DNA of 64,000 nucleotides from Psammoneis japonica (taxonomy: Eukaryota). The notes beneath the pieces are model-generated. The model was given only the letters and a program-made list of their open reading frames with translations, ran no database searches and was not told where the DNA came from. Each line of letters starts with the position of its first letter. Position 1 is the stretch's first letter. The translations under genes and the position numbers were made by a program. Below are positions 1-64,000 of this stretch, piece by piece. The stretch is from NCBI GenBank assembly GCA_008632985.1, contig QPGO01000005.1, positions 1,075,607-1,139,606 of the forward strand, written 5' to 3'.

Positions 1-495
1 CGAAATCTCCCAGCTGACTTGTGCAACCCCAGACGAGAGAGGCACCTAACAAGGCACCTAGGAACTGGGCCAGCCAGTAGCACAACATCTTCTTGAAAGA
101 CATTTCACGCTGGAAGACCATCATCAAACTTACGCCCGGGTTCTTAAAAAACAAAAAAGTAATCAAAATGAAATCAAACCTGTTGGCAAAAAACGAAAAA
201 TGCTCATAATTAATTTTGTTATACATACCATGTGGCCTCCAGTGATGTGCCCAATCGCGTAGACAAGCGTCAGGATACCGATGCCGAAACAGAGGGCAAT
301 GGGAAGGACACGAGCCACATCCTCGTTAAGACCTTGACCGACGAGCTTGGTTCCAGTAGAGACCGCACTCAAACAGCCAATCCATACAAACATGGAAGTC
401 GCCAAGAACTCCACGAGCGTATCGCGAATCAAGCGCTTACGATTGGATGTGTCATCCGGCGATCCTTCTTTGAAGAGCCTGAGAATAGTCGACAT
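1..495 (-). CDS. Aquaporin (MIP family), 5' part; continues off the left edge
   Basis: ATG at 495. TM1 VEFLATSMFVWIGC and GHITGGHM are followed by a GT..AG intron (228-143) and then NPGVSLMM...YWLAQFLGALLGA. Confidence 0.93.
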
Positions 496-1303
496 GGTGG
501 ATCTTGTTGTGGTTGATGGTGAGACTTGTTGGTTGTTTACCCGTGAAAATTTGTGTGTAGTGAGTGAGTGACCGTACAACTATCGCGGTGTCACTCGAAG
601 CAGGTGCGCAGTGTTCTTTATTGAGTTCGCAACAAACACCTTTGTGTAGAATTATACTGGATCCTGTACTGCCTGGAGTGTACTTTCGGAAAGAAAGATC
701 CAAGATTCGGGATTGCCTAAATTGTACGTGGCAGATATTTTTTTCGCATTTTCGATGTCACACCAATATAACGGCTTTCTTACTCGTGCTACTTTTTTGC
801 CCTAAATGATTTTATGATTTTAATACAGATATTAGAATGAATTTAATTAAAAAATACATACAAGATTTCCTTCTTTCGCGCGCTTTTTAGTCTTGCTTTC
901 CACAACATTTTTGAGATCATGGTATGACCTACGTATCGGGCAGTATGAATACCGGTACCGTACTCATACACCGTGACGTGATGCGCACTGAGCACATACA
1001 ACAAAGGATGAGGTCCGGTCATACATTGAAAGTTTAAGTATTGATCGTCCGAGAGCAAGACACCGCAGCACAGACCTAATTGGGAGCAGGAGCAAGAGGA
1101 GGTATGGGGAACCGGCGTCATCACATGTAGCCACTAGCCACACTTTCAGCTTGCCATGATGGGGCTGCTCAAACCGGCCAAAAGCAAGATGCGTCGCTAG
1201 AGACTCTCTCTAGAGAGAGCACTTGTACGCTGTACTCTGAATCAACGCTACGCACAAAAGCTCTCGCTCTGAGATAGTTAAAACAGTTGTTGAAACATAA
1301 TTA

Positions 1304-4300
1304 CTACTTTATCTCCATAGTCATCTTAATGTTCATACCGGCAAGCTCGTTTGCAAGATATCGATACACATAGGGTAAAACAATTGGCTCGACGCTGTCA
1401 TCATTGCCACCCTCTCTCGTTACGGCATTCTTGCACTTGGCATTACGACAATACAAACGCAGTCGCGCTTTGTGTGTGGCCTCCGCCACAGTTTGACCTG
1501 CAGACAGGACTGAGCTTCGTTCGGTGGTTGGGGAAAGCAAGTCACCGCAACGACTGCAAGCATAAGTCACGTGCTTGTCACTGCAATTCAAAAGCCGGTC
1601 ATGTAGCAAGAAGGCCGTTCCGTGACTGAGCAGTGAATCACGTTCCATCTCACCCAAACGGATACCACCGCCTTTCTTCCGGCCCTTGATGGGCTGCCGA
1701 GTCAAAGGATTCACCTGACCCGTCGCTCGGACCTGATACTTGTCGGATACCATGTGTCGGAGGCGTTGATAAAACACAACTCCGATATACAAATCAGCGT
1801 GCATCAAGCAGCCAGACACCCCGCTATAAAGCGGTTCGCTTCCATAATAGTTGTAACCTGCAGCCTGTAGCTGCTCTCCGAAATGATCAATTGCTAACTT
1901 GTCCCCCGACTCGTGGAACGAAAACGGTGTAGCATCCTTGGAAGAAAGGATTAATGAGAAGACTGTTAGCAGATGTACACATAACAGCAACAGCTATGAA
2001 GAATGGTTTCAAAATAGCACACTGCTTACCTGATACATGCCGTGCAGAGCTCCGCTTTTTCCAGCCATGCTTTCGATAAGCATCCCAATCGTCATTCGAC
2101 TTGGAAAGGCGTCTGAGTTCAACGCAAAGCAAAATGCTGTGTAAGATTACAGAAGCAAAGAATAATCCAGTGCATACTAAACCGGCGACAGACTCACGTG
2201 GATTGATAATCACGTCAGGGCTTAGCCCACTCTCACTAAATGGCATATCTTCTTGGGGCCAAACAATGCTCAGAACACCCTTTTGTCCATGTCGAGATGA
2301 GAACTTATCTCCAATAACAGGGTTTCTAGGGAATCGTAACGTTATTGAAAGCTTTTCCTCGCCAAGCTTGGCTTCGCCACCAATCTTGCGCACGGACTGC
2401 ACATATGCTCGCTCCTTCTCCTTGTGCTTACCTGCGCGGTCCTTGTTTGTCAATTCATCCACAACACAATAGAGTGGATCGCCTTCTTCTACCCATGCAC
2501 CCACCTCGGGAATACCATCTTCTCCCAGCGTCGGATAAAGATTTTTACCAGCCCGTCTGTCAAACTTGTTGGCGAAACGCATTTGCGGCGTGCCGCCGCT
2601 TCCCTTTGATCCCGATTTCCCCGCTTCATCTTTGAGATCAACTTGCATGTTCTTGTAAACAGACGCGTGAGCAAAGCCACGTTCGTACGAGGATTTGTTG
2701 AGGATCATGGCATCCTCCATGTCGAATCCAGTGTAACTCAACACAGCAACAACTGCGTTGGTTCCGTTTGCGTATTCATCCATTCGATACTCTCCGTGTC
2801 GAGATGTTTGAACAACAGGGGCTTGCGGTGTCTGTAATCGATACAGCTTGTTATCAGTCCTGTATGGGAGGGAATGCGCTGGTGTTCCCATGGTTTGCTT
2901 CCCCATTTGACACTGGTACATGTTTCTCGGACTCTGATTGTAGTCGGAGAAAGGCGTGAGGTTTGCAATGAGACTAAGCATGTTCGTAGGATCGAGCTCT
3001 TGATGGGTCGTTATGCCCTCCCGAATGTCCTCATCAAGACAGGCAATATCCATGAATGGTTGCTCCATTGGTCCAATCATCTCCGTCCGACCCGAGGAGC
3101 GATGGAGAACCGGCCGCACCATACGAGCCGAGCCGGTAAAGAGGTACAGACCAGGGTAAGGGCCACCGTGGTTGCCTGTACGGGCGGAAAAAAGAATGTT
3201 GCTTGAGACAATGATTGCATAACGCCAATAAAAGAAAGCAGGAATAGAATTTACCAGCTGGAATGAGTGCAACTTCAAGAGTCGGAGGGACTTGCGGTGG
3301 ATCGTGCACCTTGAGTTGTCGCAATCGAGTGGCAATTGTTTTACAGAGTTTGGGCACCGCCCCACCAATCACTTTGCCATCGAGACAAACAGGCATGTGG
3401 ATATGTGATGGATTAACTCGGCCATCTCCACTGGATCCTCCACCTGCAGGTAAGACGCCCATGAGAATGAGCCGTGATTCCAGCGGCATCATGTCCTTTT
3501 CAACGGGCGCCGGGTAGGCCAAGACAGAACACTTAAGCGACAAATGACTTAGCAACCCGCAAGGTCCACCATCAGGAGTATGAACAGGACATAAGAAACC
3601 CCATTGGTCTGGAAGGAGCTTTCGCACCGCTGTCGTTTTCATTTCCATAAAGAACTGACCACGATGAACGGAACGGAAATGCGAGCAAAAACGCAAGAAG
3701 TTGAGACGTTCGGCCACAATGGTGTATCCTGAAACTTGCATCAAATCCAGGCCAGTTGTAGAAATAATGTTTCCCGTGGAAAGAAAGTGCTGCACTTTCT
3801 TGCCAATGGCGCCGCCTCCATTTCGATCGACCTGGCGATTCCAGTACTTCACGTCTTGAATGTGGGCTACAAGCTTTGGGAAATCCTGCTTCGCGTCTTT
3901 CAGCAAAGCGAGTCTTATGGCTTGCAGCATTTCTTCAAACTTTTCCTTGACAAATACAGTCATCAAGTGACCGGGCAAAAGAAGCTCTTGGTTCTGCAAC
4001 GAATCTGCATTGTCCACCCCGCAATCGCCTGCGGCGAAAGCATACAATTTTCGTAGCAATAGGAGCAAGCAATCTAGTTTGTCCTTGTAATCCATCAAAT
4101 GTATCAAGACATAGCTGCTCGAAAAGAAAGCGAGAGATGTTAGACTGCAAATGCAGACACGGAAGTGTATTCGCAGTATCAAATCACCTACCGTCTTATC
4201 ATGAAATGGCCAATCTCGACGTTGGATGTGCTTCTGGCTCGTTGACTAAGGTTCCGAAAGCGTACACCTAGATAAGCTAGGCACTGCTTAGGCGTATTCA

Positions 4301-5427
4301 AATGCCCATACCGGGCGCGTGCTTCTTGCAAAAGCAGTTCAGCTCGAGCACGCAGAAATGTATTGGATTCGTCGCCTTGAATGATACGTTGGTACAATTC
4401 CTCGTCTGTGATGCCCATGCTATCGGCCGTGGCAATGTTTTCTCCTTCTCCGCTTAAAGCACGGACAACGAGAATAACCGGAAGGAGAAATTCTTGCTTC
4501 CTTGCCACGAATCTGAGAGACGCACCACCCGTCGTCAAGTAGTGCAGTGTATTCGTGATGGACGAACAATCATGGTTGTGTCGTTTGCATCGAATTGCAA
4601 TACCCAGATCAGAATAGGTTGGTCCTCTATTCTTGTAATTATTTCGTTGAATGGCGGTAGGGAAGTTGCTCCTAGGGATTTGCAGTAGTCGCACACACCG
4701 TTCAATTCCATTGACGAGAAAGTACCCGCCAAATTCATTGTGCTATTCAAGCGAGAGTAAGTGTTCTGTGAGTAAGTATGCCATGACGACTCTTGGAAAC
4801 AATCAGACGAAATGAAGACTACCGGTACTGAAGCATACTCACTTCTTCCTTGAGTTGCACCAGCTGGGCAGGGGTCTTGTTTCTTAAGTGACACGCCTTG
4901 GACATTGTCATAATGGGCATGTCACCAAAGTGTTTGTTAATCTTCTGCACCCTCCCTGGAATCTTGGAAGAACCGCGTTTCTGTATCAATTGGAAACAAA
5001 CATCACCACGAATGGGACCCGAATACATACATTGTAGCTGCCTACAATCATGCGGTGTCAAACGCTTGGTCTTTCCATTGACTTTGTGAGTAGGAGGCGT
5101 AATGCGCACATCTTCTATCCAGAACTTGATGGTTTCAACGCTCGATGATGACGCATCTAGTGGAGCCGACGGGTCTCTCAAGTCGAGCTCTGCAGGCTGA
5201 ACGTCGAGAATGGCCTTTGCCAGACCAGTGTCCAAGAAATAATCAAAGGACTCGACATGGGGAGCAGCCAACTCACAAAGGGCCTTCTTGATGTCGGGAT
5301 TTGCCAAGTGTCCGCGATCAAACGACGGGCAACTTCTCACAGCAGGTTTCGATTGCTTGCTTGTTTTCTTTTTCGTTCTGCTTGGAGTGGAAGCTCTGTG
5401 TGACTTACTGGGGCTTGCCGGCACCAT
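1304..5427 (-). CDS. RPA2: RNA polymerase I second-largest subunit, about 6 exons
   Basis: Spliced ORFs give [74 protein letters not shown] and [11 protein letters not shown], plus a C-terminal Zn site. RSVHRG and [11 protein letters not shown] are Pol I-type. Confidence 0.96.
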
Positions 5428-6119
5428 AGCGATGTATTCAGTGCCTTAGAAGGGGTTGGATGTTGCTTACAATGGAGGCACGGCGGAAGTCTTCTCTGTC
5501 TCTGACCTTCATTCATCGCGCATCACGTTATTTGCTTATTTTTCATCTGCGTTTTTGTTTTGATGGCCTTCGTGGTCTCGCCGTCTTGCCGTGGTCAGTC
5601 TGATGGTGTTGTCAGCAGTTGATGGCTTGGAGAACGGATTGCAAGTTGCAAGTGTAAAGCCAGCAACACCTGTCTCCCTCTGCTCTCTAAAGTGGCCAGT
5701 TAGCAGTCACACTTGAAGCAGATTGCAACCCACAACTGTGACAATTCTTGAGCAAAGAACCAAGATGCTGCACAAGAACCCTCTCGATCATGAGTGGCCA
5801 AGAAAAGGGGGTCCCACACAGACATCAGAGTGCACGAAATGTCAAAAATGTGCAGATTTACATGATGATAATTTGTCAAAACATTGCAAAAAATTATTGC
5901 CACACAATGAAATGCCAACCTCTGGTTGCAAGTTTGGTGTGCCAACATTGCAATGACTTGTTGAGAATCAAGTGTGCTGTTTTTCACTGTGCCTGCATCA
6001 CCATTTCTGCCTCCACCTTGTTGCCATGTGCCAATGCGTGATTGCATTGCCACACAATCCTTGGTTTGCCAATTTTCGTGAACATCATTTTAAACAAGAA
6101 AAGCATTTCATCGGTTGGG

Positions 6120-7420
6120 TCAATCCCTTGTTGCGTCTGCAGTGCAATGACCGAGTGCCACGTTGGCTGTGCACACATTTTCTTGCTGCAACTCTCTTGA
6201 ACCAAGCTGACGATCATCATCGGACTTGTCTCCATCAGACTCGTCTCCTCTGTCGTCCGTTTTGCCTTTTGCGCCTTCCTCCTGCTCATCGTTGTTGCTG
6301 TTGTCGTCCCTGCTGCTCTCCACCATTGGGCTGTTCATTGCCTTCACCTTCTCCGTGTCACCGGTCGGTGCTTTCTTCTTCTTTTTTTGCTTCTCCGGAC
6401 TTCTCACACTCGCTTTTCTTGATCTCCACATGCCACTTTTCAAACTCCTTGCCCTCCTTGGAGTCTCTGTCTTTTGTCACCTCTTTGCACAAATCGTTGA
6501 ACCGATTGATTCCGTCGTCTCCCCAAGACACTCGTTGTTTCTTTGGCTTCATGCACCAAGGGGCAGGCCTTGTTTCTTCGGGCTCCATTTCCTCACCCAA
6601 TTCTTCCACCGCCTCCTCCTTGTTCCTGCATGCCCACACCTGCCAACAATTCTCCCTGACAGCGCCAAAGCTTTGTCACCGACCGCAAACAACTGTGAGA
6701 CCTGTGCGTTCCCAGTTTTGACGGCGCTGCTCCATGCCTGCTTTTGCTTGGTTTGAGGCAGCATGTGATCACAGAACCACTTGCATGCCTGCTTGTTCCT
6801 TCGTTTGCCACCGGTGACAGTGTCAGGCCAAACAGATCCCATGTCAGCACAAACGGGATGTCATTCTCTTCATTCTTGTCACAGGGCTTGACTTTTTCCT
6901 GCCTTGCTTTTTCCTCCTGACTGCCGCCTTGAGTTTCTTTTCTTTTTCCTTTCCCTCTTCCTCAGTGACAACGCCTGCACAGATGAAGCATCACCGTCAT
7001 CTTCTTGTGAGATGTGCGCAACTCTCGAATCACACACATTGGTCACTTGACTTGCGGGCCATTGCCTCTGCCCCAATGGCCGAACACACCGTGTTTCTGT
7101 GATTGTCAATTTGCCTTTTCACCGCCTTTTTTGCCCATTCCTCCCAAGTTCCTGACCAATTTGAAATGTCCATGTTGCCACTGGCAATCTGTTTCTTGAC
7201 AAACATTGAGACGCTCCCATTGCTTGCCAATTCTGGTGGACTGAGAAACTTCACCTGTGGAAAGAGATCATTTCCAGCCACCTTCTCCACTTCTGATTTC
7301 AATGCACCACGCGCTGCCTGCGCACCTGTTCTCTTCAACACTGCCTGAAGTCTCGGGCTCATTGGCTTGACAGTCTCATTTTTCTTTCTCTTCTTTGCCG
7401 GTGGTGCTGGAGACGACATC
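6120..7420 (-). pseudogene. Decayed transposon accessory ORF
   Basis: Fragments FPQVKFL, FCDHMLP...VGDKALAL and SWGDDGINRFNDLCKEVTKDR with an acidic tail. They resemble, from memory, accessory ORFs beside Plavaka/CMC-like transposases. Confidence 0.5.
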
Positions 7421-7868
7421 TTGATCTTTTCACGGCAAAAATGAGAGGAGTGGCACTGTTCGACGACAGTGCAACCGTTGTTTGGGTCGTGTTGAGACAG
7501 CCAGCCACTCTGTTTTGCTCTGTGACATTGCACAAATTGTTGTCAGCAACGTTGAAATTTGAAAACACATTTGCACATGACAACGAATGGCCCAACTTGC
7601 TTTTTGACATGGCTGTCATTGCGTTTCAAGGGAGATGACATCCTGCATTTTGACAGCAAATAAAAAGTGCAATGTTCACTGTGAATGCCAGATAAAAAAT
7701 CAAAATGCAGACACGTCACACCCACAAGAATCATCCAAATCTGGAAGACAATGTAATGTTTGCCAATTTCCCGCCATTTTTTGTGTGTTGTTCTTCTTTT
7801 CCCTTCTCATCCACAAGACAAGGACGACGAGCATGAGTCTTGATGGAGGCCCTGTCAATGTTGTCTGA

Positions 7869-9208
7869 TTGACAATGGACGGGTGCGGATGGAAGCTTCA
7901 AAAGCTTCATGAAACACTCCATCTCCCAGTGTTTCTTTGTCATTGCCGACATGCGATGAACTTTGACGCAGGCTTGGGGGAACATCTCTTGAAAGACTTT
8001 TTCAAGCTGCTGTCATCTGCCGCACAACAACGCAACCTCGACAGTTTTCTGAAGCAGGTTGTGTCGCGCATGGAGGACCAAATGAGGCTCAACGCTGCAA
8101 TTTCAGCCAACAGTTGGATTTTGCCAAATGGGAAAAAGGAAACATCAAGAGTCAGGACAGACAATCACACGCTGGGAGGAAGTGCGTTCACTCTCACCTG
8201 CAACCAAGGGATCGGCACTGTGACGTTTGAGTGGAACAGCTTGCATGCTCGTTGCCAAGTTCATCCTGTGTTGCTGAACTTCATGTCGGAAAAGTGGGAG
8301 GATTGTGTTGGTGAAGACAGTGAAAATGCACATCTGACTTGCAAGACAGAGTTTTACAATGCAAACGGGGGGGATGCGCACCGTGCGCACCCCAATTGCA
8401 AAAGCGAAGGCCCATGGAATGACTTTGCCTGTGTGACCTTTGGCGACGCGTTCCAGACGTAGGTGGGAATCCGTGTGACATTGGGCCCGTAGACTTCTAC
8501 GTGCGAGCTCCGTAGTAAAATTATACGGTAATTAAAATGTCAATGATCGCCAACAAAAAATGAGGCAATTTTGCGAACGCACAAACTCGCACATGATTGA
8601 AGTACATCATTTTTTACTTAGCCAGTTACATTCTTCAGACATTGAAGAATGTAACTGGCGCATTATTTTTTTCTTTAAATTTGTTATATAAAACGTCTGG
8701 GGCTTCGCAAAACAGCGAGTCTGGACAATTTTTTTTAAATATCACACGTAGAAATCTACGTACGAAACATGCGACGGATGATAAAAATTATTGTTGTCAC
8801 ACGTCAGTACTACGAGCTCCCACTAGGGCTGGAACGCGTCTGGCACACGAAAGGGCGATCAACAGTTTCCCTCCCGTTTGCTGTGTTTCTTCTAACAGGA
8901 AGACACAGGATCGATTTTTGCAGTGGTCCATCCAACTGCTTGTCAAGCTGACCAGAGAACTGTGAGGCAACGGCATCAGCATGCAGACTTGGTCAGTCGC
9001 TGGCAGCTTGATCACAAACGAAACAACTGGCTTTCAACACCTGAGAAGACTCAGTGCTCACCCAAGCAACGGGTTGTCCCTGTCGAAGCAATTGGGGACA
9101 ATGTTTTGGTTTGTGAAGAATGTCCAGGAGCAGTGGAAGTGCAAGAAAAGGCCCTGTTTGTTTGGGCCACACAGGACAGAAGGAAGTGTTGGTCAGATTT
9201 GTTTCTAA
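7869..9208 (+). pseudogene. C-terminal part of a Plavaka/CMC-like transposase, interrupted by a MITE
   Basis: GWKLQKLHE...NFDAGLGEHLLK...AQQR and HRAHPNC..EGPWNDFACVTF. Removing the MITE and one TSD restores the frame (VTFGTRKGDQQFPSRLLCFF). Family recalled from motifs only. Confidence 0.6.
8445..8840 (+). mobile_element. MITE copy 1 (396 bp)
   Basis: TIRs GACGCGTTCCAG..GTGGGA / TCCCAC..CTGGAACGCGTC; 4-bp TSD TGGC (8441-44, 8841-44); TA-rich interior. Confidence 0.9.
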
Positions 9209-12093
9209 AATGGGGTGCGCGAATCAATCTGTCATTCACTCACAGTGATTTCCCAACTCTTTCTTGCAAACATGATGAATTTGATCCTTTCAGAATTGGC
9301 AAAGTCATTGTGGCACACGTGAAGCAGTGCGGTGCGAGCACCTTCTGTTGCTTTTGTTCTGATGTCTTCTTCTGAAACTCCAAGACAAGCTTCTTCCTGA
9401 TCAGAAGGCTTTCCCAACCACCGACACGACAGGAAACTCTCGATGTGTCAGATGTGTGCAGTTTTAGAGCAACCACTTCCTCATGGATTCTATGCAGTGT
9501 CCACTCACACGGTCCATTCAGTCATCCTGCGCCATGAAATGTTCCCTGGCAGCCACAATCGCCTGCTGAAAGTCGGCGCTGTGGTCAGGCTGGTTGACAG
9601 CCACCAATTGTGCCTCGATTTGCAATGCCAACTGCAGGACCCTTTCTCTTGCCACGGCTTCTTCGTCCATGGCCCGGATCGCGGTCCATGTCCCTCCCGC
9701 ATTTGATCTGTGCCTGGCCTCAGATCATGCAAAGCTTGCCACTGTTGCTGCAAGGCAATGTCTTTCCTCATCAAATCGTCGAGGGCCTCGTGGAGCAACA
9801 TGATTGCATCCTTCAGGACGCACTGCGGCTGTGTTAGATGTTGCCTTTGAAGGAGTGGCACGGCAAGGCGGTGAATGGATTTGTTGATGCTGTCAATCGC
9901 AGATTGCTCCCTCTCTGCTCTTGTGGCGTCTGTGTCAGAATTTGCCCTGAGGCTTCTCAGAAGCAACATCGAGTCACAGCTGTGCAGCATGTGCAGCCTG
10001 CATTCTGATTTTTGATGTCCCGCAATGGAGATTGGGAGCCCCAGTTCTTTTGCATCAAATGCGTCACTGTGAAGAAAGCGCTGGAAACTCATTTCCGCTT
10101 CGCTGCAATTTTCCACTGCAACAACACAGTCATTGTCTGAATGGTGTGTCTCGATTGATGACCCAATGCACTGCGCACAGATGTGCTCAAATTTGCAAGT
10201 GGTTGTTGCTTGATTTGACAAAGCACTCTCAAGTGCGGTCGTTGCAGCCACACCGGCACGACGGGCTTCTGCCATTGCTTCTGCCCGATCTTGACACAGC
10301 AGCCTTTGCATCCTTTGCTCTCTGTTCCTCCAAACAACAAGCAGCGTCAGTGTGAACAAAACCACCAACTGTCTCCATCATCCGGCGACGGAAATCCTCA
10401 TCAGCGGACAGACAGAGTTCATCTGACATGGTTTTCTTCCAATGCTCTGATTGTTGTGGTCGTGGGTCGCCATTGCATTCACCAGATTGGTCGTGCGCCA
10501 GTCACATTCGTTCGTCAGTCCTCTCGCGCGTCTTCTTCAACCTGTGCATTAGAAAAATCAACGGCACTTTAATGCCACAACCTTGACACAGCATTGTTCG
10601 ACAAGGTGAGAATGTTGTGACTTAACCTCACCCGGAATCGCAAACGGAGATGGTTCAGGAAACACTTTCACAAGCTCTTCTTTTGTGAAATTGTCTGGTG
10701 GAGGAGGAGGTGACTGACAAGTCATGCTGAGGGTCGGCCACTTTGTTCGGGAACATTCAAATTGTTCCTCGAGAGTCGGCACATCTTGGAGAATCAGCGA
10801 TTCGTTCTGAGAAACATCAGAAGGTTCGCTGTCTTTGGGGTTTTTGAGACTGGGGCTTGAGGAGCAAAGGGAGGCGGCCAAAGAGGTGGCAAGAAGAACA
10901 GAAGAGTTGGAGACAAGAAGAGGAGCACAGACAATCAATCAAACAATGTGATGGATTCACGCCATTTGGATTTTTTCGTTTCCGAGCATTTTTCGTGACG
11001 GATGGAATTGCATTGCCGATTTCTTTCTTCTTGCACTGAGTGGCACAGCCTCAAAACGACACCTTGCAGCCTTGCTTTTGCCGGAATTGTCAGCGGCAGA
11101 AACCACACGATCAATTTTCACACATCTTAAAAGAGTCTCATCGACATGTGTTGCATGCATTTGTTCTCGCTCGACATCAAGCATCACCAGTCGCATGGGC
11201 TTTTCCCAAGAATTTTTGTGTTGGCGGAACAACACAGGGCATTCGTCTTTGGTCGTCTCACAGTGACCAAGAGCCAGGAAATTCTCCAAAAAGTTGAAAC
11301 AAGTGGATGTCTCATCACATTCACTGAACAGGGAGCAAAGCCAATGACCGCAATCACCATTCCTTTCAGGTGCGCACGGCAGAATCTTGTCACGCAGAAT
11401 CAAAAAACCAATCCCTTCAAAACTTCTCAGCTCAATGTGCTTGACAAGTGGCTCTCCCTTTGGGTCGCACAATCCGGGATCATGGAGAAGCTTGTGCAAC
11501 ATGGAAATCTTTGCCATCATGTTGGTTGTGATGTCTGTTGATTTTGCCTTGTCACCGATGACTTTCATGTCCTCTGCTTTGGGAGCGCGGCGATGCTCCA
11601 ACGCGTGAGGATGTTTGGCGCCTTGACTGGAATGGCTCCATCCTTTTGTGGAAAGAAAGTGCAGCAAACTCTTGCACCCAAGTTCCTTTGCAACAATGCA
11701 GTTCACAGCCATTGGCTCCACAAAAAAAAAAGAGGTCTGCCCTTCGACTTTTGCCACACATGGGCAAGCGCGATCCAATTTGGAGAGGGGTCACAAGTGG
11801 AATCGCCGGTGGAGCTGAACCTTGGATTTCACCATCTCGATTGTCACTTTGACACGGCTCCGCTCATTGCTGTCGATCACTCCAAAACTGTTGGCAAAGA
11901 GAGATTCAAATGCGGCCTCCTTGAGGTGGGAACCATTGTTGTCTTGCGACAGAGAGGCAACCGACAGGTCACGTGGCGCCATGGTTGCTGTTCCAACGCC
12001 AAAAAATCTGGTTTCTGCAGCGATTCTGCGTTTTGAGGGACATCTTCCTCTCGATGATGTTCACCCAAATGCAAGAAATGCAGCGTGGCTTTT

Positions 12094-12482
12094 GACGCGT
12101 TCCAGGTCTAGGTGGGACCTCGTACTGCTGAACTGTGGCATCGATAGTTTTTTGAATCTCGTCGTATGTCGCGCACGTAGAATTCTACGTGATTTTTTTA
12201 TATTTTGTGTCATTTTACGGTACACTTATTGAGCGATCCGTCCAAAAACTTTTGACATTTTTTGTTACAGCGCGATTCTATAATGTCTTAAGAATCGCGT
12301 AGGGCAGGTGCATTTGCAAAAACGTCGAGTGGTAAGAGGCATAATTGTACCACAAACTTGGCCGTTTATTTGATGTTGAAGATAAATATATCCATTAATT
12401 AAATTCTCGTACTACGGACCTCGCACGTAGAATTCTACGGGCCCAATGTCACACGGAGTCCCACCTGGGGCTGGAACGCGTC
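12094..12482 (-). mobile_element. MITE copy 2 (389 bp), same family, opposite orientation
   Basis: Same TIRs; TSD TTTT; shares CCGTGTGACATTGGGCCCGTAGA with copy 1; TA-rich. Confidence 0.9.
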
Positions 12483-15400
12483 TTTTTTGGAACGGTGATG
12501 AGGAAACATCCAACGCGGCAGCGGCACATTTGAAATTCTTGCAAGAGAGCGGACAAGACATGTGGAATGAAGAGGACGATGCGGACGAACAGGCCAATTG
12601 GAGCACAGTTGTTGATTGAACAATTGGTGCACACTTCACATGATGAAATTTCATTGCATGCAATTGCAATGTTTGGCTTGTCGTCAAAGATCGTCAGTTG
12701 TTGTGAAAAAGGCAGAGCACAAAAATTAAAAGGCATCTGTGTTCAAACATGAAGAACAGCAGGAGATTGACAATTGACTGAATGACAAAAACCATTGTGT
12801 GCAGACAAATAAATTTTATAATGTGGCAACATAATTTTGTCATGCACGCAGACATTGCGATGTCATGCACTCTGATGGAGGTGCAGGAACAACACAACAA
12901 CTCTTTGAGTGCATTTGCCAGCAGTGGCTGGGGTGATGTCAACTGTCAGAGTTGCCACATTTGATGCAACAGTGTGCACCTGCCACAACAGAATGTTTTG
13001 CCAATGCAAGAACAGAGCACAAAAGAGCTCAGGACGTGTTCCAGCCGCGCGCGAACCAAATCGTGCACAAAAACGACATTTGCGCGATTTTTGCGCAGTC
13101 AGAACAGATGTGTTGGATGGATGGCCAGCCAGCACAAGAACAGATGCTGGTTGTTGTTGTTCACTTTCAAAAGAACAAGTGAAAATCAATGTTTGTGTCA
13201 CTTGAAGTGTGCAAATGCTTCCTGCGTCCAATGCCAGCTTCTTCTTTTCTTGTTTCTGAGTCTTGAAAAGAACGAATGGATGGCTGCAGCTCTTGGGTGT
13301 GGAATCTCGGCATCATGGCAGTCATGACTTTGCACTCTGTTTCTTTTTGAATCTTGAGCCAACAAAGTGAAGCAAGAGCAAAATTTTTTTGTGAAGCACA
13401 AGATCAGCTGTGGGTTGTTGCAGTGTGGGTCAAGTGACAAAAGAGGTGTGTGACAAAACAGCGCACTGCACCAAGAAAGTTGCCCCACTCTTGGGACATG
13501 AACAAAATGATGCTTGCATCAGAGTCACTTGGAGAAGCAGTGGAAAGTGCTGTTTGAACCATCTTCAAATCACTTTTGGCTCTTGATTGCCTCAAAGCAA
13601 TGGCCAACGATCGACAAACAGCACAAGAAAAAAATTGAAGATTGCTTGATCTTGTCAGCCGCTGTGGGGAAAGACATGGAAATGATGGGCTGGAGCTGTG
13701 GCTGACCATCATCAAAAAAGAGAACCTGGGACAAGGCCTTGGCATTTTCCTGGCCAGAGTTGTTTGCAGACATGTCCTCAACAGTGCTGTCCCAGGGAAG
13801 AGAGCATGCCTGTCACCTTTTGAAATGCCAGGCATTGTTGCCACCAGTTGGACCAGCTTGTGTTGCTGGTTTGATTGACGACAGCTGGACTCTGTGAAGC
13901 CAATGAAAGAGCCACCAAAATTTGACAGTGACAGAAGTTGCAACTTCAATGCCATTGTCTTGTTGGCTGCCTTTGAATTTGAGTGCTGCCCCGGTGCTGC
14001 TCTGCTCAGCACTGGCTTGCACAACAACTTTGTGAACCACCCGCACCCAACTCGCAAGGACTTCTTGGAGCATCATGCGTTGCATGCAAGAGAAGCAAGC
14101 ACTCCATTTTCTTTTGAGTGAGTGGTGTCTGTTGTCACTCTCACCCAGCAACAAAGAAGCAAAGCTGCTGAGGATGCCATGTGTGCTGCACTCACTGTTT
14201 GGACAGGAGCTCACTTGAAAAGAGTGTGCCAGAGGAGCTCCAGCCAATGTTTGTGCTTGAGCCACTCAAGTCATCCACATCCTTGACAGCTCATTTGCTC
14301 TCTTGCCAAGCAGAGTCTTTGTTGTTTCTTCTGTCTGAAGTGTTGCTCTCATCCAGCCAAACCTCAATGATGAAAATTTTCTTTCAACAAGCCCCTCAAG
14401 CTGATGCAGCCTTTTGTCATTTTGGTCCAAAAACAGAGAAACCTCAGCCATCTTGATCATGACAACCTGCCTGTTGCTTTCCATGAGCTCTGCTTTGTGC
14501 TCTCTTTTTCTCATTGCTTTGTGGTCCTTCAGCTGTTCATTGCCAAAGAAAAAAAGGAAATGGAGGACATTGTGTCAGACAGAGACAGTGCTTTGTGAGC
14601 CCTGCCGAAATTCCCTGGTGTGTGAAGCTTCTAGACTGTTGACTTGTTTGCCACCTGCAGAGTTGGTCCTCGTGTCCTGCTCAGCATCATCTTTGCATGA
14701 CATCTCAGTGTCAAACTTTGAAAAATCCAGCTCACTCTTCTCAATTTCAAGAGAGGTGAGCACTCCACTTTCTCTGAAACAAATCACCTCACAATGTGTG
14801 CTTTGACAGGCTTGCCAACTCTCTTGCCAAGCCAAGCAGCTGCAATGAAGCAGAGGGAGGAAGGGCTTTTTTCAAGCCCTGTTCTACAAACAACAAATGC
14901 AAGAACAACAGCTTTGCAGCTTGTCAACCCTGCTGCCTTTCCCACAGCAGCCATGAAGGCAGGGTGCTGCTGCAACTGCATCATTCTGCATGCTTTGCCT
15001 GTCTCCAACAATGCTCCACAGTCACAACTTTCTCTCAAAACTCAAAACTCAACAAAGCTTGTGTGCTCACACAAACAGCAATGGAAAACCTTCCCAGTGT
15101 GCAGCTTTTTGAGTTTCTTCCCTTGATGTTGCAAACAAGTGCATTTTGAATTGCACAATGCAAGCACACGGGAAATGTGGTTGTGTTGAGAGTGTTGAAA
15201 TTGAGTGCTGACATCTGAAGTGGAAAAAACACAAAGGTTGCCAAAGTGGTTTGAACAGCTGGAGCCAAAGGAAGGGTGAGCCATCCATGGGTGTTGAAGC
15301 ACTTGCATTTGTGGCAACCTTGACTGCTGCTTTCTTTTTTCAACCACATCTTTGTTGAGTTGAGCACTGCCAAACATGTGGAAGGATGCTTTGACGAGCT

Positions 15401-16779
15401 TTGTGTGTGTGTGGAGTGATCTGTGTGCAGAGATTTTGCATGACCCAAAACAGCAAAGGTGTCCATGTCAGGGGCAGAAATGTTTTGCAGAACATCCATC
15501 AGTTTTTGAAAAAGTCAAACAAAGCAGGACCACAGCAGCTGTCGATGAAAACAAAGTGTGTCAAAAGAAAAATGTTGAGATTCATTTTGTGCTGTGCACC
15601 TTGTGCACTGCAAAGATTTGGTCTGCATCAACACACAATTTTTAAAGCAGCAGCAAGTTTCAAAATTCACAATTTGAGCAATGGGCAATGGAGTCTTGCT
15701 GTTGACTTTTGTGTGCAGTTGACAAACCTTTGAGTCAAATTTTTGGCATCGCTGCTTTGTGTTTTGTTGGCCCATGCTTTTCTCTGACAAGTGCATCATG
15801 ACAAAAGGTGTCTGTGATGTGGTTGGTGGTTGAGGATCAATTGTCTTGTTGCTCAAGTTTTTGCCTTTTTGTGTGACTGTTGCTGGATGCCTCTTTAAGC
15901 CTCACCTCATTTTCCCATGACTCGTTGTTTTCTCACTGCAAAAGTGATGCAGCAGCAAGGAACATGATGGTGAGGGAAATGTGAAGGTGGCGTTGAGAAG
16001 ATTGCAGCACTTCCAATGAGCAATGGTTGTTCTTGCACTCCAAAATGCAGGCAAGGAAGATTTTGGTTGTTGCCAGTGGGATTCTCACTTTTTTGATGTC
16101 CCAACACCCCATGCAGTCTTCACCTCCAAGTGCTCTGAACAAGAAGTTTGTGTTTTCTTTTTTGCACTGTCCCAGCCAAGCTGTCCAATGGGACACAAGA
16201 CTTGTGGAACCATGATTTGGTTGTGTGGTGTGTGCACCTGCTGGTGTGCTCACTTGATTGAGTTCTTCAAGGAGCTCTCAGAGATCATCACATCAACAGC
16301 ATCATGCACCCACCTGTTTTGCTCTCATTGTTTGTGGCTCTTTTTGAGTTGGTGTGGATGCTTTGGGAATGTTGTCACCCTGTTGGCAATTTCAATCTGC
16401 TTCAGAGCCAACGCTTTCACATCAAGGTGTTTGTTCTTAAGAAAAAGCAATCGTGCAAACAGTTTGTGCTCATCTTCACCCTGGCAGGAATGGCATTGGA
16501 CCTCCCTGCTGCTCATGCAAGAACTTGATGTCACTCAGGAACTCAATCTTCACATCGTCACTAATTTTTGCCGCTGGGGCTCTCAAAGCAATGTCAAGCT
16601 CTGCCGAATGGATTGCCGCACCTCATCAAAACCCTCATCGTGTAACATGTGCCATCCCAATATCCCGGGTTCATTTAACGAATGCACACACTACTGAAAA
16701 TCTACTTCTCATGAGTGTTGGCGTTCGAATCGTTCATCTACTGTTACAAAAGTTCGCGCTCGTTCATCCTCTCCCGGAT

Positions 16780-19700
16780 CTAACCAAGAAGTCCACGCGT
16801 GAAATCACCAAATTTGTACCCACCCTTGCCGCCACGCTTTTCCTTTCCCTTGGAAAGAATACCTCGCGTTACATCTCCGAAGTGATATTCTTGACCTTGT
16901 TGCTGCTGCTGAGAGTTCTGCCTAGATGCTAGTGATGCGTGATTCTGCACTTCTTGTATATGGGCATTTCTGTTCCTAGGGTCAGGCTGCTGCTTTTGTG
17001 TTTGGAGACCGCCGTGACCATGCCCCGGTTGTAGCTGCGATTGATTTGGGTACCCGGAAAGGAGTACAGAATGTGAAGCATTCGTTGCACTGCTGTTTCC
17101 GTCAAGAGAGTAAGCTGACCTGACCGAGGAAGGGTGTGTGTGAGTGTTTGTTGCAGCGCTTGGTATTGCCTGCTCCCGTGTGCTTGGTGCAAGGGGGTGA
17201 ACAGTTACAGGCTCTCTGGAAATCTCCCTGCTACTGTCATTGGAGAATACGCCGAATGGATCATCTTCAAGGGGAGGATTTCCACCTCTGGATGCTTCTT
17301 GAGGAAGCTGCCCTCTGCTAGTGCCGCCAGAGAAGACATCAAACGGATCATCTACCGTCGCTTTCACTTTCGAGTGAGGATTCTGGTAAACATTTGCTTG
17401 TTGAGGGGATAATGCTGTCCGTTGGGTTCCACCAAAGATATCCAATGAATCATTAGAGGGGATGGACGTTTTGGCGGGCTGCTGCGATGTGAACCCTCTG
17501 TCAAGTGGCGCTGCAGGATGGGGCACAGGTGCGGTGAACAAGCAAAACGGATCATCAGGTGAATTCGCTTGCGCACTTTTCTGCGATAGGTGTTGACTTG
17601 AGGTTGAGGATATAGGCGGCGAGGGCTTTTTGGAAACTCCAATCGGTGCAACGGGTGCACTTGGAAGTTGCATCGATCCTTTTGTCGACGAAGCAGTCGA
17701 CGCTGTAGTGGGTGGCTGGTGTCGGAACGAGTCTTTTCTTGTGCCTGGTCCGCTAGTGAGGTTAGAAGATCGGGTATCTGCGGTGTCTTTGGAAGCAATC
17801 TGCTTAGAAGTATTCGAAAGCTGACCGTCTTCTGAATTACTCCTTTGATCGCCAGCACAGGTTTGTGCTGCTACGCTGCCACCCGCTTTTCCACCTAAGT
17901 ATGCGCCAGCAATCATCCCTACCGGACCCAGCAAAGCTGCCCCGACTGCCAATCCCACACCAGATCCGCCAGCAGCACTCAGTCTTTCTCTGTTTTCTGA
18001 CACATATTTGCCTGTCGCCTCAACAGTCCCTGCAGTGAAATCTCCCACAACATATGAATCGTCCCCGCGCTGCCTGGCGCCTGCTTTAGCTGCAAGTTTG
18101 GCGGACCGAAGAACGCCGCGAGAAAAATCACCAAATTGGTAGCTTTCACCTTTGCAGCGGTCGCTTTCTTCATTGAGTCGACTTTTTTTGCCCGATGCTA
18201 TAGCTCCGGAGATGCCATCCTTGATGCCAACTCCAACTACTGATCCTATGGCGCATCCTGATGCGGTGCTTGCACCAACCGCAACTCGGCCTGCCTTCAT
18301 GAGGACAGAGTCTCCAACATTTGAACCGAGTACCTTAACAATGTAGAGGTAGTTGAGAAAAAAAGATGGTGAAAACCTTTCCCAGGCAGACAAATTTTTT
18401 CTTGAACGAGACCTTGGCTAAGGATACTATGCTCACCTCGACCGATCCTAGTAGGGCAGGAATGCGACTTTTGGCAATCTCCACATCTGTCGGAATAGAT
18501 TGTAAGGTTAAGTTTGTCAGCGCTAAACAAAACAAAAGAACAGGGCATGCTGGAATAACTTTAGAGAGGAAGCTGTACTCACAGTGCTTAGCAATGTCAT
18601 CCGAGTTGGTTTGCGCGTCGCCCAAAAAGCTTTCGAAGTTGATTCGCGTTTCACTCAGAGAAAGAACCTGTCCCTCGTATTTCAGACGGCACTCAATTGG
18701 TCCAATTTGCGCATGGGGCATGCGAAGGCTCTCTCGCATTTCCTGGTTTTCAGGTGGAGCTAGAGTGTCAGCCCAGTTAACGTCGGTAAAGTCTGCGTGT
18801 AAATCAGCTTTCTCCACTGACAGAATCATTTCGTTAAAAGCATCAAAACAATGCGGCTGGATAACAGCTGATGCGACGACATTTGTCGCTGTTAAAATGT
18901 TTCGAAGCTCCATGGAAGACAAACTGATAAGTTTGACAGCAACTGAGCCCTCGGGGGCATATCCGCTTCGTGTAGTGCCGCCAGCGAATGGAGAGGCTTT
19001 CATGCAAAGTCCAACTAGAACGATCCAATTCTCGGGTGCATAGACACCGTCAGTAACACATATCGATACCCTCTCAAACTCCAAGCGAACCGAGCATGGG
19101 AGACTGATCGGCGATGGATCTGGTGCGATCTCGTTGCGTTTTGAAGATGCATTCATTTTGATGGCTTCAATCGACGCACACTGCACCAACACCTGCGATT
19201 CTGCGGCCGATCCGGATGGATCAAGTGACGATGTAATGACTATATTTCTGGCCGGCGAGGAAAGATATCCATCATCAAGATGCAACTTTGACAGCTCGCC
19301 GATTGTAATGACTCCCTCCGGAATTGACATCGATGACGGTCTGATGATAGCAGCTATTCCTTTTGCCGATAAAATCGTCTCTGGAAACGTATTCGCTTCG
19401 CATTTCTTTCTGACGCTCAATGTTTCTACTGCTGCCTGGAGCTGAAAAGGTATCACTACTTTCGGTGTAATAACAGGATCATTTGAGCACGAACATTCGG
19501 ATTGAACCAAGTCGACAGACCCGCACTCAACTGACATTGTCTCGTTTTCAAAGTCAACAGCCACACAACGAACTGGCGAAACAAGGGCTACGCCAGAAAT
19601 GTCCATGTCTGATATCTCTTGAATTCGCAAATTGCCCGTCGGAAGAGCTCCGCCGGTCGATGGCAATGCGTGGACGTAGACTCCTTTGATGCTAGCAATT

Positions 19701-22700
19701 TCTTTTGCCGAGTCTCTCAGGACCACGCTTGGTGTCGTTATTGTAAACCCAAGCGGTATGCGGACGCTTTCCATACTAGGAGAGGCACTATTGGATTCAC
19801 GCACGAGACTCATCGTCGGTGAGTCAAACGTATCAATAAGAATCGGCGTGAGTTCGACCTCCACATTGTCGTTATTGATACGAGCAACTGAGCTCAAGAT
19901 TGGAGCAACGTGGAAGTCCATTTTTCCGACCTGAAGAACGGACGATAGTCCCTTCGCCTGCACAATGCAGTCAGGAAACAATCCTTGAGAAGGTGATGCA
20001 ACCGCAGCAAAGGACGTACAAGAAACGATCTCTCTCAAAATATCGCCGTTCGAATAATAGCTTGTCGCACGGAACCCATCAATGGCTAGATCCACGCCCA
20101 CTGGAATCTGAAACGGTTCAAAGGCGGAGGCATTTGTAACATTTTTGTCGCTCGTGGACGCATCCGGTGGCAATGCTATTTCCACAGACCCCATCTTTGC
20201 TTGCAACTTATTGTTTTGGATCTCGATAAAGACACCCTTGACGGGGGATCCAAGTGACAGAAGCCCCGGTGCGTGTATAGCAGTTATCTCTTGAATTGAT
20301 AGGTCGAACGAAGGGATGTTCACCCTCGAACCACCAAGAACACCACCCGCACCTTGAACGTTGCTACCAACTATCCTCATGCCATAGCAAGAAAAGGACG
20401 AGACCGGGCAATCACAAAGCTCGACGGATACATAACTCTCCACAGCAACGTTCACTGGGAACGGCAGCGTAATGCCAAGGGTTTCGGTTCCTTCACTGGC
20501 ATCGTTTGATGTCGCACGAGCGGTGTGAGCAATCTTCGCGAGAACTGAATGAAAGTTTGCATGCAGGGTGCCATCTTTGACAGTAAAGGATGAATCAAGC
20601 ATGGGTGAAGTTAGATACCCGAAGCCTGGCACACTGAGCTTGGATATTTCTTGAATCTTCAATAAGGAGCCATTGGGAAGCCTGCCCGTGAATGGCGCTA
20701 TATCTGCCTGAACAGACTTGCACAATAGAAGTCCCCTGTCCGCCTCTGTGGAACGAGAAGAAACTACAGCCAACGACTCCACTGCCAGGCATATAGGGAA
20801 TGGAATATGAATGTCAGCTTTGAGCGGGGTGCCACTGTCATTGCCGGCGTTGCTATCATCGTCAAGTGTCATTGCTCTAACAGTATGGAGGCTGACTTTC
20901 AGAGATCCATTTTCGACTGAAATGGAGGAACCAAGCACCGGTTGAACGAGACGCCCAACGCCGGGCAAGTTGAGCTTGGATATTTCTTGAATCTCCAGTA
21001 AGGAGCCATCGGGAAGCATGCCTGTGAATGGCTTTATATCCGCCTGAACAGCCTTGCACAATAGAAGCTCTCTGTCCGCATCTTTGGAACGAGAAGATAC
21101 GATCGCCAACGACTCCACTCCCACACTCATAGGAAAAGGTACATGCATATCAACTTCTTCAAGCGGGGTGCTCTTGTTGTCAGTCTTATTGCTATCATCG
21201 GCAAGTGTCATTGCTCTAACATTTTGGAGGCTGACTTTCAAATATCCATTTCGGAATGAAATGGAGGAACCAAGTAGCGGTTGAAGGAGCCGCCCTACGC
21301 CAGGCACCACCAACTTCGATATTTCTTGAATACGGATAGTACAGTCGGGCAGAGATCCAGTTGAACGGTGCAAATCAGCCAGAATATTCGTGCAAACAAC
21401 CTCTTGAGCGGCGGTGCACCCGGAATCGGACGATACAACTTCGATTGCCGCAACTTGCAAGGAGACGGGGAAAGGGATGTACACATCCTCCGAAGTTCTC
21501 ACGTCGTTGCATCCCGCTTGTTTAGAGGCATCGTTAAACTTTACTGCCTTGACTGATGCGAGCGTAACTCTCAATGAATCATTGTGTAAGCAAATTGAAG
21601 AGTTCAACAGTGGCTGCGCAATAGTCCCGACACCTGGCATCAGCAACTTTGATATTTGTTTGATCCGGACTAAACCGTCAGGCAAAGACCCAGTAGACGG
21701 CTGTAGTTTGCTTTCGATTCCTTTACATTCGAGAACACCTCCTGAGTTAGAGCTCGACACTGAAAGCACTTCGATAGAAGTGACCACACAGAAAGGCAAC
21801 GAGATCTTTCCTAAACGGGGACTGAGCGCCTTGGATGCATCATGCTTGGTGACGGCTTTATTGTCCTCTAGTTTCATGTCGACAGAAGTAAGCTCAACCC
21901 GCAGCTGATCTTTGAATCGAATAACGGCGTCACGTAAAGGACTGGACAGGCGCCCGACGTCAGGAAGCGACAGCTGTCCGACTTCTGTAATTCTGACCGA
22001 AATTTCTTCGTTGAGACTAGCAGCAATACCCCCGCCCGCCATTTTAAAGCCAGCTTCTCTAAAGCCGTCGACTGTGAAGGATTTACAGCAAAATGTCGAC
22101 CCATTTCCATAAACGCTATTAAGTAGCAGTGATCCGCGACTGGGGGCTCGCAATCCAAGTTTGACTTGCTTCATCTTTATTGGAATAGGAAACCCGCCTC
22201 CTCCTGAAGAATTAACGCTATCAAAGCAGATTGAATCAAGCACTTGTAAAGCAAATGCATAAATTTGCTCAATGACAGCCTGCGACTGGCAGGAAATACT
22301 GATCTCTTCATTTATGACAAGCTCGCCATAGTTTGAAGTCACGGAAGGGATGTACAAGTCGTCCATACCGTCAAATGAAGACGTCAGCATAGCACTTGCT
22401 AAGCCAATATCAAGAAACCCGTTTGGCGCCGTAGCATTGCTCGCACTTCGTGACACCGCGGGCGATTCTAAATCCAAAGACAACCAGTCATCCGGATTCA
22501 AGCCCTCCAAACGAGCTGAGAATATTCCCTCAACTTGGAAATTCCAAAACTTTGAATCACCCCCTTTTACGCTCTCCCTGGACTCTTTATCCGTCGAAAC
22601 TATGGATTCCTCGCTAATCATCGGAATTTGTAGCTCTCTTAATGAGCAAAGAAGCTTTCTCGTCTGATCAGGACGGCACACGGCTCTTGCAACAACCGGA

Positions 22701-23986
22701 GTTTGTCCGTCTTGCCTTTCCAAGGCGCCACTTAGTTTGATTGTGAAAGCCACCGCATCTACTGTCCATTTTGAGCATTCCATAAGGTGGACATTGTCTA
22801 CAAGAATTCCTCCTGTTCCACTCAAGCTGCAAACCTTCCCATCTGTCCGATACATAAGGTTGCATCGATCTAACCTTACTTCAGTTTCGTTTGGTAGAAC
22901 AACTGCCATGGAGTGGATAGGTAGCATAAACATGCTACTATTCCAACCGCTTGCTTTCTCTTTGGCGGTCTCGAGGCTTCTTACTTGTGTATTTTCCTCT
23001 GAATCTGATGCCGGATTCGACTCGTCAGGATCTGTTGACATTAGCAATGCCTGAACCCGTCGAAATGCCTCTGCCTGTACCTTGTCAAAATGAACGGTAA
23101 TTGCTCCTGTCGCCGAACCATTGTCCTTTGAAGCACTGTTTTCTTCTCCCATGACCTCAAGTCCATTTAGAATTCCATCGAGGAATCGCCGACCCGTCAC
23201 GCGTGTAACAATTGCGCTGTATGTAAAAGGTTCTAGCAGGGGGAATCGTGTAGATGCGTCATTCCTTGCGACGGTGGCATCATCTTGAGCTGAGATTGAA
23301 TTGCAAATGACAAATGAAGAGACAGAGCCAACACTAAGTCTCTGTGTTAGCGGTGCCTTCTCACTTGGACTCGGAGACTTTTGTCCAAGCGAAGCGATTT
23401 CAATCGAATCTCCCAGAAGTAAAATGGATAAATGCTTTCCTTGGGGTGTATCCTTACTAGAATCAGGGTCGAGCGGCAATAGATCAAGCACAAGCTCCAT
23501 ATCAGTGACTCGCAAAGTCAGGTGGTCTACAATCTGCTGAAAATACCTGGCTTTCCAGTCTTGTGTTTCTTCTCCTGGTGTTGCTGTCTCGTTTGTAGTT
23601 TCTTCCGCAACAACCTGTTCCTCGAGTGGTATGGTTGCTTCGAGAAGCTCAATGTCTTCAATTTTTGTTGCGCGAAAGCGAGCTCCTGAAATCGTAAGGC
23701 TAACATTTGTGATGAGGGCTTCGCGACTATCAGAAGCTACGTTCCAAGTCCAAGAGAACTCAACCGTATCCACTCTTCCTGATACTTTCGCTTTACCTCC
23801 GCCCAGGTCAACTATTTGTTCTTTGAGGTGTATATCGCGTAAGGTAACTCGAGTATCGTGCAATAAATTAGATTCGACGAGATTAGGATCCACATCGAAA
23901 AAGGATGCGAGTGCCTTCGCAATGTATCGTGATAGCAACGCTTTCGGTGAAAGCGATGTCACGCTTTTTACGAAGGACGAGAACAT
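16780..23986 (-). CDS. Large (~2300 aa) VPS13/ATG2-like protein; exons 23986-18583, 18486-18437, 18333-16780
   Basis: The N-terminus resembles Chorein-N and the middle has beta-rich internal repeats. Two GT-AG introns join the 1883-aa and 537-aa ORFs in frame. The C-terminus has YxFGDFxRG motifs. Family call is inference. Confidence 0.65.
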
Positions 23987-24756
23987 CCTTGATATTTTTC
24001 AGTTTCCCTCTTTCTTCCCTAGTTGAACTCGCCGGATTGAATAATGATTTGATCTTGTTGTTCAGTGAGTCACAACAGCGGGGAGGCGTTTGTATTGGTC
24101 GTTGTATCTTTGTATTTTATGTGATGTGCTTTTGTGTCACGTTTCGCGAGATGCGATTGGACTTCGCGGTTTCGTTCGCGGCGGGTTCGCGGTTCGCGGA
24201 ATTTCAGTCGTAGATGTCCGGTTCTGTCATGTTCCGCGAACAATGATCTTCTTCCTCCAGTACTGAAGAAATTTCAATAGACTTTAACGTCCGTGAGTTG
24301 AACCGTTGAATCAAAAATTTGAAATCTTGTGTCAGAGCTTGGCCACAGGCGAGACAGCATTGATACCGCACGTCAAGGGCAAGGAACCTTTGAGTGCGAG
24401 TACGGCGAGTTAGTTCAGTGTGGGCTCTAGCTAGAGAAGGATAACGCATGTTATAATGTAGAGGCGGAAATTAGTGTTTTTCTCTTGTTGAGCTATACCA
24501 GGAATTGAGACAATTAAAACACCGACAACCATTGATCCCGAGAATCAAGCGTCAGTTGGTCATGTATGCGAGAGACTCTGCGAAATCGACGCCTACACAT
24601 ACATGTAGACTAGACCACTCGGTGCAGTTCAACAACTAAAGGATAACCTGGTAATAAAACGATGTGCGATATTATGTAAACTATGAATAGCATGTCTGCA
24701 TCTATACGTACATCAAGTGCCATTCAAAAAAACAAAATTGTAAAGACCAAGTGTTC

Positions 24757-26461
24757 TCAAATACTTGTCTTTCTCACCAAGACGCGAGTAGGTGTGGCGG
24801 AATGATTCCCATTGGCTTGTCGTCGACGCGAATAATTCTGAATAACGTATTGCTTCGTCGTGGAGCTTGGCCCTTTGGTGGTTGATTCCGGTGGTTTCAT
24901 CATGGGAGGAGTCTTGTGCTTGACAATACGGCCAGGAGATTCCAACATTTTGGACGACAGAGCCGTTGTGCCTTGGACCCACTCGTGCTGAAGGGCTTGT
25001 TCAGCCGTGTACCTCTTGGAGGGATCAATGTCGAGCAAGTGTGATAGAAGATCCTTGGCACTGTCAGACAAGTCCTTGGCCCATCTTGGAAACCTCAAGA
25101 CAAACCGTTGCTTCACCAGGGCGTCCGACGGCACGGTTTGAGAATCATCATCAAATGGCAGACAACCACATACAAGGACAAACGCAATCACACCCAACGC
25201 CCACGTGTCAACGGCTTGCGAATAGTCCCGTCGCTGCAACATCTCCGGTGCCAAGTACCCTCGAGTTCCCAAAAAGCTACGAGCCACTGGCTCCACCATG
25301 CGCTGTCGTGACGATGTAAAAAAAGGAAAAGGTGTAATTGAGGAAACTACAGATATATCTTGCAGCACAAATACCATACAATGACGACGTACCTTGCTAA
25401 GACCAAAGTCAATGATTTTCACTTCCAAGTCACGCGATGATTTAGTCTTGTGCTTGAGCAATAAATTCTCGGGCTTTAAATCACGATGAATGATATCCTG
25501 AAATGAGAAGAACAATATGGAATGAAATTAACACAGCGTCAGTTATGCTGGAGGAAAAGAACAACCAGCACCATACGGCGACACCTGCATACCTTGCTGT
25601 GCATGTAGACCAGTGCCGATGTGACTTTTCGCACAATACGCGCCGCTTCCTCTTCGTTGAGAGTCCCCTTTTCCACTACATAATCAAACAGCTCTCCGCC
25701 TTCCATTAACTCCATCACAATGTATATACGAGCCTCCGTAATGTACACATCGATCAATTGAATAATGTTCGGATGGTTCAAATTCCGCAGAGCATTGATT
25801 TCACAGTGGAATTGCTCCATCATTCCGGCGAATTGTTCCGAAATGTGCTGCTTGTCAATGACCTTGGCTGCAAAGACCTCTCCTGTGGCTCGTGAAACAC
25901 ACTTGTGACATGTCGACGTGGAACCGACTCCCAGAACCTGTTGCAACTCGTACTTGTCGTGAAGCAAGCGTTCAGCGTCCTGAAAGAAAAAAAAAAGCAG
26001 AAGAGCGGAAAAGAAAAAAGTTGTGATTTTAATGTAGCACAAATGAGATACAACAGGAGAGACGAATTAGAGCACTCGTTGTATCCCATAAAACATACCT
26101 CTCCCTGATGTACTTGTGCGGGTGCGTGTGCGGGCGCCGGTGGTATCAATATGCTACCACTGGAACCACGCAATGCACTCATGGAACGCTCTTTTTCCAG
26201 TCCATCATAACGAGATGAGAAAATGGCTGGATCGTTGTGCTGTTGCTGCAGTAACTGTCGTCGTTTCCGTCTTTGATCCAGCGGAGTATCCGGAAGGGGC
26301 GTTCCAAACGAATCATTTCGTTTTGCCTTTTGAGGTACCAAGAAGGAGCAGAACTGACAATTGTCGCTTTCGTCATCACCAGCGTCACTATCAACGTCAT
26401 CCAGTATGATACCACTGCTCCATTTCGCATCCACAGTCGCTTTACTCGGACCGCCGCCCAT
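24757..26461 (-). CDS. CaMK-like Ser/Thr kinase; exons 26461-26099, 25979-25593, 25497-25393, 25302-24757
   Basis: LGVGSTS, AAKVI, MELMEGGELFDYVV, HRDLKPENLL, IDFGLSK, GTRGYLAPE and DTWALGV. The MGGGPS start suggests myristoylation. Confidence 0.93.
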
Positions 26462-26854
26462 GGTTCTCTTTTCTCACACAAGAAAAAATGCTGTCGTCTA
26501 TCTTTTGTCGAGTCAGCGAGAAAAAAACGCACGTACTCTACGATAGCGCTGTAGAATTCTACGTGGCAAGAACCCGGGAAACTGATTTCAATCAGAAATG
26601 GGCTGCAAAACTTTATTAAAAGTGACCGCGAAAAAAAATCGTACGAAGAAGTTGATACATAAACTATGTAGGTAGGACATTTCAGGATGAAAACAGATAC
26701 CGCTTCGGACCCCGGAAACCACCGAAGACGCCATGGCGGACGGGGGCCACTTTTACTACTTGACATCCCATATCATAGAACTTTCATAGCACCCCACCTT
26801 TGAAACAGTCAGCTATTTTTTGTGGCATACTACTCATAAATTTGAAGGTTGAAT

Positions 26855-28269
26855 ATGACAGCATTAAACAGAAGCAATAAAGAGTCACATCTTCGGTATG
26901 ATGGTGGCTCAATAAGTAGCAACAACGAGAACAGCAAAATCGAGGAAAACACCGTGGCCAGAAGAATACAGCGTATTTACGACTCGCTTTCTCATGATCC
27001 TCGCTGGGATACGTGGTTTATTGTTGCCTTGTTCTTGATGGAATTGGTACTTTGCATCTTGATTCTCCGCTTTGTGCCGTACACCGAGATTGATTGGAAG
27101 GCATACATGCAAGAAGTATCCACGTGGCAAGACGGAGAATTGGATTACCGAAAGATTCGAGGAGACACGGGACCGCTTGTCTATCCTGCAGGATTCCTGT
27201 ACTTGTATGCTCTGCTCAAGCATGTTTCCAAAGGTGGTATTGAGATTTACAATGCGCAAGTTTGCTTTGTTGGCTTTTATCTCATCACCACCGGGCTAGT
27301 ACTGTGCTTGTACAATGTTATGATCAAACGACAAAGACAAACAACAGTGGGTTCCGATAGAGCAACAGCTATTTGGGTTTGGCGTACTTCCATGTTTTTT
27401 TGTGTTCATCCAAGCGGCTGCACTCGATCTTTATACTACGACTCTTTAATGATGGGCCAAGCATGATGCTCTGCTTTGCAGCCATGCTCTTGTTCGCACA
27501 GTCACGATACAAGTATGGATGCGTCCTTTACAGTTTGGCTGTATCCATCAAGATGAATATACTACTCTTTGCTCCAGGATTGCTCTTGATTTTACTACAG
27601 GCCCACGAGACAGTCGAGGGAACCATTTACTGCTTGTCGATTTGCGCCGCTATTCAGCTGCTTGTTGGAGCACCCTTTTTGACAACCTTTCCCATTAGTT
27701 ATATTCGAAAAGCATTCGAGTTGGATCGAGTCTTTGATTACAAATGGACCGTCAATTGGAAGTTCCTATCGCCGGAGCACTTTGTGTCAAAGCCACTCTC
27801 TTTGATTCTGCTAGCCATGCATCTGGTCACGTTGGGTCTGCTTTGCTACAAGTGGATACAACATGCACAGCAACGTCATGGTTGCCGCATCTTCTTGACG
27901 ACGACAAACAATAACAACAAGGTCATTCGCTTGTCTCCAGAATACATTTTGTACACGATGTGGGTATCCAACTTTGTCGGCATTGTGTTTGCTCGAACCC
28001 TGCATTATCAGTTTTACGTTTGGTACATTCATTCGATTCCATTCTTGATTCTCGTCGCGGCAAAACGAACAACCGTGTTTACGTGTATCTGCATGGTGGT
28101 TTCCATGGTGGCATTAGAGTATGCCTTTCACGTTTATCCTGCCACTTTTACCAGCTCGGCTGTATTACAACTTGTTCATTTCGCAATTCTGGCAAGTATT
28201 TTTCGGGGGGACGTACCTTCAGTCTTGTTGGACGAAACTGTTTCGAGCGACAGGCCCAAGAACGAATAA
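26855..28269 (+). CDS. ALG3: Dol-P-Man alpha-1,3-mannosyltransferase; apparent frameshift in a T7 run at 27395-27401
   Basis: VPYTEIDWKAYM, GDTGPLVYPAGF, SKRLHSIFILRLFND, SIKMNILL, YKWTVNWKF and ARTLHYQFY. Confidence 0.95.
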
Positions 28270-28339
28270 AACGTGCTACAACGCATTGCCGTAGGTAATC
28301 TAAGGATGAATAGATCTGCCTTTGCGGCTGACCCAGTCG

Positions 28340-30660
28340 TTGTTCGTTCCTTTTTGTTCACCACGGAGGAATCGACTGCTGCATTTCTTGAAACATAGCT
28401 GGCCAAAGCATGTGTCGGCATTGCTGCTCTTTCCAGCCAATTCTGTGAAGATGTGTGCATCAACGACCGGAATCGCCTTAGAAGTTTCCATTGTTGCTCA
28501 CTTTTTCAAGTGGCTCCCATCTTATCTGGGCCCCATTTCGTGCCATGGCTCTGGCATGCCTCTTCAGGTCTACCTCCATGTCTCCACCCCCCTCAGCAAT
28601 GCTGCACAAAACTCTGGCAGAGGTGTTCTGCTCCAGAAATTGCACAAGCAGGGCTTGCAACAGGCTTTTCTTCTGGGGTTCTGAGTGGCTCTGATTGAGA
28701 GCACTTTGCACTTGTCCACAGCATTGTGAAGTTTCTTTTGGAGGGAAGGGAAATTCCATCATTCACCATTGCACAAACTGTGCCACTTTGAGCATGCTTT
28801 AAAAAGCACTGCAAAATGACCAGTGGTGAAGACCAAGAAATGTGGGCCAAGAGGAAGCCTGCTGCGCTGACTCCCTGATGACCCCATTTCTGGCATCTCA
28901 GAAACACCACCCCAAGCATGAAGATTTCAATGCTGCAGTTGTTGACCTGTTGCAAGAGCATGCTTTGGATCACTGCGAAGAAGCTGAAAGCAATTTGTGC
29001 TCTTTTGCAAGCTCTCTTCAAGACCTCCATTTGCCTCAAGTGTCATTTGATTCTTTGGACTGCCCCCACTGCTTTGGGCACACAAAACTGTTTGTGTGCT
29101 GTGAAGAGGCTGTGATGACAGCTGCCAAGTTTGTCACCAAGTGCTTCAAAGCATGTCAGGAAATGCTGTCAAAGCTCTCTTTGCCAAAAATTTGTGGCAA
29201 GCACAATGAGAAAAGTCTCATTTTCACAATTTGGGATGAAAAACATGTGCCCTGAATTCTTTGCAACCACTGCTGCTGTGTTTTGGATTCATCATTCTGC
29301 CATCAAGTTGTGGGCATGAGAGCTGCAGCTCAAAAAGGAACGCTGCAGAAAAAAATCCACATGACTTGCTTTTTAACTTTTCAAGTGCACCACTTGCAAA
29401 GCCACCCCCTGGGAAGGGACATTGTCAAAATGGCAAAGTGACATTGTTGGGCCCTTTCTTTGAAGGAACACAGCTTCCCTTTCTCAAAATGAGGGTTGGC
29501 GCACAATGGTGGAGGGTGGCTGGAGGTGAGCTGGACAAAGGGCAAATGTTTTTCCCAGCGCTGATCACAAGAACATGTCAAGCATTGCAGCCTTGCCTTC
29601 TGACAGCAGCGCATTGATTGGAAGTTTTGCCCACCATTTTTGAAAGTGAAAACCTGCATCTGCCATGCTGGCTGGTGTGTCAAACCAGTGTTTGGTGGTG
29701 TGCATCAGAGGAAATTGGCAAAGAAAAGATTGTGGGGTGACAAATGAGCTTGGGTGCAGCAAGGCAGAGAGGCAGTGTGACAGTGTGTGTGGGCTTGAAA
29801 AAGAAAGCAAGAGCACTGCACAGTCTGCAGCTGCTCAAGTGCTTGCCAATGCCAGCAGCATAAAGAGAGACAAAAGCTGCTGCTGACCCAGATCAAGACA
29901 AAAACAGCATGCCACAAAAAAAAGCCCCCACACCATCATGTTCTTTTTGCTCACAGCTGTGCCAACCTGAATTTTAACCCGCCAAGGAGGCTGCTTGCAA
30001 GATCGCTTGGGCACTTGTTGGCATGCCCCAAGATGCGAATGATTTGGAGCATGCCAGGAAGTCCTTGGAAGGTCCTGGCAAAAGCTTTGGTGGACCAGGC
30101 AATGTTGTTGGCTGAGGGCACACAACTGGGGCACCAAAACCATGACATTTGGCGCTGCTGCTGTGAGAGAACATTGGTGGTGGGGGCAGAGCCAGCACTC
30201 AAAAATGCACAGTGTCTGTCATTGCCCACATTTTGCTTCTTGCACTCTCACACACCTTGATCAAGTTTGGGAAGTGCCCCCACAATTTCTGCAGCCAGAG
30301 GCGTGTGGGGCCGTGTGATGTGTGGTGGGATCCACGACACACAAGAGAGAGAGGCAGGGGGTGCTGAGCATCATGGGTGCCCACGCTTGCTTTGGACCAA
30401 TGTGTTCAAAGCACTCCCAGGCGGGTGTGTTGTTCATTGCATGCCAGACATTTGAAAATGGAGCTGACTCTTTTCTTGGAGCACGTTTGCCAGTGTGGGA
30501 AAGTCCGCAGGTGAAGAACCCAGCGGCACAGCTCCAGAGCTGATGAGACCAGCCATCTGCTTGCCAACCCAAAAGTTGTCCAGTGGAACTTTGCACTGCA
30601 TTGTAGGATGACATCAGTCAGTTGATGCATGGCAGCATGTTGTTTTCATTTGGCAGTTGG
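28340..30660. mobile_element. Block B, decayed repeat of unknown family
   Basis: Strong TA and CG depletion; fragmented Cys/His-rich ORFs; no recognisable domain or termini. Confidence 0.6.
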
Positions 30661-30919
30661 GGGGTGTTTAAGGTGCGATGGGGTCAGGGGTGGGATGAAT
30701 GGATGGCAGCCGGTTTTCGTTTAGGATTGTGAGGGGCGGGTGGAGGAAAAGGGGGGCCGCAGCGTGTGCGGGCGGGGCGGCGGGTCGGGTTTTGCAACAA
30801 ACGTCAAACGTGGCATAACCGCACGCAGGGTCAAGGGGCATGACAGCGCACTCTCGTCTCATTCCTCATCATTCTCTCTTCATTCAACAGTTATTTCGTT
30901 GCACGCAAGGCTTATTGCC

Positions 30920-31480
30920 ATGAAGTCACATTACGACACGCTGGGAGTGTCTCCCACAGCCACTGTCGATGAAATCAAACAAGCGTATCGGAAACTTTGC
31001 ATGGAAACTCACCCCGACGTGTCGGCAGGCAGCTGCGATGAGAAGTTCAAACAAATTTCAGAAGCTCACAGTGTCCTTACGAATCGGAAGCAACGGCAAT
31101 TATACGATTTGGAACGCAACAGTTCGGTGTGGCCACCACGGGGTTCGAGATCTGCCCGGCAATCCAACAATCCTTCGCATGGATTTCGTGGTGGCAGGCC
31201 AGCTTCATCGGCCTCCATGGATCCGTACTCCATGTTTGTAGAGGGATTTTTCCGACCTCGCAATGTCATGATTGGTATGGTTCTGGGCTACTGTACAATT
31301 ACGGCGCTGCAAAAGGCCTTTTTAGATGATTCCGCAAAAAAAGACAAGCATTTGGTGGAAGCCTGGAAGAACCCAGAAACTGGTTCATGGGAACAGCCTG
31401 CTCCTTGGGATGCTACTTACCAGAAGACAAAACCAAAGCTGTTCATGATACCCAGAGAGCAAGTTCGACCGCGGAATTAG
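30920..31480 (+). CDS. DnaJ-domain protein with one hydrophobic segment
   Basis: HYDTLGV...IKQAYRKL...HPD...FKQISEAHSVL...RQLYD. Confidence 0.9.
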   Translation: MKSHYDTLGVSPTATVDEIKQAYRKLCMETHPDVSAGSCDEKFKQISEAHSVLTNRKQRQLYDLERNSSVWPPRGSRSARQSNNPSHGFRGGRPASSASMDPYSMFVEGFFRPRNVMIGMVLGYCTITALQKAFLDDSAKKDKHLVEAWKNPETGSWEQPAPWDATYQKTKPKLFMIPREQVRPRN

Positions 31481-32478
31481 AACGTGTGCATTATTCGCAC
31501 TGCTTGCACTGACGACACTTCTTGAGCTTCGATCGCCTGCATCAAGATTAAGAGTGTTTTCTCCTGCTCACAAGATACGGCATATTGTTGCAGTCTTGGA
31601 GCAGAAACTCTCTTTTGGTGATTACCGATCCTACTCATGTTCAATCCTATGGGTGTGTACGAGACGAGCAACGAGCAGAGCAGCAACCATCACAAATCAA
31701 AGAGATCGAAAGTCGAAGAAGTCGGATTCGTATAAGCCAGAATCTTGGGCAATGCTGACGGAACAGACATGAAGCTGCATTACGGGACGTTGAAGATATA
31801 ACGAAAACACATGTTGGATCGCAACGTGCAACAACTGCTACACGCATCAGATTCACCACATAGTATGCGGGCTGCCTCCTTATGGCTCTACGGATTAAGA
31901 TGCAATTGGAAAACTAAGAGCAGTTTCGATTGGCTCGTATAACCTTTGAATTTGTATATCTCCTTTACCTTGTACAACATTGCCAACAAAGGTAACATCA
32001 GTTGACACTACGATAGCCTTAAATTAGGTTCCTCAAACATGCCTTAATCAATATGGAGAGCATCATGCTCGCCAAGGGACGGCGTGGACCGAGCGCCGGT
32101 CCGATCAATAGTCCTATGCGGCTTTCCGTTATTTCTGATTTTGCCTCCTTTGCGGTGGAGAGCCCTGGCTTGGCACGCATTGGAGGATACCAGCTCTGTT
32201 GACGCTCGCGACGGGATCTGGTCTCAAAGATCTAACTAGAAGCAGATGTCTGTGCGTCCGCGCAGTATGCATGTCCCAAGTAGACTATGACAAAAAAGAC
32301 ACACCATCCCAATATGCAATGTATTTTTATGTGTTTATAGTTACGAGGATATATAGTCAGAGACGTAATGCATATCGTTTGTCTCTGGTCAAAACAAGTA
32401 ACACGGTGTAATCTTCTTCTAATCAGCAAGCCCCGGGGATAAATCTATGTCTCGACATTGTCGCGTTCTGTTTTCCCT

Positions 32479-33764
32479 TTACTGTTCAAAAAAGTATGCA
32501 TGCTGCAAGGCGGTGCGGCATGCACAACGGCGATCGGGGTCATACTGCAATAGCTTTGTCAGCAAGTCGGCTGCGTTGGTTCCTCCCAATGCCTCTAGAG
32601 AGCAAAAATCGGTAATGGGCCTTTCCCTCCACGACGGGAACTCGGGATTGTAATGAGGAAGTCGCAATACAGCTGGCCACATTTCCGCTGTGGGAGTGCC
32701 GCGTTTCTGAAAAATCTTGAACAACTGATCAATATCAGACCGTCCAGGAAAGAGCGGCATGCCCGTGGCCATTTCCGCGAAAATGCATCCACACGACCAA
32801 ACATCCACCGATGTGGAGTAGCGATTGGCTCCCAACAACAACTCGGGAGCACGATACCACAAGGTAACAACCTCGTACGTGTAGGGACCATTGGGAATCG
32901 CCGACAAGCGTGCCAAACCAAAGTCAGCAAGTTTCAGTTGACGACCGTCGGCACTAATCAAGAGATTGTGCGGCTTTAAATCCCGATGAGGACTCGATAG
33001 GTATGGCAAAATCCAACTCCTTGTAGTATTTGCGACATGAAGGATCGCACCATGGGAACTGGCAACCCGACTCGTTCGCTCACATCATCCGAGGTTTGGT
33101 ACTGATCCATAAATGTCTTCAAGTCGTGTGCCACGTATTCAAAGACAAGATAGAGTCCACCTGGATGGGCTTGAATAATATCCAGCAAGCGAACAACATT
33201 GGGGTGATCCAATTCCCTCAAGAGAGAAATCTCCCGAATGACATTGCACGGGACGCCTCCCTCTGGAGTTGTATCCGAAAAGGGTATCCTCTTGATGGCC
33301 ACCGTATCACCTGTGCTTTGCTGCGTTCCCTTGTAGACAATGCCATATGCGCCTTGTCCAATCAAGTCCGTGCTGTGTTAGATAAAAGTGAGAATGCAAG
33401 TTTAGTAATACTCTATAGAAAAGACATACAAAATCTACGTCTGAAACACACAAACATACCGTTGGTATCCATCTAGAGGCGGCTCGTCGTCGATATTGGG
33501 ACGATTATCATTCCCACCGTTGGCAGCACTGGCACGTCGATCGTTGTTATTGTTGTTGTTATTGTTGGCGGGCGGATCACGACCAGGAGCTTCTTCCATG
33601 TGGACATTGTCTTCATGATCCACCATGGTTATATCATTCCCGCGAGCACCACCACCGCCGCCTGCATGATGGTCATCATCGTCCGACACCAAATCGTCGT
33701 ATGCCAAGTCATCATCCACATCCGCAAGAACAGAATCGTCCTGATCTAACATTGCTTGAGCCAT
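32479..33764 (-). CDS. Cyclin-dependent kinase (PCNVIRE motif, acidic N-terminus); one intron (~33459-33380); apparent 1-bp deletion near 32988
   Basis: IGQGAYGIVYK, VAIK, PCNVIREISLL, HRDLKPHN, ADFGLAR, YTYEVVTLWYRAPE and LFPGRSDIDQL. Confidence 0.92.
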
Positions 33765-34273
33765 ATGGGATGAATGTAAAACAGACTTTGAAGGTGAAAC
33801 AAGCTAACTATGCTGAATGCTGCTACGATATCCTCTCTCTGGGGGACGTCTTCGGAAGTGAGACTGTCGAAGAAAGTTACGTAGAATTTGTACTAAAACA
33901 GTCTGTCAATCAGTGCGATTGGGTATTTGGGACCTCTGGACAGATCCTACGTGTTTTCTTGCGCGTACAAAATGTACTGGGAAAACCCCCAAACGCACTG
34001 GCGATCAGACCGCCTTCGACGATCTCACTTCCAAAGACGCCCCCCATCTCGTTGCAACGCACAGTGAAGATGATATGAAGATGGCGGGAGGAGCGTCCTC
34101 CCGTCGACGGGTTGCGTTGCCCAAGCACAACGGACATGGCCGACCGACGTCACACCCGCGGTGCGTCACAGAGTCGGTTGACGGACATACCTGTTTCCCG
34201 CCATTTTTATGAGCGATCTCACATCCGCGCTTCTCGCAAAACGCGAACTTGCACAACAAAACAGCATCTCACC

Positions 34274-36103
34274 ATGGTGCCAACACCTCCCGAGGAGATC
34301 CTGAAACAGCACGAGGAGGCATGTCGTCGCATACAAGAGAATGAGTACTCCTCACATGAATACGTACAACACGGTGAAATTCCTTTGGAGTTCAAGCAAG
34401 ATCCCGTGAGTGACGATCCGTCTCGCGTTGGCATGCCGGGTGCTTGGAATGGATGCATTTCTACGCGAGGCCATGTCGACGTGACTGTCTTGGCAAATCT
34501 GGTGCGAGAAGGGTACAACGACTTGCAGACAAATTATGCGAAACAGAAGAACGAACAGCAAGAAGAGAAAAAGACTGATGCGAGTTCCGAAACTCAGTAC
34601 TCCCACCAAACGAACAATCAGAACAATTTATGGGATCCCCAGAATGCGCGAATAAACAATGTTGCGGTAACACGACCGTCTCATGATGGATGGGGGATTG
34701 GAAAGATTGTCTTGATCTTTTGCGACGACTTTCTTTCCAAGCTTTATGAAATGCCGTGGTGGCATGCTCGATCTGACATTCGACAAGCAATCCTACCCAT
34801 TCTGCACACCCTTGAAATTCATCCTAGCCAAGTGGTGCGATTGTTGCTGGCAAATCTTCCTCCTAGTACAACCATACCTACTCATCACGATACAGGGTCC
34901 TGGGTAAAGTACACTCATCGTGTTCATGTTCCACTTCTTGTGAATGATCCCAACAAGGTGCTCTTTACCTGCGGTCCTACCGTGCAGAATATGCAACGCA
35001 TACCGTGCACTCCGGGTCATGTCTTTGAAATCAACAACCAAGCCAAGCACGCGGTATCCAACTGCTGTACTGTCAATCATCGTGTGCACTTGATATTGGA
35101 TTACGTCGATAACGACCATATTGTCAAGAAGCGATATCAGTTGCAGCCTGGAGAGCAGTTGGTACAAACAAGGCGGTCAATTGATCGCTTGGTGGATATG
35201 GGATCACGTCCTACACCGTCGTAAAAGGCCGGTACCATGTCTCTCTACAATTATATGATTCAACACCCACTTGTCATTCAAGCGAAACGACGTGAAACAC
35301 ATTGTTTGGATTGGCGATGGAATGAAAAAGCCAATGACGACGAGACGCTGAAGCATCAAGAACATTGCTTGAGGTTTTATCATGCCGACGAATTGAAACG
35401 TCACCCATCATGTTTGACGGGAGACTCTACTCCGTCCTATCTCTTGGACGCACCGCGGGTCATTCCCCGCTTGAAACAAGTATTTCCGCACCATGCCAAT
35501 ATCAAGTTTTTTGTCTTGACGCGAAATCCCACGCATCGGGCTGTATCTCATTATGCCATGGTGACTAGCAGCAACGGGACACCTCAACAATTGAAAGCAC
35601 GCGGTGTGGAATGGCGCAACAAGTCGTTTGAACAAGTCGTCCAGGAGGAACTGCAGCAAATGCGTCAGTGTGGACTCGTTCCTTACTGGAACATGGAGAA
35701 TGGCACGGTCGATCGACATGTATGGAACCAATTCATCAATACGACATTTGAACAAGAAGCTTGGATGGCGTATTTGAAAGAAAACATACCACTCAATACC
35801 GGCTCCCATTCTTTGTTGGCACGAGGAATGTATGCGTTACAGATCCAAAGATGGATGGAGCATTTCGACCACGCCCAGTTTCGCATTATTGATTTAGACG
35901 AAATGTCCAGAGATCCCTCTAGCATTTTGGAACAGGTATGGGATCATTTGGATATTCCCTATTTCGACATTCCCAACGTTAGCCCAAAGAATCAACGGGA
36001 CTATGATTCGGATGCCATTGTTGACCAGGACATGCTTGCTCTTTTGGCACGGTTTTACGAATTGCACAATGAGCGACTCCTATCTTTGTTGAGCTCCTTG
36101 TAA
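34274..36103 (+). CDS. Asp/Asn beta-hydroxylase-like 2OG dioxygenase fused to a sulfotransferase; frame break at ~35220
   Basis: IPTHHD...HRVHVPL...FEINNQAKHAVSN...RVHLILD, followed by KAGTMSLY...HP, GDSTPSYL, RNPTHRAVSHY and RGMYALQI..W. Confidence 0.85.
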
Positions 36104-36280
36104 TATGTTGTATCTTTAGAACGGTTGTTTTCCGGTGTCTACTATCCATATGTTGTGTAACTCTACGTAGGACTGCACGAGCATCGCAACGGCCAAATCA
36201 GTTACTTCATTCGCTCTACTAGTAGAGAGATAACTTCCTCGACTCTACTCTAGCTAGAGCCATGCAGAAACTAGTCGGAG

Positions 36281-36594
36281 CAGCCAGGTGCTGTGAGAGC
36301 CTTATTCTTTGTCTGGATTTCAACATCCGCAGTTTATTGTCCCTCTGCTCTGCCAAGAGGTTGAGGAGCGGCTACTGCTCACCAGTGGCGAGAGAAATGA
36401 TTCAATGGACATTTTTGTGTGAAAGGCATGTTGTTGTGAGTTGCAGGTATCTTTGCACTCCTTCAGGTTTTTGTTTGTTTGGTTTTTGAAAGAGGAGACT
36501 CTGGCAAGTTATTTCAAAGGGATTGATTTGTGCTCGTCACATTATGAGTTATAAATTATGCTACTTTGCTGAATCGTTTCTTACAGCCTGGCTA
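36281..36594. mobile_element. Possible small MITE
   Basis: CAGCCAGGTGCTGTGA on the left versus TTACAGCCTGGCTA on the right form an imperfect inverted repeat; the differences are TA>CA/TG type plus a 2-bp indel. Confidence 0.3.
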
Positions 36595-36722
36595 ACCACC
36601 TCCTGAAGAATTTGTGTCGTACCACTTTGCAAGATGGTGCCTACCACTTTTTAAATCTCGGATATGCAAAAATGTAATTGTGCACGACATTATCCGGAAA
36701 TGTAAACGAGACAACCGGAGGC

Positions 36723-38333
36723 CTAGACCGCAGCATCTATTGAAATGGAGGAAGAGCTGCGATATTTTTGCATGTTGTCTTTACCGCGGATCTCTATCCG
36801 GGTAGCACTGATGCTGTGAATACGGTAAAAGGTAGCATGCTCCTTGTATCCCTGGGACGTGGGAGTGATAGTTGCGTCCATTTCGAGAATGGGTTCTCGT
36901 ACGACGATCGACGTGGTAGGATCAAGACCGGATTGAGGGGACTTAATTGTCCGTCTTGTTTCGCTCCTGATTCCAACATTCAATGTTGAATGACAGTCAA
37001 GTGCTTCTGATGATGCAACGTGGCTTGCAAGTCGAAGACCCGGGTAGAGAACGGGTATCAGCTGCTCTTCCTCCAGAAACGCTGCTGGGCGAGCTTGTTC
37101 AATCTCCTGGTTGTGGTTCCTTGTCTCTGTTGATGCTTCGTCTGAAGCTGTAGCTTGTGAAGAAGATGAAGGTGATGCCTCCATCAACGCGACAAAAGAG
37201 CCATGGTCGTCCAAAGCTGGTTGATCGTCCCTTAGTCTGCCACGATGCAAAATCAAGCCGCCATTTCGAGCCGCTCCCCTCCTCAGTCTTGCAAACGCAG
37301 TGCCATTTACTTCGAATAAGTCTGATCTGTTAAAATGACTTTCTGAATCTCTCTTGTGATAATGGTGATGGCGGTTCTCGATTGGTGGCATGGAGCCAAA
37401 GTCAGGCTCCTCGGCAGTTGATAGTGCCGCAGAACTGATGCGCTGAGTCCCCTTTACTCCATCATGGCATCGTGTGACCTTCGTGCAAAGATCATCTCTG
37501 TCGCGCAAGAAGTATTCATGGTAGTATGTGCCTTTGTCTGGTCCTGGTTGCACGAGCCGAACAAATTTGTACAGGCAGAGCTGCCGAATGAAAGAGGACA
37601 TTTTCGTCATGCGAAAGTACTTTGGCATAATTTTCTCGACAAAGGTGCTAGGATCGTGAACGCCAAAGGATCTCCCATGTGATTGCCATGATATGCTGGG
37701 CTTCCTTCGAGATTTACCGGCCTCTCTATCCATATCTGACAGCAGTTTGTGGAGAATGACAGGAAATGGCTTGTCGTTTCCTCTCATATCAGTCCCACAC
37801 ACCGGTTCGTCATCTGCATTATTCAAGAAAGATTCATCAGTTGCTCGATCTTGATGTCCATTTCCGGCAAATGGCCTTTTGAAAGCTTTATGATAGCAAT
37901 ACTGTTGTTCTTCGTAAGGATTGCAAGTTCTCTTCTTTCCTGTTGCCTCAGTCTTCGGCACCTCGTTCGACTCCAAAACCGAATCGATGTCAGTCAACAT
38001 TTTCTCTAAAATGTCCGAATCAGTGCCTGAATCTAAGTTCCATCTTGTCGTGGCTGGGTCTCTCATAAGATCTTCTGTTGACGTTGATGATGCTCCCTCG
38101 TAGCGATATGAAAAATTGTCACCTGGTGGTGTGCAAGCACTCTCGAGGACCGAGTCCCCGTCCTCGAAAAGTGAACCCGCTGATGTTGCTGCTAACTCGT
38201 CTGCCAACAAAGAATCAAGCTCGTTCATCTCGCCCTCCTTATATGAATTCAGCATCACAATTTCCTTGCCACCATTCGACCTGGGATGCCATTGCTTGTA
38301 CTGTATTCGCTTTTTTGTGGCACGGCTTCTCAT
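36723..38333 (-). CDS. Heat-shock transcription factor, diatom-type; start codon uncertain
   Basis: PFPVILHKLL...ISWQSHGRSF.VHD..F...IMPKYF..TKMSSF.RQL.LY.F...GPDKG.YYHE.FLR. First in-frame ATG at 38333. Confidence 0.92.
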   Translation of the reverse strand: MRSRATKKRIQYKQWHPRSNGGKEIVMLNSYKEGEMNELDSLLADELAATSAGSLFEDGDSVLESACTPPGDNFSYRYEGASSTSTEDLMRDPATTRWNLDSGTDSDILEKMLTDIDSVLESNEVPKTEATGKKRTCNPYEEQQYCYHKAFKRPFAGNGHQDRATDESFLNNADDEPVCGTDMRGNDKPFPVILHKLLSDMDREAGKSRRKPSISWQSHGRSFGVHDPSTFVEKIMPKYFRMTKMSSFIRQLCLYKFVRLVQPGPDKGTYYHEYFLRDRDDLCTKVTRCHDGVKGTQRISSAALSTAEEPDFGSMPPIENRHHHYHKRDSESHFNRSDLFEVNGTAFARLRRGAARNGGLILHRGRLRDDQPALDDHGSFVALMEASPSSSSQATASDEASTETRNHNQEIEQARPAAFLEEEQLIPVLYPGLRLASHVASSEALDCHSTLNVGIRSETRRTIKSPQSGLDPTTSIVVREPILEMDATITPTSQGYKEHATFYRIHSISATRIEIRGKDNMQKYRSSSSISIDAAV

Positions 38334-38905
38334 ATTCACATTCTCCCGGGATAGCCTCCGCGCTTTTTTTGCATGAATGCGATTTTGGTGTGCGGGCGGT
38401 GTGCGTAGCGACTGTACCAGTAGCGTCGTACCATATGTGTCTGATTGTCTGTGCTTGTCGGTGTCTTTTGTTGCGATTTTTTTGTCTTTTCTACATGGCA
38501 CCTTTCCGCATGGTCATTGCAAAAACATCAATGGGATTCGTTTTGCTTAGAGCACCGAAGAGCGAGTCACATGTGCCGGTGGTGCCCAGTGCGTGTTCCT
38601 CCACTTCAGACGAGATGATGCACGCAGCGTCCCAGTGGAGACCAACCATGCAACACGAACAACTGCTCAGCAGATGACAGTCTGCTGCAGCAGCAGGAGG
38701 TGGCCTCAACTTCACTAAACGACTGTGTGAAATGGGCATTTTTGTCAACTTGAACCCATTTTTTGCCCCGCCTCGTGACCAGCAACCAAAGCTCCAGCGT
38801 CCCTTCCTCACACCTGCTTGGCCACACTCTGGCTGCACTCCCAACACACACTGGCCTCCACTTTTGTCACTTTTTCCCTGCAAAATGCTTTCATGTCAAA
38901 CTTGC

Positions 38906-39181
38906 TGACAGAAATTGAAGGCAAATGGCAAGAACTCAAACAATGGCTCCTCGCTGCTGTCTAAATGGCAGATGAGTCTCCGCTCAGAGACCGTTGCAGG
39001 AGCCGAAAGACGCACAAGTCGGTGCAATTGGGCTGCTGTCATTGTTCTTGTGAGCCTTGTGGCTCGAAAGCAAACTGCATCACGCGCGAACGCGTGGAGC
39101 TAAAGCACACAAAACTGTGCACGGCAAATTGAACAGCGCGCGACATTTTGCGCGCACCCAAATCCTGCTCAAATCCTGTCA
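38906..39181 (-). repeat. LTR copy A (276 bp, inverted)
   Basis: TGACAG...CTGTCA termini; reverse complement of copies B and C. Confidence 0.9.
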
Positions 39182-39579
39182 CTCCCCAGTTTGCTTGAGG
39201 AGTCACAGAAACAGATTTGACTTCGGATTGACTAAAGAACTTTGGAGTCAAAGAACCAAAACATGAGGAGACAAGAGAGGATCAAGATCCGAGAGCAATG
39301 TTGCATTCTCCAAGTGGGTCATCTTGAGATGAGCTGTGTCTCCCCAACTGCAGATGCCGTTGTGCTTTTCAAAGCTCAAGGCACACTTGGGATCTTGTGG
39401 GATTCCACATCCACACTTGCAATGGAAGGAGCAAAGCTTGGTCTGGTTGACAATGTTGAACGGCGGGGCAACATTGCAGGCGGCATGGCATTTGCACGAC
39501 TCGGGGAGCAGAGCAAGCATTGGTTCAAAGGCACAAGCGGTGGTCTTGTGTTCCACCAATCCGACTGCATCTCCTGAGA

Positions 39580-40415
39580 GACTGATCCAATTGGAGAAAC
39601 GAGTCTCAAGGTGCAAGCCTTCAGGGATCGGATTGGAGCAAGACATCTTGTGGTGCAAGGCTGCAGATGTCTGGTTGGGGCAATCAGTCCCGTGCTGCAA
39701 GACTTCTGGGATCCAAAAGGACTTGCCAGTCTTGTGACACGAGTCTTCGGGGATCCAGTCAGGAGGCCAAGTCTTGAGGTGCGAGACTTGGGGGATCCAA
39801 TCAGGAGGCCGAGTCTCATGGCACAAGACTTGAGGGATCCAATCCGGAGGCCGAGTCTTGAGGCATGAGACGTGGAGGATCCAATTGGGAGGCCCGGTCT
39901 CGAGGCACGAGATGTGGAGAGTCCAGTTGGGAGGCCTGGTCTCAAGGCACAAGACTTGGGGCATCCGATCAGGAGGCCCAGTCTCGATGTACGAGACTTG
40001 AGGCATCCAATCAGGAGGCCTGGTCTCAAGGCACGAGACTTGGGGGATCCAACCAGGAGACCTGGTCTCGAGGTGCGACACTTGGGGCATCCAATCAGGA
40101 GGCCTGGTCTCGAGGTGCGAGACTTGGGGCATCCAATCAGGAGGCCCAGTCTCGAGGTGCGAGACTTGGGGGATCCAACCAGGAGGCCCAGTCTCGAGGC
40201 ACGAGACTTGAGGCATCCAATCAGGAGGCCTGGTCTCGAGGTGCGAGACTTGAGGCATCCAATCAGGAGGCCTGGTCTTGAGGCACGAGACTTGGAGCAT
40301 TCAGTCAGGAGGCCTGGTCTCAAGGCACGAGACTTGAGGCATCCAATCAGGAGGCCCAGTCTCGAGGTGCGAGACTTGAGGCATCCAGTCAGGAGTCCTG
40401 GTCTCATGGTGCAAT
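39580..40415 (-). repeat. 42-bp tandem array, inverted copy
   Basis: Same unit order as 42580-43410. Confidence 0.92.
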
Positions 40416-41751
40416 GCTTGGAGGATCCGAAGACAACGAAGCTGCTTGGATGTCCTGAACTCCCCATCTGATGAACCGGTTGAACTGTTGTGAACAGATT
40501 CAATGACGGGAAAAGGAGGATTGACAGGATTTGAACAGGATTTGGGTGCGCGCAAAATGTCGCGCGCTGTTTAGTTTACCGTGCACAGTTTCACGTGCTT
40601 TAGTTCCGTGCGTTCGCGCGCGATGTAGTTTGCTTTCGAGCCACAAGGCTCACAAGAACAACAACAGCAGCCCGATCACACTGACTTGCACATCTTTCGG
40701 CTCCTGCAACGGTCTCTGAGCAGAGACTCATCTGCTGTTTAGACAGCAGCAAGGAGTTGTTGTTTGAGTTCTTGCCATTTGCCTTCAATTTCTGTCAGAT
40801 TGACAGTCTTGCTCATTGTCAACCCATTGAGCAACCGCCATCATCGTCGTTGATTTGCCGACGACGCCATCTCAATTCTGCGTGGACCTCCGCACGTGTT
40901 CTACGTACATCGGCAAGTCTACGCGCATTTGGGCACCAGGGCATCGGCAGGAAGTTAATGTCACCGTCAAGTCTCCTTGCCGCTGGACATCTGGATTGAT
41001 CACACTGCCTTTGATCGCTGAAGACATGCATTCAACGGTCACATCCAAGTCTGTCCTTGATCCTCATCCCTTGACATGTCCATTCAACGGTCAACGGTCA
41101 AGAACCCTGCATGTTCAAGGATCTCCGTCGCTGAAGACACACATGTGTGCATGTTTCACGGCCAAGGACTTGAACCCACTCTTTGGACTGTGGCTTTGCT
41201 GCCACTCTACAAGCACGCCGAGTCCATTGCACCTGATCTACCCCGGACTGCTGGTGCTCTGCAGTTCCACTGGGTCCACGAGGACGACTGTGAGAGCAAG
41301 CAGCCGTGATTGCAGCCTACGTTGGGGTGAGGGTGTTTTCCCGCGTTTGTTCGTTCGTCCACAGCGCCCAACGCCTGCGTCAACTGGCCAGCCTGATCGG
41401 GAAATCCAACCGACATAAAATGAGAACGGTTCGGGGGTCTTGTCCACCTCCAGTCAGCTCACCTGCAGGGGTTTACAACCCGCTGCTCCGCTCGCAAGCA
41501 ACCCAAAGCGCCGCTGGCTGCGGGTTCGGACGTGCCGGCACAACTCTACGGACCGGACAGGAAGTTTGGCACTTGACAACGAATGGGACAGCACAACCCG
41601 GCGACTTCTGATTAAAAGACAGTCCAAGATTTCAAGTCAAGTCTAGCTCAAGTCAAGTCTTTTTCAAGCCAAGTTCCAAGTCAAAACTCCGAGTCAAGAT
41701 CGCGCTCTAGATTGGATCCTGTCTTTTGTTTCTACTGCACCGTCCTCCGTC

Positions 41752-43747
41752 ATGGTTCTCACGTGACAGCAACAAACCGAAAGCTTCAAATGCATTCTAG
41801 GCACTGTGCTCAATCAAGACGATGACAGCCCTCTTCGTTCTGCCCTGTCCATCAATGGGGGTTGAATCGTGCGAGGAATTGTTCACGTTCTCACCCACCC
41901 AAATTGACGCCCTCACTTACAGAGACGGCGCCAATGTAGTGCCTTTGCCATGGACCCACAGAAACCTCCTAGCAGCTTTGATCAGCTTCTACTTTGTCAA
42001 AGTTTGCAACGGTGATGATGTGACCAATGAACCCCAGTTGCTCACACCCGAGGAATTTCGCAACTGCCGCCTTGGTCCGGACTGCTTGACCTCTCTAGCC
42101 ACTGGCGCAGCACCCTCCGCACCTGTGCCGAGTCCCTTGCCATCCAAACCAGGTGAACCCAGTGCCATTTTGACACCAGCCTTGCACTGTGCCGCCACTC
42201 AGGTGTCCCCCAGAAGTGGTGTCAGTCGCGCCCCACATGTCTTGACCAACCCGCCTGCAAGCAACCTCGGCCCAGTGCAGGATTGCAGCCCTTGCACAGA
42301 CCCGCACTTCGAGACCAGTTGGGAGACTCCACCCATGGCTTCCAAAGCTACAGCCTTTGCACCCCGCAAACCACTTGCTGCCAACCTCCACATGTCGACC
42401 ACTGTCACCCTTCACAGCCTTCGTTTGGGAGGTGATGGAGATGACAACTTGCTTCTCGCATCTCCTGATGGGGAGCCTCCTTTTCTCGTCATTGAATCTG
42501 TTCACAACAGTTCAACCGGTTCATCAGATGGGGAGTTCAGGACATCCAAGCAGCTTCGTTGTCTTCGGATCCTCCAAGCATCGCACCATGAGACCAGGAC
42601 TCCTGATTGGATGCCTCAAGTCTCGCACCTCGAGACTGGGCCTCCTGATTGGATGCCTCAAGTCTCGTGCCTTGAGACCAGGCCTCCTGACTGGATGCTC
42701 CAAGTCTCGTACCTCGAGACCAGGCCTCCTGATTGGATGCCTCAAGTCTCGTGCCTCGAGACCAGGCCTCCTGATTGGATGCCTCAAGTCTCGTGCCTCG
42801 AGACTGGGCCTCCTGGTTGGATCCCCCAAGTCTCGTACCTCGAGACTGGGCCTCCTGATTGGATGCCCCAAGTCTCGTACCTCGAGACCAGGCCTCCTGA
42901 TTGGATGCCCCAAGTGTCGTACCTCGAGACCAGGTCTCCTGGTTGGATCCCCCAAGTCTCGTACCTCGAGACCAGGCCTCCTGATTGGATGCCTCAAGTC
43001 TCGTACATCGAGACTGGGCCTCCTGATCGGATGCCCCAAGTCTTGTGCCTTGAGACCAGGCCTCCCAACTGGACTCTCCACGTCTCGTGCCTCGAGACCG
43101 GGCCTCCCAATTGGATCCTCCACGTCTCATGCCTCAAGACTCGGCCTCCGGATTGGATCCCTCAAGTCTTGCGCCACGAGACTCGGCCTCCTGATTGGAT
43201 CCCCCAAGTCTCGCACCTCAAGACTTGGCCTCCTGATTGGATCCCCGAAGACTCATGTCACAAGACTGGCAAGTCCTTTTGGATCCCAGAAGTCTTGCAG
43301 CACGGGACTGATTGCCCCAATCAGACATCTGCAGCCTTGCACCACAAGATGTCTTGCTCCAATCCGATCCCCAAAGGCTTGCACCTTGAGACTCGTTTCT
43401 CCAATTGGATCAGTCTCTCAGGAGATGCAGTCGGATTGGTGGAACACAAGACCACCGCTTGTGCCTTTGAACCAATGCTTGCTCTGTTCCCCAAGTCGTG
43501 CAAACGCCATGCCGCCTGCAATGTTGCCCCACCGTTCAACATTGTCAACCAGACCAAGCTTTGCTCCTTCCATTGCAAGTGCGGATGTGGAATCCCACAA
43601 GATCCCAAGTGTGCCTTGAGCTTTGAAAAGCACAACGGCATCTGCAATTGGGGAGACACAGCTCATCTCAAGATGACCCGCTCGGAGAATGCAACGTTGC
43701 TCTCGGATCTTGATCCTCTCTTGTCTCCTCATGTTTTGGTTCTTTGA
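41752..43747 (+). pseudogene. Deleted gag-pol remnant with a 14-aa repeat
   Basis: MVLT*QQQTESFKCILGTVLNQDDDSPLRSAL (frameshift)...IDALTYRD..PLP. The 3' segment NQTKL.SF.CKCGC.IP.D...NG...W.D resembles the copia YKYGY.IP.D...NG..W.DA pre-RT linker. Confidence 0.7.
42580..43410 (+). repeat. 42-bp tandem array, about 17 clear plus 3 degenerate units (ETRPPDWMPQVSYL)
   Basis: Unit GAGACCAGGCCTCCTGATTGGATGCCTCAAGTCTCGTACCTC. Confidence 0.95.
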
Positions 43748-46700
43748 CTCCAAAGTTCTTTGGTCAATCCGAAGTCGAATCTGTTTCTGTGACTCCTCAA
43801 GCAAACTGGGGAGTGACAGGATTTGAGCAGGATTTGGGTGCGCGCAAAATGTCGCGCGCTGTTTAGTTTGCCGTGCACAGTTTTTTGTGCTTTGGTTCCG
43901 CGCGTTCGTGCGCGATGCAGTTTGCTTTCGAGCCACAAGGCTCACAAGAATGATGACAGTGGCCCGATCACACCGACTTGCATGTCTTTCGGCTCCTGTG
44001 ACGGTCTCTGAGTGGAGACTCATCTGCCATTTAGACAGCAGCAAGGAGTTGTTGTTTGAATTCTTGCCATTTGCCTTCAGTTTCTGTCACTTGCTAAAAA
44101 TGACGTCCAAAGGTGTTTGCCTGATGGCGAGAGCTTCCTCTCTATTTGGCAGAGTCACTCAAGACACATCTTCCCACTCAAATGCTCCGCTTCTGGCTCT
44201 CAAATCCTTCCAGCGCAAAGCTCCTCCTCTTCACTGGCAGCCATTTGTCCAGAGCAGTGCCCTGCAAATGGTGGCATGCCGAAGGGGGCGAAGGGTTGTG
44301 TGTTGTGTGCAACACTTTTTGGCCACTGCCATCTGTCTGACAGCTGAGGTTTCCAAAGGGGGCTGTTGCTCAAACAACCTTCAACATCGCCCCCTTCCAT
44401 GCCTGCATCAAGGTTGCTCTTGTCCATGTGCAGGCACACTGGTTTGGGTGGCCCGAACGTTTTGGTGGGGTTGTGGGAGGGTCTTTTGACAAAGACACTG
44501 TTGCAAACACAGCCGCTGTCTTGACTTGCATCCCTTCCTTTCAGCACGAGGATCAATGCCCTCAATGTGCACGATGTCACTTCTTCATGTTCACTCATTT
44601 TCCAAGGTGTTGGCTCAAACATTTTTGAACTTGAAGCTGAGGCAGGGAAAACCAGCGGTGACATCTCAGGCTCAATCTTGGGCGGTGTTCCTGAACACTG
44701 TGCTGGCAAGAAAGAAAGACTCAAAAGTCTCAACAAACCATTTGCAACAGCTGTCATTTTGGCGCCACCACCCAGTTGAACTTGAGGTGTTCTTGGATGC
44801 ACCGCCCCATTCTTGCGGCTCATGTGGGTGTCTGACTTGGTGAAACCCACGCTGCCGCACCTCCAATTGCCACAAGCTTTGTCTGGTTTTGAAAATGCAT
44901 GCAGCAACTCCAGCACACCACTTGCAGCATCATGAAATCATGAGATGAGAGGAGCATTTGAAGATCTTGGGCATCTTTGTTTCTTGCCACCAACGTGGTT
45001 GACTCTGAAGTGGTCAGAGCAAACAAACTCATCTCTCTTCTTTTTGCTGCATCACAATTCTACGCAAGCGCCAGTGGGGTTGTCCCATGTGAGAGTGTGG
45101 TGGCATGCCAACCTCCTTGGGCACTTTGGGATGTTGGGCAGTTGCACCAATGACAGAGAAACCAAAAGGCATTGGAGGGGATGCTCTGTTGTGTCTGCGT
45201 TCGGGAGAGTGGCACCACCATGGTGTGGTGTCTCTTTGCATTTTCTTTCCCAATGTCAGTGTGTTTTCTGCGTCAATTAAATTCTGCGTGATTCAGCAAT
45301 TTCCAAGTCAGCTGTTCCAGCACAAATTTCATGTGCAACCCTGCATGTTTGGCCAGAATTTTGAGGTGATGACTGTTTCAGGTTTGTCTTTTTGTTCTTC
45401 TCACCAATGCACTTCCTTTGAGTTTTCTTCCCAATGAGCTGCAATCCATGATGGACATTCTACGGTGTTCCAAAGTGGGTCATCATGAGTCTTTCTCAAG
45501 TGGCTTGCATCTCCAAGTCTTGGTGTTGCTCCTCTTGCTCTTCGATGTTGCAGTTTCAGCACACAATTTCTGTGCAATTCTGTGCATGACAGAAATTTCA
45601 TCCGGCATTTCCGACCATCATTTCCCTTTCTTTGTTGGGGTCCATGTTGGACTTTCTTGGGTGTTTTCATCCCAGGAATTTCTCTCACTTCTCTTCAAGC
45701 ATGTTGTCTTTGGAGACAGACACGTGTTTGGTTTTCTGCAGTGTTTGTTTTGGTGTCTCCCAAGTGGTGTGGTTGGGCTTGTCCATTCTTCGAGGCACAG
45801 CAACTGTGGTTGCCACGTGACAAGCATCCAGTTGGTTGCTGTCCCGACTTCAAACAAACAGCCTCTTTCTGATGGTGCATTGACGGCATTGCCTTCGGAC
45901 AATGTGTCAATGGCATTGTCTCTCTGACAACGTTTGACAGCATTTTAATTGTCCCTGCCACCCTTCATGGGTGCTGGGGAATGTGGGTGTGCTGTGGTCG
46001 GTGTTGGCGTGGGTGGCAGCGAGGCAGCAGTGAAATGGATTTCCAGCTTTTTTTCTTTCTGCTGCATCATTTAAATTGAAAGCAATGCTTGATGAGGGCC
46101 GTGGATGTGGTGCATTGCAATTTCTCTTTTTGCAGCTGAGCCTGCATTTTTGGCAATGCACAACTCATTTGCATTCATCTTTGTCTTCCAGAGCCACTTT
46201 GGCTTGCTCAATGGTGGTGGCTGGTGCTTTCCTTTGGCTTCAAAAGGTGCCCCTTTTTGTGTGCATCACAATGCTTTCCACAAAAAAGTGTTTTCTTCAC
46301 ACACTTGTTGTCCTTTTTGTTCTTTGATGCTGAGTGGCGCGTGCTCTTGTTTGTGAGTTGCGCTGTTTTCTTTTTTCTTTTTTCTTCATTTCTGACTTTG
46401 CTCAGCGGGTGATCTTCTCCTCTCCACATCACACTTCATTTTCATGGTTGCAGATTCCACCTGTGGAATGCAAGTGCTTCAAAATTGTGTCGTGTTTGTG
46501 ATTTGGAATGTGCGCGTGCACTGACGCTACAAAACGCAGCACTGTGATGACGATTTTTAGCCATGGTCTGCTGTGCTTGCAATTGAATGGCACAGAAAGC
46601 AAACGTGCCCAGCTCTTCCCAGCTGTGATGCAACCATGCAGTTTCAAGAAGATTTCTTTGCTGAAAATGTGCAGCGCAGAAACACACCTGGTTTTGACAA

Positions 46701-46825
46701 CATTGTTGCACAACAAATGTGCGAGTGATGGCTGGCATGCACTGCTTTTGTCTGGCAGCTCCGAGAGTGCGTGCAGTTGCAGCGGTGTGGTGATGTGTGG
46801 ACATCCCCACCCACAGGTGGATGGC

Positions 46826-47232
46826 GATGGGTTCCAGTCCTGGCCAGGTGGGACTCCGTGTGACATTGGGCCCGCAGAATTCTGCGTGCGAGCTCCGCAG
46901 TGAATTTGTCAAGCAATGAAAATGCAAATGATCGCCAACAGAAAAAGAGGCAATTTTGTGAATGCATCTCCTCCTCCACACTTCCAGTGCATCATCAACA
47001 GTTTGCCCGGGTGTGTTCTTCAGACATCAAAGAACACACCCAGAGCATTTTCATTCTCACAAATGTTGAAAACAGAAAGCCTTTGGCTTCGCAAAATGGG
47101 GAGCATGGGGCAATTTCATAGAATGTCACATGCAGAAATCTGTGTGCGCAACATGCCACACGATCCAAAAAACTCTTGATGTCACAGCACAGCAGCACCA
47201 GTGCGAGGTCCCACCCAGAGCTGGAGCGCATC
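46826..47232 (+). mobile_element. MITE copy 3 (407 bp), hypermutated
   Basis: Degenerate TIRs GATGGGTTCCAG / CTGGAGCGCATC; TSD TGGC; collinear with copy 1. Confidence 0.88.
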
Positions 47233-47950
47233 TGGCACACGGTGTTCGAGGGACAGTGCATCACAACATGTCGTCCAACCAAGACCTCCCCATCCCTGCT
47301 CCACCCGCCCCACCTTGGAACACCAAAACCCGTTTTCAACACCCAGCTGCCCATGCCGCATGTGCCTGCGCCCAACAATCCCCATCCGCCATCCTCCCTG
47401 CCGCCACCTCCACCTGTGGCAAACCATCTCTGCCGAAAACGCTTTGGCCCAACCCACCACTCTTCTACACCGTCACAATGGGGTCTGCAGAGCCTGAGCC
47501 TTGCAATTGCCAAATCACTCGCTGACCAACTAACCCGCTACTCCACCAAACTACAATCTCAAACATCAAACCCCAACTCGAAATCCATCCCTTTTCCCAC
47601 ACCTAGCCCTACATGACTCAGTGCGCAGTTCCCACCATTGCTCCGCGTCTGTCCCTCCCCCGCGCCACTGGGTGACGTTGGTTGCACGTGAACTCCACGC
47701 GCGCGTGCTGCTAGCACAGCAGAGGTAATTAGTTTCCCCAATCAATATAAAATGCTACGAATTCGGAAACAATTGCGCGTTTTCGTGCGCGAAGCTCAAA
47801 TTTTCATCCCGAAGCAACGATCGGAGCTTCGCGCAAGATTTGTGTAGAAATGCGTAGAAAGCATGCTAGAACGAGAAAATGCCATCTGAACACTGCTCCT
47901 GCATCATCACCATGATACTGTGGCGTCGTTCGTGATCGTTTCTTACCATC

Positions 47951-49048
47951 ATGCCACCCACAAAGAAACCAAAGCGTCGTGTCGCTGCTAAAACACCTCG
48001 AGATTCAGTGCCACATCCTTCTCGTGGTGGTGCCAGAGGCTGTCCACAGGCTCAACGGGACGAGGCAATGAGGGTGAGAGACCTTGGTTGGGAAAACCGA
48101 CCCGAGTTTCAGCAGCTCCGACAAGAGGGAATGCGTCCTTCCTCTTCAACCACAAGACGACATGCCGCTCGTGAACGAGATCATGGTCACTGCAGACCCT
48201 GTGCCATGAACGGCAATGAAGTGGCTGTGGTGCTGCACGGCTTCATGCGCTTCCTGCTTGTGTGCCACAGACTTCTATTCCCAAAATGTGCCGGTGCTGA
48301 AATGAATGCGTGGCTGTGGAACACCACTCCACCTGGTGCAGAGAGACGATTTTATGGTGGATCACAAACAACCGAGGCAGAAGATCATGCTGGTCTTTCT
48401 CGGAAACGCGGTGCAACAACGGCAAGACAAGCTGAGTTGCCAACCAACATTCAGAAGTGGTGCAATTTCTGGCACTTGCCATGCCCTTATAGAATCGCTG
48501 ACATGAGCTCTGAAAATGCTGTTGATTTTGATCAAGCTGCCATGTTCATTGAAATTGCCGATCGTGGGTGTGGAAAAGCATGCGTCGGGAATCGCTGCAA
48601 TGAGACCGGTCCACATGGGCACAGCGAGAAATGTGCACTTTCAGTGGCGGTGACTGGCAGCCAAGCCAGAGAAAGATGGCTTGTCTTTGAAGCTAAAGGT
48701 GGAACAACCACAGGAGATGTCCTTGCACTTCTGGAGATGATCACAGCCGACATTGGAGATGGAAACGATCAACGCCGTCGCACAATTTTGTGTGACAACC
48801 TGACATCGCACAGAAGTCCAGTCATCCGGCAGTGTGTCCATCTCCATGGCCACCGTTTCATGCTGCGTCCACCCTGCAAGCCGTGTGATGGACCAATTGA
48901 ATGTGCACTCAATGCAATCCAGCAGCATCTCACGCCAAAAATGCATGAGATCCGCACACCCGAGCAGCTGCAGGCGGAAATCGAGACCTGTCTCCGCGGT
49001 GTCGCGGATTTCAGGTCCCACTTCCTGCACTGCGGCTACAATCCATAG
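47951..49048 (+). pseudogene. DD34E transposase; frame open but heavily Tyr>Cys/His substituted
   Basis: VDFDQA, ILCDNLTSH and RPPCKPCDGPIE, with 34 residues between the second D and the E. Confidence 0.85.
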
Positions 49049-49257
49049 ACCAGTTTTAAATTAGATTTAAAATCAGCTTTGCTCATAACTTTTGTAGATG
49101 GTTTGTCATTGTTTGTGTGTCTTGCAGCATGCGGCACAGTCGCGCCAGCACTTCCGCCCGTGAACATCATTCTATAAAAACTGTCATCGATTCTTCGCCG
49201 GCACAACAATGGTGTCCACCAGCAGCAGTGTTGCCGGCACTTCTGGCAAATGTTCTT

Positions 49258-51486
49258 CTAAAACTTGTCCATTCTGCACCATCCCAATGGCAGCCTAGAG
49301 ACAGACAGACAGACCCGCAACAGCCACCAATTCTCTTGCTCGTCCTTTGCGAAGCCTTTGCAGACGTCGTGCAGATCCTGCGAGCCAATGTCAGGATTCC
49401 AGTCCTGTGCTTGCTGCATGACATCTAGGTGCATGGGCTCGTTGTGTGGGTTGTTCAACGACCCATGCGTAGCCACAGCCGAGGGACTTGCAGGTGAAGG
49501 CTCTTCAGTCTGGCCGCGCGGCGCGTCCACGTTGAAAATCTTCTGCGTGGTTGTAGCTTTCTTGAAAGAACGCTTCTTGGTGCGTGCAAGCAATTCCTCT
49601 GGCGTGGGGAGCAGATGGGGGTGCGCCTTGCGTTTCTGCTCTTGAGCACCAGTTCCACTTGATGGCAAAACAAACGGTGGAGCAGCTTGAGACGGCGAAA
49701 GCATGTCCACATGATTGTCGCTGGTTGCAGCAGCACTGGTGCATCCAGAAGTGGCAGTGCCTGGACGAGCGCCTGTTGCCAAGGACGAAGAAGGCAGAGC
49801 TGTGACACTCTCCACATGAGAGGATGCCTGCACACCAGCACGTCCCATTCCAAGATCACCTGTGTGGGCATTCTGGAAAGGACGAAGCGGAAGCCTGGCG
49901 ACTTGATCAGCTTGGGTCGCATGGGCGTGTGGGCCATTGTTTCTTTTGCGATGGTTCTGGAAGTTTCCAGACAGCATTCTCGTGTTACCTGCAACAGCAG
50001 AGTAAATGAGCAAAAAGTCAATGCTAAAGACAAGGGGGGAAAAGACTGCTGTCACACAGCAAACAATGCAAACTTGCATGTCGTGGTGTTGAACCCCTCG
50101 GCCCCTTCTGGAATGGGCACGAGCGTGGTTGGCAAGCCCGCCGCATTCCAATTCTGTCGAATCCACGCAGCGTCCTTGTCGTGCTGGACAAACTTGGCCA
50201 TGTTGCTTGCACGCAAATCTGGCGATTGATTCATGACGGCATCCACGTTGACGGAATCCACAGGCTCAACTTTCTTTTTAGCCATTTCAATTGCATGGCG
50301 CATGGTCATGTAAGTCGTCTCATGTAACACATTCCCAAGCTGCTGCTGCGTGGCTGCGGCTTGACGCGACACATGATGCGCCGCCACCCCTTGATCCATG
50401 GTCTGCCTGAGTTTGATTGCCGCAAAGCAACCAATCTGAACAGCAAGAGAAAACAATGCGACATCGTTTAGAACGGCAAACCACACAAACTTAAGACACA
50501 ACAAATGCACAATGCCATGCCTTGAATGCACGGCTGCACATGCAATTACAGATCGGGCAATCTGATTCGCCGGTTACAGATTGAGAGCATTCTTCACCCG
50601 TCTCTGGGTTCTTGCATCGAATGGGACAAGTTGAACCTTGATGCGAATTCTTGTTGATGCGCCTCATCTGATGACAATGGCACACATGTGTGGGCTCCCC
50701 CAACTTGGGCGCGGTTGGTGCCCGAGTGATAATTTCGCCCTTCTTTCCGATGTGAGGACGTTTCTCACGCTTGGCGGCACCAAACTTACGCTTCTCCTCG
50801 TCATGCACTTTCGTCAGCTCAATGTTGCGGGCGACAACATCTTTGTTGGAGCTGGGCTCGTCGACGTATTCATGATTACAGAATGGGCACTTCTGATGAG
50901 CTTTGTCTTCAGGTTTGTATCCATCATGAAGGCATTTTCTGGTGCGTTCCGGTCCCTGCAACTTGATGATGCTTGCATCGACCTTGCTCGTCATCAAATC
51001 ACGTGCATTGTCCGTGGCCTCCCTGACTGCTTCGTGAAGCTCTTCATACGCTTCATGGAGAGTGCGTTGGTTACGCCGGCCTGCTCGTGCAGCTGGGCCG
51101 ACCGACACATCGCAGTCTTTCACGCAGTTCTTGAGCATTTCGTTCATGTCCACGAACAGCCCTGCAAGCTCGTCAGTCTTGCATTTCTTGAGATCTCTGG
51201 AATTCGCTGGAAGCATGACGTTAGCACTAGCCTGAAGATTCTTATCCACGGATCCAAGTGTTTCAAGGAAAGCCTCGCGACTGGGATTCGAGAAAAAGTT
51301 GTCAGTGATGAAAGTCCTCATTTTTTTGGAGTCTCCACAGCAGTTTGGTTTCTTGAGTTGACAAATGATTTGAGCACGGTTTGGCTCAGTAACCTCAATA
51401 TCATAGTTCTCATATGGATTACCTTCAATGCGAGCGCCAACATCTTCAGCGCTTCGACGACGAGCCCGTTGAGCAGATCCGCTCAT
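49258..51486 (-). pseudogene. Spliced Cys-rich cargo gene inside the Tc1 element; 3' end uncertain
   Basis: ATG at 51486; CPFCNH, CHCHQM..CPIRC..CPICNCMC; intron-like segments near 50520-50437 and 50075-49989. Confidence 0.6.
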
Positions 51487-51819
51487 GGTCCTGCTTCTGC
51501 AGAGAAAATGAGGTGCGGTGCAGAGAGTTTGCAGCATGCAGAGTCTCTACTAGTATGTTTTCTACGTATTTCTACACAAATCTTTGCGCGAAGCGACGAT
51601 CGGAGCTTCAGGCGCGATATTTGAGCTTCGCGCACGAAAACGCGCAATTGTTTCCGAATTCGTAGTAAATCCACAATGGCGGCACGCAATCGAGGCCCTG
51701 TGCTGCATGCAAGAGGTTTAAGAATGATGCTGACAAACAATTCCACCAATCATGACAATCACAACAGTCGTTTACGGCGTTACTGTCGAGAGAATGCAAT
51801 GAGTTCGATTAGTCTTGCG

Positions 51820-52020
51820 GCAAGTCGTGCAGTTCGCTTCGCTGCGAAGGGGGAGCGAAGGGTTCGCTTCGCTGCGAATTCGCTGCGAATTCGCTGCGAA
51901 GGCTTGTCGGCTTCGATGCGCAAGAGTGAATTTGCAGCGAAGCCTTCGCCACGAATTCGCAACGAAGGCTTATTCGCTTCGCTGCGAAGGCGGAGCGAAG
52001 GGGCTTCGAAGGCTTGTTTG
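51820..52020. repeat. CpG-rich TTCGC/GCGAA short-repeat cluster
   Basis: TTCGCTTCGCTGCGAA occurs three times, with many direct and inverted TTCGC/GCGAA units. Confidence 0.75.
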
Positions 52021-52284
52021 CAGGTGTTGCAACGCCTTTTCAACGAGCTTGTAAAAAAAACAATTTAGCAGGTAGTGCAGCAAAACGACATTCGAAAGTA
52101 AACAAGAAGAAAGAATAGAACGTAAGTTGGGTGATGCCGCTCATCTTTTATTCGGTAGGGCCTGTACTACACGTCCGTAATGATGCGTGCTCTGTGACAT
52201 ATATTTGATTTGTTGTTGATCGTTTTGACGGATTTTTGAAACCAAACTAATCACTACACTTTTTTATTCACAGTACTCTTGGCA

Positions 52285-55223
52285 ATGCCTTGCCTTGGCA
52301 AGAACAAGATCTACCGTCTTCTCTTGCTCCTTCTCTTGGCTTCTTGCATTGTAGATGCAAAGAAGGTCAAGGTCAAGGAGGTCAAAGGGAACAAGAAGAA
52401 GCTTGATGTCGATGAGCTCGGGCCGTCCGACCAGTCCATTGGCGACATAGAAGAGATTGAAATAAACGTTAAGGTTGGAGGACCATTCAAGAAAATCAAA
52501 AAGTTGCCCGGAAGTCGCGGCGTGGGCAATCACTGGGCAGGTGAAGGTGAAAAGGGCGAGGCGATGAACCTTGTGCGCTCCAAAGGGCGAAAGGGACGCC
52601 ATGATATCTTGGTCGGATCTTTTGTCGATCCTACCGAGAATGTGGTCCACCAGATTAGGCAGGACGCAAATGGTGATACTTTTATGTTCTCCAAGCCCAC
52701 TGAAGACTTTCCTCCCGATAAGTATGTTTCCGTGGATGGTGAGAGAGCCCTTCTCGAGAACCTCCGTACGGACAAGGGGTCGCTTCGGGGCGCTCACGCT
52801 CTAAATCGCCGGCTCCAGAGCAAACCCGTCATTCGTATGCTCGTAGTTTGGACACAGGAAGCCGAGTGCATGCAGTCGTCCCTGCCATCAGGATGCACAG
52901 TGACCGATACAACCCACGCCAACATGGAGGCTTTGGCGGAACTGGCCGTTGCGGAAACAAACACTGCCTATGACTTGTCCGGAGTCGACGCCGAGCTTCA
53001 ACTTGCCTTTGCCTATCGCGATCCTGACAATTATGTTGAGTATGCTACCGCCACCGACGATGCATTTGAAAACGCGCTTAGGGATCTCAGGCAAGATAGC
53101 CCTGCAGACACCTTTTTGAACGACGTGCATACCAAGCGCACTGAGTATGGAGCGGATGCGGTCGTCCTGATGATTGCGGACTCCGCGTTTTGTGGTTTGG
53201 GCTATGTGAACACTTCCCCTCAAGCAGGTTATATGTTTTCCGTTAATGATTGGGGCTGTTCAACAGGTTATTACAGTTTTGGCCACGAACTTGGTAAGTG
53301 CGTTTTTCATTGACGCAACAGCAGTCCTTTCTGTAACTAAATTCGATTTTCTTTTGCTTCGCGCGGGTATTTTAGGGCATAACATGGTGAGCAGAGCTTC
53401 GGGCTTTTCGATATCTTGCACGTACGTGTAGCACTCATTTTCTTGCCCAAACATCTCTAAAGGGGTGTTATCACGATCGCGGAACTGAAAATCAATGCGA
53501 TACTGCGACGCATACAAACAGCTACTATGGGTTCCGCGACACCGGCGGCGCCTTTCGCTCAATTATGGCATATAATTGCAATACAACTCAGTGTGATAGC
53601 AACCCAAGCAATTCTTGCACCCGTGTTCAAAGGTTCTCTCACCCCGGAAACTACATCGTCGGCGGAGTGAGTCAAGGAGCTATCGGCGATTCTAATAACG
53701 ACTGCGCTGCCCAACTCAGCGCCGTGGCTGAAACCGTCTCAAACTTCTACGCCACTCCCACTTGTGGCAATGGAGACGTTGATGCTGGCGAAGACTGCGA
53801 CCTCGTGAATTTGAACGAACAAAGCTGTGAAAGTCTCGGACTTACAAGCGGCATCCTCCAGTGCGACCGTGATTGCAACTTTGACACATCTTTATGCTCG
53901 GGCAATGTCCCATCGGGGCCGACTGATATCCTTTTCATCGTGGATACTACTGGAAGTTATCATGAAGATCTGCCCGTGTTTCAGGAAGAAGCCCCGACGA
54001 TAATGGAGAACATTCAGGCCGTTAACGCCGACACTAGATTTGCTCTTGTCCGATTTCAAGATTTCCCAGTGTCCCCCTTTGGTGCTCCTGGAGATGTTCC
54101 GTATGAACGGGTCGTCGACTTTACAGACGATCCTGAGGTAATGTCTTCAGCCATCGCCGGGTTGGTTGCAACGGGCGGCGCAGATGGGCCTGAGAGTCAG
54201 CTAGAGGCAATTTGGCAGTCTATCAGTGGACCTAACAAGGTGTCTTTCCGCACTGAAGCTTCCAAGTTCATCATGTTGTGGACAGATTCTCGATTTCACC
54301 GTCCTGAAGTCGAATCACCGCCTTATCCAGTAGAGGCGCATACTACCCAGCAGGTGTTAGATGCACTAACTGCATTGCAGAGTACGCGCCGCCATCTCAT
54401 CGATATTCATATTCCTCCCATCAATCCTCCAAGTCCTCCCCCGCCAATCTGGCCGTTGAACTTCATTGGTATCTCAAGGAACGACAACGCAGATGTGCTT
54501 GGGGACTTGGCAGGAATTGCTAGCCATGTCGGAACAGTCGGGCCATTCGACTGTGATGGTGATGGGGTTGATGAAATTGGTGCTGGCGAACCCGTCGCTT
54601 GTCCTTCAGTTACATCGGAAGGTCTTGGTGAAAGTATCACGACTATTATCGAAGAGACGATAGAGAGCTATACTCCCGAAGCATTGTGCGTAGACGCAGT
54701 TGAGACGACAACCGACGATGGGGAATGCCATGCGACCGTGGATATCGATGACGGCTCATCTGATCCAGGAGACCTCCCGATCGCCTTATATCAGCCTTCA
54801 AAGTTTCCCCTGGGCTTCAATTCAGCTACTCTGGTGGTTACCAATTCGTATGGTTACTCAGGTCATTGCGATACTACAGTGACGGTGACGGATGACGAAC
54901 AGCCCGAGCTCGATTGCAACATTCCCGACGATGGGATTGGCCCTAACGACGCGCCTGTGACTATCCAAATGCTCGCTACAGATAACTGTGGCGTGGTGAC
55001 TCGGAATGTCGACAATCTTTCTTGCTTCAAGGAGAAAAAGAAGGGCGGGAAACAACAAGTCAAGTGTAACAGCTTTGTCGAAGAAAGTCCCGACGGAATT
55101 TTGTACATTCGAAACACGGGAGGAGTGGGTACCCATATTAGCTGGAAGATACACGCCGTGGACACTTCGCTCAACAGCGCAAGTAAAGACTGTGAACTCG
55201 TGATCCGCCGCCCAAACGCTTAG
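52285..55223 (+). CDS. Secreted metzincin (M12-like) metalloprotease with Cys-rich, VWA and Ig/HYR-like modules; exons 52285-53293, 53376-53386, 53463-55223
   Basis: Signal peptide; spliced HELGHNMGCYH; Met-turn SIMAY; VWA motifs DILFIVDTTGSY and GGADGPESQLEAI. Confidence 0.9.
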
Positions 55224-58200
55224 AGGAGGACCTTCGCTCTTGGAAAGCGTTGTTTGTCCGTCCTGCATGTTCTTTGTTGAATAACACCATCGAGAAAACA
55301 TCATACAAAAATTAGCGGCTTCACCACGGAACGAGAAAAAATGCATTTTTAGTAGCAAACTTCGGTTGAGAGTGAGGAGCAACCATGGTTTTCCTGCGTG
55401 TTTAGCATCACGGCTCATTGCATGCGATTGGAGCGAACCAATCTGATTCGACAGAGAGGCGATTACCTCGAGCCAACGTTTTATATCCATGATGAACAGG
55501 CTTTGAATAGACCCTATAAGGGTGTTCTTTTATCATTCTTTGTAGATAATTCCGTAAGGGAGTTCTTTTTCCATTCTTTGTGATTAATTCCGTAATGAAG
55601 TGTAAGCGTCTCATCCGCATCAGGATAGGATGTAATGCATTGTCAAGGCCAGAAAGAAGTGAACGAGGAACACAATTGTCGTTCCCGCGTTAGTGAATTA
55701 AGGATGTATCTACGTGCTGCGGTCTAATTTAAAATAGCTCGCATTTCCCGCACTTCACCGTGACATTTTGACCTGCCTCGGAACACCCCCGAACACTTGT
55801 GTTTCCGTCAAACCCTCGTGAGGGCTGTCAGACGGCCAACAAGAGCTGCACATTTAGCACTTCAAATTCCACTTGTCGGCCTGTGCCCTGTTGTCAGGTC
55901 GAAAAAACCGCCAATTTTTGCTAAAATCGGATGGCATGCTGGTGTCACCTTTCAGACAACAGGTTGCCACCCATCTCCAAGCCAGCTGGGCTGCCAATTG
56001 TGGCACTGCAACACTTGCGACCATTCTCAGCATCACTTTCACAATGGCTGCGAGACAACAAACTCAATGAGGCACAACGTGTTGTGGAAGAGAGTGGAGC
56101 CCACTTGGGTTTGCACCCAAAGTGTGCGAGCGTCCATTGTGCCAGTCATGAGGGGCCCAGAGTTGCCAACAAAGCAACTCAAGAGGTCAGGGGAGAAAAT
56201 GGCAAAGAGAAGGAGAGAGCGGCAAGGCAACAAAACATTGCACTTCTTGTGCCATTGGCAATGAGTGGATCAACAATCGCGCTCCTTTGGGCAAGAGTGA
56301 GGAGCCCTGGAAGTCAACCCCACAGGAGCCAGCAGTTGATTTGGAGAGCAGCTTGTGTTGTCAGACAAAAAGGCTGCAGAGCAAAGGGTGGGTGCACACA
56401 GATGACTTTGGCAAGACAAAATGCACAAACACTGCTTTGAGCTGGCAGAGAGCCGTGCTTGGGGACAGAGAAAAGCCAGCATCAAAGCAAAGGAAAAGCA
56501 AAGCACCAGCCTGCTGAAGCTGACAAACCCCATGGAGAGGAGAAGAAGCTGGGCATGCTCTGGTCTTCTCAGCCTTTTTGGTGCAGGGTGTTTTGCTCTT
56601 TGCCTGGAGAATGCTGAGAAAAGATTGTCAAAGTGCGCACACATTCTTTCTCACCCATCTTGCAAACAGATGGCGCGTTTGAGCTGCCTTCACAAAGTGA
56701 CCCCTTTTGCAATGATCATGATGCTGCAGTGTGCAAGGCAACAAAATGACAGGAAAAACATGCTTCAATGTGCTGCTGCTTGTGGGGTGTTGCAGATGCA
56801 AGCAAGTGGCCAAATGCAGTGGCGCACATTCATTGTGGGACCCCACAAATGTGTGCGAAGGGACCCGCAACCCAGAGCTGTGTGGATTTTTGCGTGCAGG
56901 CATGGCATTGTGAACAAAAGCAATTGCTGTGCTTCTGGATGATGATCTTCTTTTGTCTTCCATGGGTGGGAACAATCCCAGCCATGTTCGTCAGTGAAGA
57001 TGCCATCGCCAGTCTTGCCAAAAGTTGACCTGCCTTCAAAAACAATTGTGCAAGTGCGTGCAACACAATGCTGCATGAAATGAGGGATGCTGGAGCAGCA
57101 GGCCTGGTGTGTTGACATCATGTGTGCACTTTGCATGACAACACTGTGAAAACCACATCATCACATGCAACATCCTCACTCTCCAAACTCAAGCCAAAGA
57201 AGGTTTTTGTGGGCAGCCATGATGAAAATGCAACAATTCTCCCTGGGGGCAACAAGTGTGCATGTTCTCAATGGCGCAACACAGGGCTGTCAAATGTTCT
57301 TTCCTTTGTCGACACATGCAACATTTTTGGTTGAAAACAGCCCAAAACAACATCTTGTCATTGGCCTGCAAACCTGAAAGACCCCTGTGCATGACCCCGC
57401 ATGTCACAGCTCAAAGTTGTGTCTGGGCTGAAGCTCCAGTTGCCCAAAACTCTGTGCTTTTCAGTGGCTCTGCACTTCAGCAGACTTGGGCTGAGGCAAA
57501 GCTGTCAACTTGTCTTGAAGAGCAGCACAGCAAAACTTGAATGAGAGCACCACTTTTGATGCCTCCATCATGAGACCGATGCCGGAACATGTGACATTGG
57601 GTGAGCTCTCAAGGGCAAGTTTTGCAACATTTTCTTTTGTTGTGCTCACAAGTTGATTGTTTTTAACATCTTTGTTGTTGGGGTGAAGTTTTCTTGCCCA
57701 TTGCTTCAGAAAGAATGAGAGTCAGAAGAACAGCAAAGAACAGATGAAAATTTTGTTGCTCGGGTCAAATGTCCAAGGAGCCACTCCCTGTGCCAGTGAT
57801 TGGTGCACCCACTTTCTAAGATGTGAGCCACCTCAAGAGCTGTGGATGACCAGCTCAGATGTGTGCTCCATCAACAACAGATCTCCAAGAGGTGCCACAC
57901 AACAACTTGGGAACTTTCTCTTTGCTCTGCGGCATCAGCCTGGCAAGCCTGGTCTGTCATGAACTCCAGCCCAGCAGCTTCCAGCATCTCAAGTGCTTGC
58001 CAAGCTTTGCCGTTCATTCCAGCCACCCGTGGTTGTCACATTCAAGGACTCACAGCAAGATCATGCTGTCAATTTGATGACAGTGCACAACGAAACTTCT
58101 CACAGTCTGGGTTAATTTGGTTGTCAAGCTGAGCAACTGGGGAGCCACTTCCAGGCAGATCTGTGCTTGTTTCTGCTCACATGAAACCACCCACCAGAAA

Positions 58201-59153
58201 AGCTGGGAACACCTGCTCTCCCTTTCTGTGCACACACAAGTGAGCAAATGTGGTTGCATCCAATGCACTTCCACTTGGACCTTGGAAATGGCGCTGCCAG
58301 TTGACTCACCTGTGGCAGAAATTTTGATGGACAGCACAGAAACGTGTGTGAAAGTGCAATGGCTGACAGCAACACCCTTCCCACAGGGTCAACAAAGACA
58401 TTCCAGGTGTGTGATTGCCACTCAAAAAAATTGACATTGATGGTCGAGCACCACCACACTTGGCACTTTTTGTGTGGCAACACCCAACCACAATGGCTGG
58501 GCGGCTCAATCTGTGCCACCCCTTTTGTTGAGCTGGCCAATCGGTGCATTTGCTCTGGCATGTGCTTCAGTCAGAGAGAGCTTTGAAACCTCTGCCACCC
58601 ACAGACTCTGGCGAATGGAGGCAACAACAGCAAAAATGCATGTGAGAAGCTGTCATGTGAAAAAAGAGGCATTTCAAAGAAAAAATTGAGCAGGAATCCA
58701 TGCCATGTGCTCCCTCATCAGAGTGCGCATTGCAGTGATCAACACTCCCATTTTCACAGTGATTTTCATTCCTTTTGTAGATGATGTTTTTGCAGTTTCA
58801 AACCTTGTCAGTTGTGCAGCTGGCAACAAATCTTTGTCTGTCAAAGTCACTTGTTTTTGCTGTGGAGTCCTCTTTTTAACCACAAGAAATCAACATTGAT
58901 TTTAAAGCAGCTCCCCTTTTCCCTGTCTTTGTGCATGCATTCCTTTGCTGCAGAAGCTGGCAATCAATGTCATCTGATCACCACACGTCACATGTTGATT
59001 TTTGCATTTGACGTGATGTGTGCAATGAATTTGTGCCGCTTTCCCAGCCCAACAATGAGCTGTTGCTTTTGCTTTTTCACATGGGTTGTCAATGAACACT
59101 GAGTCAATGCAATGGTGTCAGCTGCATTGCATTTTCAACTGGCCTGTGCTGGA

Positions 59154-59700
59154 GACACGTTCCAGGTCTGGGTGGGACCTCATGCTGCTGAACTGTGACA
59201 TCGACAGTTTTTTGAATCGCGTCGCATGTTGCGCACGTGCATTTCTACGTGATGTTGGCAAAATTTTGTGTGACTACAGTGCAATTGTCAGGCGATCCAT
59301 TCAACAACTTGGAATCTTTCGAAAATGACCCGTGATGCAAAAAGCACAAAACAACTGTGGGCGCCTGTGGAATCTGCGCGTTTTTGTGCTGAAACTGTCA
59401 TGTTCACAAAATTTGTGCAAAAACAGACTTGACTGTCATCGGGTCAGGTGCACTTTTGCAAATGCATTGAAGAAAAATGCACCTGATCAGAAAACAGTCA
59501 AGTCCATTTTTCGCAAAGTTAAAATTCACTGAGGACAGACAGACAGACTTTTCCATGATTTTCTTGGTGCTGTTCCACACACTTCTGCGCAAATGACTCT
59601 AAAGCGCAAAAGATTGCTGTTGAATGTTTTTTCCTTCTACGCCATTCTTGAGTGTCTTAAGAATGGGGCAATGCTCCTGAATTTCAACCGCCACACCTTT
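59154..59700 (-). mobile_element. One end of a longer member of the MITE family
   Basis: GACACGTTCCAGGTCTGGGTGGGACCTC... aligns with 12094-12240; family hairpin at 59642-59666; no partner end seen. Confidence 0.8.
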
Positions 59701-61770
59701 TGAAAACAGTCAAAATTGGCGGTGTGCAAGCTCCTCATTGAATGACCCACCCTTGATTGCACTTGTGACAATTTTGGCAATCAAATGTTCAGCTCAAACA
59801 GCACCTGCAAACATGAATGATGAAATCATCTTTGCAGCTGATGCAGACACATGCATGAAGATTGGCACCTGCAACAGTTTTGGCTTCAGGTGTGAACTGC
59901 TGTTCCAAGCCCATTTCCTGACTTGGCACCAACTTTGATCTCCAATCCACTTCTTCCACAGCATCTTCTTCCAAATGTGCAATGACAAAATTGCAGCACC
60001 TCCCATTGTGAGAGCGGTCAGTCATGCAATCAAATGTGTTTGTTGCCTCACAAACCCAGCCACAATGGATCCTTTCTAAGCTCCATTTGTGCTCATGTCT
60101 GCACCATCATCTCTCCTTCTTGTCTTCACAACCACACTTGTGATCCTTGCCAAGGTTCATTCCCTTGATGATCTCCAACATCCAACCATTGAACATCCTT
60201 TGTGTCAATTTGGAGAACTCCAATTTGATGCACTGCCATGTCCTTGAGTGTGTGTCATGTGTGATTTTGGGCTTGAATGATTCTGCAAGCTTCCTTGCAT
60301 TGAATGCGACACCTTTCTCATCCATCACCAGGCAGCAAACACCTCCTGAGCCATTGCCTGATGCTGGGCCTCTTTGCCCACCTTCAGGGTGGGCAAGCCA
60401 ATGGTGGACGTCTCTCTCAATGCATCAACATCTTGCTTGTCCGTGGCCAAATGCAGCTTGTCCCCCAGGATCCAGCAGCTGAAAACTGGCATCTCATTCT
60501 TGCAACCACAGTGCATCCAACTGTTGACACAAAACTGCTCTCCTTGTCTGTCCTGGTGTGTTGCCACTGAGCTCCAATGCTGCTTGGATCTGTGTGCATT
60601 CCTGGCTCATTTGATGATCACACCCAAATGCTCATCATCATTGTCCATCGCTGTTGAAGGACTTCTTTAAATTGCCATCAGCAACTGCTCAACAGCACAG
60701 CATTGATCATGTCTTCTTTTGAGTCAGGTGGTGTCTTGCATGGAAGACCAAATGAGGGAACGAGGGTGCACCGTGCCATCTCTGCCAGTCCATGGATTGC
60801 ACTCAAAAGGCAGATGACAGCATTCACGTTGTGGGTCTGCCCCTCCCCCCCCTGTCAATTTGGCGTTCTCCTCTTGAAGGAAAAGAACTTTGTTGGTTGC
60901 ATTGGATCAAATCTCTGCAGCTCATTGACAAATTTCAGGGCTGCATCCCTTGTTGTCTCGGAAGGGTTTCCCAAGAAGTTTCCCACTCTGTCACTCCCAA
61001 ATGCAGTTCTTCCTGATTGGATGGTTTTCCCAGCCAATCCCCCCTGTCCTGCTCTCCAATTTTGAGGGGGATGCCTGGCAAATTGTCACTTTGTCTTGCA
61101 CCATCTCCTGGGTTGCACCACGCACCAGTGCATGTTCTTCCATGTGCTCCAATTTGCGCACAACTTGGGCAAGGGACCACAAGTTGTGCAGGTGCATTGC
61201 TGAAAAGATCCTTGATCACTGTGCACCTGGCCTCATCTCTTCTCTGCTGCATGGATGACATGGACTTGATGCCTCAGTCTGAACAAAGTTCTTCCAAAGA
61301 GAGCTCACCTGCATTGACAGGCCTCATCATGGCCAGCCAAAGGACCTTGGCACCACCACCATCCCTTTCAGATTGGCAAATGGGAGGGAACATGCTGTCT
61401 TTGACCAGACGAACAAATTTGTGAAACAACCACAGCCAGTTTGCAAACCAACCATGACTCGCCACAGTGTTGCATTCATGCACTCGTCGGTGTCAAAGTT
61501 GTCCAGGCATGCAAGCATTGGACAAAGGACTGGATCCTCTGAAGACATGCTTGACTCAACATCATGATCAGAATTTGGTGAAGCGGATGAATTGACTGCA
61601 TGAGCGAGGCGCTCATGACTGGTTGAATTTCCTCCATGATCACAATCTGGGCCACATTGGGTGGGTCACCACCCCCATTCTGGGAGAATTTAGCATGCAT
61701 TGTGTTTGCAAAAATGGTCGACTCTGCAATGTTGGATGCTTTGTCACTTGCCAACGCGCTTTCAGTCAAC

Positions 61771-62072
61771 AAAAGGACATTGTTGTCAGCCAGCTGTCTG
61801 GCAACAACGGATTCAGACTCCTCTGATGACAAGTGCAATTTGTTGTTGGCGGCAACCATGCTGTCCAGCAATGAAAGCATTCATTGTCAGATGGCTGTTC
61901 AGCAACAACGCACTCAGATTCCTCTGACAATGAGCGCAATTTGTTGTCAGCAGTGACTGCAGCACCCAGCAACAAAAGCATGTTGTTGTCAGACGGCTGT
62001 CTGGCAAGAACATGCACTCAGATTCCTCTGACAATGAGTGCAAATTTGTTGTCGGTGGTGACTCAATTGAGC
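61771..62072. repeat. Three degenerate ~101-bp tandem units
   Basis: TTGTCAG..GCTGT..GCAA..A...TCAGA.TCCTCTGA...AGTGCAA.TTGTTGT recurs at ~101-bp spacing. Confidence 0.75.
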
Positions 62073-64000
62073 ACGGAGTCAGACTTCTCCAAAAATGAGT
62101 CCTTGGCTTTCTGCATGGACAAATTGTCTTTGCATCCAGAGGCATTGTCCAACAATGATTGCGGGTCCGTGATGGTTTCCTTGCACAGGTCTGGAGCATT
62201 GACCACACACACAGAGAATGTAAACAGGTCATGTCCTGTGTGTGGTTTGCAGAACACATGATCAAAAATGTCAGTGCAATGATTGAACTTGGACTCACAC
62301 AGCTGGTGTTCCGTTCCATTCCATCCCAGGTCTTCTGTCCCGGTCTCTGAAGTCATGTGTTCATGCACAAGCAGGCGTTCTTCTGGCTTGATGTGCTTCA
62401 ATTGTCCAGCTGCACTGGAGTTGAAGATGGGGTGCACCATGTCATTCAGACGGGGATGATCCTTGACAACTGCACATGCCAGCACCGCCAAACCTTGCAG
62501 GACCAACATCAGATGAATTGCGCCAAAATCAGCTCCGCATTGTGACCAAACTTCACAGGCATCCTTGTGCCATTGTTCCATTGAGTGGGCACAAAAGCTT
62601 TCATTGTTCACATTGTTGTCAATCCACAGCAGGAATGCATGGATCTTGTTGACCATGAGATCTGCTGGAGAATTGGCTGTGTCAATGCAGCTGGGGTTCA
62701 AAAGCACCTCGGAGAACTTCTCATGCATCAAATTGGTGGGGCTGATCTGCCCTGCCTGGGATCACCAAACAACACATTGAACTCATTCTGCAGACATGTG
62801 CAGAAGAGCACAAACAAGTCACTGCCTGCACAACAGAGGTTTGGGAAATGCTTGTCCCCAACACAGCAGAAGCGATGACATCCAGCAGGATGACTGACAA
62901 GCATCACCAGGTGAATCACCCATTTTGGGTCAGGGCCAGACCTGCACATGATGTTCTTGAATCAGCAGAGAGCTGTTGCTGGAGCTGTGACAGATGAAAG
63001 TCTCTTGCCAAGAATGACAGGATTTTCAAATGGCCATGTGCACTGTGAGGATTCCTGTGCTTCGCCACCACCTGTCGTGATGTTGCCCCAAGGCCTGTTG
63101 TCATCCAGCAAGAAATTCTTGGTGCATCAGCAGTGAGGGAAACCTCTGGGTGTGAGTGACCATCATGTTGCAAGTCAAAGTCTTGCAGTTGGAAATCAAG
63201 CTGAGCACAATTGCAGTGCATCTGTGCAAGCATCGGCTTCATTTTGCACTTGTTGTCACAGTGCTGACCTGTGGCATTCTTGCCATTGCACATTGCCTTG
63301 AAGGACCACATCTCGCCAAATGCATCCACGACAAAGAAACAACCAGCGGATGTTTTCCCACATTGCAGCCAGGTGCAATTGTCACTGTCACAATGACCAT
63401 CGCAGAACTGACCTCGGGATGTGCACAAACCCTGCATGTTGCAGTCCTCCTGTTGGCAGCAGAGACAACCAATTGCGTCACCTGGCACTTTTGAGCACTC
63501 CTGGCAATGAATTGACTGGTTGAAGGGCAGTGGGTTTTTCAGTTTTTTTGCTCAATCTCATTTTTGCATGGATGAATGGAGCCAAGAATCAAGTCTGCAA
63601 CCATGACCTTTGTTTTGGACAATTTGTGTTGGTCGAAATTTTCATCAGACTTGAAAACATCCAGGGAAAAAGTTGACCCTGTGCTTGTCTCCAGACCAGC
63701 CTCAACGGCCACCAACTGTTGCGCTCAAGGTTGGACTCTCCCCTCAACGTGATGAAAAGCAGGAGAGTGGGAACACATGCACAAAGACAGCCAAAGTGAG
63801 CTTTGCACAGTGCATTTGCCTGTCTAGCAACAGACAGTTCATCCAAATGGTGATCAAGGTGAGGAGGGCATTCAACACAGGAGCCCATCTTGGGATTGCC
63901 CAAGGTTGTTTTGCAGGCAAACTTGTGCCAGTTTTGCCTCAAATTGTCTGCAAGGTAAAAGTCGCTGGCAGAGTGGGGCAGCACACGCTCCACATCTGTG

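What the first reader, a model, noticed from the sequence alone, without database searches (positions are those of the whole stretch)
5650..64000. Repeat-targeted TpA>TpG/CpA hypermutation, an apparent 'reverse RIP' system
Seen: all four TE blocks almost lack TA while the interleaved genes have ordinary TA content. TE proteins show Cys or His where Tyr is expected (TAY>TGY or CAY), and loss of TAA/TAG leaves spurious ORFs in all six frames. Retroelement, Tc1, MITE and Plavaka-like sequences are all affected, on both strands. Known: fungal RIP creates TpA from CpA, and 5mCpG decay removes CG; neither removes TA. Inference: a process converts A:T to G:C at TpA in repeat DNA. Candidates are a DNA adenine deaminase, a modified adenine, or Pol eta-like error-prone repair (WA>WG) aimed at silenced chromatin. 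I do not know of a description in diatoms but could not search. No causal gene is evident in this window.
Basis: partly seen in the sequence, partly recalled or inferred. Interest (0 to 1): 0.95.

Follow-up and report, generated by a model that had tools for sequence, protein, structure and literature searches.

The report
TpA-erasing hypermutation of mobile DNA
Nearly half of this diatom-like genome window is mobile-element DNA in which almost every TA dinucleotide has been turned into TG or CA, the same odd mutation process first reported in 2026 in an unrelated alga.

Summary
A two-state model finds nine TA-poor segments totalling 29,332 of 64,000 bp. They hold 78 TA against 1,856 expected from base composition, while genes between them have TA O/E 0.54-0.77. 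TG and CA rise to 1.4-1.85, and CG falls to 0.15-0.72.

Direction was tested with outgroups:
- A DDE_3 (Tc1-like) transposase has Cys/His (TGY/CAY) at 8 of 12 consensus-Tyr columns.
- A second, unnamed protein has Cys/His at 10 of 13 Tyr positions of its homologue.
- One MITE copy has CA/TG at 9 of 10 sites where two TA-rich copies share TA.
- All 24 metagenomic relatives of the transposase have ordinary TA content.

The families are therefore not intrinsically TA-free. The "retroelement" and "Plavaka-like" labels found no support. Triggering by repetition is not shown.

A 2026 preprint describes the same TpA>TpG/CpA hypermutation in Bigelowiella natans. This window is from a diatom-like ochrophyte, so it is a new member of a just-described kind. 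The enzyme is unknown. DNA adenine deamination is the best guess.

The parts
5896..8459 (.). TA-poor segment
   Evidence: 5 TA against 164.8 expected. TA O/E 0.03, CG 0.60, TG 1.63, CA 1.61.
8445..8840 (+). MITE copy with terminal inverted repeats, not hypermutated
   Evidence: Terminal inverted repeats. 29 TA in the aligned part. Sits in a TA-normal island at 8460-8893.
8894..12108 (.). TA-poor segment
   Evidence: 8 TA against 205.1 expected. TA O/E 0.04.
10960..11790 (-). ORF of an unnamed protein family that has lost all Tyr
   Evidence: One homologue, P0278, at 54% identity and E 2e-70. Its 13 aligned Tyr are H x6 (CAY), C x4 (TGY), F x2 and I x1 in the window. The window ORF has 0 Tyr. 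P0278 has no Pfam hit.
12094..12482 (-). Second MITE copy, not hypermutated
   Evidence: 30-nt terminal inverted repeats. 29 TA. Lies in the TA-normal island 12109-12832.
12833..16561 (.). TA-poor and CG-poor segment
   Evidence: 5 TA against 272.3 expected. TA O/E 0.02, CG 0.18. Contains a 1800-bp TA-free run.
28572..30603 (.). TA-poor and CG-poor segment between the ALG3 and DnaJ genes
   Evidence: 4 TA against 130.1 expected. CG O/E 0.15. Flanking genes identified.
38549..40571 (.). TA-poor segment holding inverted-repeat arm B (38906-40519) and a 42-bp tandem array (39738-40405)
   Evidence: 5 TA against 105.5 expected. The arms are 96.3% identical over 1614 bp. Tandem array.
40572..41990 (.). 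Spacer between the arms, partly depleted
   Evidence: TA O/E 0.29. Highest summed contig depth, up to 82,136.
41991..47465 (.). TA-poor segment holding arm A (42476-44089) and a 42-bp array (42590-43254)
   Evidence: 20 TA against 316.3 expected. One site of the tandem unit is TA x7, TG x14, CA x8 and CG x1 across 30 units.
46822..47241 (+). Hypermutated copy of the same MITE family
   Evidence: 1 TA against 29 in the two other copies. At 10 sites where both TA-rich copies have TA, this copy has CA x6, TG x3 and TC x1.
47755..51665 (+). Tc1-like (DDE_3) DNA transposon with about 116-bp terminal inverted repeats, partly hypermutated. The transposase ORF is 47936-49045.
   Evidence: Inverted repeats. 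DDE_3 hit at 24.6 bits. 7 homologues at 42-48% identity. 8 of 12 consensus-Tyr columns are C/H. TA O/E is 0.09 and 0.12 in 47990-49036 and 49297-50278. Contigs with 0 differences at depth about 34, against about 58 for genes.
55736..64000 (.). Largest TA-poor, CG-poor segment; it runs off the window
   Evidence: 20 TA against 554.2 expected. CG O/E 0.26. A 1,796-bp contig at depth 53.6 covers 55901-57694 with 6 differences. None of the ORFs tested here hit Pfam above noise.

Best explanation
These blocks are mobile-element DNA: a Tc1-like transposon, MITEs, an unnamed TE-like gene and unclassified repeats. They have undergone locally targeted, DNA-level hypermutation in which TpA becomes TpG or CpA. 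That is an A:T>G:C transition at either base pair of the palindromic TpA.

The process acts on a whole chromosomal block, including elements nested in it at the time. It stops within a few hundred bases of neighbouring genes. It chooses the strand independently at each site and runs almost to completion. It destroys coding capacity (Tyr becomes Cys or His) and removes TAA and TAG stops. Ordinary decay of methylated CpG accompanies it more slowly.

It is the same phenomenon reported in 2026 for viral and TE-like inserts of Bigelowiella natans, here in a diatom-like ochrophyte.

Inferred, not shown: the chemistry is enzymatic deamination of adenine in 5'-TA (A>I, read as G), with A followed by A (5'-TAA) a poor substrate. 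Also inferred: targeting follows a silent-chromatin or small-RNA mark rather than repetition as such.

My confidence that the directional, targeted DNA-level TpA hypermutation is real is about 0.9. My confidence in adenine deamination as its chemistry is about 0.45. The figure given is for the whole statement.
For: Size and locality. 78 TA against 1856 expected in 29,332 bp, with genes in between at TA O/E 0.54-0.77. TA counts return to the gene baseline (10.5 +/- 4.2 per 250 bp) within 250-750 bp at most edges, more slowly (up to about 1.25 kb) at two.

Direction.
- 8 of 12 consensus-Tyr columns of the DDE_3 transposase are TGY/CAY.
- 10 of 13 Tyr of homologue P0278 are His/Cys in ORF 10960-11790.
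- MITE copy 46822-47241 has CA/TG at 9 of 10 sites where two other copies share TA.
- One site of the 42-bp unit is TA/TG/CA = 7/14/8. At five units arm A keeps TA where arm B has CA x3 or TG x2.

Not intrinsic to the families.
- All 24 of 24 metagenomic loci of the transposase family have TA O/E 0.60-0.95 in the coding part.
- Among 141 family proteins with at least 5 Tyr columns covered, 102 have under 10% C/H there. The window copy is the extreme at 8 of 10.

Heritable sequence rather than a read-out artefact.
- The two inverted arms share almost all TG/CA states. They differ at 51 events, of which 8 are TA<>TG/CA and 8 are TG<>CA doubles.
- k-mer contigs of run X1 reproduce the TA-poor stretches with 0-6 differences. 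One contig bridges from gene flank into a block, 38001-38906.

DNA-level action. A MITE and a DNA transposon are affected.

Context. TTAA survives at 0.41 of its gene-region frequency and CTAA/TTAG at 0.21. All other contexts are at or below 0.09. The split of TG against CA gain by context points away from A followed by A.

Precedent. In B. natans mutation-accumulation lines, 230 of 231 de novo mutations in two inserts were A>G or T>C, all of these at TpA. TpA-poor CDS there were enriched for DDE and RT domains.
Against: - No enzyme or targeting factor is identified. None of the window's ORFs scanned against Pfam shows a deaminase domain.
- TpA is palindromic, so A>G on one strand cannot be told from T>C on the other. 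Adenine as the attacked base is an assumption.
- TG<>CA double differences and part of the TG/CA excess can also come from CpG, which is depleted too.
- The context rule rests on 78 residual TA. It matched only 7 of 9 predictable polarised MITE sites.
- Only one 64-kb window was available. No genome is held.
- Run X1 may be the assembly's own source, so it is not independent.
- Most blocks have no recognisable TE protein.
Confidence: 0.55

Rival explanations
1. Same targeted TpA hypermutation, but the attacked base is thymine. For example, T in TpA is oxidised or hypermodified (5hmU or base-J-like chemistry by a TET/JBP-type enzyme), then mispairs or is repaired wrongly, giving T>C.
For: TpA is palindromic, so T>C and A>G give identical patterns. 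The context data can be read equally as 'T preceded by T is a poor substrate'.
Against: No evidence here for such a modification. From recall, thymine oxidation products are not known to be strongly mutagenic towards C. The only published proposal for this signature is adenine deamination.
Confidence: 0.15
2. A true 'reverse RIP'. The trigger is sequence duplication (homology sensing), as in fungal RIP, with different chemistry.
For: The 38.7-47.3k blocks belong to families with thousands of related contigs. 9,272 contigs of X1 were laid, with summed depth up to 82,136 against about 58 over genes. Several unrelated families are affected.
Against: Two copies of the MITE family (8445-8840, 12094-12482) keep 29 TA each, although a MITE-bearing bin has summed depth 65,132. 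The TA-free stretch 55901-57694 lies on one contig at depth 53.6, like single-copy genes (the tool warns that depth is not copy number). The hypermutable NCLDV region of B. natans is single-copy according to its authors.
Confidence: 0.1
3. Error-prone repair by a Pol eta-like polymerase (WA>WG) recruited to silent chromatin.
Against: AA, the other half of WA, is not depleted: 0.0745 in LOW against 0.0762 in normal segments. AA O/E is 1.2-1.5 in the blocks. Removal of TA is almost complete.
Confidence: 0.05
4. RNA-level A-to-I editing of TE transcripts (ADAR-like, with its 5'-U preference), copied back into DNA by reverse transcription.
For: ADAR prefers U before the edited A, as cited in the preprint's discussion.
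Against: A MITE and a DDE transposon, which do not pass through RNA, are affected. Depletion is continuous over blocks of nested, unrelated elements with sharp borders at genes. No reverse transcriptase was found in any block. From recall, ADARs are known only from animals.
Confidence: 0.03
5. No mutation process at all. Either the elements are intrinsically TA-free or selected against TA, or the pattern is a sequencing or assembly artefact, for instance miscalls at modified bases.
For: None found. Run X1 may be the assembly's own data.
Against: - Relatives of the transposase are TA-normal in 24 of 24 loci.
- Two MITE copies are TA-rich.
- The changes destroy conserved Tyr.
- TG/CA states are shared between duplicated arms, as inherited sequence would be.
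- Proteins from other data sets (P0005, P0158, P0007) show the same Tyr loss.
Confidence: 0.03

Closest known systems
TpA>TpG/CpA hypermutation of integrated viral and TE-like DNA in Bigelowiella natans (Mettrop et al., bioRxiv 10.64898/2026.01.13.699255; abstract, Results and Discussion read; supplements closed)
   Same: A:T>G:C transitions confined to TpA, on both strands. Sharply local, with the rest of the genome normal. TpA-poor, CpA+TpG-rich clusters. TpA-poor CDS enriched for DDE endonuclease and reverse transcriptase. Many affected genes cannot be annotated.
   Different: - The host is a diatom-like ochrophyte, not a chlorarachniophyte.
- Here the state is near saturation over 29 kb of 64 kb, with TA frequency 0.27%. 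The B. natans NCLDV region still has 3.3% TpA.
- The targets recognised here are a DNA transposon, MITEs and repeats, not viruses. P0278 has no relative in viral contigs.
- CpG decay co-occurs here.
- No de novo rate was measured here.
- The TTAA/TAA resistance seen here is not mentioned in the parts of the preprint I read.
Fungal repeat-induced point mutation (RIP)
   Same: Saturating transition hypermutation confined to mobile or repeated DNA next to intact genes, which inactivates TE genes.
   Different: Opposite direction and different base. RIP makes TpA from CpA. Here TpA/ApT = 0.05 and (CpA+TpG)/(ApC+GpT) = 1.85, computed. RIP gives high and low values respectively (thresholds recalled). 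A duplication trigger is not shown here.
Deamination decay of methylated CpG in silenced TEs
   Same: CG>TG/CA in the same blocks, with CG O/E 0.15-0.72. 22 of 51 differences between the inverted arms are of this type.
   Different: It cannot remove TA. TA loss is faster: in 5896-8459, TA O/E is 0.03 while CG O/E is still 0.60.
Deaminase editing of retroelements in animals (APOBEC on cDNA, ADAR on dsRNA) and TadA/ADAT2 tRNA adenosine deaminases
   Same: Base deamination used against, or acting on, mobile and viral nucleic acids. From recall, TadA/ADAT2 edit A34, which always follows U33, giving a natural 5'-UA context.
   Different: APOBEC changes C, not A. ADAR needs dsRNA and an RNA-to-DNA step. 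No deaminase has been tied to this signature in any organism.

Membership tests
TpA>TpG/CpA hypermutation of foreign DNA (B. natans type) | Changes are almost only A:T>G:C transitions at TpA, giving TpG or CpA | tested here: met
   Outgroup-polarised. 9 of 10 shared-TA MITE sites. 8 of 12 and 10 of 13 Tyr codons are now TGY/CAY. Tandem-unit site is TA7/TG14/CA8.
TpA>TpG/CpA hypermutation of foreign DNA (B. natans type) | Confined to discrete regions while the rest of the genome has normal composition | tested here: met
   Nine LOW segments against genes at TA O/E 0.54-0.77. Most edges are sharp, within 250-750 bp. Only this window could be examined.
TpA>TpG/CpA hypermutation of foreign DNA (B. 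natans type) | Targets are of foreign or mobile origin | tested here: inconclusive
   A DDE_3 transposon and MITEs are shown. High-copy repeats at 38.7-47.3k. Most other block sequence has no recognisable protein.
TpA>TpG/CpA hypermutation of foreign DNA (B. natans type) | Directly measured de novo rate about 1000-fold above background | not testable with these tools
   Needs mutation-accumulation or pedigree sequencing. The only indirect hint is that TA loss outruns CpG loss.
Fungal RIP | C>T at CpA (or another CpN) that creates TpA; high TpA/ApT index | tested here: not met
   TpA/ApT = 0.0027/0.0522 = 0.05. TA is destroyed, not made.
Fungal RIP | Triggered by duplication of the sequence | tested here: inconclusive
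   TA-rich MITE copies persist although the family gives thousands of related contigs. A TA-free stretch sits at single-copy-like depth. Timing of the insertions is unknown.
5mCpG deamination decay | Loss of CG with gain of TG/CA and no effect on TA | tested here: not met
   CG loss is present, but TA is depleted 14-fold, which this process cannot cause. It is a co-occurring process, not the explanation.
Pol eta-type WA>WG mutagenesis | Both TA and AA are hit | tested here: not met
   AA is 0.0745 in LOW against 0.0762 in normal segments.
ADAR-type RNA hyperediting fixed by retrotransposition | Requires an RNA intermediate, so it is limited to retroelements | tested here: not met
   A DNA transposon and a MITE are affected. 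No RT domain in any block.
Tc1/mariner-IS630 (DDE_3) transposon, element 47755-51665 | DDE_3 transposase between terminal inverted repeats, with a TA target duplication | tested here: inconclusive
   DDE_3 scores 24.6 bits against a cut-off of 28.6, but homologues carry PF13358 at E down to 6e-100. Inverted repeats are about 116 bp at 88% identity. Both ends are preceded by CTA, compatible with a TA duplication but not proof.

The most novel reading that the evidence does not exclude
A dedicated nuclear DNA base-editing defence erases TpA in silenced mobile and viral DNA. It would be a natural adenine base editor with 5'-TA(not A) specificity, guided by chromatin marks or small RNAs. It would be shared by at least two distant SAR lineages, a diatom-like ochrophyte here and the chlorarachniophyte B. 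natans. It would therefore be old or repeatedly evolved, and its gene could be found by comparing genomes with and without the signature.
Probability: 0.3. Interest if true: 0.9.

Novelty: new member of a known kind. Interest (0 to 1): 0.72.

Why it matters
Targeted A:T>G:C hypermutation of DNA is almost unknown in biology. The single report is a 2026 preprint on one chlorarachniophyte, and it has no enzyme.

Finding the same signature at saturation in a diatom-like stramenopile has several consequences:
- The process is not a quirk of one species.
- It acts on ordinary transposons as well as viral inserts.
- It leaves an easily scored genomic footprint: TA near zero, and no TAA/TAG or Tyr codons.

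This makes the causal gene searchable by phylogenetic profiling. It gives a second system for experiments. It is also practical for annotation, because such TEs escape protein-domain searches and produce spurious ORFs in all frames. A natural DNA adenine editor would also interest base-editing technology.

Tried and rejected
- Whole-genome test: no genome is held for this window, so sliding-window and TE-family analyses across the genome could not be run.
- Earlier notes of this scan: nothing on this genome or on these words.
- TE classification of the blocks by Pfam: 164 ORFs of 90 aa or more, 73 ORFs of 55-89 aa at E up to 0.1, and 13 long ORFs re-tested. Only DDE_3 came up; the other hits at E 0.018-0.09 are noise.
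- Protein Atlas: ORF 9508-10377(-) gave no usable hit. The ALG3 query gave no useful taxon.
- P0278 has no Pfam family and no relative in viral contigs. A viral origin of that block is neither shown nor excluded.
- Rfam: 0 matches in the window.
- Strand-coherent tracts, as expected from a processive single-strand deaminase: TG/CA order shows no autocorrelation (|z| at most 2.0 in 7 LOW segments). At saturation this neither supports nor excludes processivity.
- Context rule on polarised MITE sites: 7 of 9 predictable sites fit, too few to count.
- Expression: no RNA holder is listed for the stretch searched. Run X2 behaves like cDNA, since one contig skips the GT..AG intron 52122-52273. It has almost no contigs over the TA-poor blocks.
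- The 40 differences shown out of 663 in the read-laying table were a mixture of CpG-type and TA-type changes and are not decisive alone.
- Run X3 (marine sediment, 0.05 of words) laid only 16 short, mostly under-90% contigs. No conclusion drawn.
- The SPLASH preprint, which came up for 'diatom' plus 'hypermutation', concerns immunoglobulin hypermutation and is irrelevant.


Full report
**1. The observation**

In 1-kb windows TA O/E drops to 0.00-0.10 over four stretches: about 5.9-16.5k, 28.5-30.6k, 38.5-50.3k and 55.7-64k. It stays at 0.45-0.83 over the genes. The window has 1,428 TA against 4,218 expected. TA-free runs reach 1,800 bp (12832-14632), 1,742 bp, 1,604 bp and 1,570 bp.

A two-state HMM on TA positions gives nine LOW segments totalling 29,332 bp. 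They hold 78 TA against 1,856.2 expected from their base composition. TA makes up 0.27% of dinucleotides there, against 3.87% in the remaining 34,668 bp.

In LOW segments TG and CA O/E are 1.38-1.85 and CG O/E is 0.15-0.72. Relative to the normal segments, the summed loss of TA+CG is 0.066 of all dinucleotides and the summed gain of TG+CA is 0.058. The YpR total is almost unchanged (0.2375 against 0.2457). This is what transitions at YpR steps predict. AA is unchanged at 0.0745 against 0.0762.

TAA+TAG trinucleotides fall from 16.6 to 1.96 per kb. ORFs of 90 aa or more rise from 2.68 to 4.91 per kb. TA counts per 250 bp reach the gene baseline (10.5 +/- 4.2) within 250-750 bp at most of the seven edges examined; the edges at 30603 and 50279 recover more slowly, over up to about 1.25 kb.

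**2. What the blocks are**

Host genes between the blocks have ordinary TA content. They are RNA polymerase I subunit 2, two protein kinases, ALG3, a DnaJ protein, a sulfotransferase-like protein, an HSF-type factor, an M12B-like peptidase and a VWA protein.

Pfam scans of the blocks covered 164 ORFs of 90 aa or more (one of which, at the left edge, is the RPA2 exon) and 73 shorter ORFs. Only one TE ORF matched: DDE_3 at 47936-49045, 24.6 bits, below the 28.6 cut-off. The "retroelement" and "Plavaka-like" labels therefore have no support from these tools.

Three things are confirmed:
- A Tc1-like element at 47755-51665, with inverted repeats of about 116 bp.
- A MITE family of about 390 bp with terminal inverted repeats. 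Copies lie at 8445-8840, 12094-12482 and 46822-47241, with a fragment near 59154-59310.
- A pair of 1,614-bp inverted arms at 96.3% identity, each holding a 42-bp tandem array.

I laid k-mer contigs of run X1 on 38001-58000 at 80% likeness or more. This placed 9,272 contigs, with summed depth up to 82,136 over 38.7-47.3k against about 58 over the genes. These are families with very many relatives, although the tool warns that depth is not copy number.

By contrast, 55901-57694 lies on one contig at depth 53.6. The Tc1-like element lies on two contigs with 0 differences at depth about 34.

**3. Direction of change**

*The transposase.* It has 7 homologues at 42-48% identity. At the 12 columns where the less-altered homologues agree on Tyr, the window has Cys x6 (TGT/TGC), His x2 (CAT/CAC), Phe x1 and Tyr x3.

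All 24 of 24 metagenomic loci encoding relatives have TA O/E 0.60-0.95 in the coding part.

A profile search of 1.84 billion representatives returned 150 more relatives. Among the 141 family proteins with at least 5 of 10 Tyr columns covered, 102 have under 10% Cys/His at those columns. The window copy is the extreme at 8 of 10. It is followed by P0005 (6 of 10), P0158 (3 of 7) and P0007 (2 of 6), which come from other data sets.

P0007 differs from the 85%-identical locus L001 at 36 positions. Eight of these are single TA>TG/CA changes of the L001 codon context. The figures for P0001 and P0002 are 2 of 61 and 1 of 68.

*The second protein.* ORF 10960-11790(-) has one homologue, P0278, at 54% identity. 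The 13 Tyr of P0278 in the alignment are His x6, Cys x4, Phe x2 and Ile x1 in the window. All ten His and Cys codons are CAY or TGY. The window ORF has no Tyr at all.

*The MITE.* Copies 8445-8840 and 12094-12482 have 29 TA each in the aligned part, and copy 46822-47241 has 1. At the 10 sites where both TA-rich copies have TA, the third has CA x6, TG x3 and TC x1.

*The tandem array.* One site of the 42-bp unit is TA x7, TG x14, CA x8 and CG x1 over 30 units. In five units arm A keeps TA where the matching unit of arm B has CA (x3) or TG (x2).

*The inverted arms.* 58 of 59 mismatched bases are transitions. They group into 51 events: 22 CpG-type, 8 TA<>TG/CA, 8 TG<>CA doubles (whose ancestor could be TA or CG) and 13 others.

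- The families are not intrinsically TA-free.
- The changes are directional.
- Read-derived contigs show the same sequence. One caveat is that X1 may be the assembly's own data.

**4. How it works**

Shown:
- The process acts on DNA in place, because a MITE and a DDE transposon are affected.
- It acts by block. A MITE copy embedded in a block is mutated, while two copies in TA-normal islands between TA-poor segments are not.
- The mutated states are inherited sequence, because the duplicated arms share nearly all of them.
- The strand is chosen independently at each site. TG against CA order shows no autocorrelation, with |z| at most 2.0 in 7 segments.

Context also matters. The 78 surviving TA are dominated by TTAA (20) and CTAA/TTAG (20). 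Relative to gene-region frequencies, survival by context is as follows:

| Context | Survival |
|---|---|
| TTAA | 0.41 |
| CTAA/TTAG | 0.21 |
| All other contexts | 0.09 or less |
| ATAT, ATAC/GTAT | 0 |

In asymmetric contexts the gain goes mainly to the strand whose A is not followed by A. The TG share of the gain is 0.22-0.32 for N-TA-A and 0.68-0.78 for T-TA-N. The polarised MITE sites fit this in 7 of 9 predictable cases, which is too few to count.

TA loss outruns CpG loss. Segment 5896-8459 has TA O/E 0.03 with CG O/E still 0.60. If both decay exponentially from gene-like starting values, the TpA rate is roughly six times the CpG rate. This is an inference.

Inferred:
- The chemistry is adenine deamination in 5'-TA, as the B. 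natans authors propose with an ADAT2-like candidate. From recall, TadA/ADAT2 naturally edit A34 after the invariant U33.
- Targeting follows silent chromatin or small RNAs.

A thymine-directed chemistry cannot be excluded, because TpA is palindromic. Pol eta-type WA>WG repair is disfavoured because AA is untouched. RNA editing followed by reverse transcription fails for DNA elements. A duplication trigger is doubtful, given the TA-rich MITE copies, the TA-free stretch at single-copy-like depth and the single-copy target in B. natans. Recent MITE insertion would also explain the TA-rich copies.

**5. Comparison with what is known**

The preprint bioRxiv 10.64898/2026.01.13.699255 reports the following for B. 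natans. I read the abstract, all of the Results and the Discussion. Its supplements are closed.
- 230 of 231 de novo mutations in an NCLDV insert and a virophage insert are A>G or T>C.
- All of these lie at TpA.
- The rates are about 1000-fold above background.
- There are 324 TpA-poor CDS, enriched for DDE endonuclease and reverse transcriptase.
- There are 124 TpA-poor, CpA+TpG-rich clusters.

The window is not from that organism. No ALG3 match exceeds 58% identity. The best named ALG3 hits are diatoms at 50-58% identity, followed by brown algae at 48-49%. In a tree, the window's ALG3 falls in the diatom clade with 97/97 support against brown algae. Only those two groups were sampled, so another close ochrophyte lineage is not excluded. 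Long uninterrupted ORFs of 1,887, 610 and 596 aa also differ from the intron-rich genes of B. natans, which I cite from recall.

Six full-text searches found no report of this signature in diatoms or other stramenopiles. Subscription-only papers are not covered by those searches.

By the classical RIP indices the blocks are the reverse of RIP. TpA/ApT is 0.05 and (CpA+TpG)/(ApC+GpT) is 1.85, both computed.

**6. Verdict**

The core inference of directional TpA>TpG/CpA hypermutation of mobile DNA is supported. The framing as "repeat-targeted" and two of the TE labels are not.

This is a new member of a kind described only months ago: a second, distant host lineage, at saturation, acting on transposons. 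It adds a sequence-context detail (TAA and TTAA resistance) that can be tested against the published mutation list. The enzyme and the targeting signal remain unknown.

Noticed in passing
window 47755-51665: The Tc1-like element lies on two X1 contigs with 0 differences, at word depth about 34 against about 58 for the flanking genes. No second allele was laid at 80% likeness or more. It may be present on one haplotype only (an insertion polymorphism), yet it has already lost most TA in its transposase part.
   Followed up: partly
window 8445-8840, 12094-12482, 46822-47241, 59154-59310: A MITE family of about 390 bp with 12-30-nt terminal inverted repeats. The bin holding one copy has summed X1 depth 65,132. 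Two copies are TA-rich and sit in TA-normal islands between TA-poor segments, as if inserted after the surrounding DNA was mutated.
   Followed up: partly
window 38906-40519 and 42476-44089: Inverted 1,614-bp arms at 96.3% identity, each with about 16 units of a 42-bp tandem repeat, around a 1.9-kb spacer that has the highest summed contig depth in the stretch laid. The nature of this element is unknown.
   Followed up: partly
window 18335-23998 (-): An uninterrupted 1,887-aa ORF with ordinary TA content, no Pfam domain and an internal 336-bp tandem duplication at 20639-21331 (81% matches).
   Followed up: no
window 52122-52273: A 152-nt GT..AG intron in the M12B-like peptidase gene is skipped by a contig of run X2. 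That run is listed as 'DNA?' but therefore behaves like cDNA.
   Followed up: yes
proteins P0005, P0158, P0007 (other data sets): Three relatives of the transposase from other public data sets also have Cys/His at Tyr columns and almost no Tyr (0.3%, 0.4% and 2.4%). The same process has probably acted in other genomes or other copies. Their DNA and hosts could not be examined.
   Followed up: partly
LOW segments, window-wide: AT dinucleotides are also lower in TA-poor blocks (0.0522 against 0.0668) and GC is higher (0.0723 against 0.0624). This is probably a by-product of ATA>ACA, TAT>TGT and GTAC>GTGC/GCAC changes, but I did not model it.
   Followed up: no

Follow-up and report, generated by a model that had tools for sequence, protein, structure and literature searches.

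TpA-erased blocks and the MITE copies within them

The window, a stretch of 64,000 nucleotides from contig QPGO01000005.1 of the diatom Psammoneis japonica, contains several blocks from which the dinucleotide TpA has nearly disappeared, and four insertions of a MITE of ~390-400 bp lie within them (Table 1). The element is short and non-coding, has inverted ends and is abundant (one 15-mer has 908 exact matches genome-wide). It is flanked by a 4-bp target duplication (TSD); the Sola superfamily also produces 4-bp TSDs, and Sola transposase mobilises elements with matching ends. The duplication is intact in 27/32 lightly converted copies and in 16/20 and 18/35 of the others, fractions that partly reflect mis-called boundaries and were not used as a clock.

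Table 1. Positions of MITE copies and TpA-erased blocks in the window
Feature	Position	Strand	Remarks
High-copy repeat block, TpA-erased, with copies 1 and 2	5896..13300	.	Summed contig depth thousands versus 60
MITE copy 1, subfamily A	8445..8840	+	29 TA in 396 bp; TSD TGGC
MITE copy 2, subfamily B	12094..12482	-	29 TA in 389 bp; TSD TTTT; orientation opposite to copy 1
TpA- and CpG-erased block	13350..16642	.	Single-copy at 95% identity; elsewhere only short 70-84% matches
TpA-erased single-copy block between ALG3 and DnaJ gene	28572..30891	.	
TpA-erased block with copy 3 and 1.6-kb inverted repeat	38549..47465	.	
MITE copy 3, subfamily C	46826..47232	+	1 TA in 407 bp; TSD TGGC
TpA-erased block with copy 4	55736..64000	.	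20 TA versus 554 expected
MITE copy 4, subfamily D, first part	59154..59305 (end approximate)	-	2 TA in first 152 bp
Family F MITE of 317 bp, unrelated, inserted within copy 4	59305..59621	+	~90% of TpA converted
Short remainder of copy 4 past the nested element	about 59622..59670	-	Copy 4 interrupted and truncated

The strings that an earlier, sequence-only reading had quoted for copies 1 to 4 were all found at the expected positions. Its description of copies 1 and 2 as TA-rich islands in nearly TA-free hosts was also borne out, the observed and expected TA counts of the hosts being 5 versus 164, 9 versus 208 and 11 versus 308. The four copies represent four separate subfamilies (A, B, C and D) and not one lineage: copies 1 and 3 share no more than 70% identity, and the resemblance of copies 1 and 2 is limited to sequence close to their ends. 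The age series that the reading saw in them consequently compares across subfamilies in the window, but such a series holds inside subfamilies. Scored against ancestral TpA, conversion amounts to 1/30 in copy 1, 2/30 in copy 2, 9/11 in the first part of copy 4 (with a TA-rich D copy, L245, as reference) and 30/31 in copy 3, in which 9/21 CpG were also converted and 4/248 other sites differ. Elsewhere, the host repeat occurs without copy 1, the empty site showing a 4-bp overlap (joint 8440-8841); its source is paralogous host repeats, and its interpretation as an allele was rejected. In the sequencing data covered, this DNA occurs in a single sample from a single study.

In a two-state TA map, the TpA-erased share reached 39% of the 864 kb examined, and TpA and CpG losses occupied the same blocks. 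Genes with Pfam matches sit in TA-rich blocks; no match was found among 94 ORFs from TA-poor blocks, nor in the ORFs of block 5896..13300, and a sequence search against PDB confirmed only RPA2. In a crude coding model, the first coding-like stretch lies at a median of 360 bp inside the edges of TA-rich blocks. The model also flagged 27% of the TA-poor DNA and left TA-rich gaps as long as 4.4 kb, so that default conversion of all non-genic DNA is unproven. An assembly artefact was rejected as the origin of the depletion: a public run yielded a contig of 18.8 kb that matches positions 13350-31830 with 11 substitutions and spans two TA-free blocks, although the assembly may itself derive from that run. 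Another run (X2, labelled DNA) covers TA-rich genes and skips five intron-like stretches; its missing cover of TA-poor DNA was excluded from the evidence.

Spectrum, context and independence of the conversions

An alignment of 166 MITE copies, which begin with about 30 TA steps each, provided 5060 ancestral-TpA cells, of which 1035 now read TG, 1235 CA, 13 CG and 68 something else. The 2270 TG and CA changes are nearly all of the changes and define a spectrum of pure transitions. Other contexts remain at background, A>G having occurred in 107/11284 cases after A, 79/6617 after C and 53/7009 after G, with a frequency at ApA of 0.0095 versus 45% per TpA; non-CpG C>T stands at 0.007-0.010 and C>T at CpA at 64/6560. 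The direction of change, from A:T to G:C, is the one expected from GC-biased gene conversion or from selection against TA target sites, but we regard both as extremely improbable: these loci also lose CpG, a change in the reverse direction, A/T sites outside TpA are at background, GC content is nearly unchanged (0.495 versus 0.475), and selection could not plausibly fix 26 changes in a dead 390-bp element without neutral change.

Within subfamilies, one and the same ancestral TpA reads TG, CA or TA depending on the copy. Both outcomes were recovered at 26/30 sites of subfamily B (13 heavily converted copies) and at 17/31 sites of subfamily A (5 copies), and pairwise agreement did not exceed the independent expectation (0.66 versus 0.69 in B, 0.64 versus 0.65 in C, 0.68 versus 0.73 in E). 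Identical changes passed down from one master copy, the pattern that the sequence-only reading had named as contrary to its view, are thus rejected by the separate outcomes of each copy. TA-poor subfamilies descending from TA-poor masters, or homogenised by gene conversion, would accord with the placement of the window copies in different subfamilies, with lineage-shared changes at two B sites and with one C pair that agrees at all shared sites (possibly a duplicated locus). Each subfamily, however, includes both TA-rich and TA-poor copies, and this explanation, very improbable as a whole, is refuted as the source for the bulk of the changes. Source copies that were already partly converted probably passed on a few of the changes in young members of B (sites 356 and 359).

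Conversions in 81 copies showed no strand coordination (adjacent p=0.085; per-copy p=0.64). Clustering was also absent (p=0.29 and p=0.48, the version at mid-conversion being low-powered). The base 3' of the A matters: conversion was 0.283 before C, 0.296 before T, 0.142 before G and 0.127 before A, an approximately twofold preference for a following pyrimidine that is also seen in the surviving TA 4-mers of 236 TA-poor kb. A preference of engineered adenine editors for TAC was absent from the literature passages searched for it.

Since TpA is palindromic, either A or T may be the modified base as judged from the letters of the DNA. An enzyme that oxidises thymine in R-T-A to 5-hydroxymethyl- or 5-formyluracil in silent chromatin, with mispairing to G and hence T>C, would yield identical TG and CA products, and the context can equally be read as a purine 5' of T. 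Dinoflagellate repeats carry 5-hydroxymethyluracil, and 5-formyluracil causes T>C mutagenesis. A Tet_JBP search of this genome was blank, as was its control. We consider thymine as the target unlikely.

Timing and position of TpA loss

The sequence-only reading held that conversion grows with residence time or came in episodes before the young insertions. Its interpretation of the TpA-loss series is supported: in 83 copies, conversion correlates with the decay of CpG (rho 0.81) and with divergence that is strictly private to a copy (rho 0.40, p=2e-4). Fitted as a clock, the rates at TA, CG and other sites stand as 1 : 0.15 : 0.010. Per dinucleotide, TpA loss outpaces CpG decay about 6-10x; per base, it is estimated at about 50-140x background. 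The rate per dinucleotide is 100-280 relative to an ordinary site (230-280 when only private changes are used, in copies >35% converted), a relative measure and not an absolute rate.

TpA and CpG losses do not follow one clock (deviance 139 versus 82 +/- 12, with a maximum of 105 in 25 simulations). One copy (L250) changed at 26/30 TA, 0/25 CG and 0/250 other sites, another (L283) at 28/38, 2/17 and 0/267, and three (L250, L274 and L280) lost 60-87% of TpA with zero CpG change. Private divergence is equal in copies <25% converted (22/7092) and in those 45-80% converted (11/3293, p=0.85). A 75% loss of TpA is possible without measurable neutral ageing, so that gradual and episodic action, both of which the reading had offered, are each compatible with the data from one genome. 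The noise floor of these data is 0.3%.

Error-prone repair or replication, either as patches of polymerase eta or iota begun by 5-methylcytosine deamination or as heterochromatin in which mismatch repair is off, would convert A:T to G:C and would account for the co-variation of TpA and CpG loss in the same blocks; the genome also holds many genes resembling C5-methyltransferases (27 matches). In somatic hypermutation, the WA-motif mutagenesis of polymerase eta favours A>G after T, as seen here, but it targets both TA and AA, whereas ApA is not raised in the MITE copies and patches and transversions are absent. The lack of clusters and strand runs and the three copies with zero CpG change also speak against this explanation, which we judge improbable. 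In diatom transposons, according to one study, CpG decays through deamination of 5-methylcytosine with DNMT5 (PMC9998398). That process explains why these blocks also lose CG to TG or CA, at the slower rate, but is unable to remove TpA.

Residence time is not the sole variable. In four family F copies at block edges, the half away from the adjacent ORF was converted at 24/44 sites and the ORF-facing half at 5/48 (p=5e-6; 4 loci in a single common orientation), versus 187/225 and 192/244 in the two halves of interior copies (p=0.24). The ORFs at these edges read away from the spared end, with the first Met 235-657 bp off; one is SET-domain, one 2OG-Fe-like, and 2/4 are without Pfam match. Position relative to genes thus sets which half of an element is converted, and it weighs as much as age. 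Among A and B copies, all 5 with a TA-rich immediate flank are <=16% converted, versus 55/82 others above 30% (p=0.005), a contrast confounded by age; the three copies with TA-rich DNA on both flanks belong to a younger sub-lineage, so that this comparison is also age-confounded.

RIP of ascomycetes offers a partial parallel. It consists of C>T changes at CpA, which create TpA; it is triggered by homology, covers the duplicated length, acts premeiotically in rounds that leave strand-polarised runs, and needs RID. The likeness lies in dinucleotide-specific transitions and in sharply bounded blocks of mutated repeats beside intact genes. Here, however, TpA is lost and CpA and TpG are gained, and the edge is set by position and not homology, running through uniformly repeated F elements at 4 loci. 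Strand-polarised runs are also absent, a weak contrast if many rounds overlap. A RIP-like process that senses homology and acts on repeated DNA in bursts, for example at sexual reproduction, would agree with the mostly repeated targets and is allowed by the equal private divergence and the over-dispersion. Two sources add that hypermutation is line-specific in Bigelowiella natans (bioRxiv 10.64898/2026.01.13.699255) and that diatom DNMT4 is possibly related to RID (PMC9998398). Against it, the viral region of B. natans is single-copy (same preprint), blocks that are now single-copy were erased here too (they may be old repeats), and a duplicated dCMP-deaminase locus (L297/L298, on two contigs, possibly a haplotig) is still TA-rich. 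We hold such bursts to be quite improbable.

Adenine deamination as a candidate mechanism

The pattern is, with high confidence, one of positional TpA hypermutation that follows insertion. Its chemistry stands at even chances of being adenine deamination. Our preferred explanation, held somewhat more readily than doubted, is that a chromatin-guided, non-processive DNA adenine deaminase, the enzyme being a putative component, converts MITE TpA in gene-free blocks and spares the side of gene starts. New insertions would turn into silent chromatin, with 5-methylcytosine since CpG decay implies it. The mutator would enter silent but not promoter-proximal DNA and would turn the adenine in TpA into inosine by deamination, single sites at a time; inosine left unrepaired would become G at replication. 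A TpA altered on either strand would be lost as a target, which would explain why TA>CG is rare. Transposons would be inactivated at less than about 1% neutral divergence.

Genes resembling ADAT2 and TadA are present in this genome, as they are universally; the TadA/ADAT-like genes L299 and L302 look like standard homologues for tRNA editing, and the 9 matches give no sign of an expansion. In the table of one review, favoured contexts are 5'ACG for TadA/ADAT2 and 5'UAG for ADAR (PMC10661471), and the observed context fits the former better. In favour of the explanation, no match to an AAG/MPG glycosylase was found in this genome, whereas the control matched in 4/14 genomes. An endonuclease V gene, which could remove inosine, is present and counts against it, as do the likeness of L299 and L302 to tRNA-editing genes and the separate clocks of TpA and CpG loss.

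The closest known system is B. natans, for which a preprint describes a TpA-only spectrum measured de novo in vegetative lines, and in only some of them, with hypermutation of integrated viral DNA (Mettrop et al., bioRxiv 10.64898/2026.01.13.699255). The affected DNA there comprises 124 clusters and two regions, the TpA-depleted sequences include transposon domains, and an ADAT2-type deaminase, itself unproven, is proposed. Both systems change TpA to TpG or CpA only, by pure transitions, regionally, in silent foreign DNA and with genes spared; the local excess is at least 100-fold there, as measured, and comparable to our relative rate. In contrast, the present host is a stramenopile (diatoms are never mentioned in that text), erasure extends over two fifths of the DNA examined and not over delimited regions and clusters, TA observed/expected is 0.05 here versus 0.45 in the viral region, and transposon copies, a positional edge and slower accompanying CpG decay are features of the diatom. 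The diatom signature is likely the trace of a DNA-editing defence like the one reported in B. natans.

Our literature search, which covered few subscription journals, found no report of TpA hypermutation in diatoms or stramenopiles; within the searchable literature, the sole report of a TpA-specific A:T>G:C mutator is that preprint, which dates from 2026 and concerns viral DNA inserted in the genome of a rhizarian alga. The same signature near saturation in diatom transposons adds a second major lineage and transposon control. Divergence-based dating of diatom repeats is inflated as a result, as copies diverged by 10-15% can be <1% old by neutral sites. The MITE series also gives the search for the enzyme a relative rate, a sequence context, non-processivity and a spatial limit in the vicinity of genes. 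Should a DNA adenine deaminase prove responsible, nature would have its own equivalent of the engineered adenine base editors. We tentatively propose that SAR eukaryotes may share an undescribed genome defence: a naturally occurring DNA adenine deaminase would, as the default, edit TpA wherever chromatin is silent, and only promoter-proximal chromatin would hold it off. If so, two fifths of the examined diatom DNA would have been rewritten, new transposons would be killed faster than by CpG decay, and MITE families would be a record of the kinetics, context and reach of this defence.

Independent conversion of MITE copies

Conversion in MITE copies is confined to TpA, proceeds by transitions and single hits, follows insertion, depends on position and outpaces CpG decay. 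All of the strings quoted in the sequence-only reading were found in the window (G000:C1:1075607-1139606; assembly G000, 91.4 Mb). The MITE is ~390-400 bp long, carries inverted repeats at its ends and is flanked by a 4-bp target duplication. A 15-mer lacking TA and CG had 908 exact matches genome-wide (reversed control, 0), and the first 100 listed (contigs C1-C16) yielded 102 elements, 87 of which were kept (15 were partial, nested or unclustered). With 79 of 90 copies chosen by similarity (11 were duplicates), 166 copies were aligned. Clustering in purine/pyrimidine space defined subfamilies A, B, C and E; copy 4, which a 317-bp MITE of the unrelated family F interrupts and which is then truncated, was placed in a fifth, D. 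Copies 1, 2, 3 and 4 of the window consequently represent A, B, C and D.

Elements of the window and their positions
Feature	Position	Strand	Description
MITE copy 1	8445-8840
MITE copy 2	12094-12482
Single-copy TA-poor block	13350-16480
Open frame	18335-23998	-	1887 codons; internal 336-bp repeats
Inverted repeat	38906-44089		arms 1614 bp, 96% complementary, containing 42-bp tandem arrays
MITE copy 3	46826-47232
Inverted ends	47755-51665		116 bp (88%); enclose DDE_3-like ORF 47936-49045 (E 2.6e-5, below cut-off)
MITE copy 4	59154-59305, 59622-59670

Ancestral TpA sites were called by TA majority in A and B, and partly from mixed TG/CA columns in C and E; since mixed-column calls are circular when sites with both outcomes are counted, that test rests on A and B. 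Among 5060 ancestral TpA cells in the 166 copies, 1035 now read TG, 1235 CA, 13 CG and 68 otherwise. Both TG and CA occur at 26/30 sites in 13 heavily converted B copies and at 17/31 sites in 5 such A copies, and pairwise agreement in outcome stays within that expected under independence (0.66 vs 0.69 in B, 0.64 vs 0.65 in C, 0.68 vs 0.73 in E). These two patterns rule out TA-poor copies having inherited identical changes from one master, the rival that the sequence-only reading had raised against itself; the exceptions are two B sites with lineage-shared changes and one C pair that agrees fully.

After A, C or G, A>G changes occur at 0.008-0.012 per site, the level of other transitions. Conversion varies with the base 3' of the A (C 0.283, T 0.296, G 0.142, A 0.127), and the TAs persisting in erased DNA are chiefly TTAA, CTAA/TTAG and CTAG. 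Neither strand coordination (81 copies) nor clustering of conversions along copies was found.

Age and rate of conversion

The converted fraction forms an unbroken range from 0 to 1 and tracks CpG loss (rho 0.81) and, in the comparison that had been proposed for an age series, divergence at other sites (rho 0.66, or 0.40 with p=2e-4 when strictly private changes alone are counted). Rate fits used the motif-picked copies minus 4 suspected misalignments (n=83). A three-rate clock gave TA : CG : other site = 1 : 0.15 : 0.010 with a floor of 0.4%, and private-only counts in copies >35% converted gave a ratio of 230-280 per dinucleotide; per base (dinucleotide ratio halved), TpA loss is ~50-140 times background. 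Copy 3 has changed at 30/31 TpA, 9/21 CpG and 4/248 other sites. The age series holds within subfamilies. Counting against a simple clock, A/B copies <25% and 45-80% converted are equal in private divergence (22/7092 vs 11/3293, p=0.85) and unequal in CpG loss (12/757 vs 35/346, p=7e-10), and losses of TA and CG are over-dispersed. Either the process outruns the neutral clock or it acts in bursts. A hand estimate that borrows the baseline rate of Bigelowiella natans, 3.5e-10, would put each TpA at ~4e-8 to 1e-7 changes per generation, slower by a factor of some 100-300 than the B. natans hot region (210 changes, 6169 TpA, 3132 generations; bioRxiv 10.64898/2026.01.13.699255).

Genomic position and TpA loss

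TpA content in the window is two-state, with TA observed/expected ~0.6 in gene blocks and ~0 between them. The Pfam-supported host genes (RPA2, kinases, ALG3, DnaJ, HSF) lie in TA-rich blocks, and diatoms supply the best named homologues of the ALG3 protein. TA-poor blocks (58, median 4.5 kb) make up 39% of the 864 kb surveyed on the contig that carries the window; 236 TA-poor 1-kb windows (TA 0.05, CG 0.33, TG/CA 1.73) and 452 TA-rich ones (TA 0.60, CG 0.98, TG/CA 1.15) are nearly identical in GC. Blocks now present in a single copy, such as 13350-16480, are erased as well.

When the assembly was compared with an overlapping contig of sequencing run X1, 8/11 substitutions fell inside TA-poor blocks, which total 5.4 kb of the overlap (p=0.003). 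Seven were CpG-type and one TA>TG, the latter at 1/14 TAs left in TA-poor blocks, vs 0 substitutions at 517 TAs of gene blocks. These differences may be alleles of one sample.

Family F gave 32 motif matches, and 28 full, non-duplicate copies were aligned (9 truncated or duplicated loci were left out). In 21 copies with TA-poor flanks the halves are alike converted (187/225 and 192/244). In 4 block-edge copies, the half towards the erased block is converted at 24/44 sites and the opposite half at 5/48 (p=5e-6; 20/40 vs 5/48, p=5e-5, minus one doubtful site); in all 4 an ORF is directed away from the spared end, 2/4 with Pfam-type matches (SET, and 2OG-Fe(II) just below cut-off). Three copies with TA-rich flanks, a younger sub-lineage, are converted at 2/68. 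Location gates the TpA-loss clock.

At five loci (L095, L103, L104, L111, L112), a family F MITE lies 100-650 bp upstream of an ORF, in constant orientation towards it, possibly because insertion is biased or because copies there are kept as part of a promoter or boundary. Even the youngest copies of the first MITE lie mostly within TA-erased DNA, though such DNA is ~39% of the region examined; among motif-picked copies, 62/87 have <20 TA in each 1-kb flank. This excess reflects insertion preference or purging near genes.

The inverted repeat, possibly of foldback type, shows 22 CpG-type differences, 8 TpA-type and 16 CA/TG pairs among 59 scored between its arms. The DDE_3-like ORF and its inverted ends likely belong to a Tc1/mariner-type transposon that has decayed and lost TA in patches. 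The long open frame has no Pfam match, is spanned by a spliced X2 contig, and is TA-rich even with its repeats. Run X2 is catalogued as DNA, but its contigs omit intron-like stretches, an RNA-like behaviour.

Candidate mechanism and known systems

We infer that silent chromatin would recruit or admit an enzyme that deaminates the A of TpA. Since TpA is palindromic, a modified thymine in place of a deaminated adenine is the main rival. The gene inventory of G000 singles out no agent: TadA/ADAT-like genes, endonuclease V and 27 C5-methyltransferase matches are present, and AAG/MPG had no match. C5-methyltransferase-like genes L311-L313 and L317 (contigs C297, C301) lie where TA has been erased (4.5-6.8 TA/kb); in two of them a stop codon interrupts the match, and the genes are probably borne on mobile elements and struck by the same process. 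A tandem-domain dCMP deaminase gene (L297/L298) is identical on contigs C41 and C317 and TA-rich at each, the pair being a haplotig or recent duplication. At L301 (contig C79), a deaminase domain shares one open frame with a downstream region whose translation resembles a 2OG-Fe(II) oxygenase.

The diatom process differs from RIP in chemistry, homology dependence and strand polarity. Mettrop et al. measured the same TpA>TpG/CpA spectrum de novo in B. natans, at two sites of integrated viral DNA, and propose an ADAT2-like enzyme (bioRxiv 10.64898/2026.01.13.699255); at the sequence level, diatom TpA loss shares the features set out there and works likewise, while a shared enzyme would be conjecture. 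The literature searched held no diatom report of such loss. The observation is real and striking and mostly matches what the sequence-only reading had inferred, with location gating added, and it concerns a kind of process with one prior report in the literature searched.

What the first reader, a model, noticed from the sequence alone, without database searches (positions are those of the whole stretch)
39580..43410. Sister arms show one TAC codon mutated independently to TGC and CAC
Seen: across eight aligned 42-bp units the variable residue reads Y,C,C,Y,Y,Y,Y,Y in the right arm and C,H,C,H,H,H,C,Y in the left arm. One unit is TGC in one arm and CAC in the other, best explained by ancestral TAC hit on opposite strands. 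The LTRs agree: TTTACC vs TTTGCC, ATGTAG vs ATGCAG, TTTAGT vs TTTGGT. Inference: mutation happened after integration in dsDNA, since RNA editing before reverse transcription would be strand-biased.
Basis: seen in the sequence. Interest (0 to 1): 0.82.

Follow-up and report, generated by a model that had tools for sequence, protein, structure and literature searches.

The report
TpA-targeted hypermutation in a diatom retrotransposon
Three copies of a repeat made in one retrotransposon insertion of a diatom-like alga have since diverged almost only by changes that turn TA and CG steps into TG or CA, the mark of a DNA-editing process so far reported only from one unrelated alga.

Summary
The two 1,616-nt inverted arms differ at 60 sites, 58 of them transitions. 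Units 2-9 of the 42-bp array read Y,C,C,Y,Y,Y,Y,Y and C,H,C,H,H,H,C,Y.

The arms belong to one composite LTR-retrotransposon insertion (38906-44089). It has a single 5-bp target duplication, three equidistant LTRs, and an empty-site form in public reads.

Mismatches concentrate in pyrimidine-purine steps (47 of 59; p=7e-9) and toggle among CG, TG, CA and TA.

The best-fitting reading has two decays ending in TG/CA: CpG loss (about 0.18 per site per copy) and much faster TpA loss (about 0.75).

The wider window supports this direction. About 20 kb of non-genic DNA is almost TpA-free (observed/expected 0.03, CG 0.35, TG/CA about 1.7). Host genes keep ordinary TpA, even at synonymous positions.

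A paralogue pair, and related contigs that carry TA where this copy has TG/CA, agree.

TpA to TpG/CpA hypermutation was measured directly in Bigelowiella natans (2026 preprint). This would be a second lineage, acting on retrotransposons together with CpG decay.

CpG-only decay with hot and cold sites is not excluded. The family state at the flagged codon was not seen.

The parts
38901..38905 (.). Left copy of the 5-bp target-site duplication (CTTGC)
   Evidence: Same 5 bases at 44090-44094. A public contig joins 38899 to 44089, skipping 5,189 bases, with 7 letters that fit on either side.
38906..39181 (-). Left LTR copy, 276 nt, inverted
   Evidence: Aligns without gaps to the other two LTRs, with 28 and 27 differences.
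39182..40521 (-). Inverted partial copy of the element's 3' internal part (left arm). Carries a TGG-to-TGA stop at 40301.
   Evidence: The Trp is conserved in the other units, so the stop is derived.
39738..40405 (-). Left 42-bp tandem array
   Evidence: Tandem Repeats Finder: period 42, 15.9 copies.
39989..40285 (-). Left-arm span holding the variable codon of units 2-9 (C,H,C,H,H,H,C,Y)
40508..40520 (+). 13-nt purine run at the end of the left arm, one base from the start of the 5' LTR
   Evidence: It corresponds to the longest purine run on the element's minus strand. Only 2 runs of 9 or more occur in 3,016 nt, and none on the plus strand.
40522..40797 (+). 5' LTR (TGACAG...CTGTCA)
40798..41751 (+). 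Leader region. Many related contigs lie here, and in many of them TA stands where this copy has TG or CA.
41752..43747 (+). Decayed ORF. ATG at 41752; TGA at 41764-41766 where two homologues have Arg; frame change near 41860; open from 41801 to 43747 (648 aa). No Pfam family.
42590..43254 (+). Right 42-bp tandem array
   Evidence: Tandem Repeats Finder: period 42, 15.8 copies.
42710..43006 (+). Right-arm span holding the variable codon of units 2-9 (Y,C,C,Y,Y,Y,Y,Y)
43803..43813 (+). Purine-rich tract directly upstream of the 3' LTR (candidate polypurine tract)
   Evidence: Read from the sequence.
43814..44089 (+). 3' LTR
44090..44094 (.). Right copy of the target-site duplication

Best explanation
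WHAT IT IS. A non-autonomous LTR retrotransposon entered this site once, as an aberrant composite cDNA. The composite is an inverted copy of the element's last 1.6 kb joined to a full element, so it carried three LTRs and two arms that were alike at the start.

WHAT HAPPENED NEXT. Each copy was then changed independently, on both DNA strands, by a process confined to non-genic or silent DNA. That process removes the two self-complementary pyrimidine-purine steps:
- TpA becomes TpG or CpA. This is A-to-G or T-to-C, at about 0.75 per site per copy.
- CpG becomes TpG or CpA, at about 0.18 per site per copy.

THE FLAGGED CODON. The Tyr codon TAC of the 42-bp units is a TpA site. It went to TGC when one strand was hit and to CAC when the other was hit.

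SHOWN: the structure, the single target duplication, the transition-only spectrum, its concentration in these steps, the equidistance of the LTRs, and the TpA-free compartments that spare genes.

INFERRED:
- The direction at TpA.
- The chemistry. Adenine deamination by an ADAT/TadA-like enzyme is the proposal made for Bigelowiella. A thymine modification such as 5hmU that mispairs is another possibility.
- That CpG loss is deamination of methylcytosine.
- That the composite arose when a nascent minus-strand DNA ending in a purine run primed plus-strand synthesis in place of the polypurine-tract primer.
For: STRUCTURE
- Arms, three LTRs and arrays.
- CTTGC on both sides, and a contig of the empty site.
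- The junction lies at the longest minus-strand purine run.

SPECTRUM
- 58 transitions of 60 mismatches.
- 47 of 59 mismatches lie in pyrimidine-purine steps (p=7e-9).
- 8 TG-against-CA pairs between the arms and 8 such sites among the LTRs. These cannot be single changes from the other copies' state.

INDEPENDENCE OF THE COPIES
- LTR distances are 28, 27 and 26. Private changes are 14, 13 and 12, interleaved along the LTR.

DIRECTION
- Model fit: double sink AIC 1160.5 (p=0.176, q=0.745); CpG-only 1201.1; TA-only 1178.6.
- The adjacent CpG is kept in 13 of 17 units, while the codon is CG in 0-1 of 17.
- Under the double sink the left arm lost more of both kinds (CG 12:3, TA 5:1). Under CpG-only the two asymmetries conflict (p=0.014).
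- TGA where two homologues have Arg, and TGG-to-TGA in the left arm, polarise the C-to-T part.

CONTEXT IN THE WINDOW
- 19,911 bp of non-genic compartments hold 46 TA (o/e 0.03), with CG 0.35 and TG/CA 1.72-1.75. The figures for 27,000 bp of genic DNA are TA 0.60 and CG 0.97.
- In 9 host ORFs, TA o/e at codon positions 2-3 and 3-1 is 0.60 and 0.66.
- Paralogue pair: the 27 TA of the ordinary copy face TG 9, CA 10, other 8 and TA 0 in the TpA-free copy.
- In 13-14 of the 34 displayed element rows, related contigs carry TA (share 0.26-0.87) where this copy has TG or CA.
- The right flank has 2 TA in 411 nt. One of them is CA in the other haplotype, and another TG is TA there.

PRECEDENT
- De novo TpA-only A-to-G/T-to-C hypermutation in mutation-accumulation lines of Bigelowiella natans (bioRxiv 10.64898/2026.01.13.699255; abstract, Results and Discussion read).
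Against: - No outgroup was obtained for the flagged codon. The read table showed only 41 of 186 variable places, none of them at the codon.
- A CpG-only model with hot (0.91) and cold (0.14) CpGs fits as well by likelihood (-570.70 against -572.27; AIC 1165.4 against 1160.5).
- The right array keeps 6 of 7 candidate TAC sites. That is unlikely at q=0.745 (p=0.0015), so the rate is not uniform.
- Under the model the internal arms were already TpA-poor at insertion (about 11 TA in 1,340 nt), while the LTR was not. This is unexplained.
- Units of a tandem array are not independent samples.
- All read evidence comes from one sample of one study, as contigs. The empty-site contig has only 23 letters on its left side, under the tool's 31-letter rule.
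- Editing of cDNA before integration could also hit both strands.
Confidence: 0.65

Rival explanations
1. CpG decay only. The variable codon was CGC, and the TG/CA sites were CpG. Methylcytosine deamination on either strand gave TGC or CAC, and TAC arose by a second C-to-T hit. Some CpGs are hot and others cold.
For: - CpG decay certainly occurs here. There are 22 CG-against-TG/CA pairs, and majority-rule polarisation at LTR CpGs agrees.
- CGC survives in unit 13 of the right arm.
- The two-class CpG model has the best raw likelihood (-570.70).
- Diatom transposons are CpG-methylated (PMC9998398, passages read).
Against: - It needs adjacent CpGs in the same units to differ more than tenfold in loss (13 of 17 kept against 0-1 of 17).
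- It makes TpA a product, yet non-genic DNA has TpA o/e 0.03 and no 1-kb bin exceeds 0.76.
- The arm asymmetries conflict (p=0.014).
- The single-rate version fits much worse (AIC 1201.1).
Confidence: 0.17
2. The differences predate integration. Possible sources are copies made from different co-packaged RNAs, frequent template switching, editing of RNA or cDNA inside the particle, or later gene conversion from other family members.
For: - The family is large and polymorphic at the same kinds of site (5,851 contigs laid in X1; transitions 160 of 178 variable places).
- TG/CA dimorphisms also exist in the family at 41369-41370 and 41558-41559.
Against: - The 5' and 3' LTRs of one element are copied from the same template, yet differ as much (26) as either does from the left LTR (27, 28).
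- Private changes alternate about 25 times in 276 nt, too often for switching or conversion tracts.
- Sense-strand RNA editing would give TG only, but CA is as frequent.
- The same changes are seen in the single-copy flank and in compartments with no detectable retroelement.
Confidence: 0.12
3. Fungal-type repeat-induced point mutation (RIP) acting on the duplicated arms.
For: - Transitions only, duplicated DNA, both strands.
- Many diatoms encode DNMT4 enzymes related to fungal RID, of unknown function (PMC9998398, passages).
Against: - RIP turns CpA into TpA and makes relics AT-rich and TpA-rich. Here TpA is nearly absent, and G+C is the same in both compartments (0.48-0.50).
- Single-copy flank DNA is also affected.
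Confidence: 0.03
4. Assembly or base-calling artefact at modified bases.
For: The changes sit at CG and TA, where base modifications could mislead some long-read base callers. This point is recalled, not tested.
Against: - Contigs of a public run at about 48-60x show the same TG/CA dimorphisms and an equally TpA-poor right flank, with only 6 differences in 412 nt.
- Host genes in the same assembly are intact and have ordinary composition.
Confidence: 0.03

Closest known systems
TpA-targeted hypermutation of integrated viral DNA in Bigelowiella natans (Mettrop et al., bioRxiv 10.64898/2026.01.13.699255; abstract, Results and Discussion read)
   Same: Changes at TpA giving TpG or CpA depending on the strand. 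The process is regional and spares ordinary genes. The long-term trace is TpA depletion with CpA+TpG excess in clustered windows. DDE and reverse-transcriptase domains are enriched among TpA-poor genes.
   Different: That organism is a rhizarian; this one is diatom-like. There the targets are giant-virus and virophage insertions, shown by de novo mutations. Here the target is an LTR retrotransposon plus about 20 kb of unannotatable DNA, and the process is inferred from copies. Depletion here is far deeper (o/e 0.03 against a cluster cut-off of 0.43) and comes with CpG loss. The words CpG, diatom and retrotransposon do not occur in that text. Its supplementary tables were not seen.
Repeat-induced point mutation (RIP) of fungi
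   Same: Works like it in outcome: repeated or foreign DNA is riddled with transitions on both strands and its reading frames are destroyed.
   Different: Opposite chemistry at CpA/TpA. RIP makes TpA and lowers G+C. Here TpA is removed and G+C stays the same.
Methyl-CpG deamination in methylated transposons (diatom DNMT5-dependent methylation, PMC9998398, passages read)
   Same: CpG goes to TpG/CpA on either strand. CpG o/e is 0.35 in the affected compartments against 0.97 in genes.
   Different: It does not account for TpA loss or for the TA-against-TG/CA differences.
APOBEC and ADAR editing marks in retroelements (PMC4866542, search listing only)
   Same: Hypermutation of LTR elements by deaminases, readable from copy comparisons.
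   Different: Those act on cDNA or RNA before integration and are strand-biased (G-to-A, or A-to-G on the sense strand). Here both strands are hit equally, and flanking unique DNA is affected.
5-hydroxymethyluracil marking of transposons in dinoflagellates (PMC11572971, passages read)
   Same: A thymine modification enriched on repeats, reported to prefer T in TA and TC. It is a conceivable route to T-to-C at TpA.
   Different: It is not known to be mutagenic there and is not known from diatoms. Nothing here tests it.

Membership tests
LTR retrotransposon (non-autonomous) | Direct long terminal repeats with TG...CA ends | tested here: met
   276-nt LTRs at 40522-40797 and 43814-44089, plus an inverted third copy.
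LTR retrotransposon (non-autonomous) | Short target-site duplication | tested here: met
   CTTGC flanks the whole composite. There is a contig of the empty site.
LTR retrotransposon (non-autonomous) | Polypurine tract before the 3' LTR, and a primer-binding site after the 5' LTR | tested here: inconclusive
   A purine-rich tract lies at 43803-43813. No primer-binding site was recognised. The window holds no tRNA gene for comparison.
LTR retrotransposon (non-autonomous) | Reverse transcriptase and integrase genes (autonomous form) | tested here: not met
   No Pfam family in the 648-aa ORF or the 195-aa ORF. Hence it is filed as non-autonomous.
TpA-targeted hypermutation (Bigelowiella type) | Changes fall at TpA and give TpG or CpA | tested here: met
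   8 of the 10 arm sites with TA in either arm differ, 4 as TG and 4 as CA. There are a further 8 TG-against-CA pairs between the arms and 8 TG/CA-dimorphic sites among the three LTRs.
TpA-targeted hypermutation (Bigelowiella type) | Direction is A:T to G:C | tested here: inconclusive
   Supported by model fit, the adjacent-CpG test, composition, the paralogue pair and family shares. No outgroup at the codon itself.
TpA-targeted hypermutation (Bigelowiella type) | Regional targeting that spares ordinary genes | tested here: met
   The 1-kb profile is bimodal. Synonymous-phase TA o/e is 0.60-0.66 in 9 host ORFs, against 0.03 in non-genic compartments.
TpA-targeted hypermutation (Bigelowiella type) | De novo occurrence at very high rate in living lines | not testable with these tools
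   Needs mutation-accumulation or pedigree sequencing.
Fungal RIP | C-to-T at CpA that creates TpA and yields AT-rich relics | tested here: not met
   TpA o/e is 0.03, and G+C is equal in both compartments.
Methyl-CpG deamination | CpG goes to TpG/CpA with CpG depletion in the affected DNA | tested here: met
   22 CG-against-TG/CA pairs. CG o/e is 0.35 against 0.97. LTR CpG changes are mostly private to one copy.
Methyl-CpG deamination | Cytosine methylation of the region | not testable with these tools
   No methylation data.
Pre-integration RNA editing (ADAR-like) fixed by reverse transcription | A-to-G on the sense strand only, confined to retro-copies | tested here: not met
   CA outcomes equal TG outcomes. 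The unique flank and unannotated compartments are also affected.

The most novel reading that the evidence does not exclude
Diatoms, or a close relative, have a chromatin-targeted DNA-editing defence. It deaminates adenine at TpA, and perhaps cytosine at CpG through the same or a coupled activity. It converts every silent insertion into TpA- and CpG-free sequence without changing G+C. It shares its origin with the process seen in the rhizarian Bigelowiella. That would make it an old genome defence across the stramenopile-alveolate-rhizarian (SAR) algae, functionally parallel to fungal RIP.
Probability: 0.4. Interest if true: 0.85.

Novelty: new member of a known kind. Interest (0 to 1): 0.72.

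Why it matters
TpA-directed DNA hypermutation has so far been reported from one preprint on one chlorarachniophyte. I found nothing else: literature searches, the last of which returned only that preprint as relevant.

A second case in a diatom-like genome would show three things:
- The process is not a curiosity of one species.
- It acts on retrotransposons as well as integrated viruses.
- Given time, it can strip nearly all TpA from non-genic DNA.

The composite insertion is a natural experiment. It holds three LTRs and two arms that started alike at one known moment. From them, per-site loss can be read directly: about 0.75 for TpA, 0.18 for CpG, and roughly 0.005 for other sites.

The signature also gives a simple whole-genome screen for affected species: TpA o/e near zero, with TG/CA excess and unchanged G+C. 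This makes the search for the enzyme a tractable comparative problem. Candidates are ADAT2/TadA-like deaminases, a TET/JBP-type thymine hydroxylase, and DNMT4.

Tried and rejected
SEARCHES THAT GAVE NOTHING USEFUL
- No whole genome is held for the window.
- No other copy of the element in the window.
- The 648-aa ORF had no hit in the word-indexed protein search, at near or shorter lengths.
- The exhaustive HMMER search gave 103 hits. Of these, 101 lie on the repeat region of unrelated repeat proteins. Only P0072 and P0085 match the N-terminal part, and neither carries a name.
- A degenerate LTR pattern found nothing in metagenome contigs.
- The protein atlas did not place the organism.
- Searching solved structures with the DDE_3 relic gave only chance hits, so Tyr-to-Cys/His could not be polarised there.
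- 136 ORFs of the TpA-poor compartments gave only the DDE_3 match, one RNA-polymerase domain at a border, and one chance hit.
- No tRNA genes, and no primer-binding site recognised.
- Earlier notes of this scan: nothing on this genome and nothing that bears on it.
- No RNA holder was listed among the sequencing runs.
- The window's own right flank was not among the contigs laid. I draw nothing from that gap.

READINGS CONSIDERED AND REJECTED
- RIP: TpA is depleted, not made.
- APOBEC-type G-to-A editing of cDNA: no strand bias.
- Sense-strand RNA editing: CA outcomes are as frequent as TG.
- A mosaic made by template switching or conversion tracts: about 25 alternations in 276 nt.
- A uniform genome-wide TpA bias: synonymous TpA in genes is ordinary.
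- Selection against UpA in mRNA (PMC3829696, search listing only): the depletion is deepest outside genes.

A SECOND ROUTE TO THE COMPOSITE
Nested insertion of one element into another in opposite orientation, followed by a microhomology deletion at the shared CTGTCA ends, remains possible. It is disfavoured because the three LTRs are equidistant and because the junction sits at the purine run.
Full report
1. WHAT IS THERE

Structure. The region 38906-44089 is one composite insertion.
- A complete 3.57-kb LTR element lies on the plus strand. Its 276-nt LTRs are at 40522-40797 and 43814-44089, with TGACAG...CTGTCA ends.
- Directly before it lies an inverted copy of its own last 1,616 nt (38906-40521). 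That copy brings a third LTR (38906-39181).
- Each arm holds a 42-bp tandem array of about 16 units. On the right the array lies inside a 648-codon open frame.

One insertion event. The same five bases, CTTGC, flank the whole composite. A contig of a public run joins 38899 to 44089 and skips 5,189 bases, with 7 letters that fit either side. That is the empty site. Only 23 of its letters lie left of the joint, under the tool's 31-letter rule. However, 23+7 equals the 30-letter overlap expected where a k=31 graph branches; that k is my recollection of how such contigs are built. The left-flank contig ends exactly at 38906.

The inner junction. The left arm ends in a 13-nt purine run, one base before the TG that starts the 5' LTR. 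This run corresponds to the longest purine run on the element's minus strand. Only two runs of 9 or more occur in 3,016 nt, and none on the plus strand.

My inference from this is that a nascent minus-strand DNA ending in that run served as plus-strand primer in place of the polypurine-tract RNA. A DNA primer is not removed. The result is a cDNA with U5 ends on both sides, which integrase could insert with a single target duplication. A nested insertion followed by a microhomology deletion is the alternative.

The element.
- It has no reverse transcriptase or integrase.
- The ORF is decayed. After the ATG at 41752 comes a TGA where two distant homologues have Arg, and then a frame change.
- 5,851 contigs of run X1 lay on the 6-kb stretch at 80% likeness or more, so the family is large. 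The tool warns that summed depth is not a copy number.

The organism. Its ALG3 protein finds diatoms first (58% Cyclophora, 52% Ditylum and Thalassiosira) and brown algae lower. Its Pol I subunit is equally distant from yeast and human. An HSF-type gene lies next to the insertion. I call it diatom-like.

2. THE OBSERVATION

It holds exactly.
- The arms differ at 60 of 1,616 positions: 58 transitions and 2 transversions.
Unit 3 is TGC on the right and CAC on the left.
- 47 of 59 mismatches lie in pyrimidine-purine steps, which make up 685 of 1,613 positions (p=7e-9).
- Counted as dinucleotide pairs between the arms: CG/CG 56, CG against TG or CA 22, TG against CA 8, TA/TA 2, TA against TG or CA 8.
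- The three LTRs differ pairwise at 28, 27 and 26 positions. There are 14, 13 and 12 private changes, interleaved along the LTR, and one three-state site.

3. WERE THE COPIES ALIKE AT THE START?

- The 5' and 3' LTRs of one element are copied from one template, yet they differ as much from each other as from the left LTR. That is what a star-like history from one moment gives.
- Private changes alternate about 25 times in 276 nt. This rules out conversion tracts or template switching between two templates.
- LTR divergence (27 of 276) far exceeds the divergence between the window and the empty-site haplotype in the right flank (6 of 412; Fisher p=6.7e-7). The internal arms (33 of 1,340) do not exceed it (p=0.26).

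4. DIRECTION OF CHANGE

Two arms alone cannot give the direction. The evidence is as follows.

(a) The CpG part. This is polarised as C-to-T by three observations:
- At LTR CpG sites the CG state is usually shared by two copies.
- The TGA faces Arg in homologues.
- TGG-to-TGA occurs in the left arm at a Trp kept in all other units.

(b) The TG-against-CA sites. Their ancestor must have been CG or TA, with every copy changed. In the LTRs there are 8 such sites, while 12 CpGs are intact in all three copies. One CpG rate cannot give both.

Fitted models:

Model | lnL | AIC | Fitted rates
CpG-driven decay, one rate | -591.57 | 1201.1 | CpG 0.294
TA and CG both decaying to TG/CA (double sink) | -572.27 | 1160.5 | CpG 0.176, TpA 0.745
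TA-driven only | -580.28 | 1178.6 | TpA 0.848
CpG with hot and cold classes | -570.70 | 1165.4 | 0.91 and 0.14

The internal data therefore favour the double sink but do not exclude hot CpGs.

(c) The adjacent CpG. In the array, the CpG directly 5' of the codon is kept in 13 of 17 units in each arm. The codon's first two bases are CG in 1 of 17 and 0 of 17 (p=6e-5 and 5e-6). Units of an array are not independent, so this is suggestive rather than exact.

(d) Arm asymmetry. Under the double sink the left arm lost more of both kinds (CG 12:3, TA 5:1; pooled 17:4, p=0.007). Under CpG-only the two asymmetries point in opposite directions (p=0.014).

(e) The family. In 13-14 of the 34 displayed element rows, other contigs carry TA, at shares of 0.26-0.87, where this copy has TG or CA. 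Six of these shares are 0.54 or more. Only 41 of 186 variable places were displayed, and none lies at the codon.

5. THE WIDER WINDOW

This is what tips the balance.
- A 1-kb profile is bimodal.
- 19,911 bp of non-genic blocks hold 46 TA (o/e 0.03), with CG 0.35, TG 1.72 and CA 1.75, at unchanged G+C.
- 27,000 bp of genic DNA have TA 0.60 and CG 0.97.
- The sequence in these blocks is complex, not simple repeats.
- In nine host ORFs, TA o/e at the synonymous-permissive codon phases is 0.60 and 0.66. Genes are therefore spared and the process is targeted.
- One paralogue pair has a copy in each compartment. The 27 TA of the ordinary copy face TG 9, CA 10, other 8 and never TA in the TpA-free copy.
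- A DDE_3 transposase relic in a TpA-poor block has 0.8% Tyr, 4.9% Cys and 4.9% His.
- The single-copy right flank has two TA in 411 nt. One of them is CA in the other haplotype. A TG is TA there, and a CA is CG.

A process that made TpA, as fungal RIP does, cannot leave such DNA.

6. WHAT IS KNOWN

A 2026 preprint reports mutation-accumulation lines of Bigelowiella natans. I read its abstract, Results and Discussion; its supplements were not available.
- 231 of 302 new mutations fell in two integrated viral regions.
- All but one were A-to-G or T-to-C, and all of those were at TpA, giving TpG or CpA.
- The rate was about 6e-7 per site per generation.
- The authors found clustered TpA-poor, CpA+TpG-rich windows and proposed an ADAT2-like DNA adenine deaminase.
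- The text does not mention diatoms, CpG or retrotransposons.

Other searches found no further report of TpA hypermutation. Two further points from the literature:
- Diatoms often encode DNMT4, related to the fungal RIP enzyme, with unknown function (PMC9998398, passages).
- In dinoflagellates, 5hmU marks transposons and is reported to prefer T in TA and TC (PMC11572971, passages).

Both are leads only.

7. VERDICT

The arms record independent, both-strand decay of TpA (to TpG/CpA) and of CpG (to TpG/CpA) after one aberrant retrotransposition. TAC giving TGC or CAC is its clearest trace.

What remains open:
- The family state at the codon.
- Why the right array kept 6 of 7 TAC (p=0.0015 at the fitted rate).
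- Why the internal part was already TpA-poor at insertion.
- Whether the CpG and TpA losses share a cause.
- The enzyme.

Noticed in passing
window 6001-8000, 9001-12000, 13001-16000, 29001-30000, 44090-47000, 56001-64000: Blocks of complex, unannotatable DNA almost without TpA (46 TA in 19,911 bp; some 1-kb bins have none) and poor in CpG. TG/CA excess is 1.7-fold and G+C is unchanged. Edges against genes are sharp.
   Followed up: partly
window 8380-8900 and 46760-47300: About 70%-identical paralogues, one in ordinary DNA and one in a TpA-free block. Every TA of the first is TG, CA or another dinucleotide in the second. The first copy contains a 14-nt perfect hairpin stem near 8625-8660.
   Followed up: partly
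window 47936-49045 (+): 370-codon open frame with a weak DDE_3 transposase match (24.6 bits, below Pfam's cut-off). It has almost no Tyr and excess Cys, His and Arg. It looks like a transposase relic rewritten by the same process.
   Followed up: partly
window 44000-47600 and other TpA-poor blocks: With TAA and TAG nearly absent (TAA 347, TAG 298, TGA 1,346 in the window), long open frames appear in several overlapping frames on both strands. ORF length is therefore no evidence of genes here.
   Followed up: yes
window 40521/40522: The inverted arm ends in the element's longest minus-strand purine run exactly where the 5' LTR begins. This suggests that a DNA end mimicking the polypurine-tract primer created the inverted partial dimer.
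   Followed up: partly
window 41752-42200 (+): The N-terminal part of the element's ORF is homologous to two short unnamed proteins from public data (P0072, P0085; tblastn E 6e-15 and 2e-13 against this small target). No Pfam family matches. It may be a Gag-like domain of an undescribed element group.
   Followed up: partly
window 38899-44095 against run X1: An empty-site form of the locus exists in the only public sample that holds this DNA. Its right flank differs from the window at 6 of 412 positions. The three differences shown are TG/TA, TA/CA and CA/CG.
   Followed up: partly
window 20571-21331 (-), inside the 1,887-codon ORF 18335-23998: A roughly 340-bp tandem duplication at 79% identity inside a very long ORF that has no Pfam family.
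   Followed up: no
window 1887-5445 (-): RNA polymerase I second-largest subunit gene, split over at least three frames (introns or frame changes). Its 5' end abuts a TpA-poor block.
   Followed up: no
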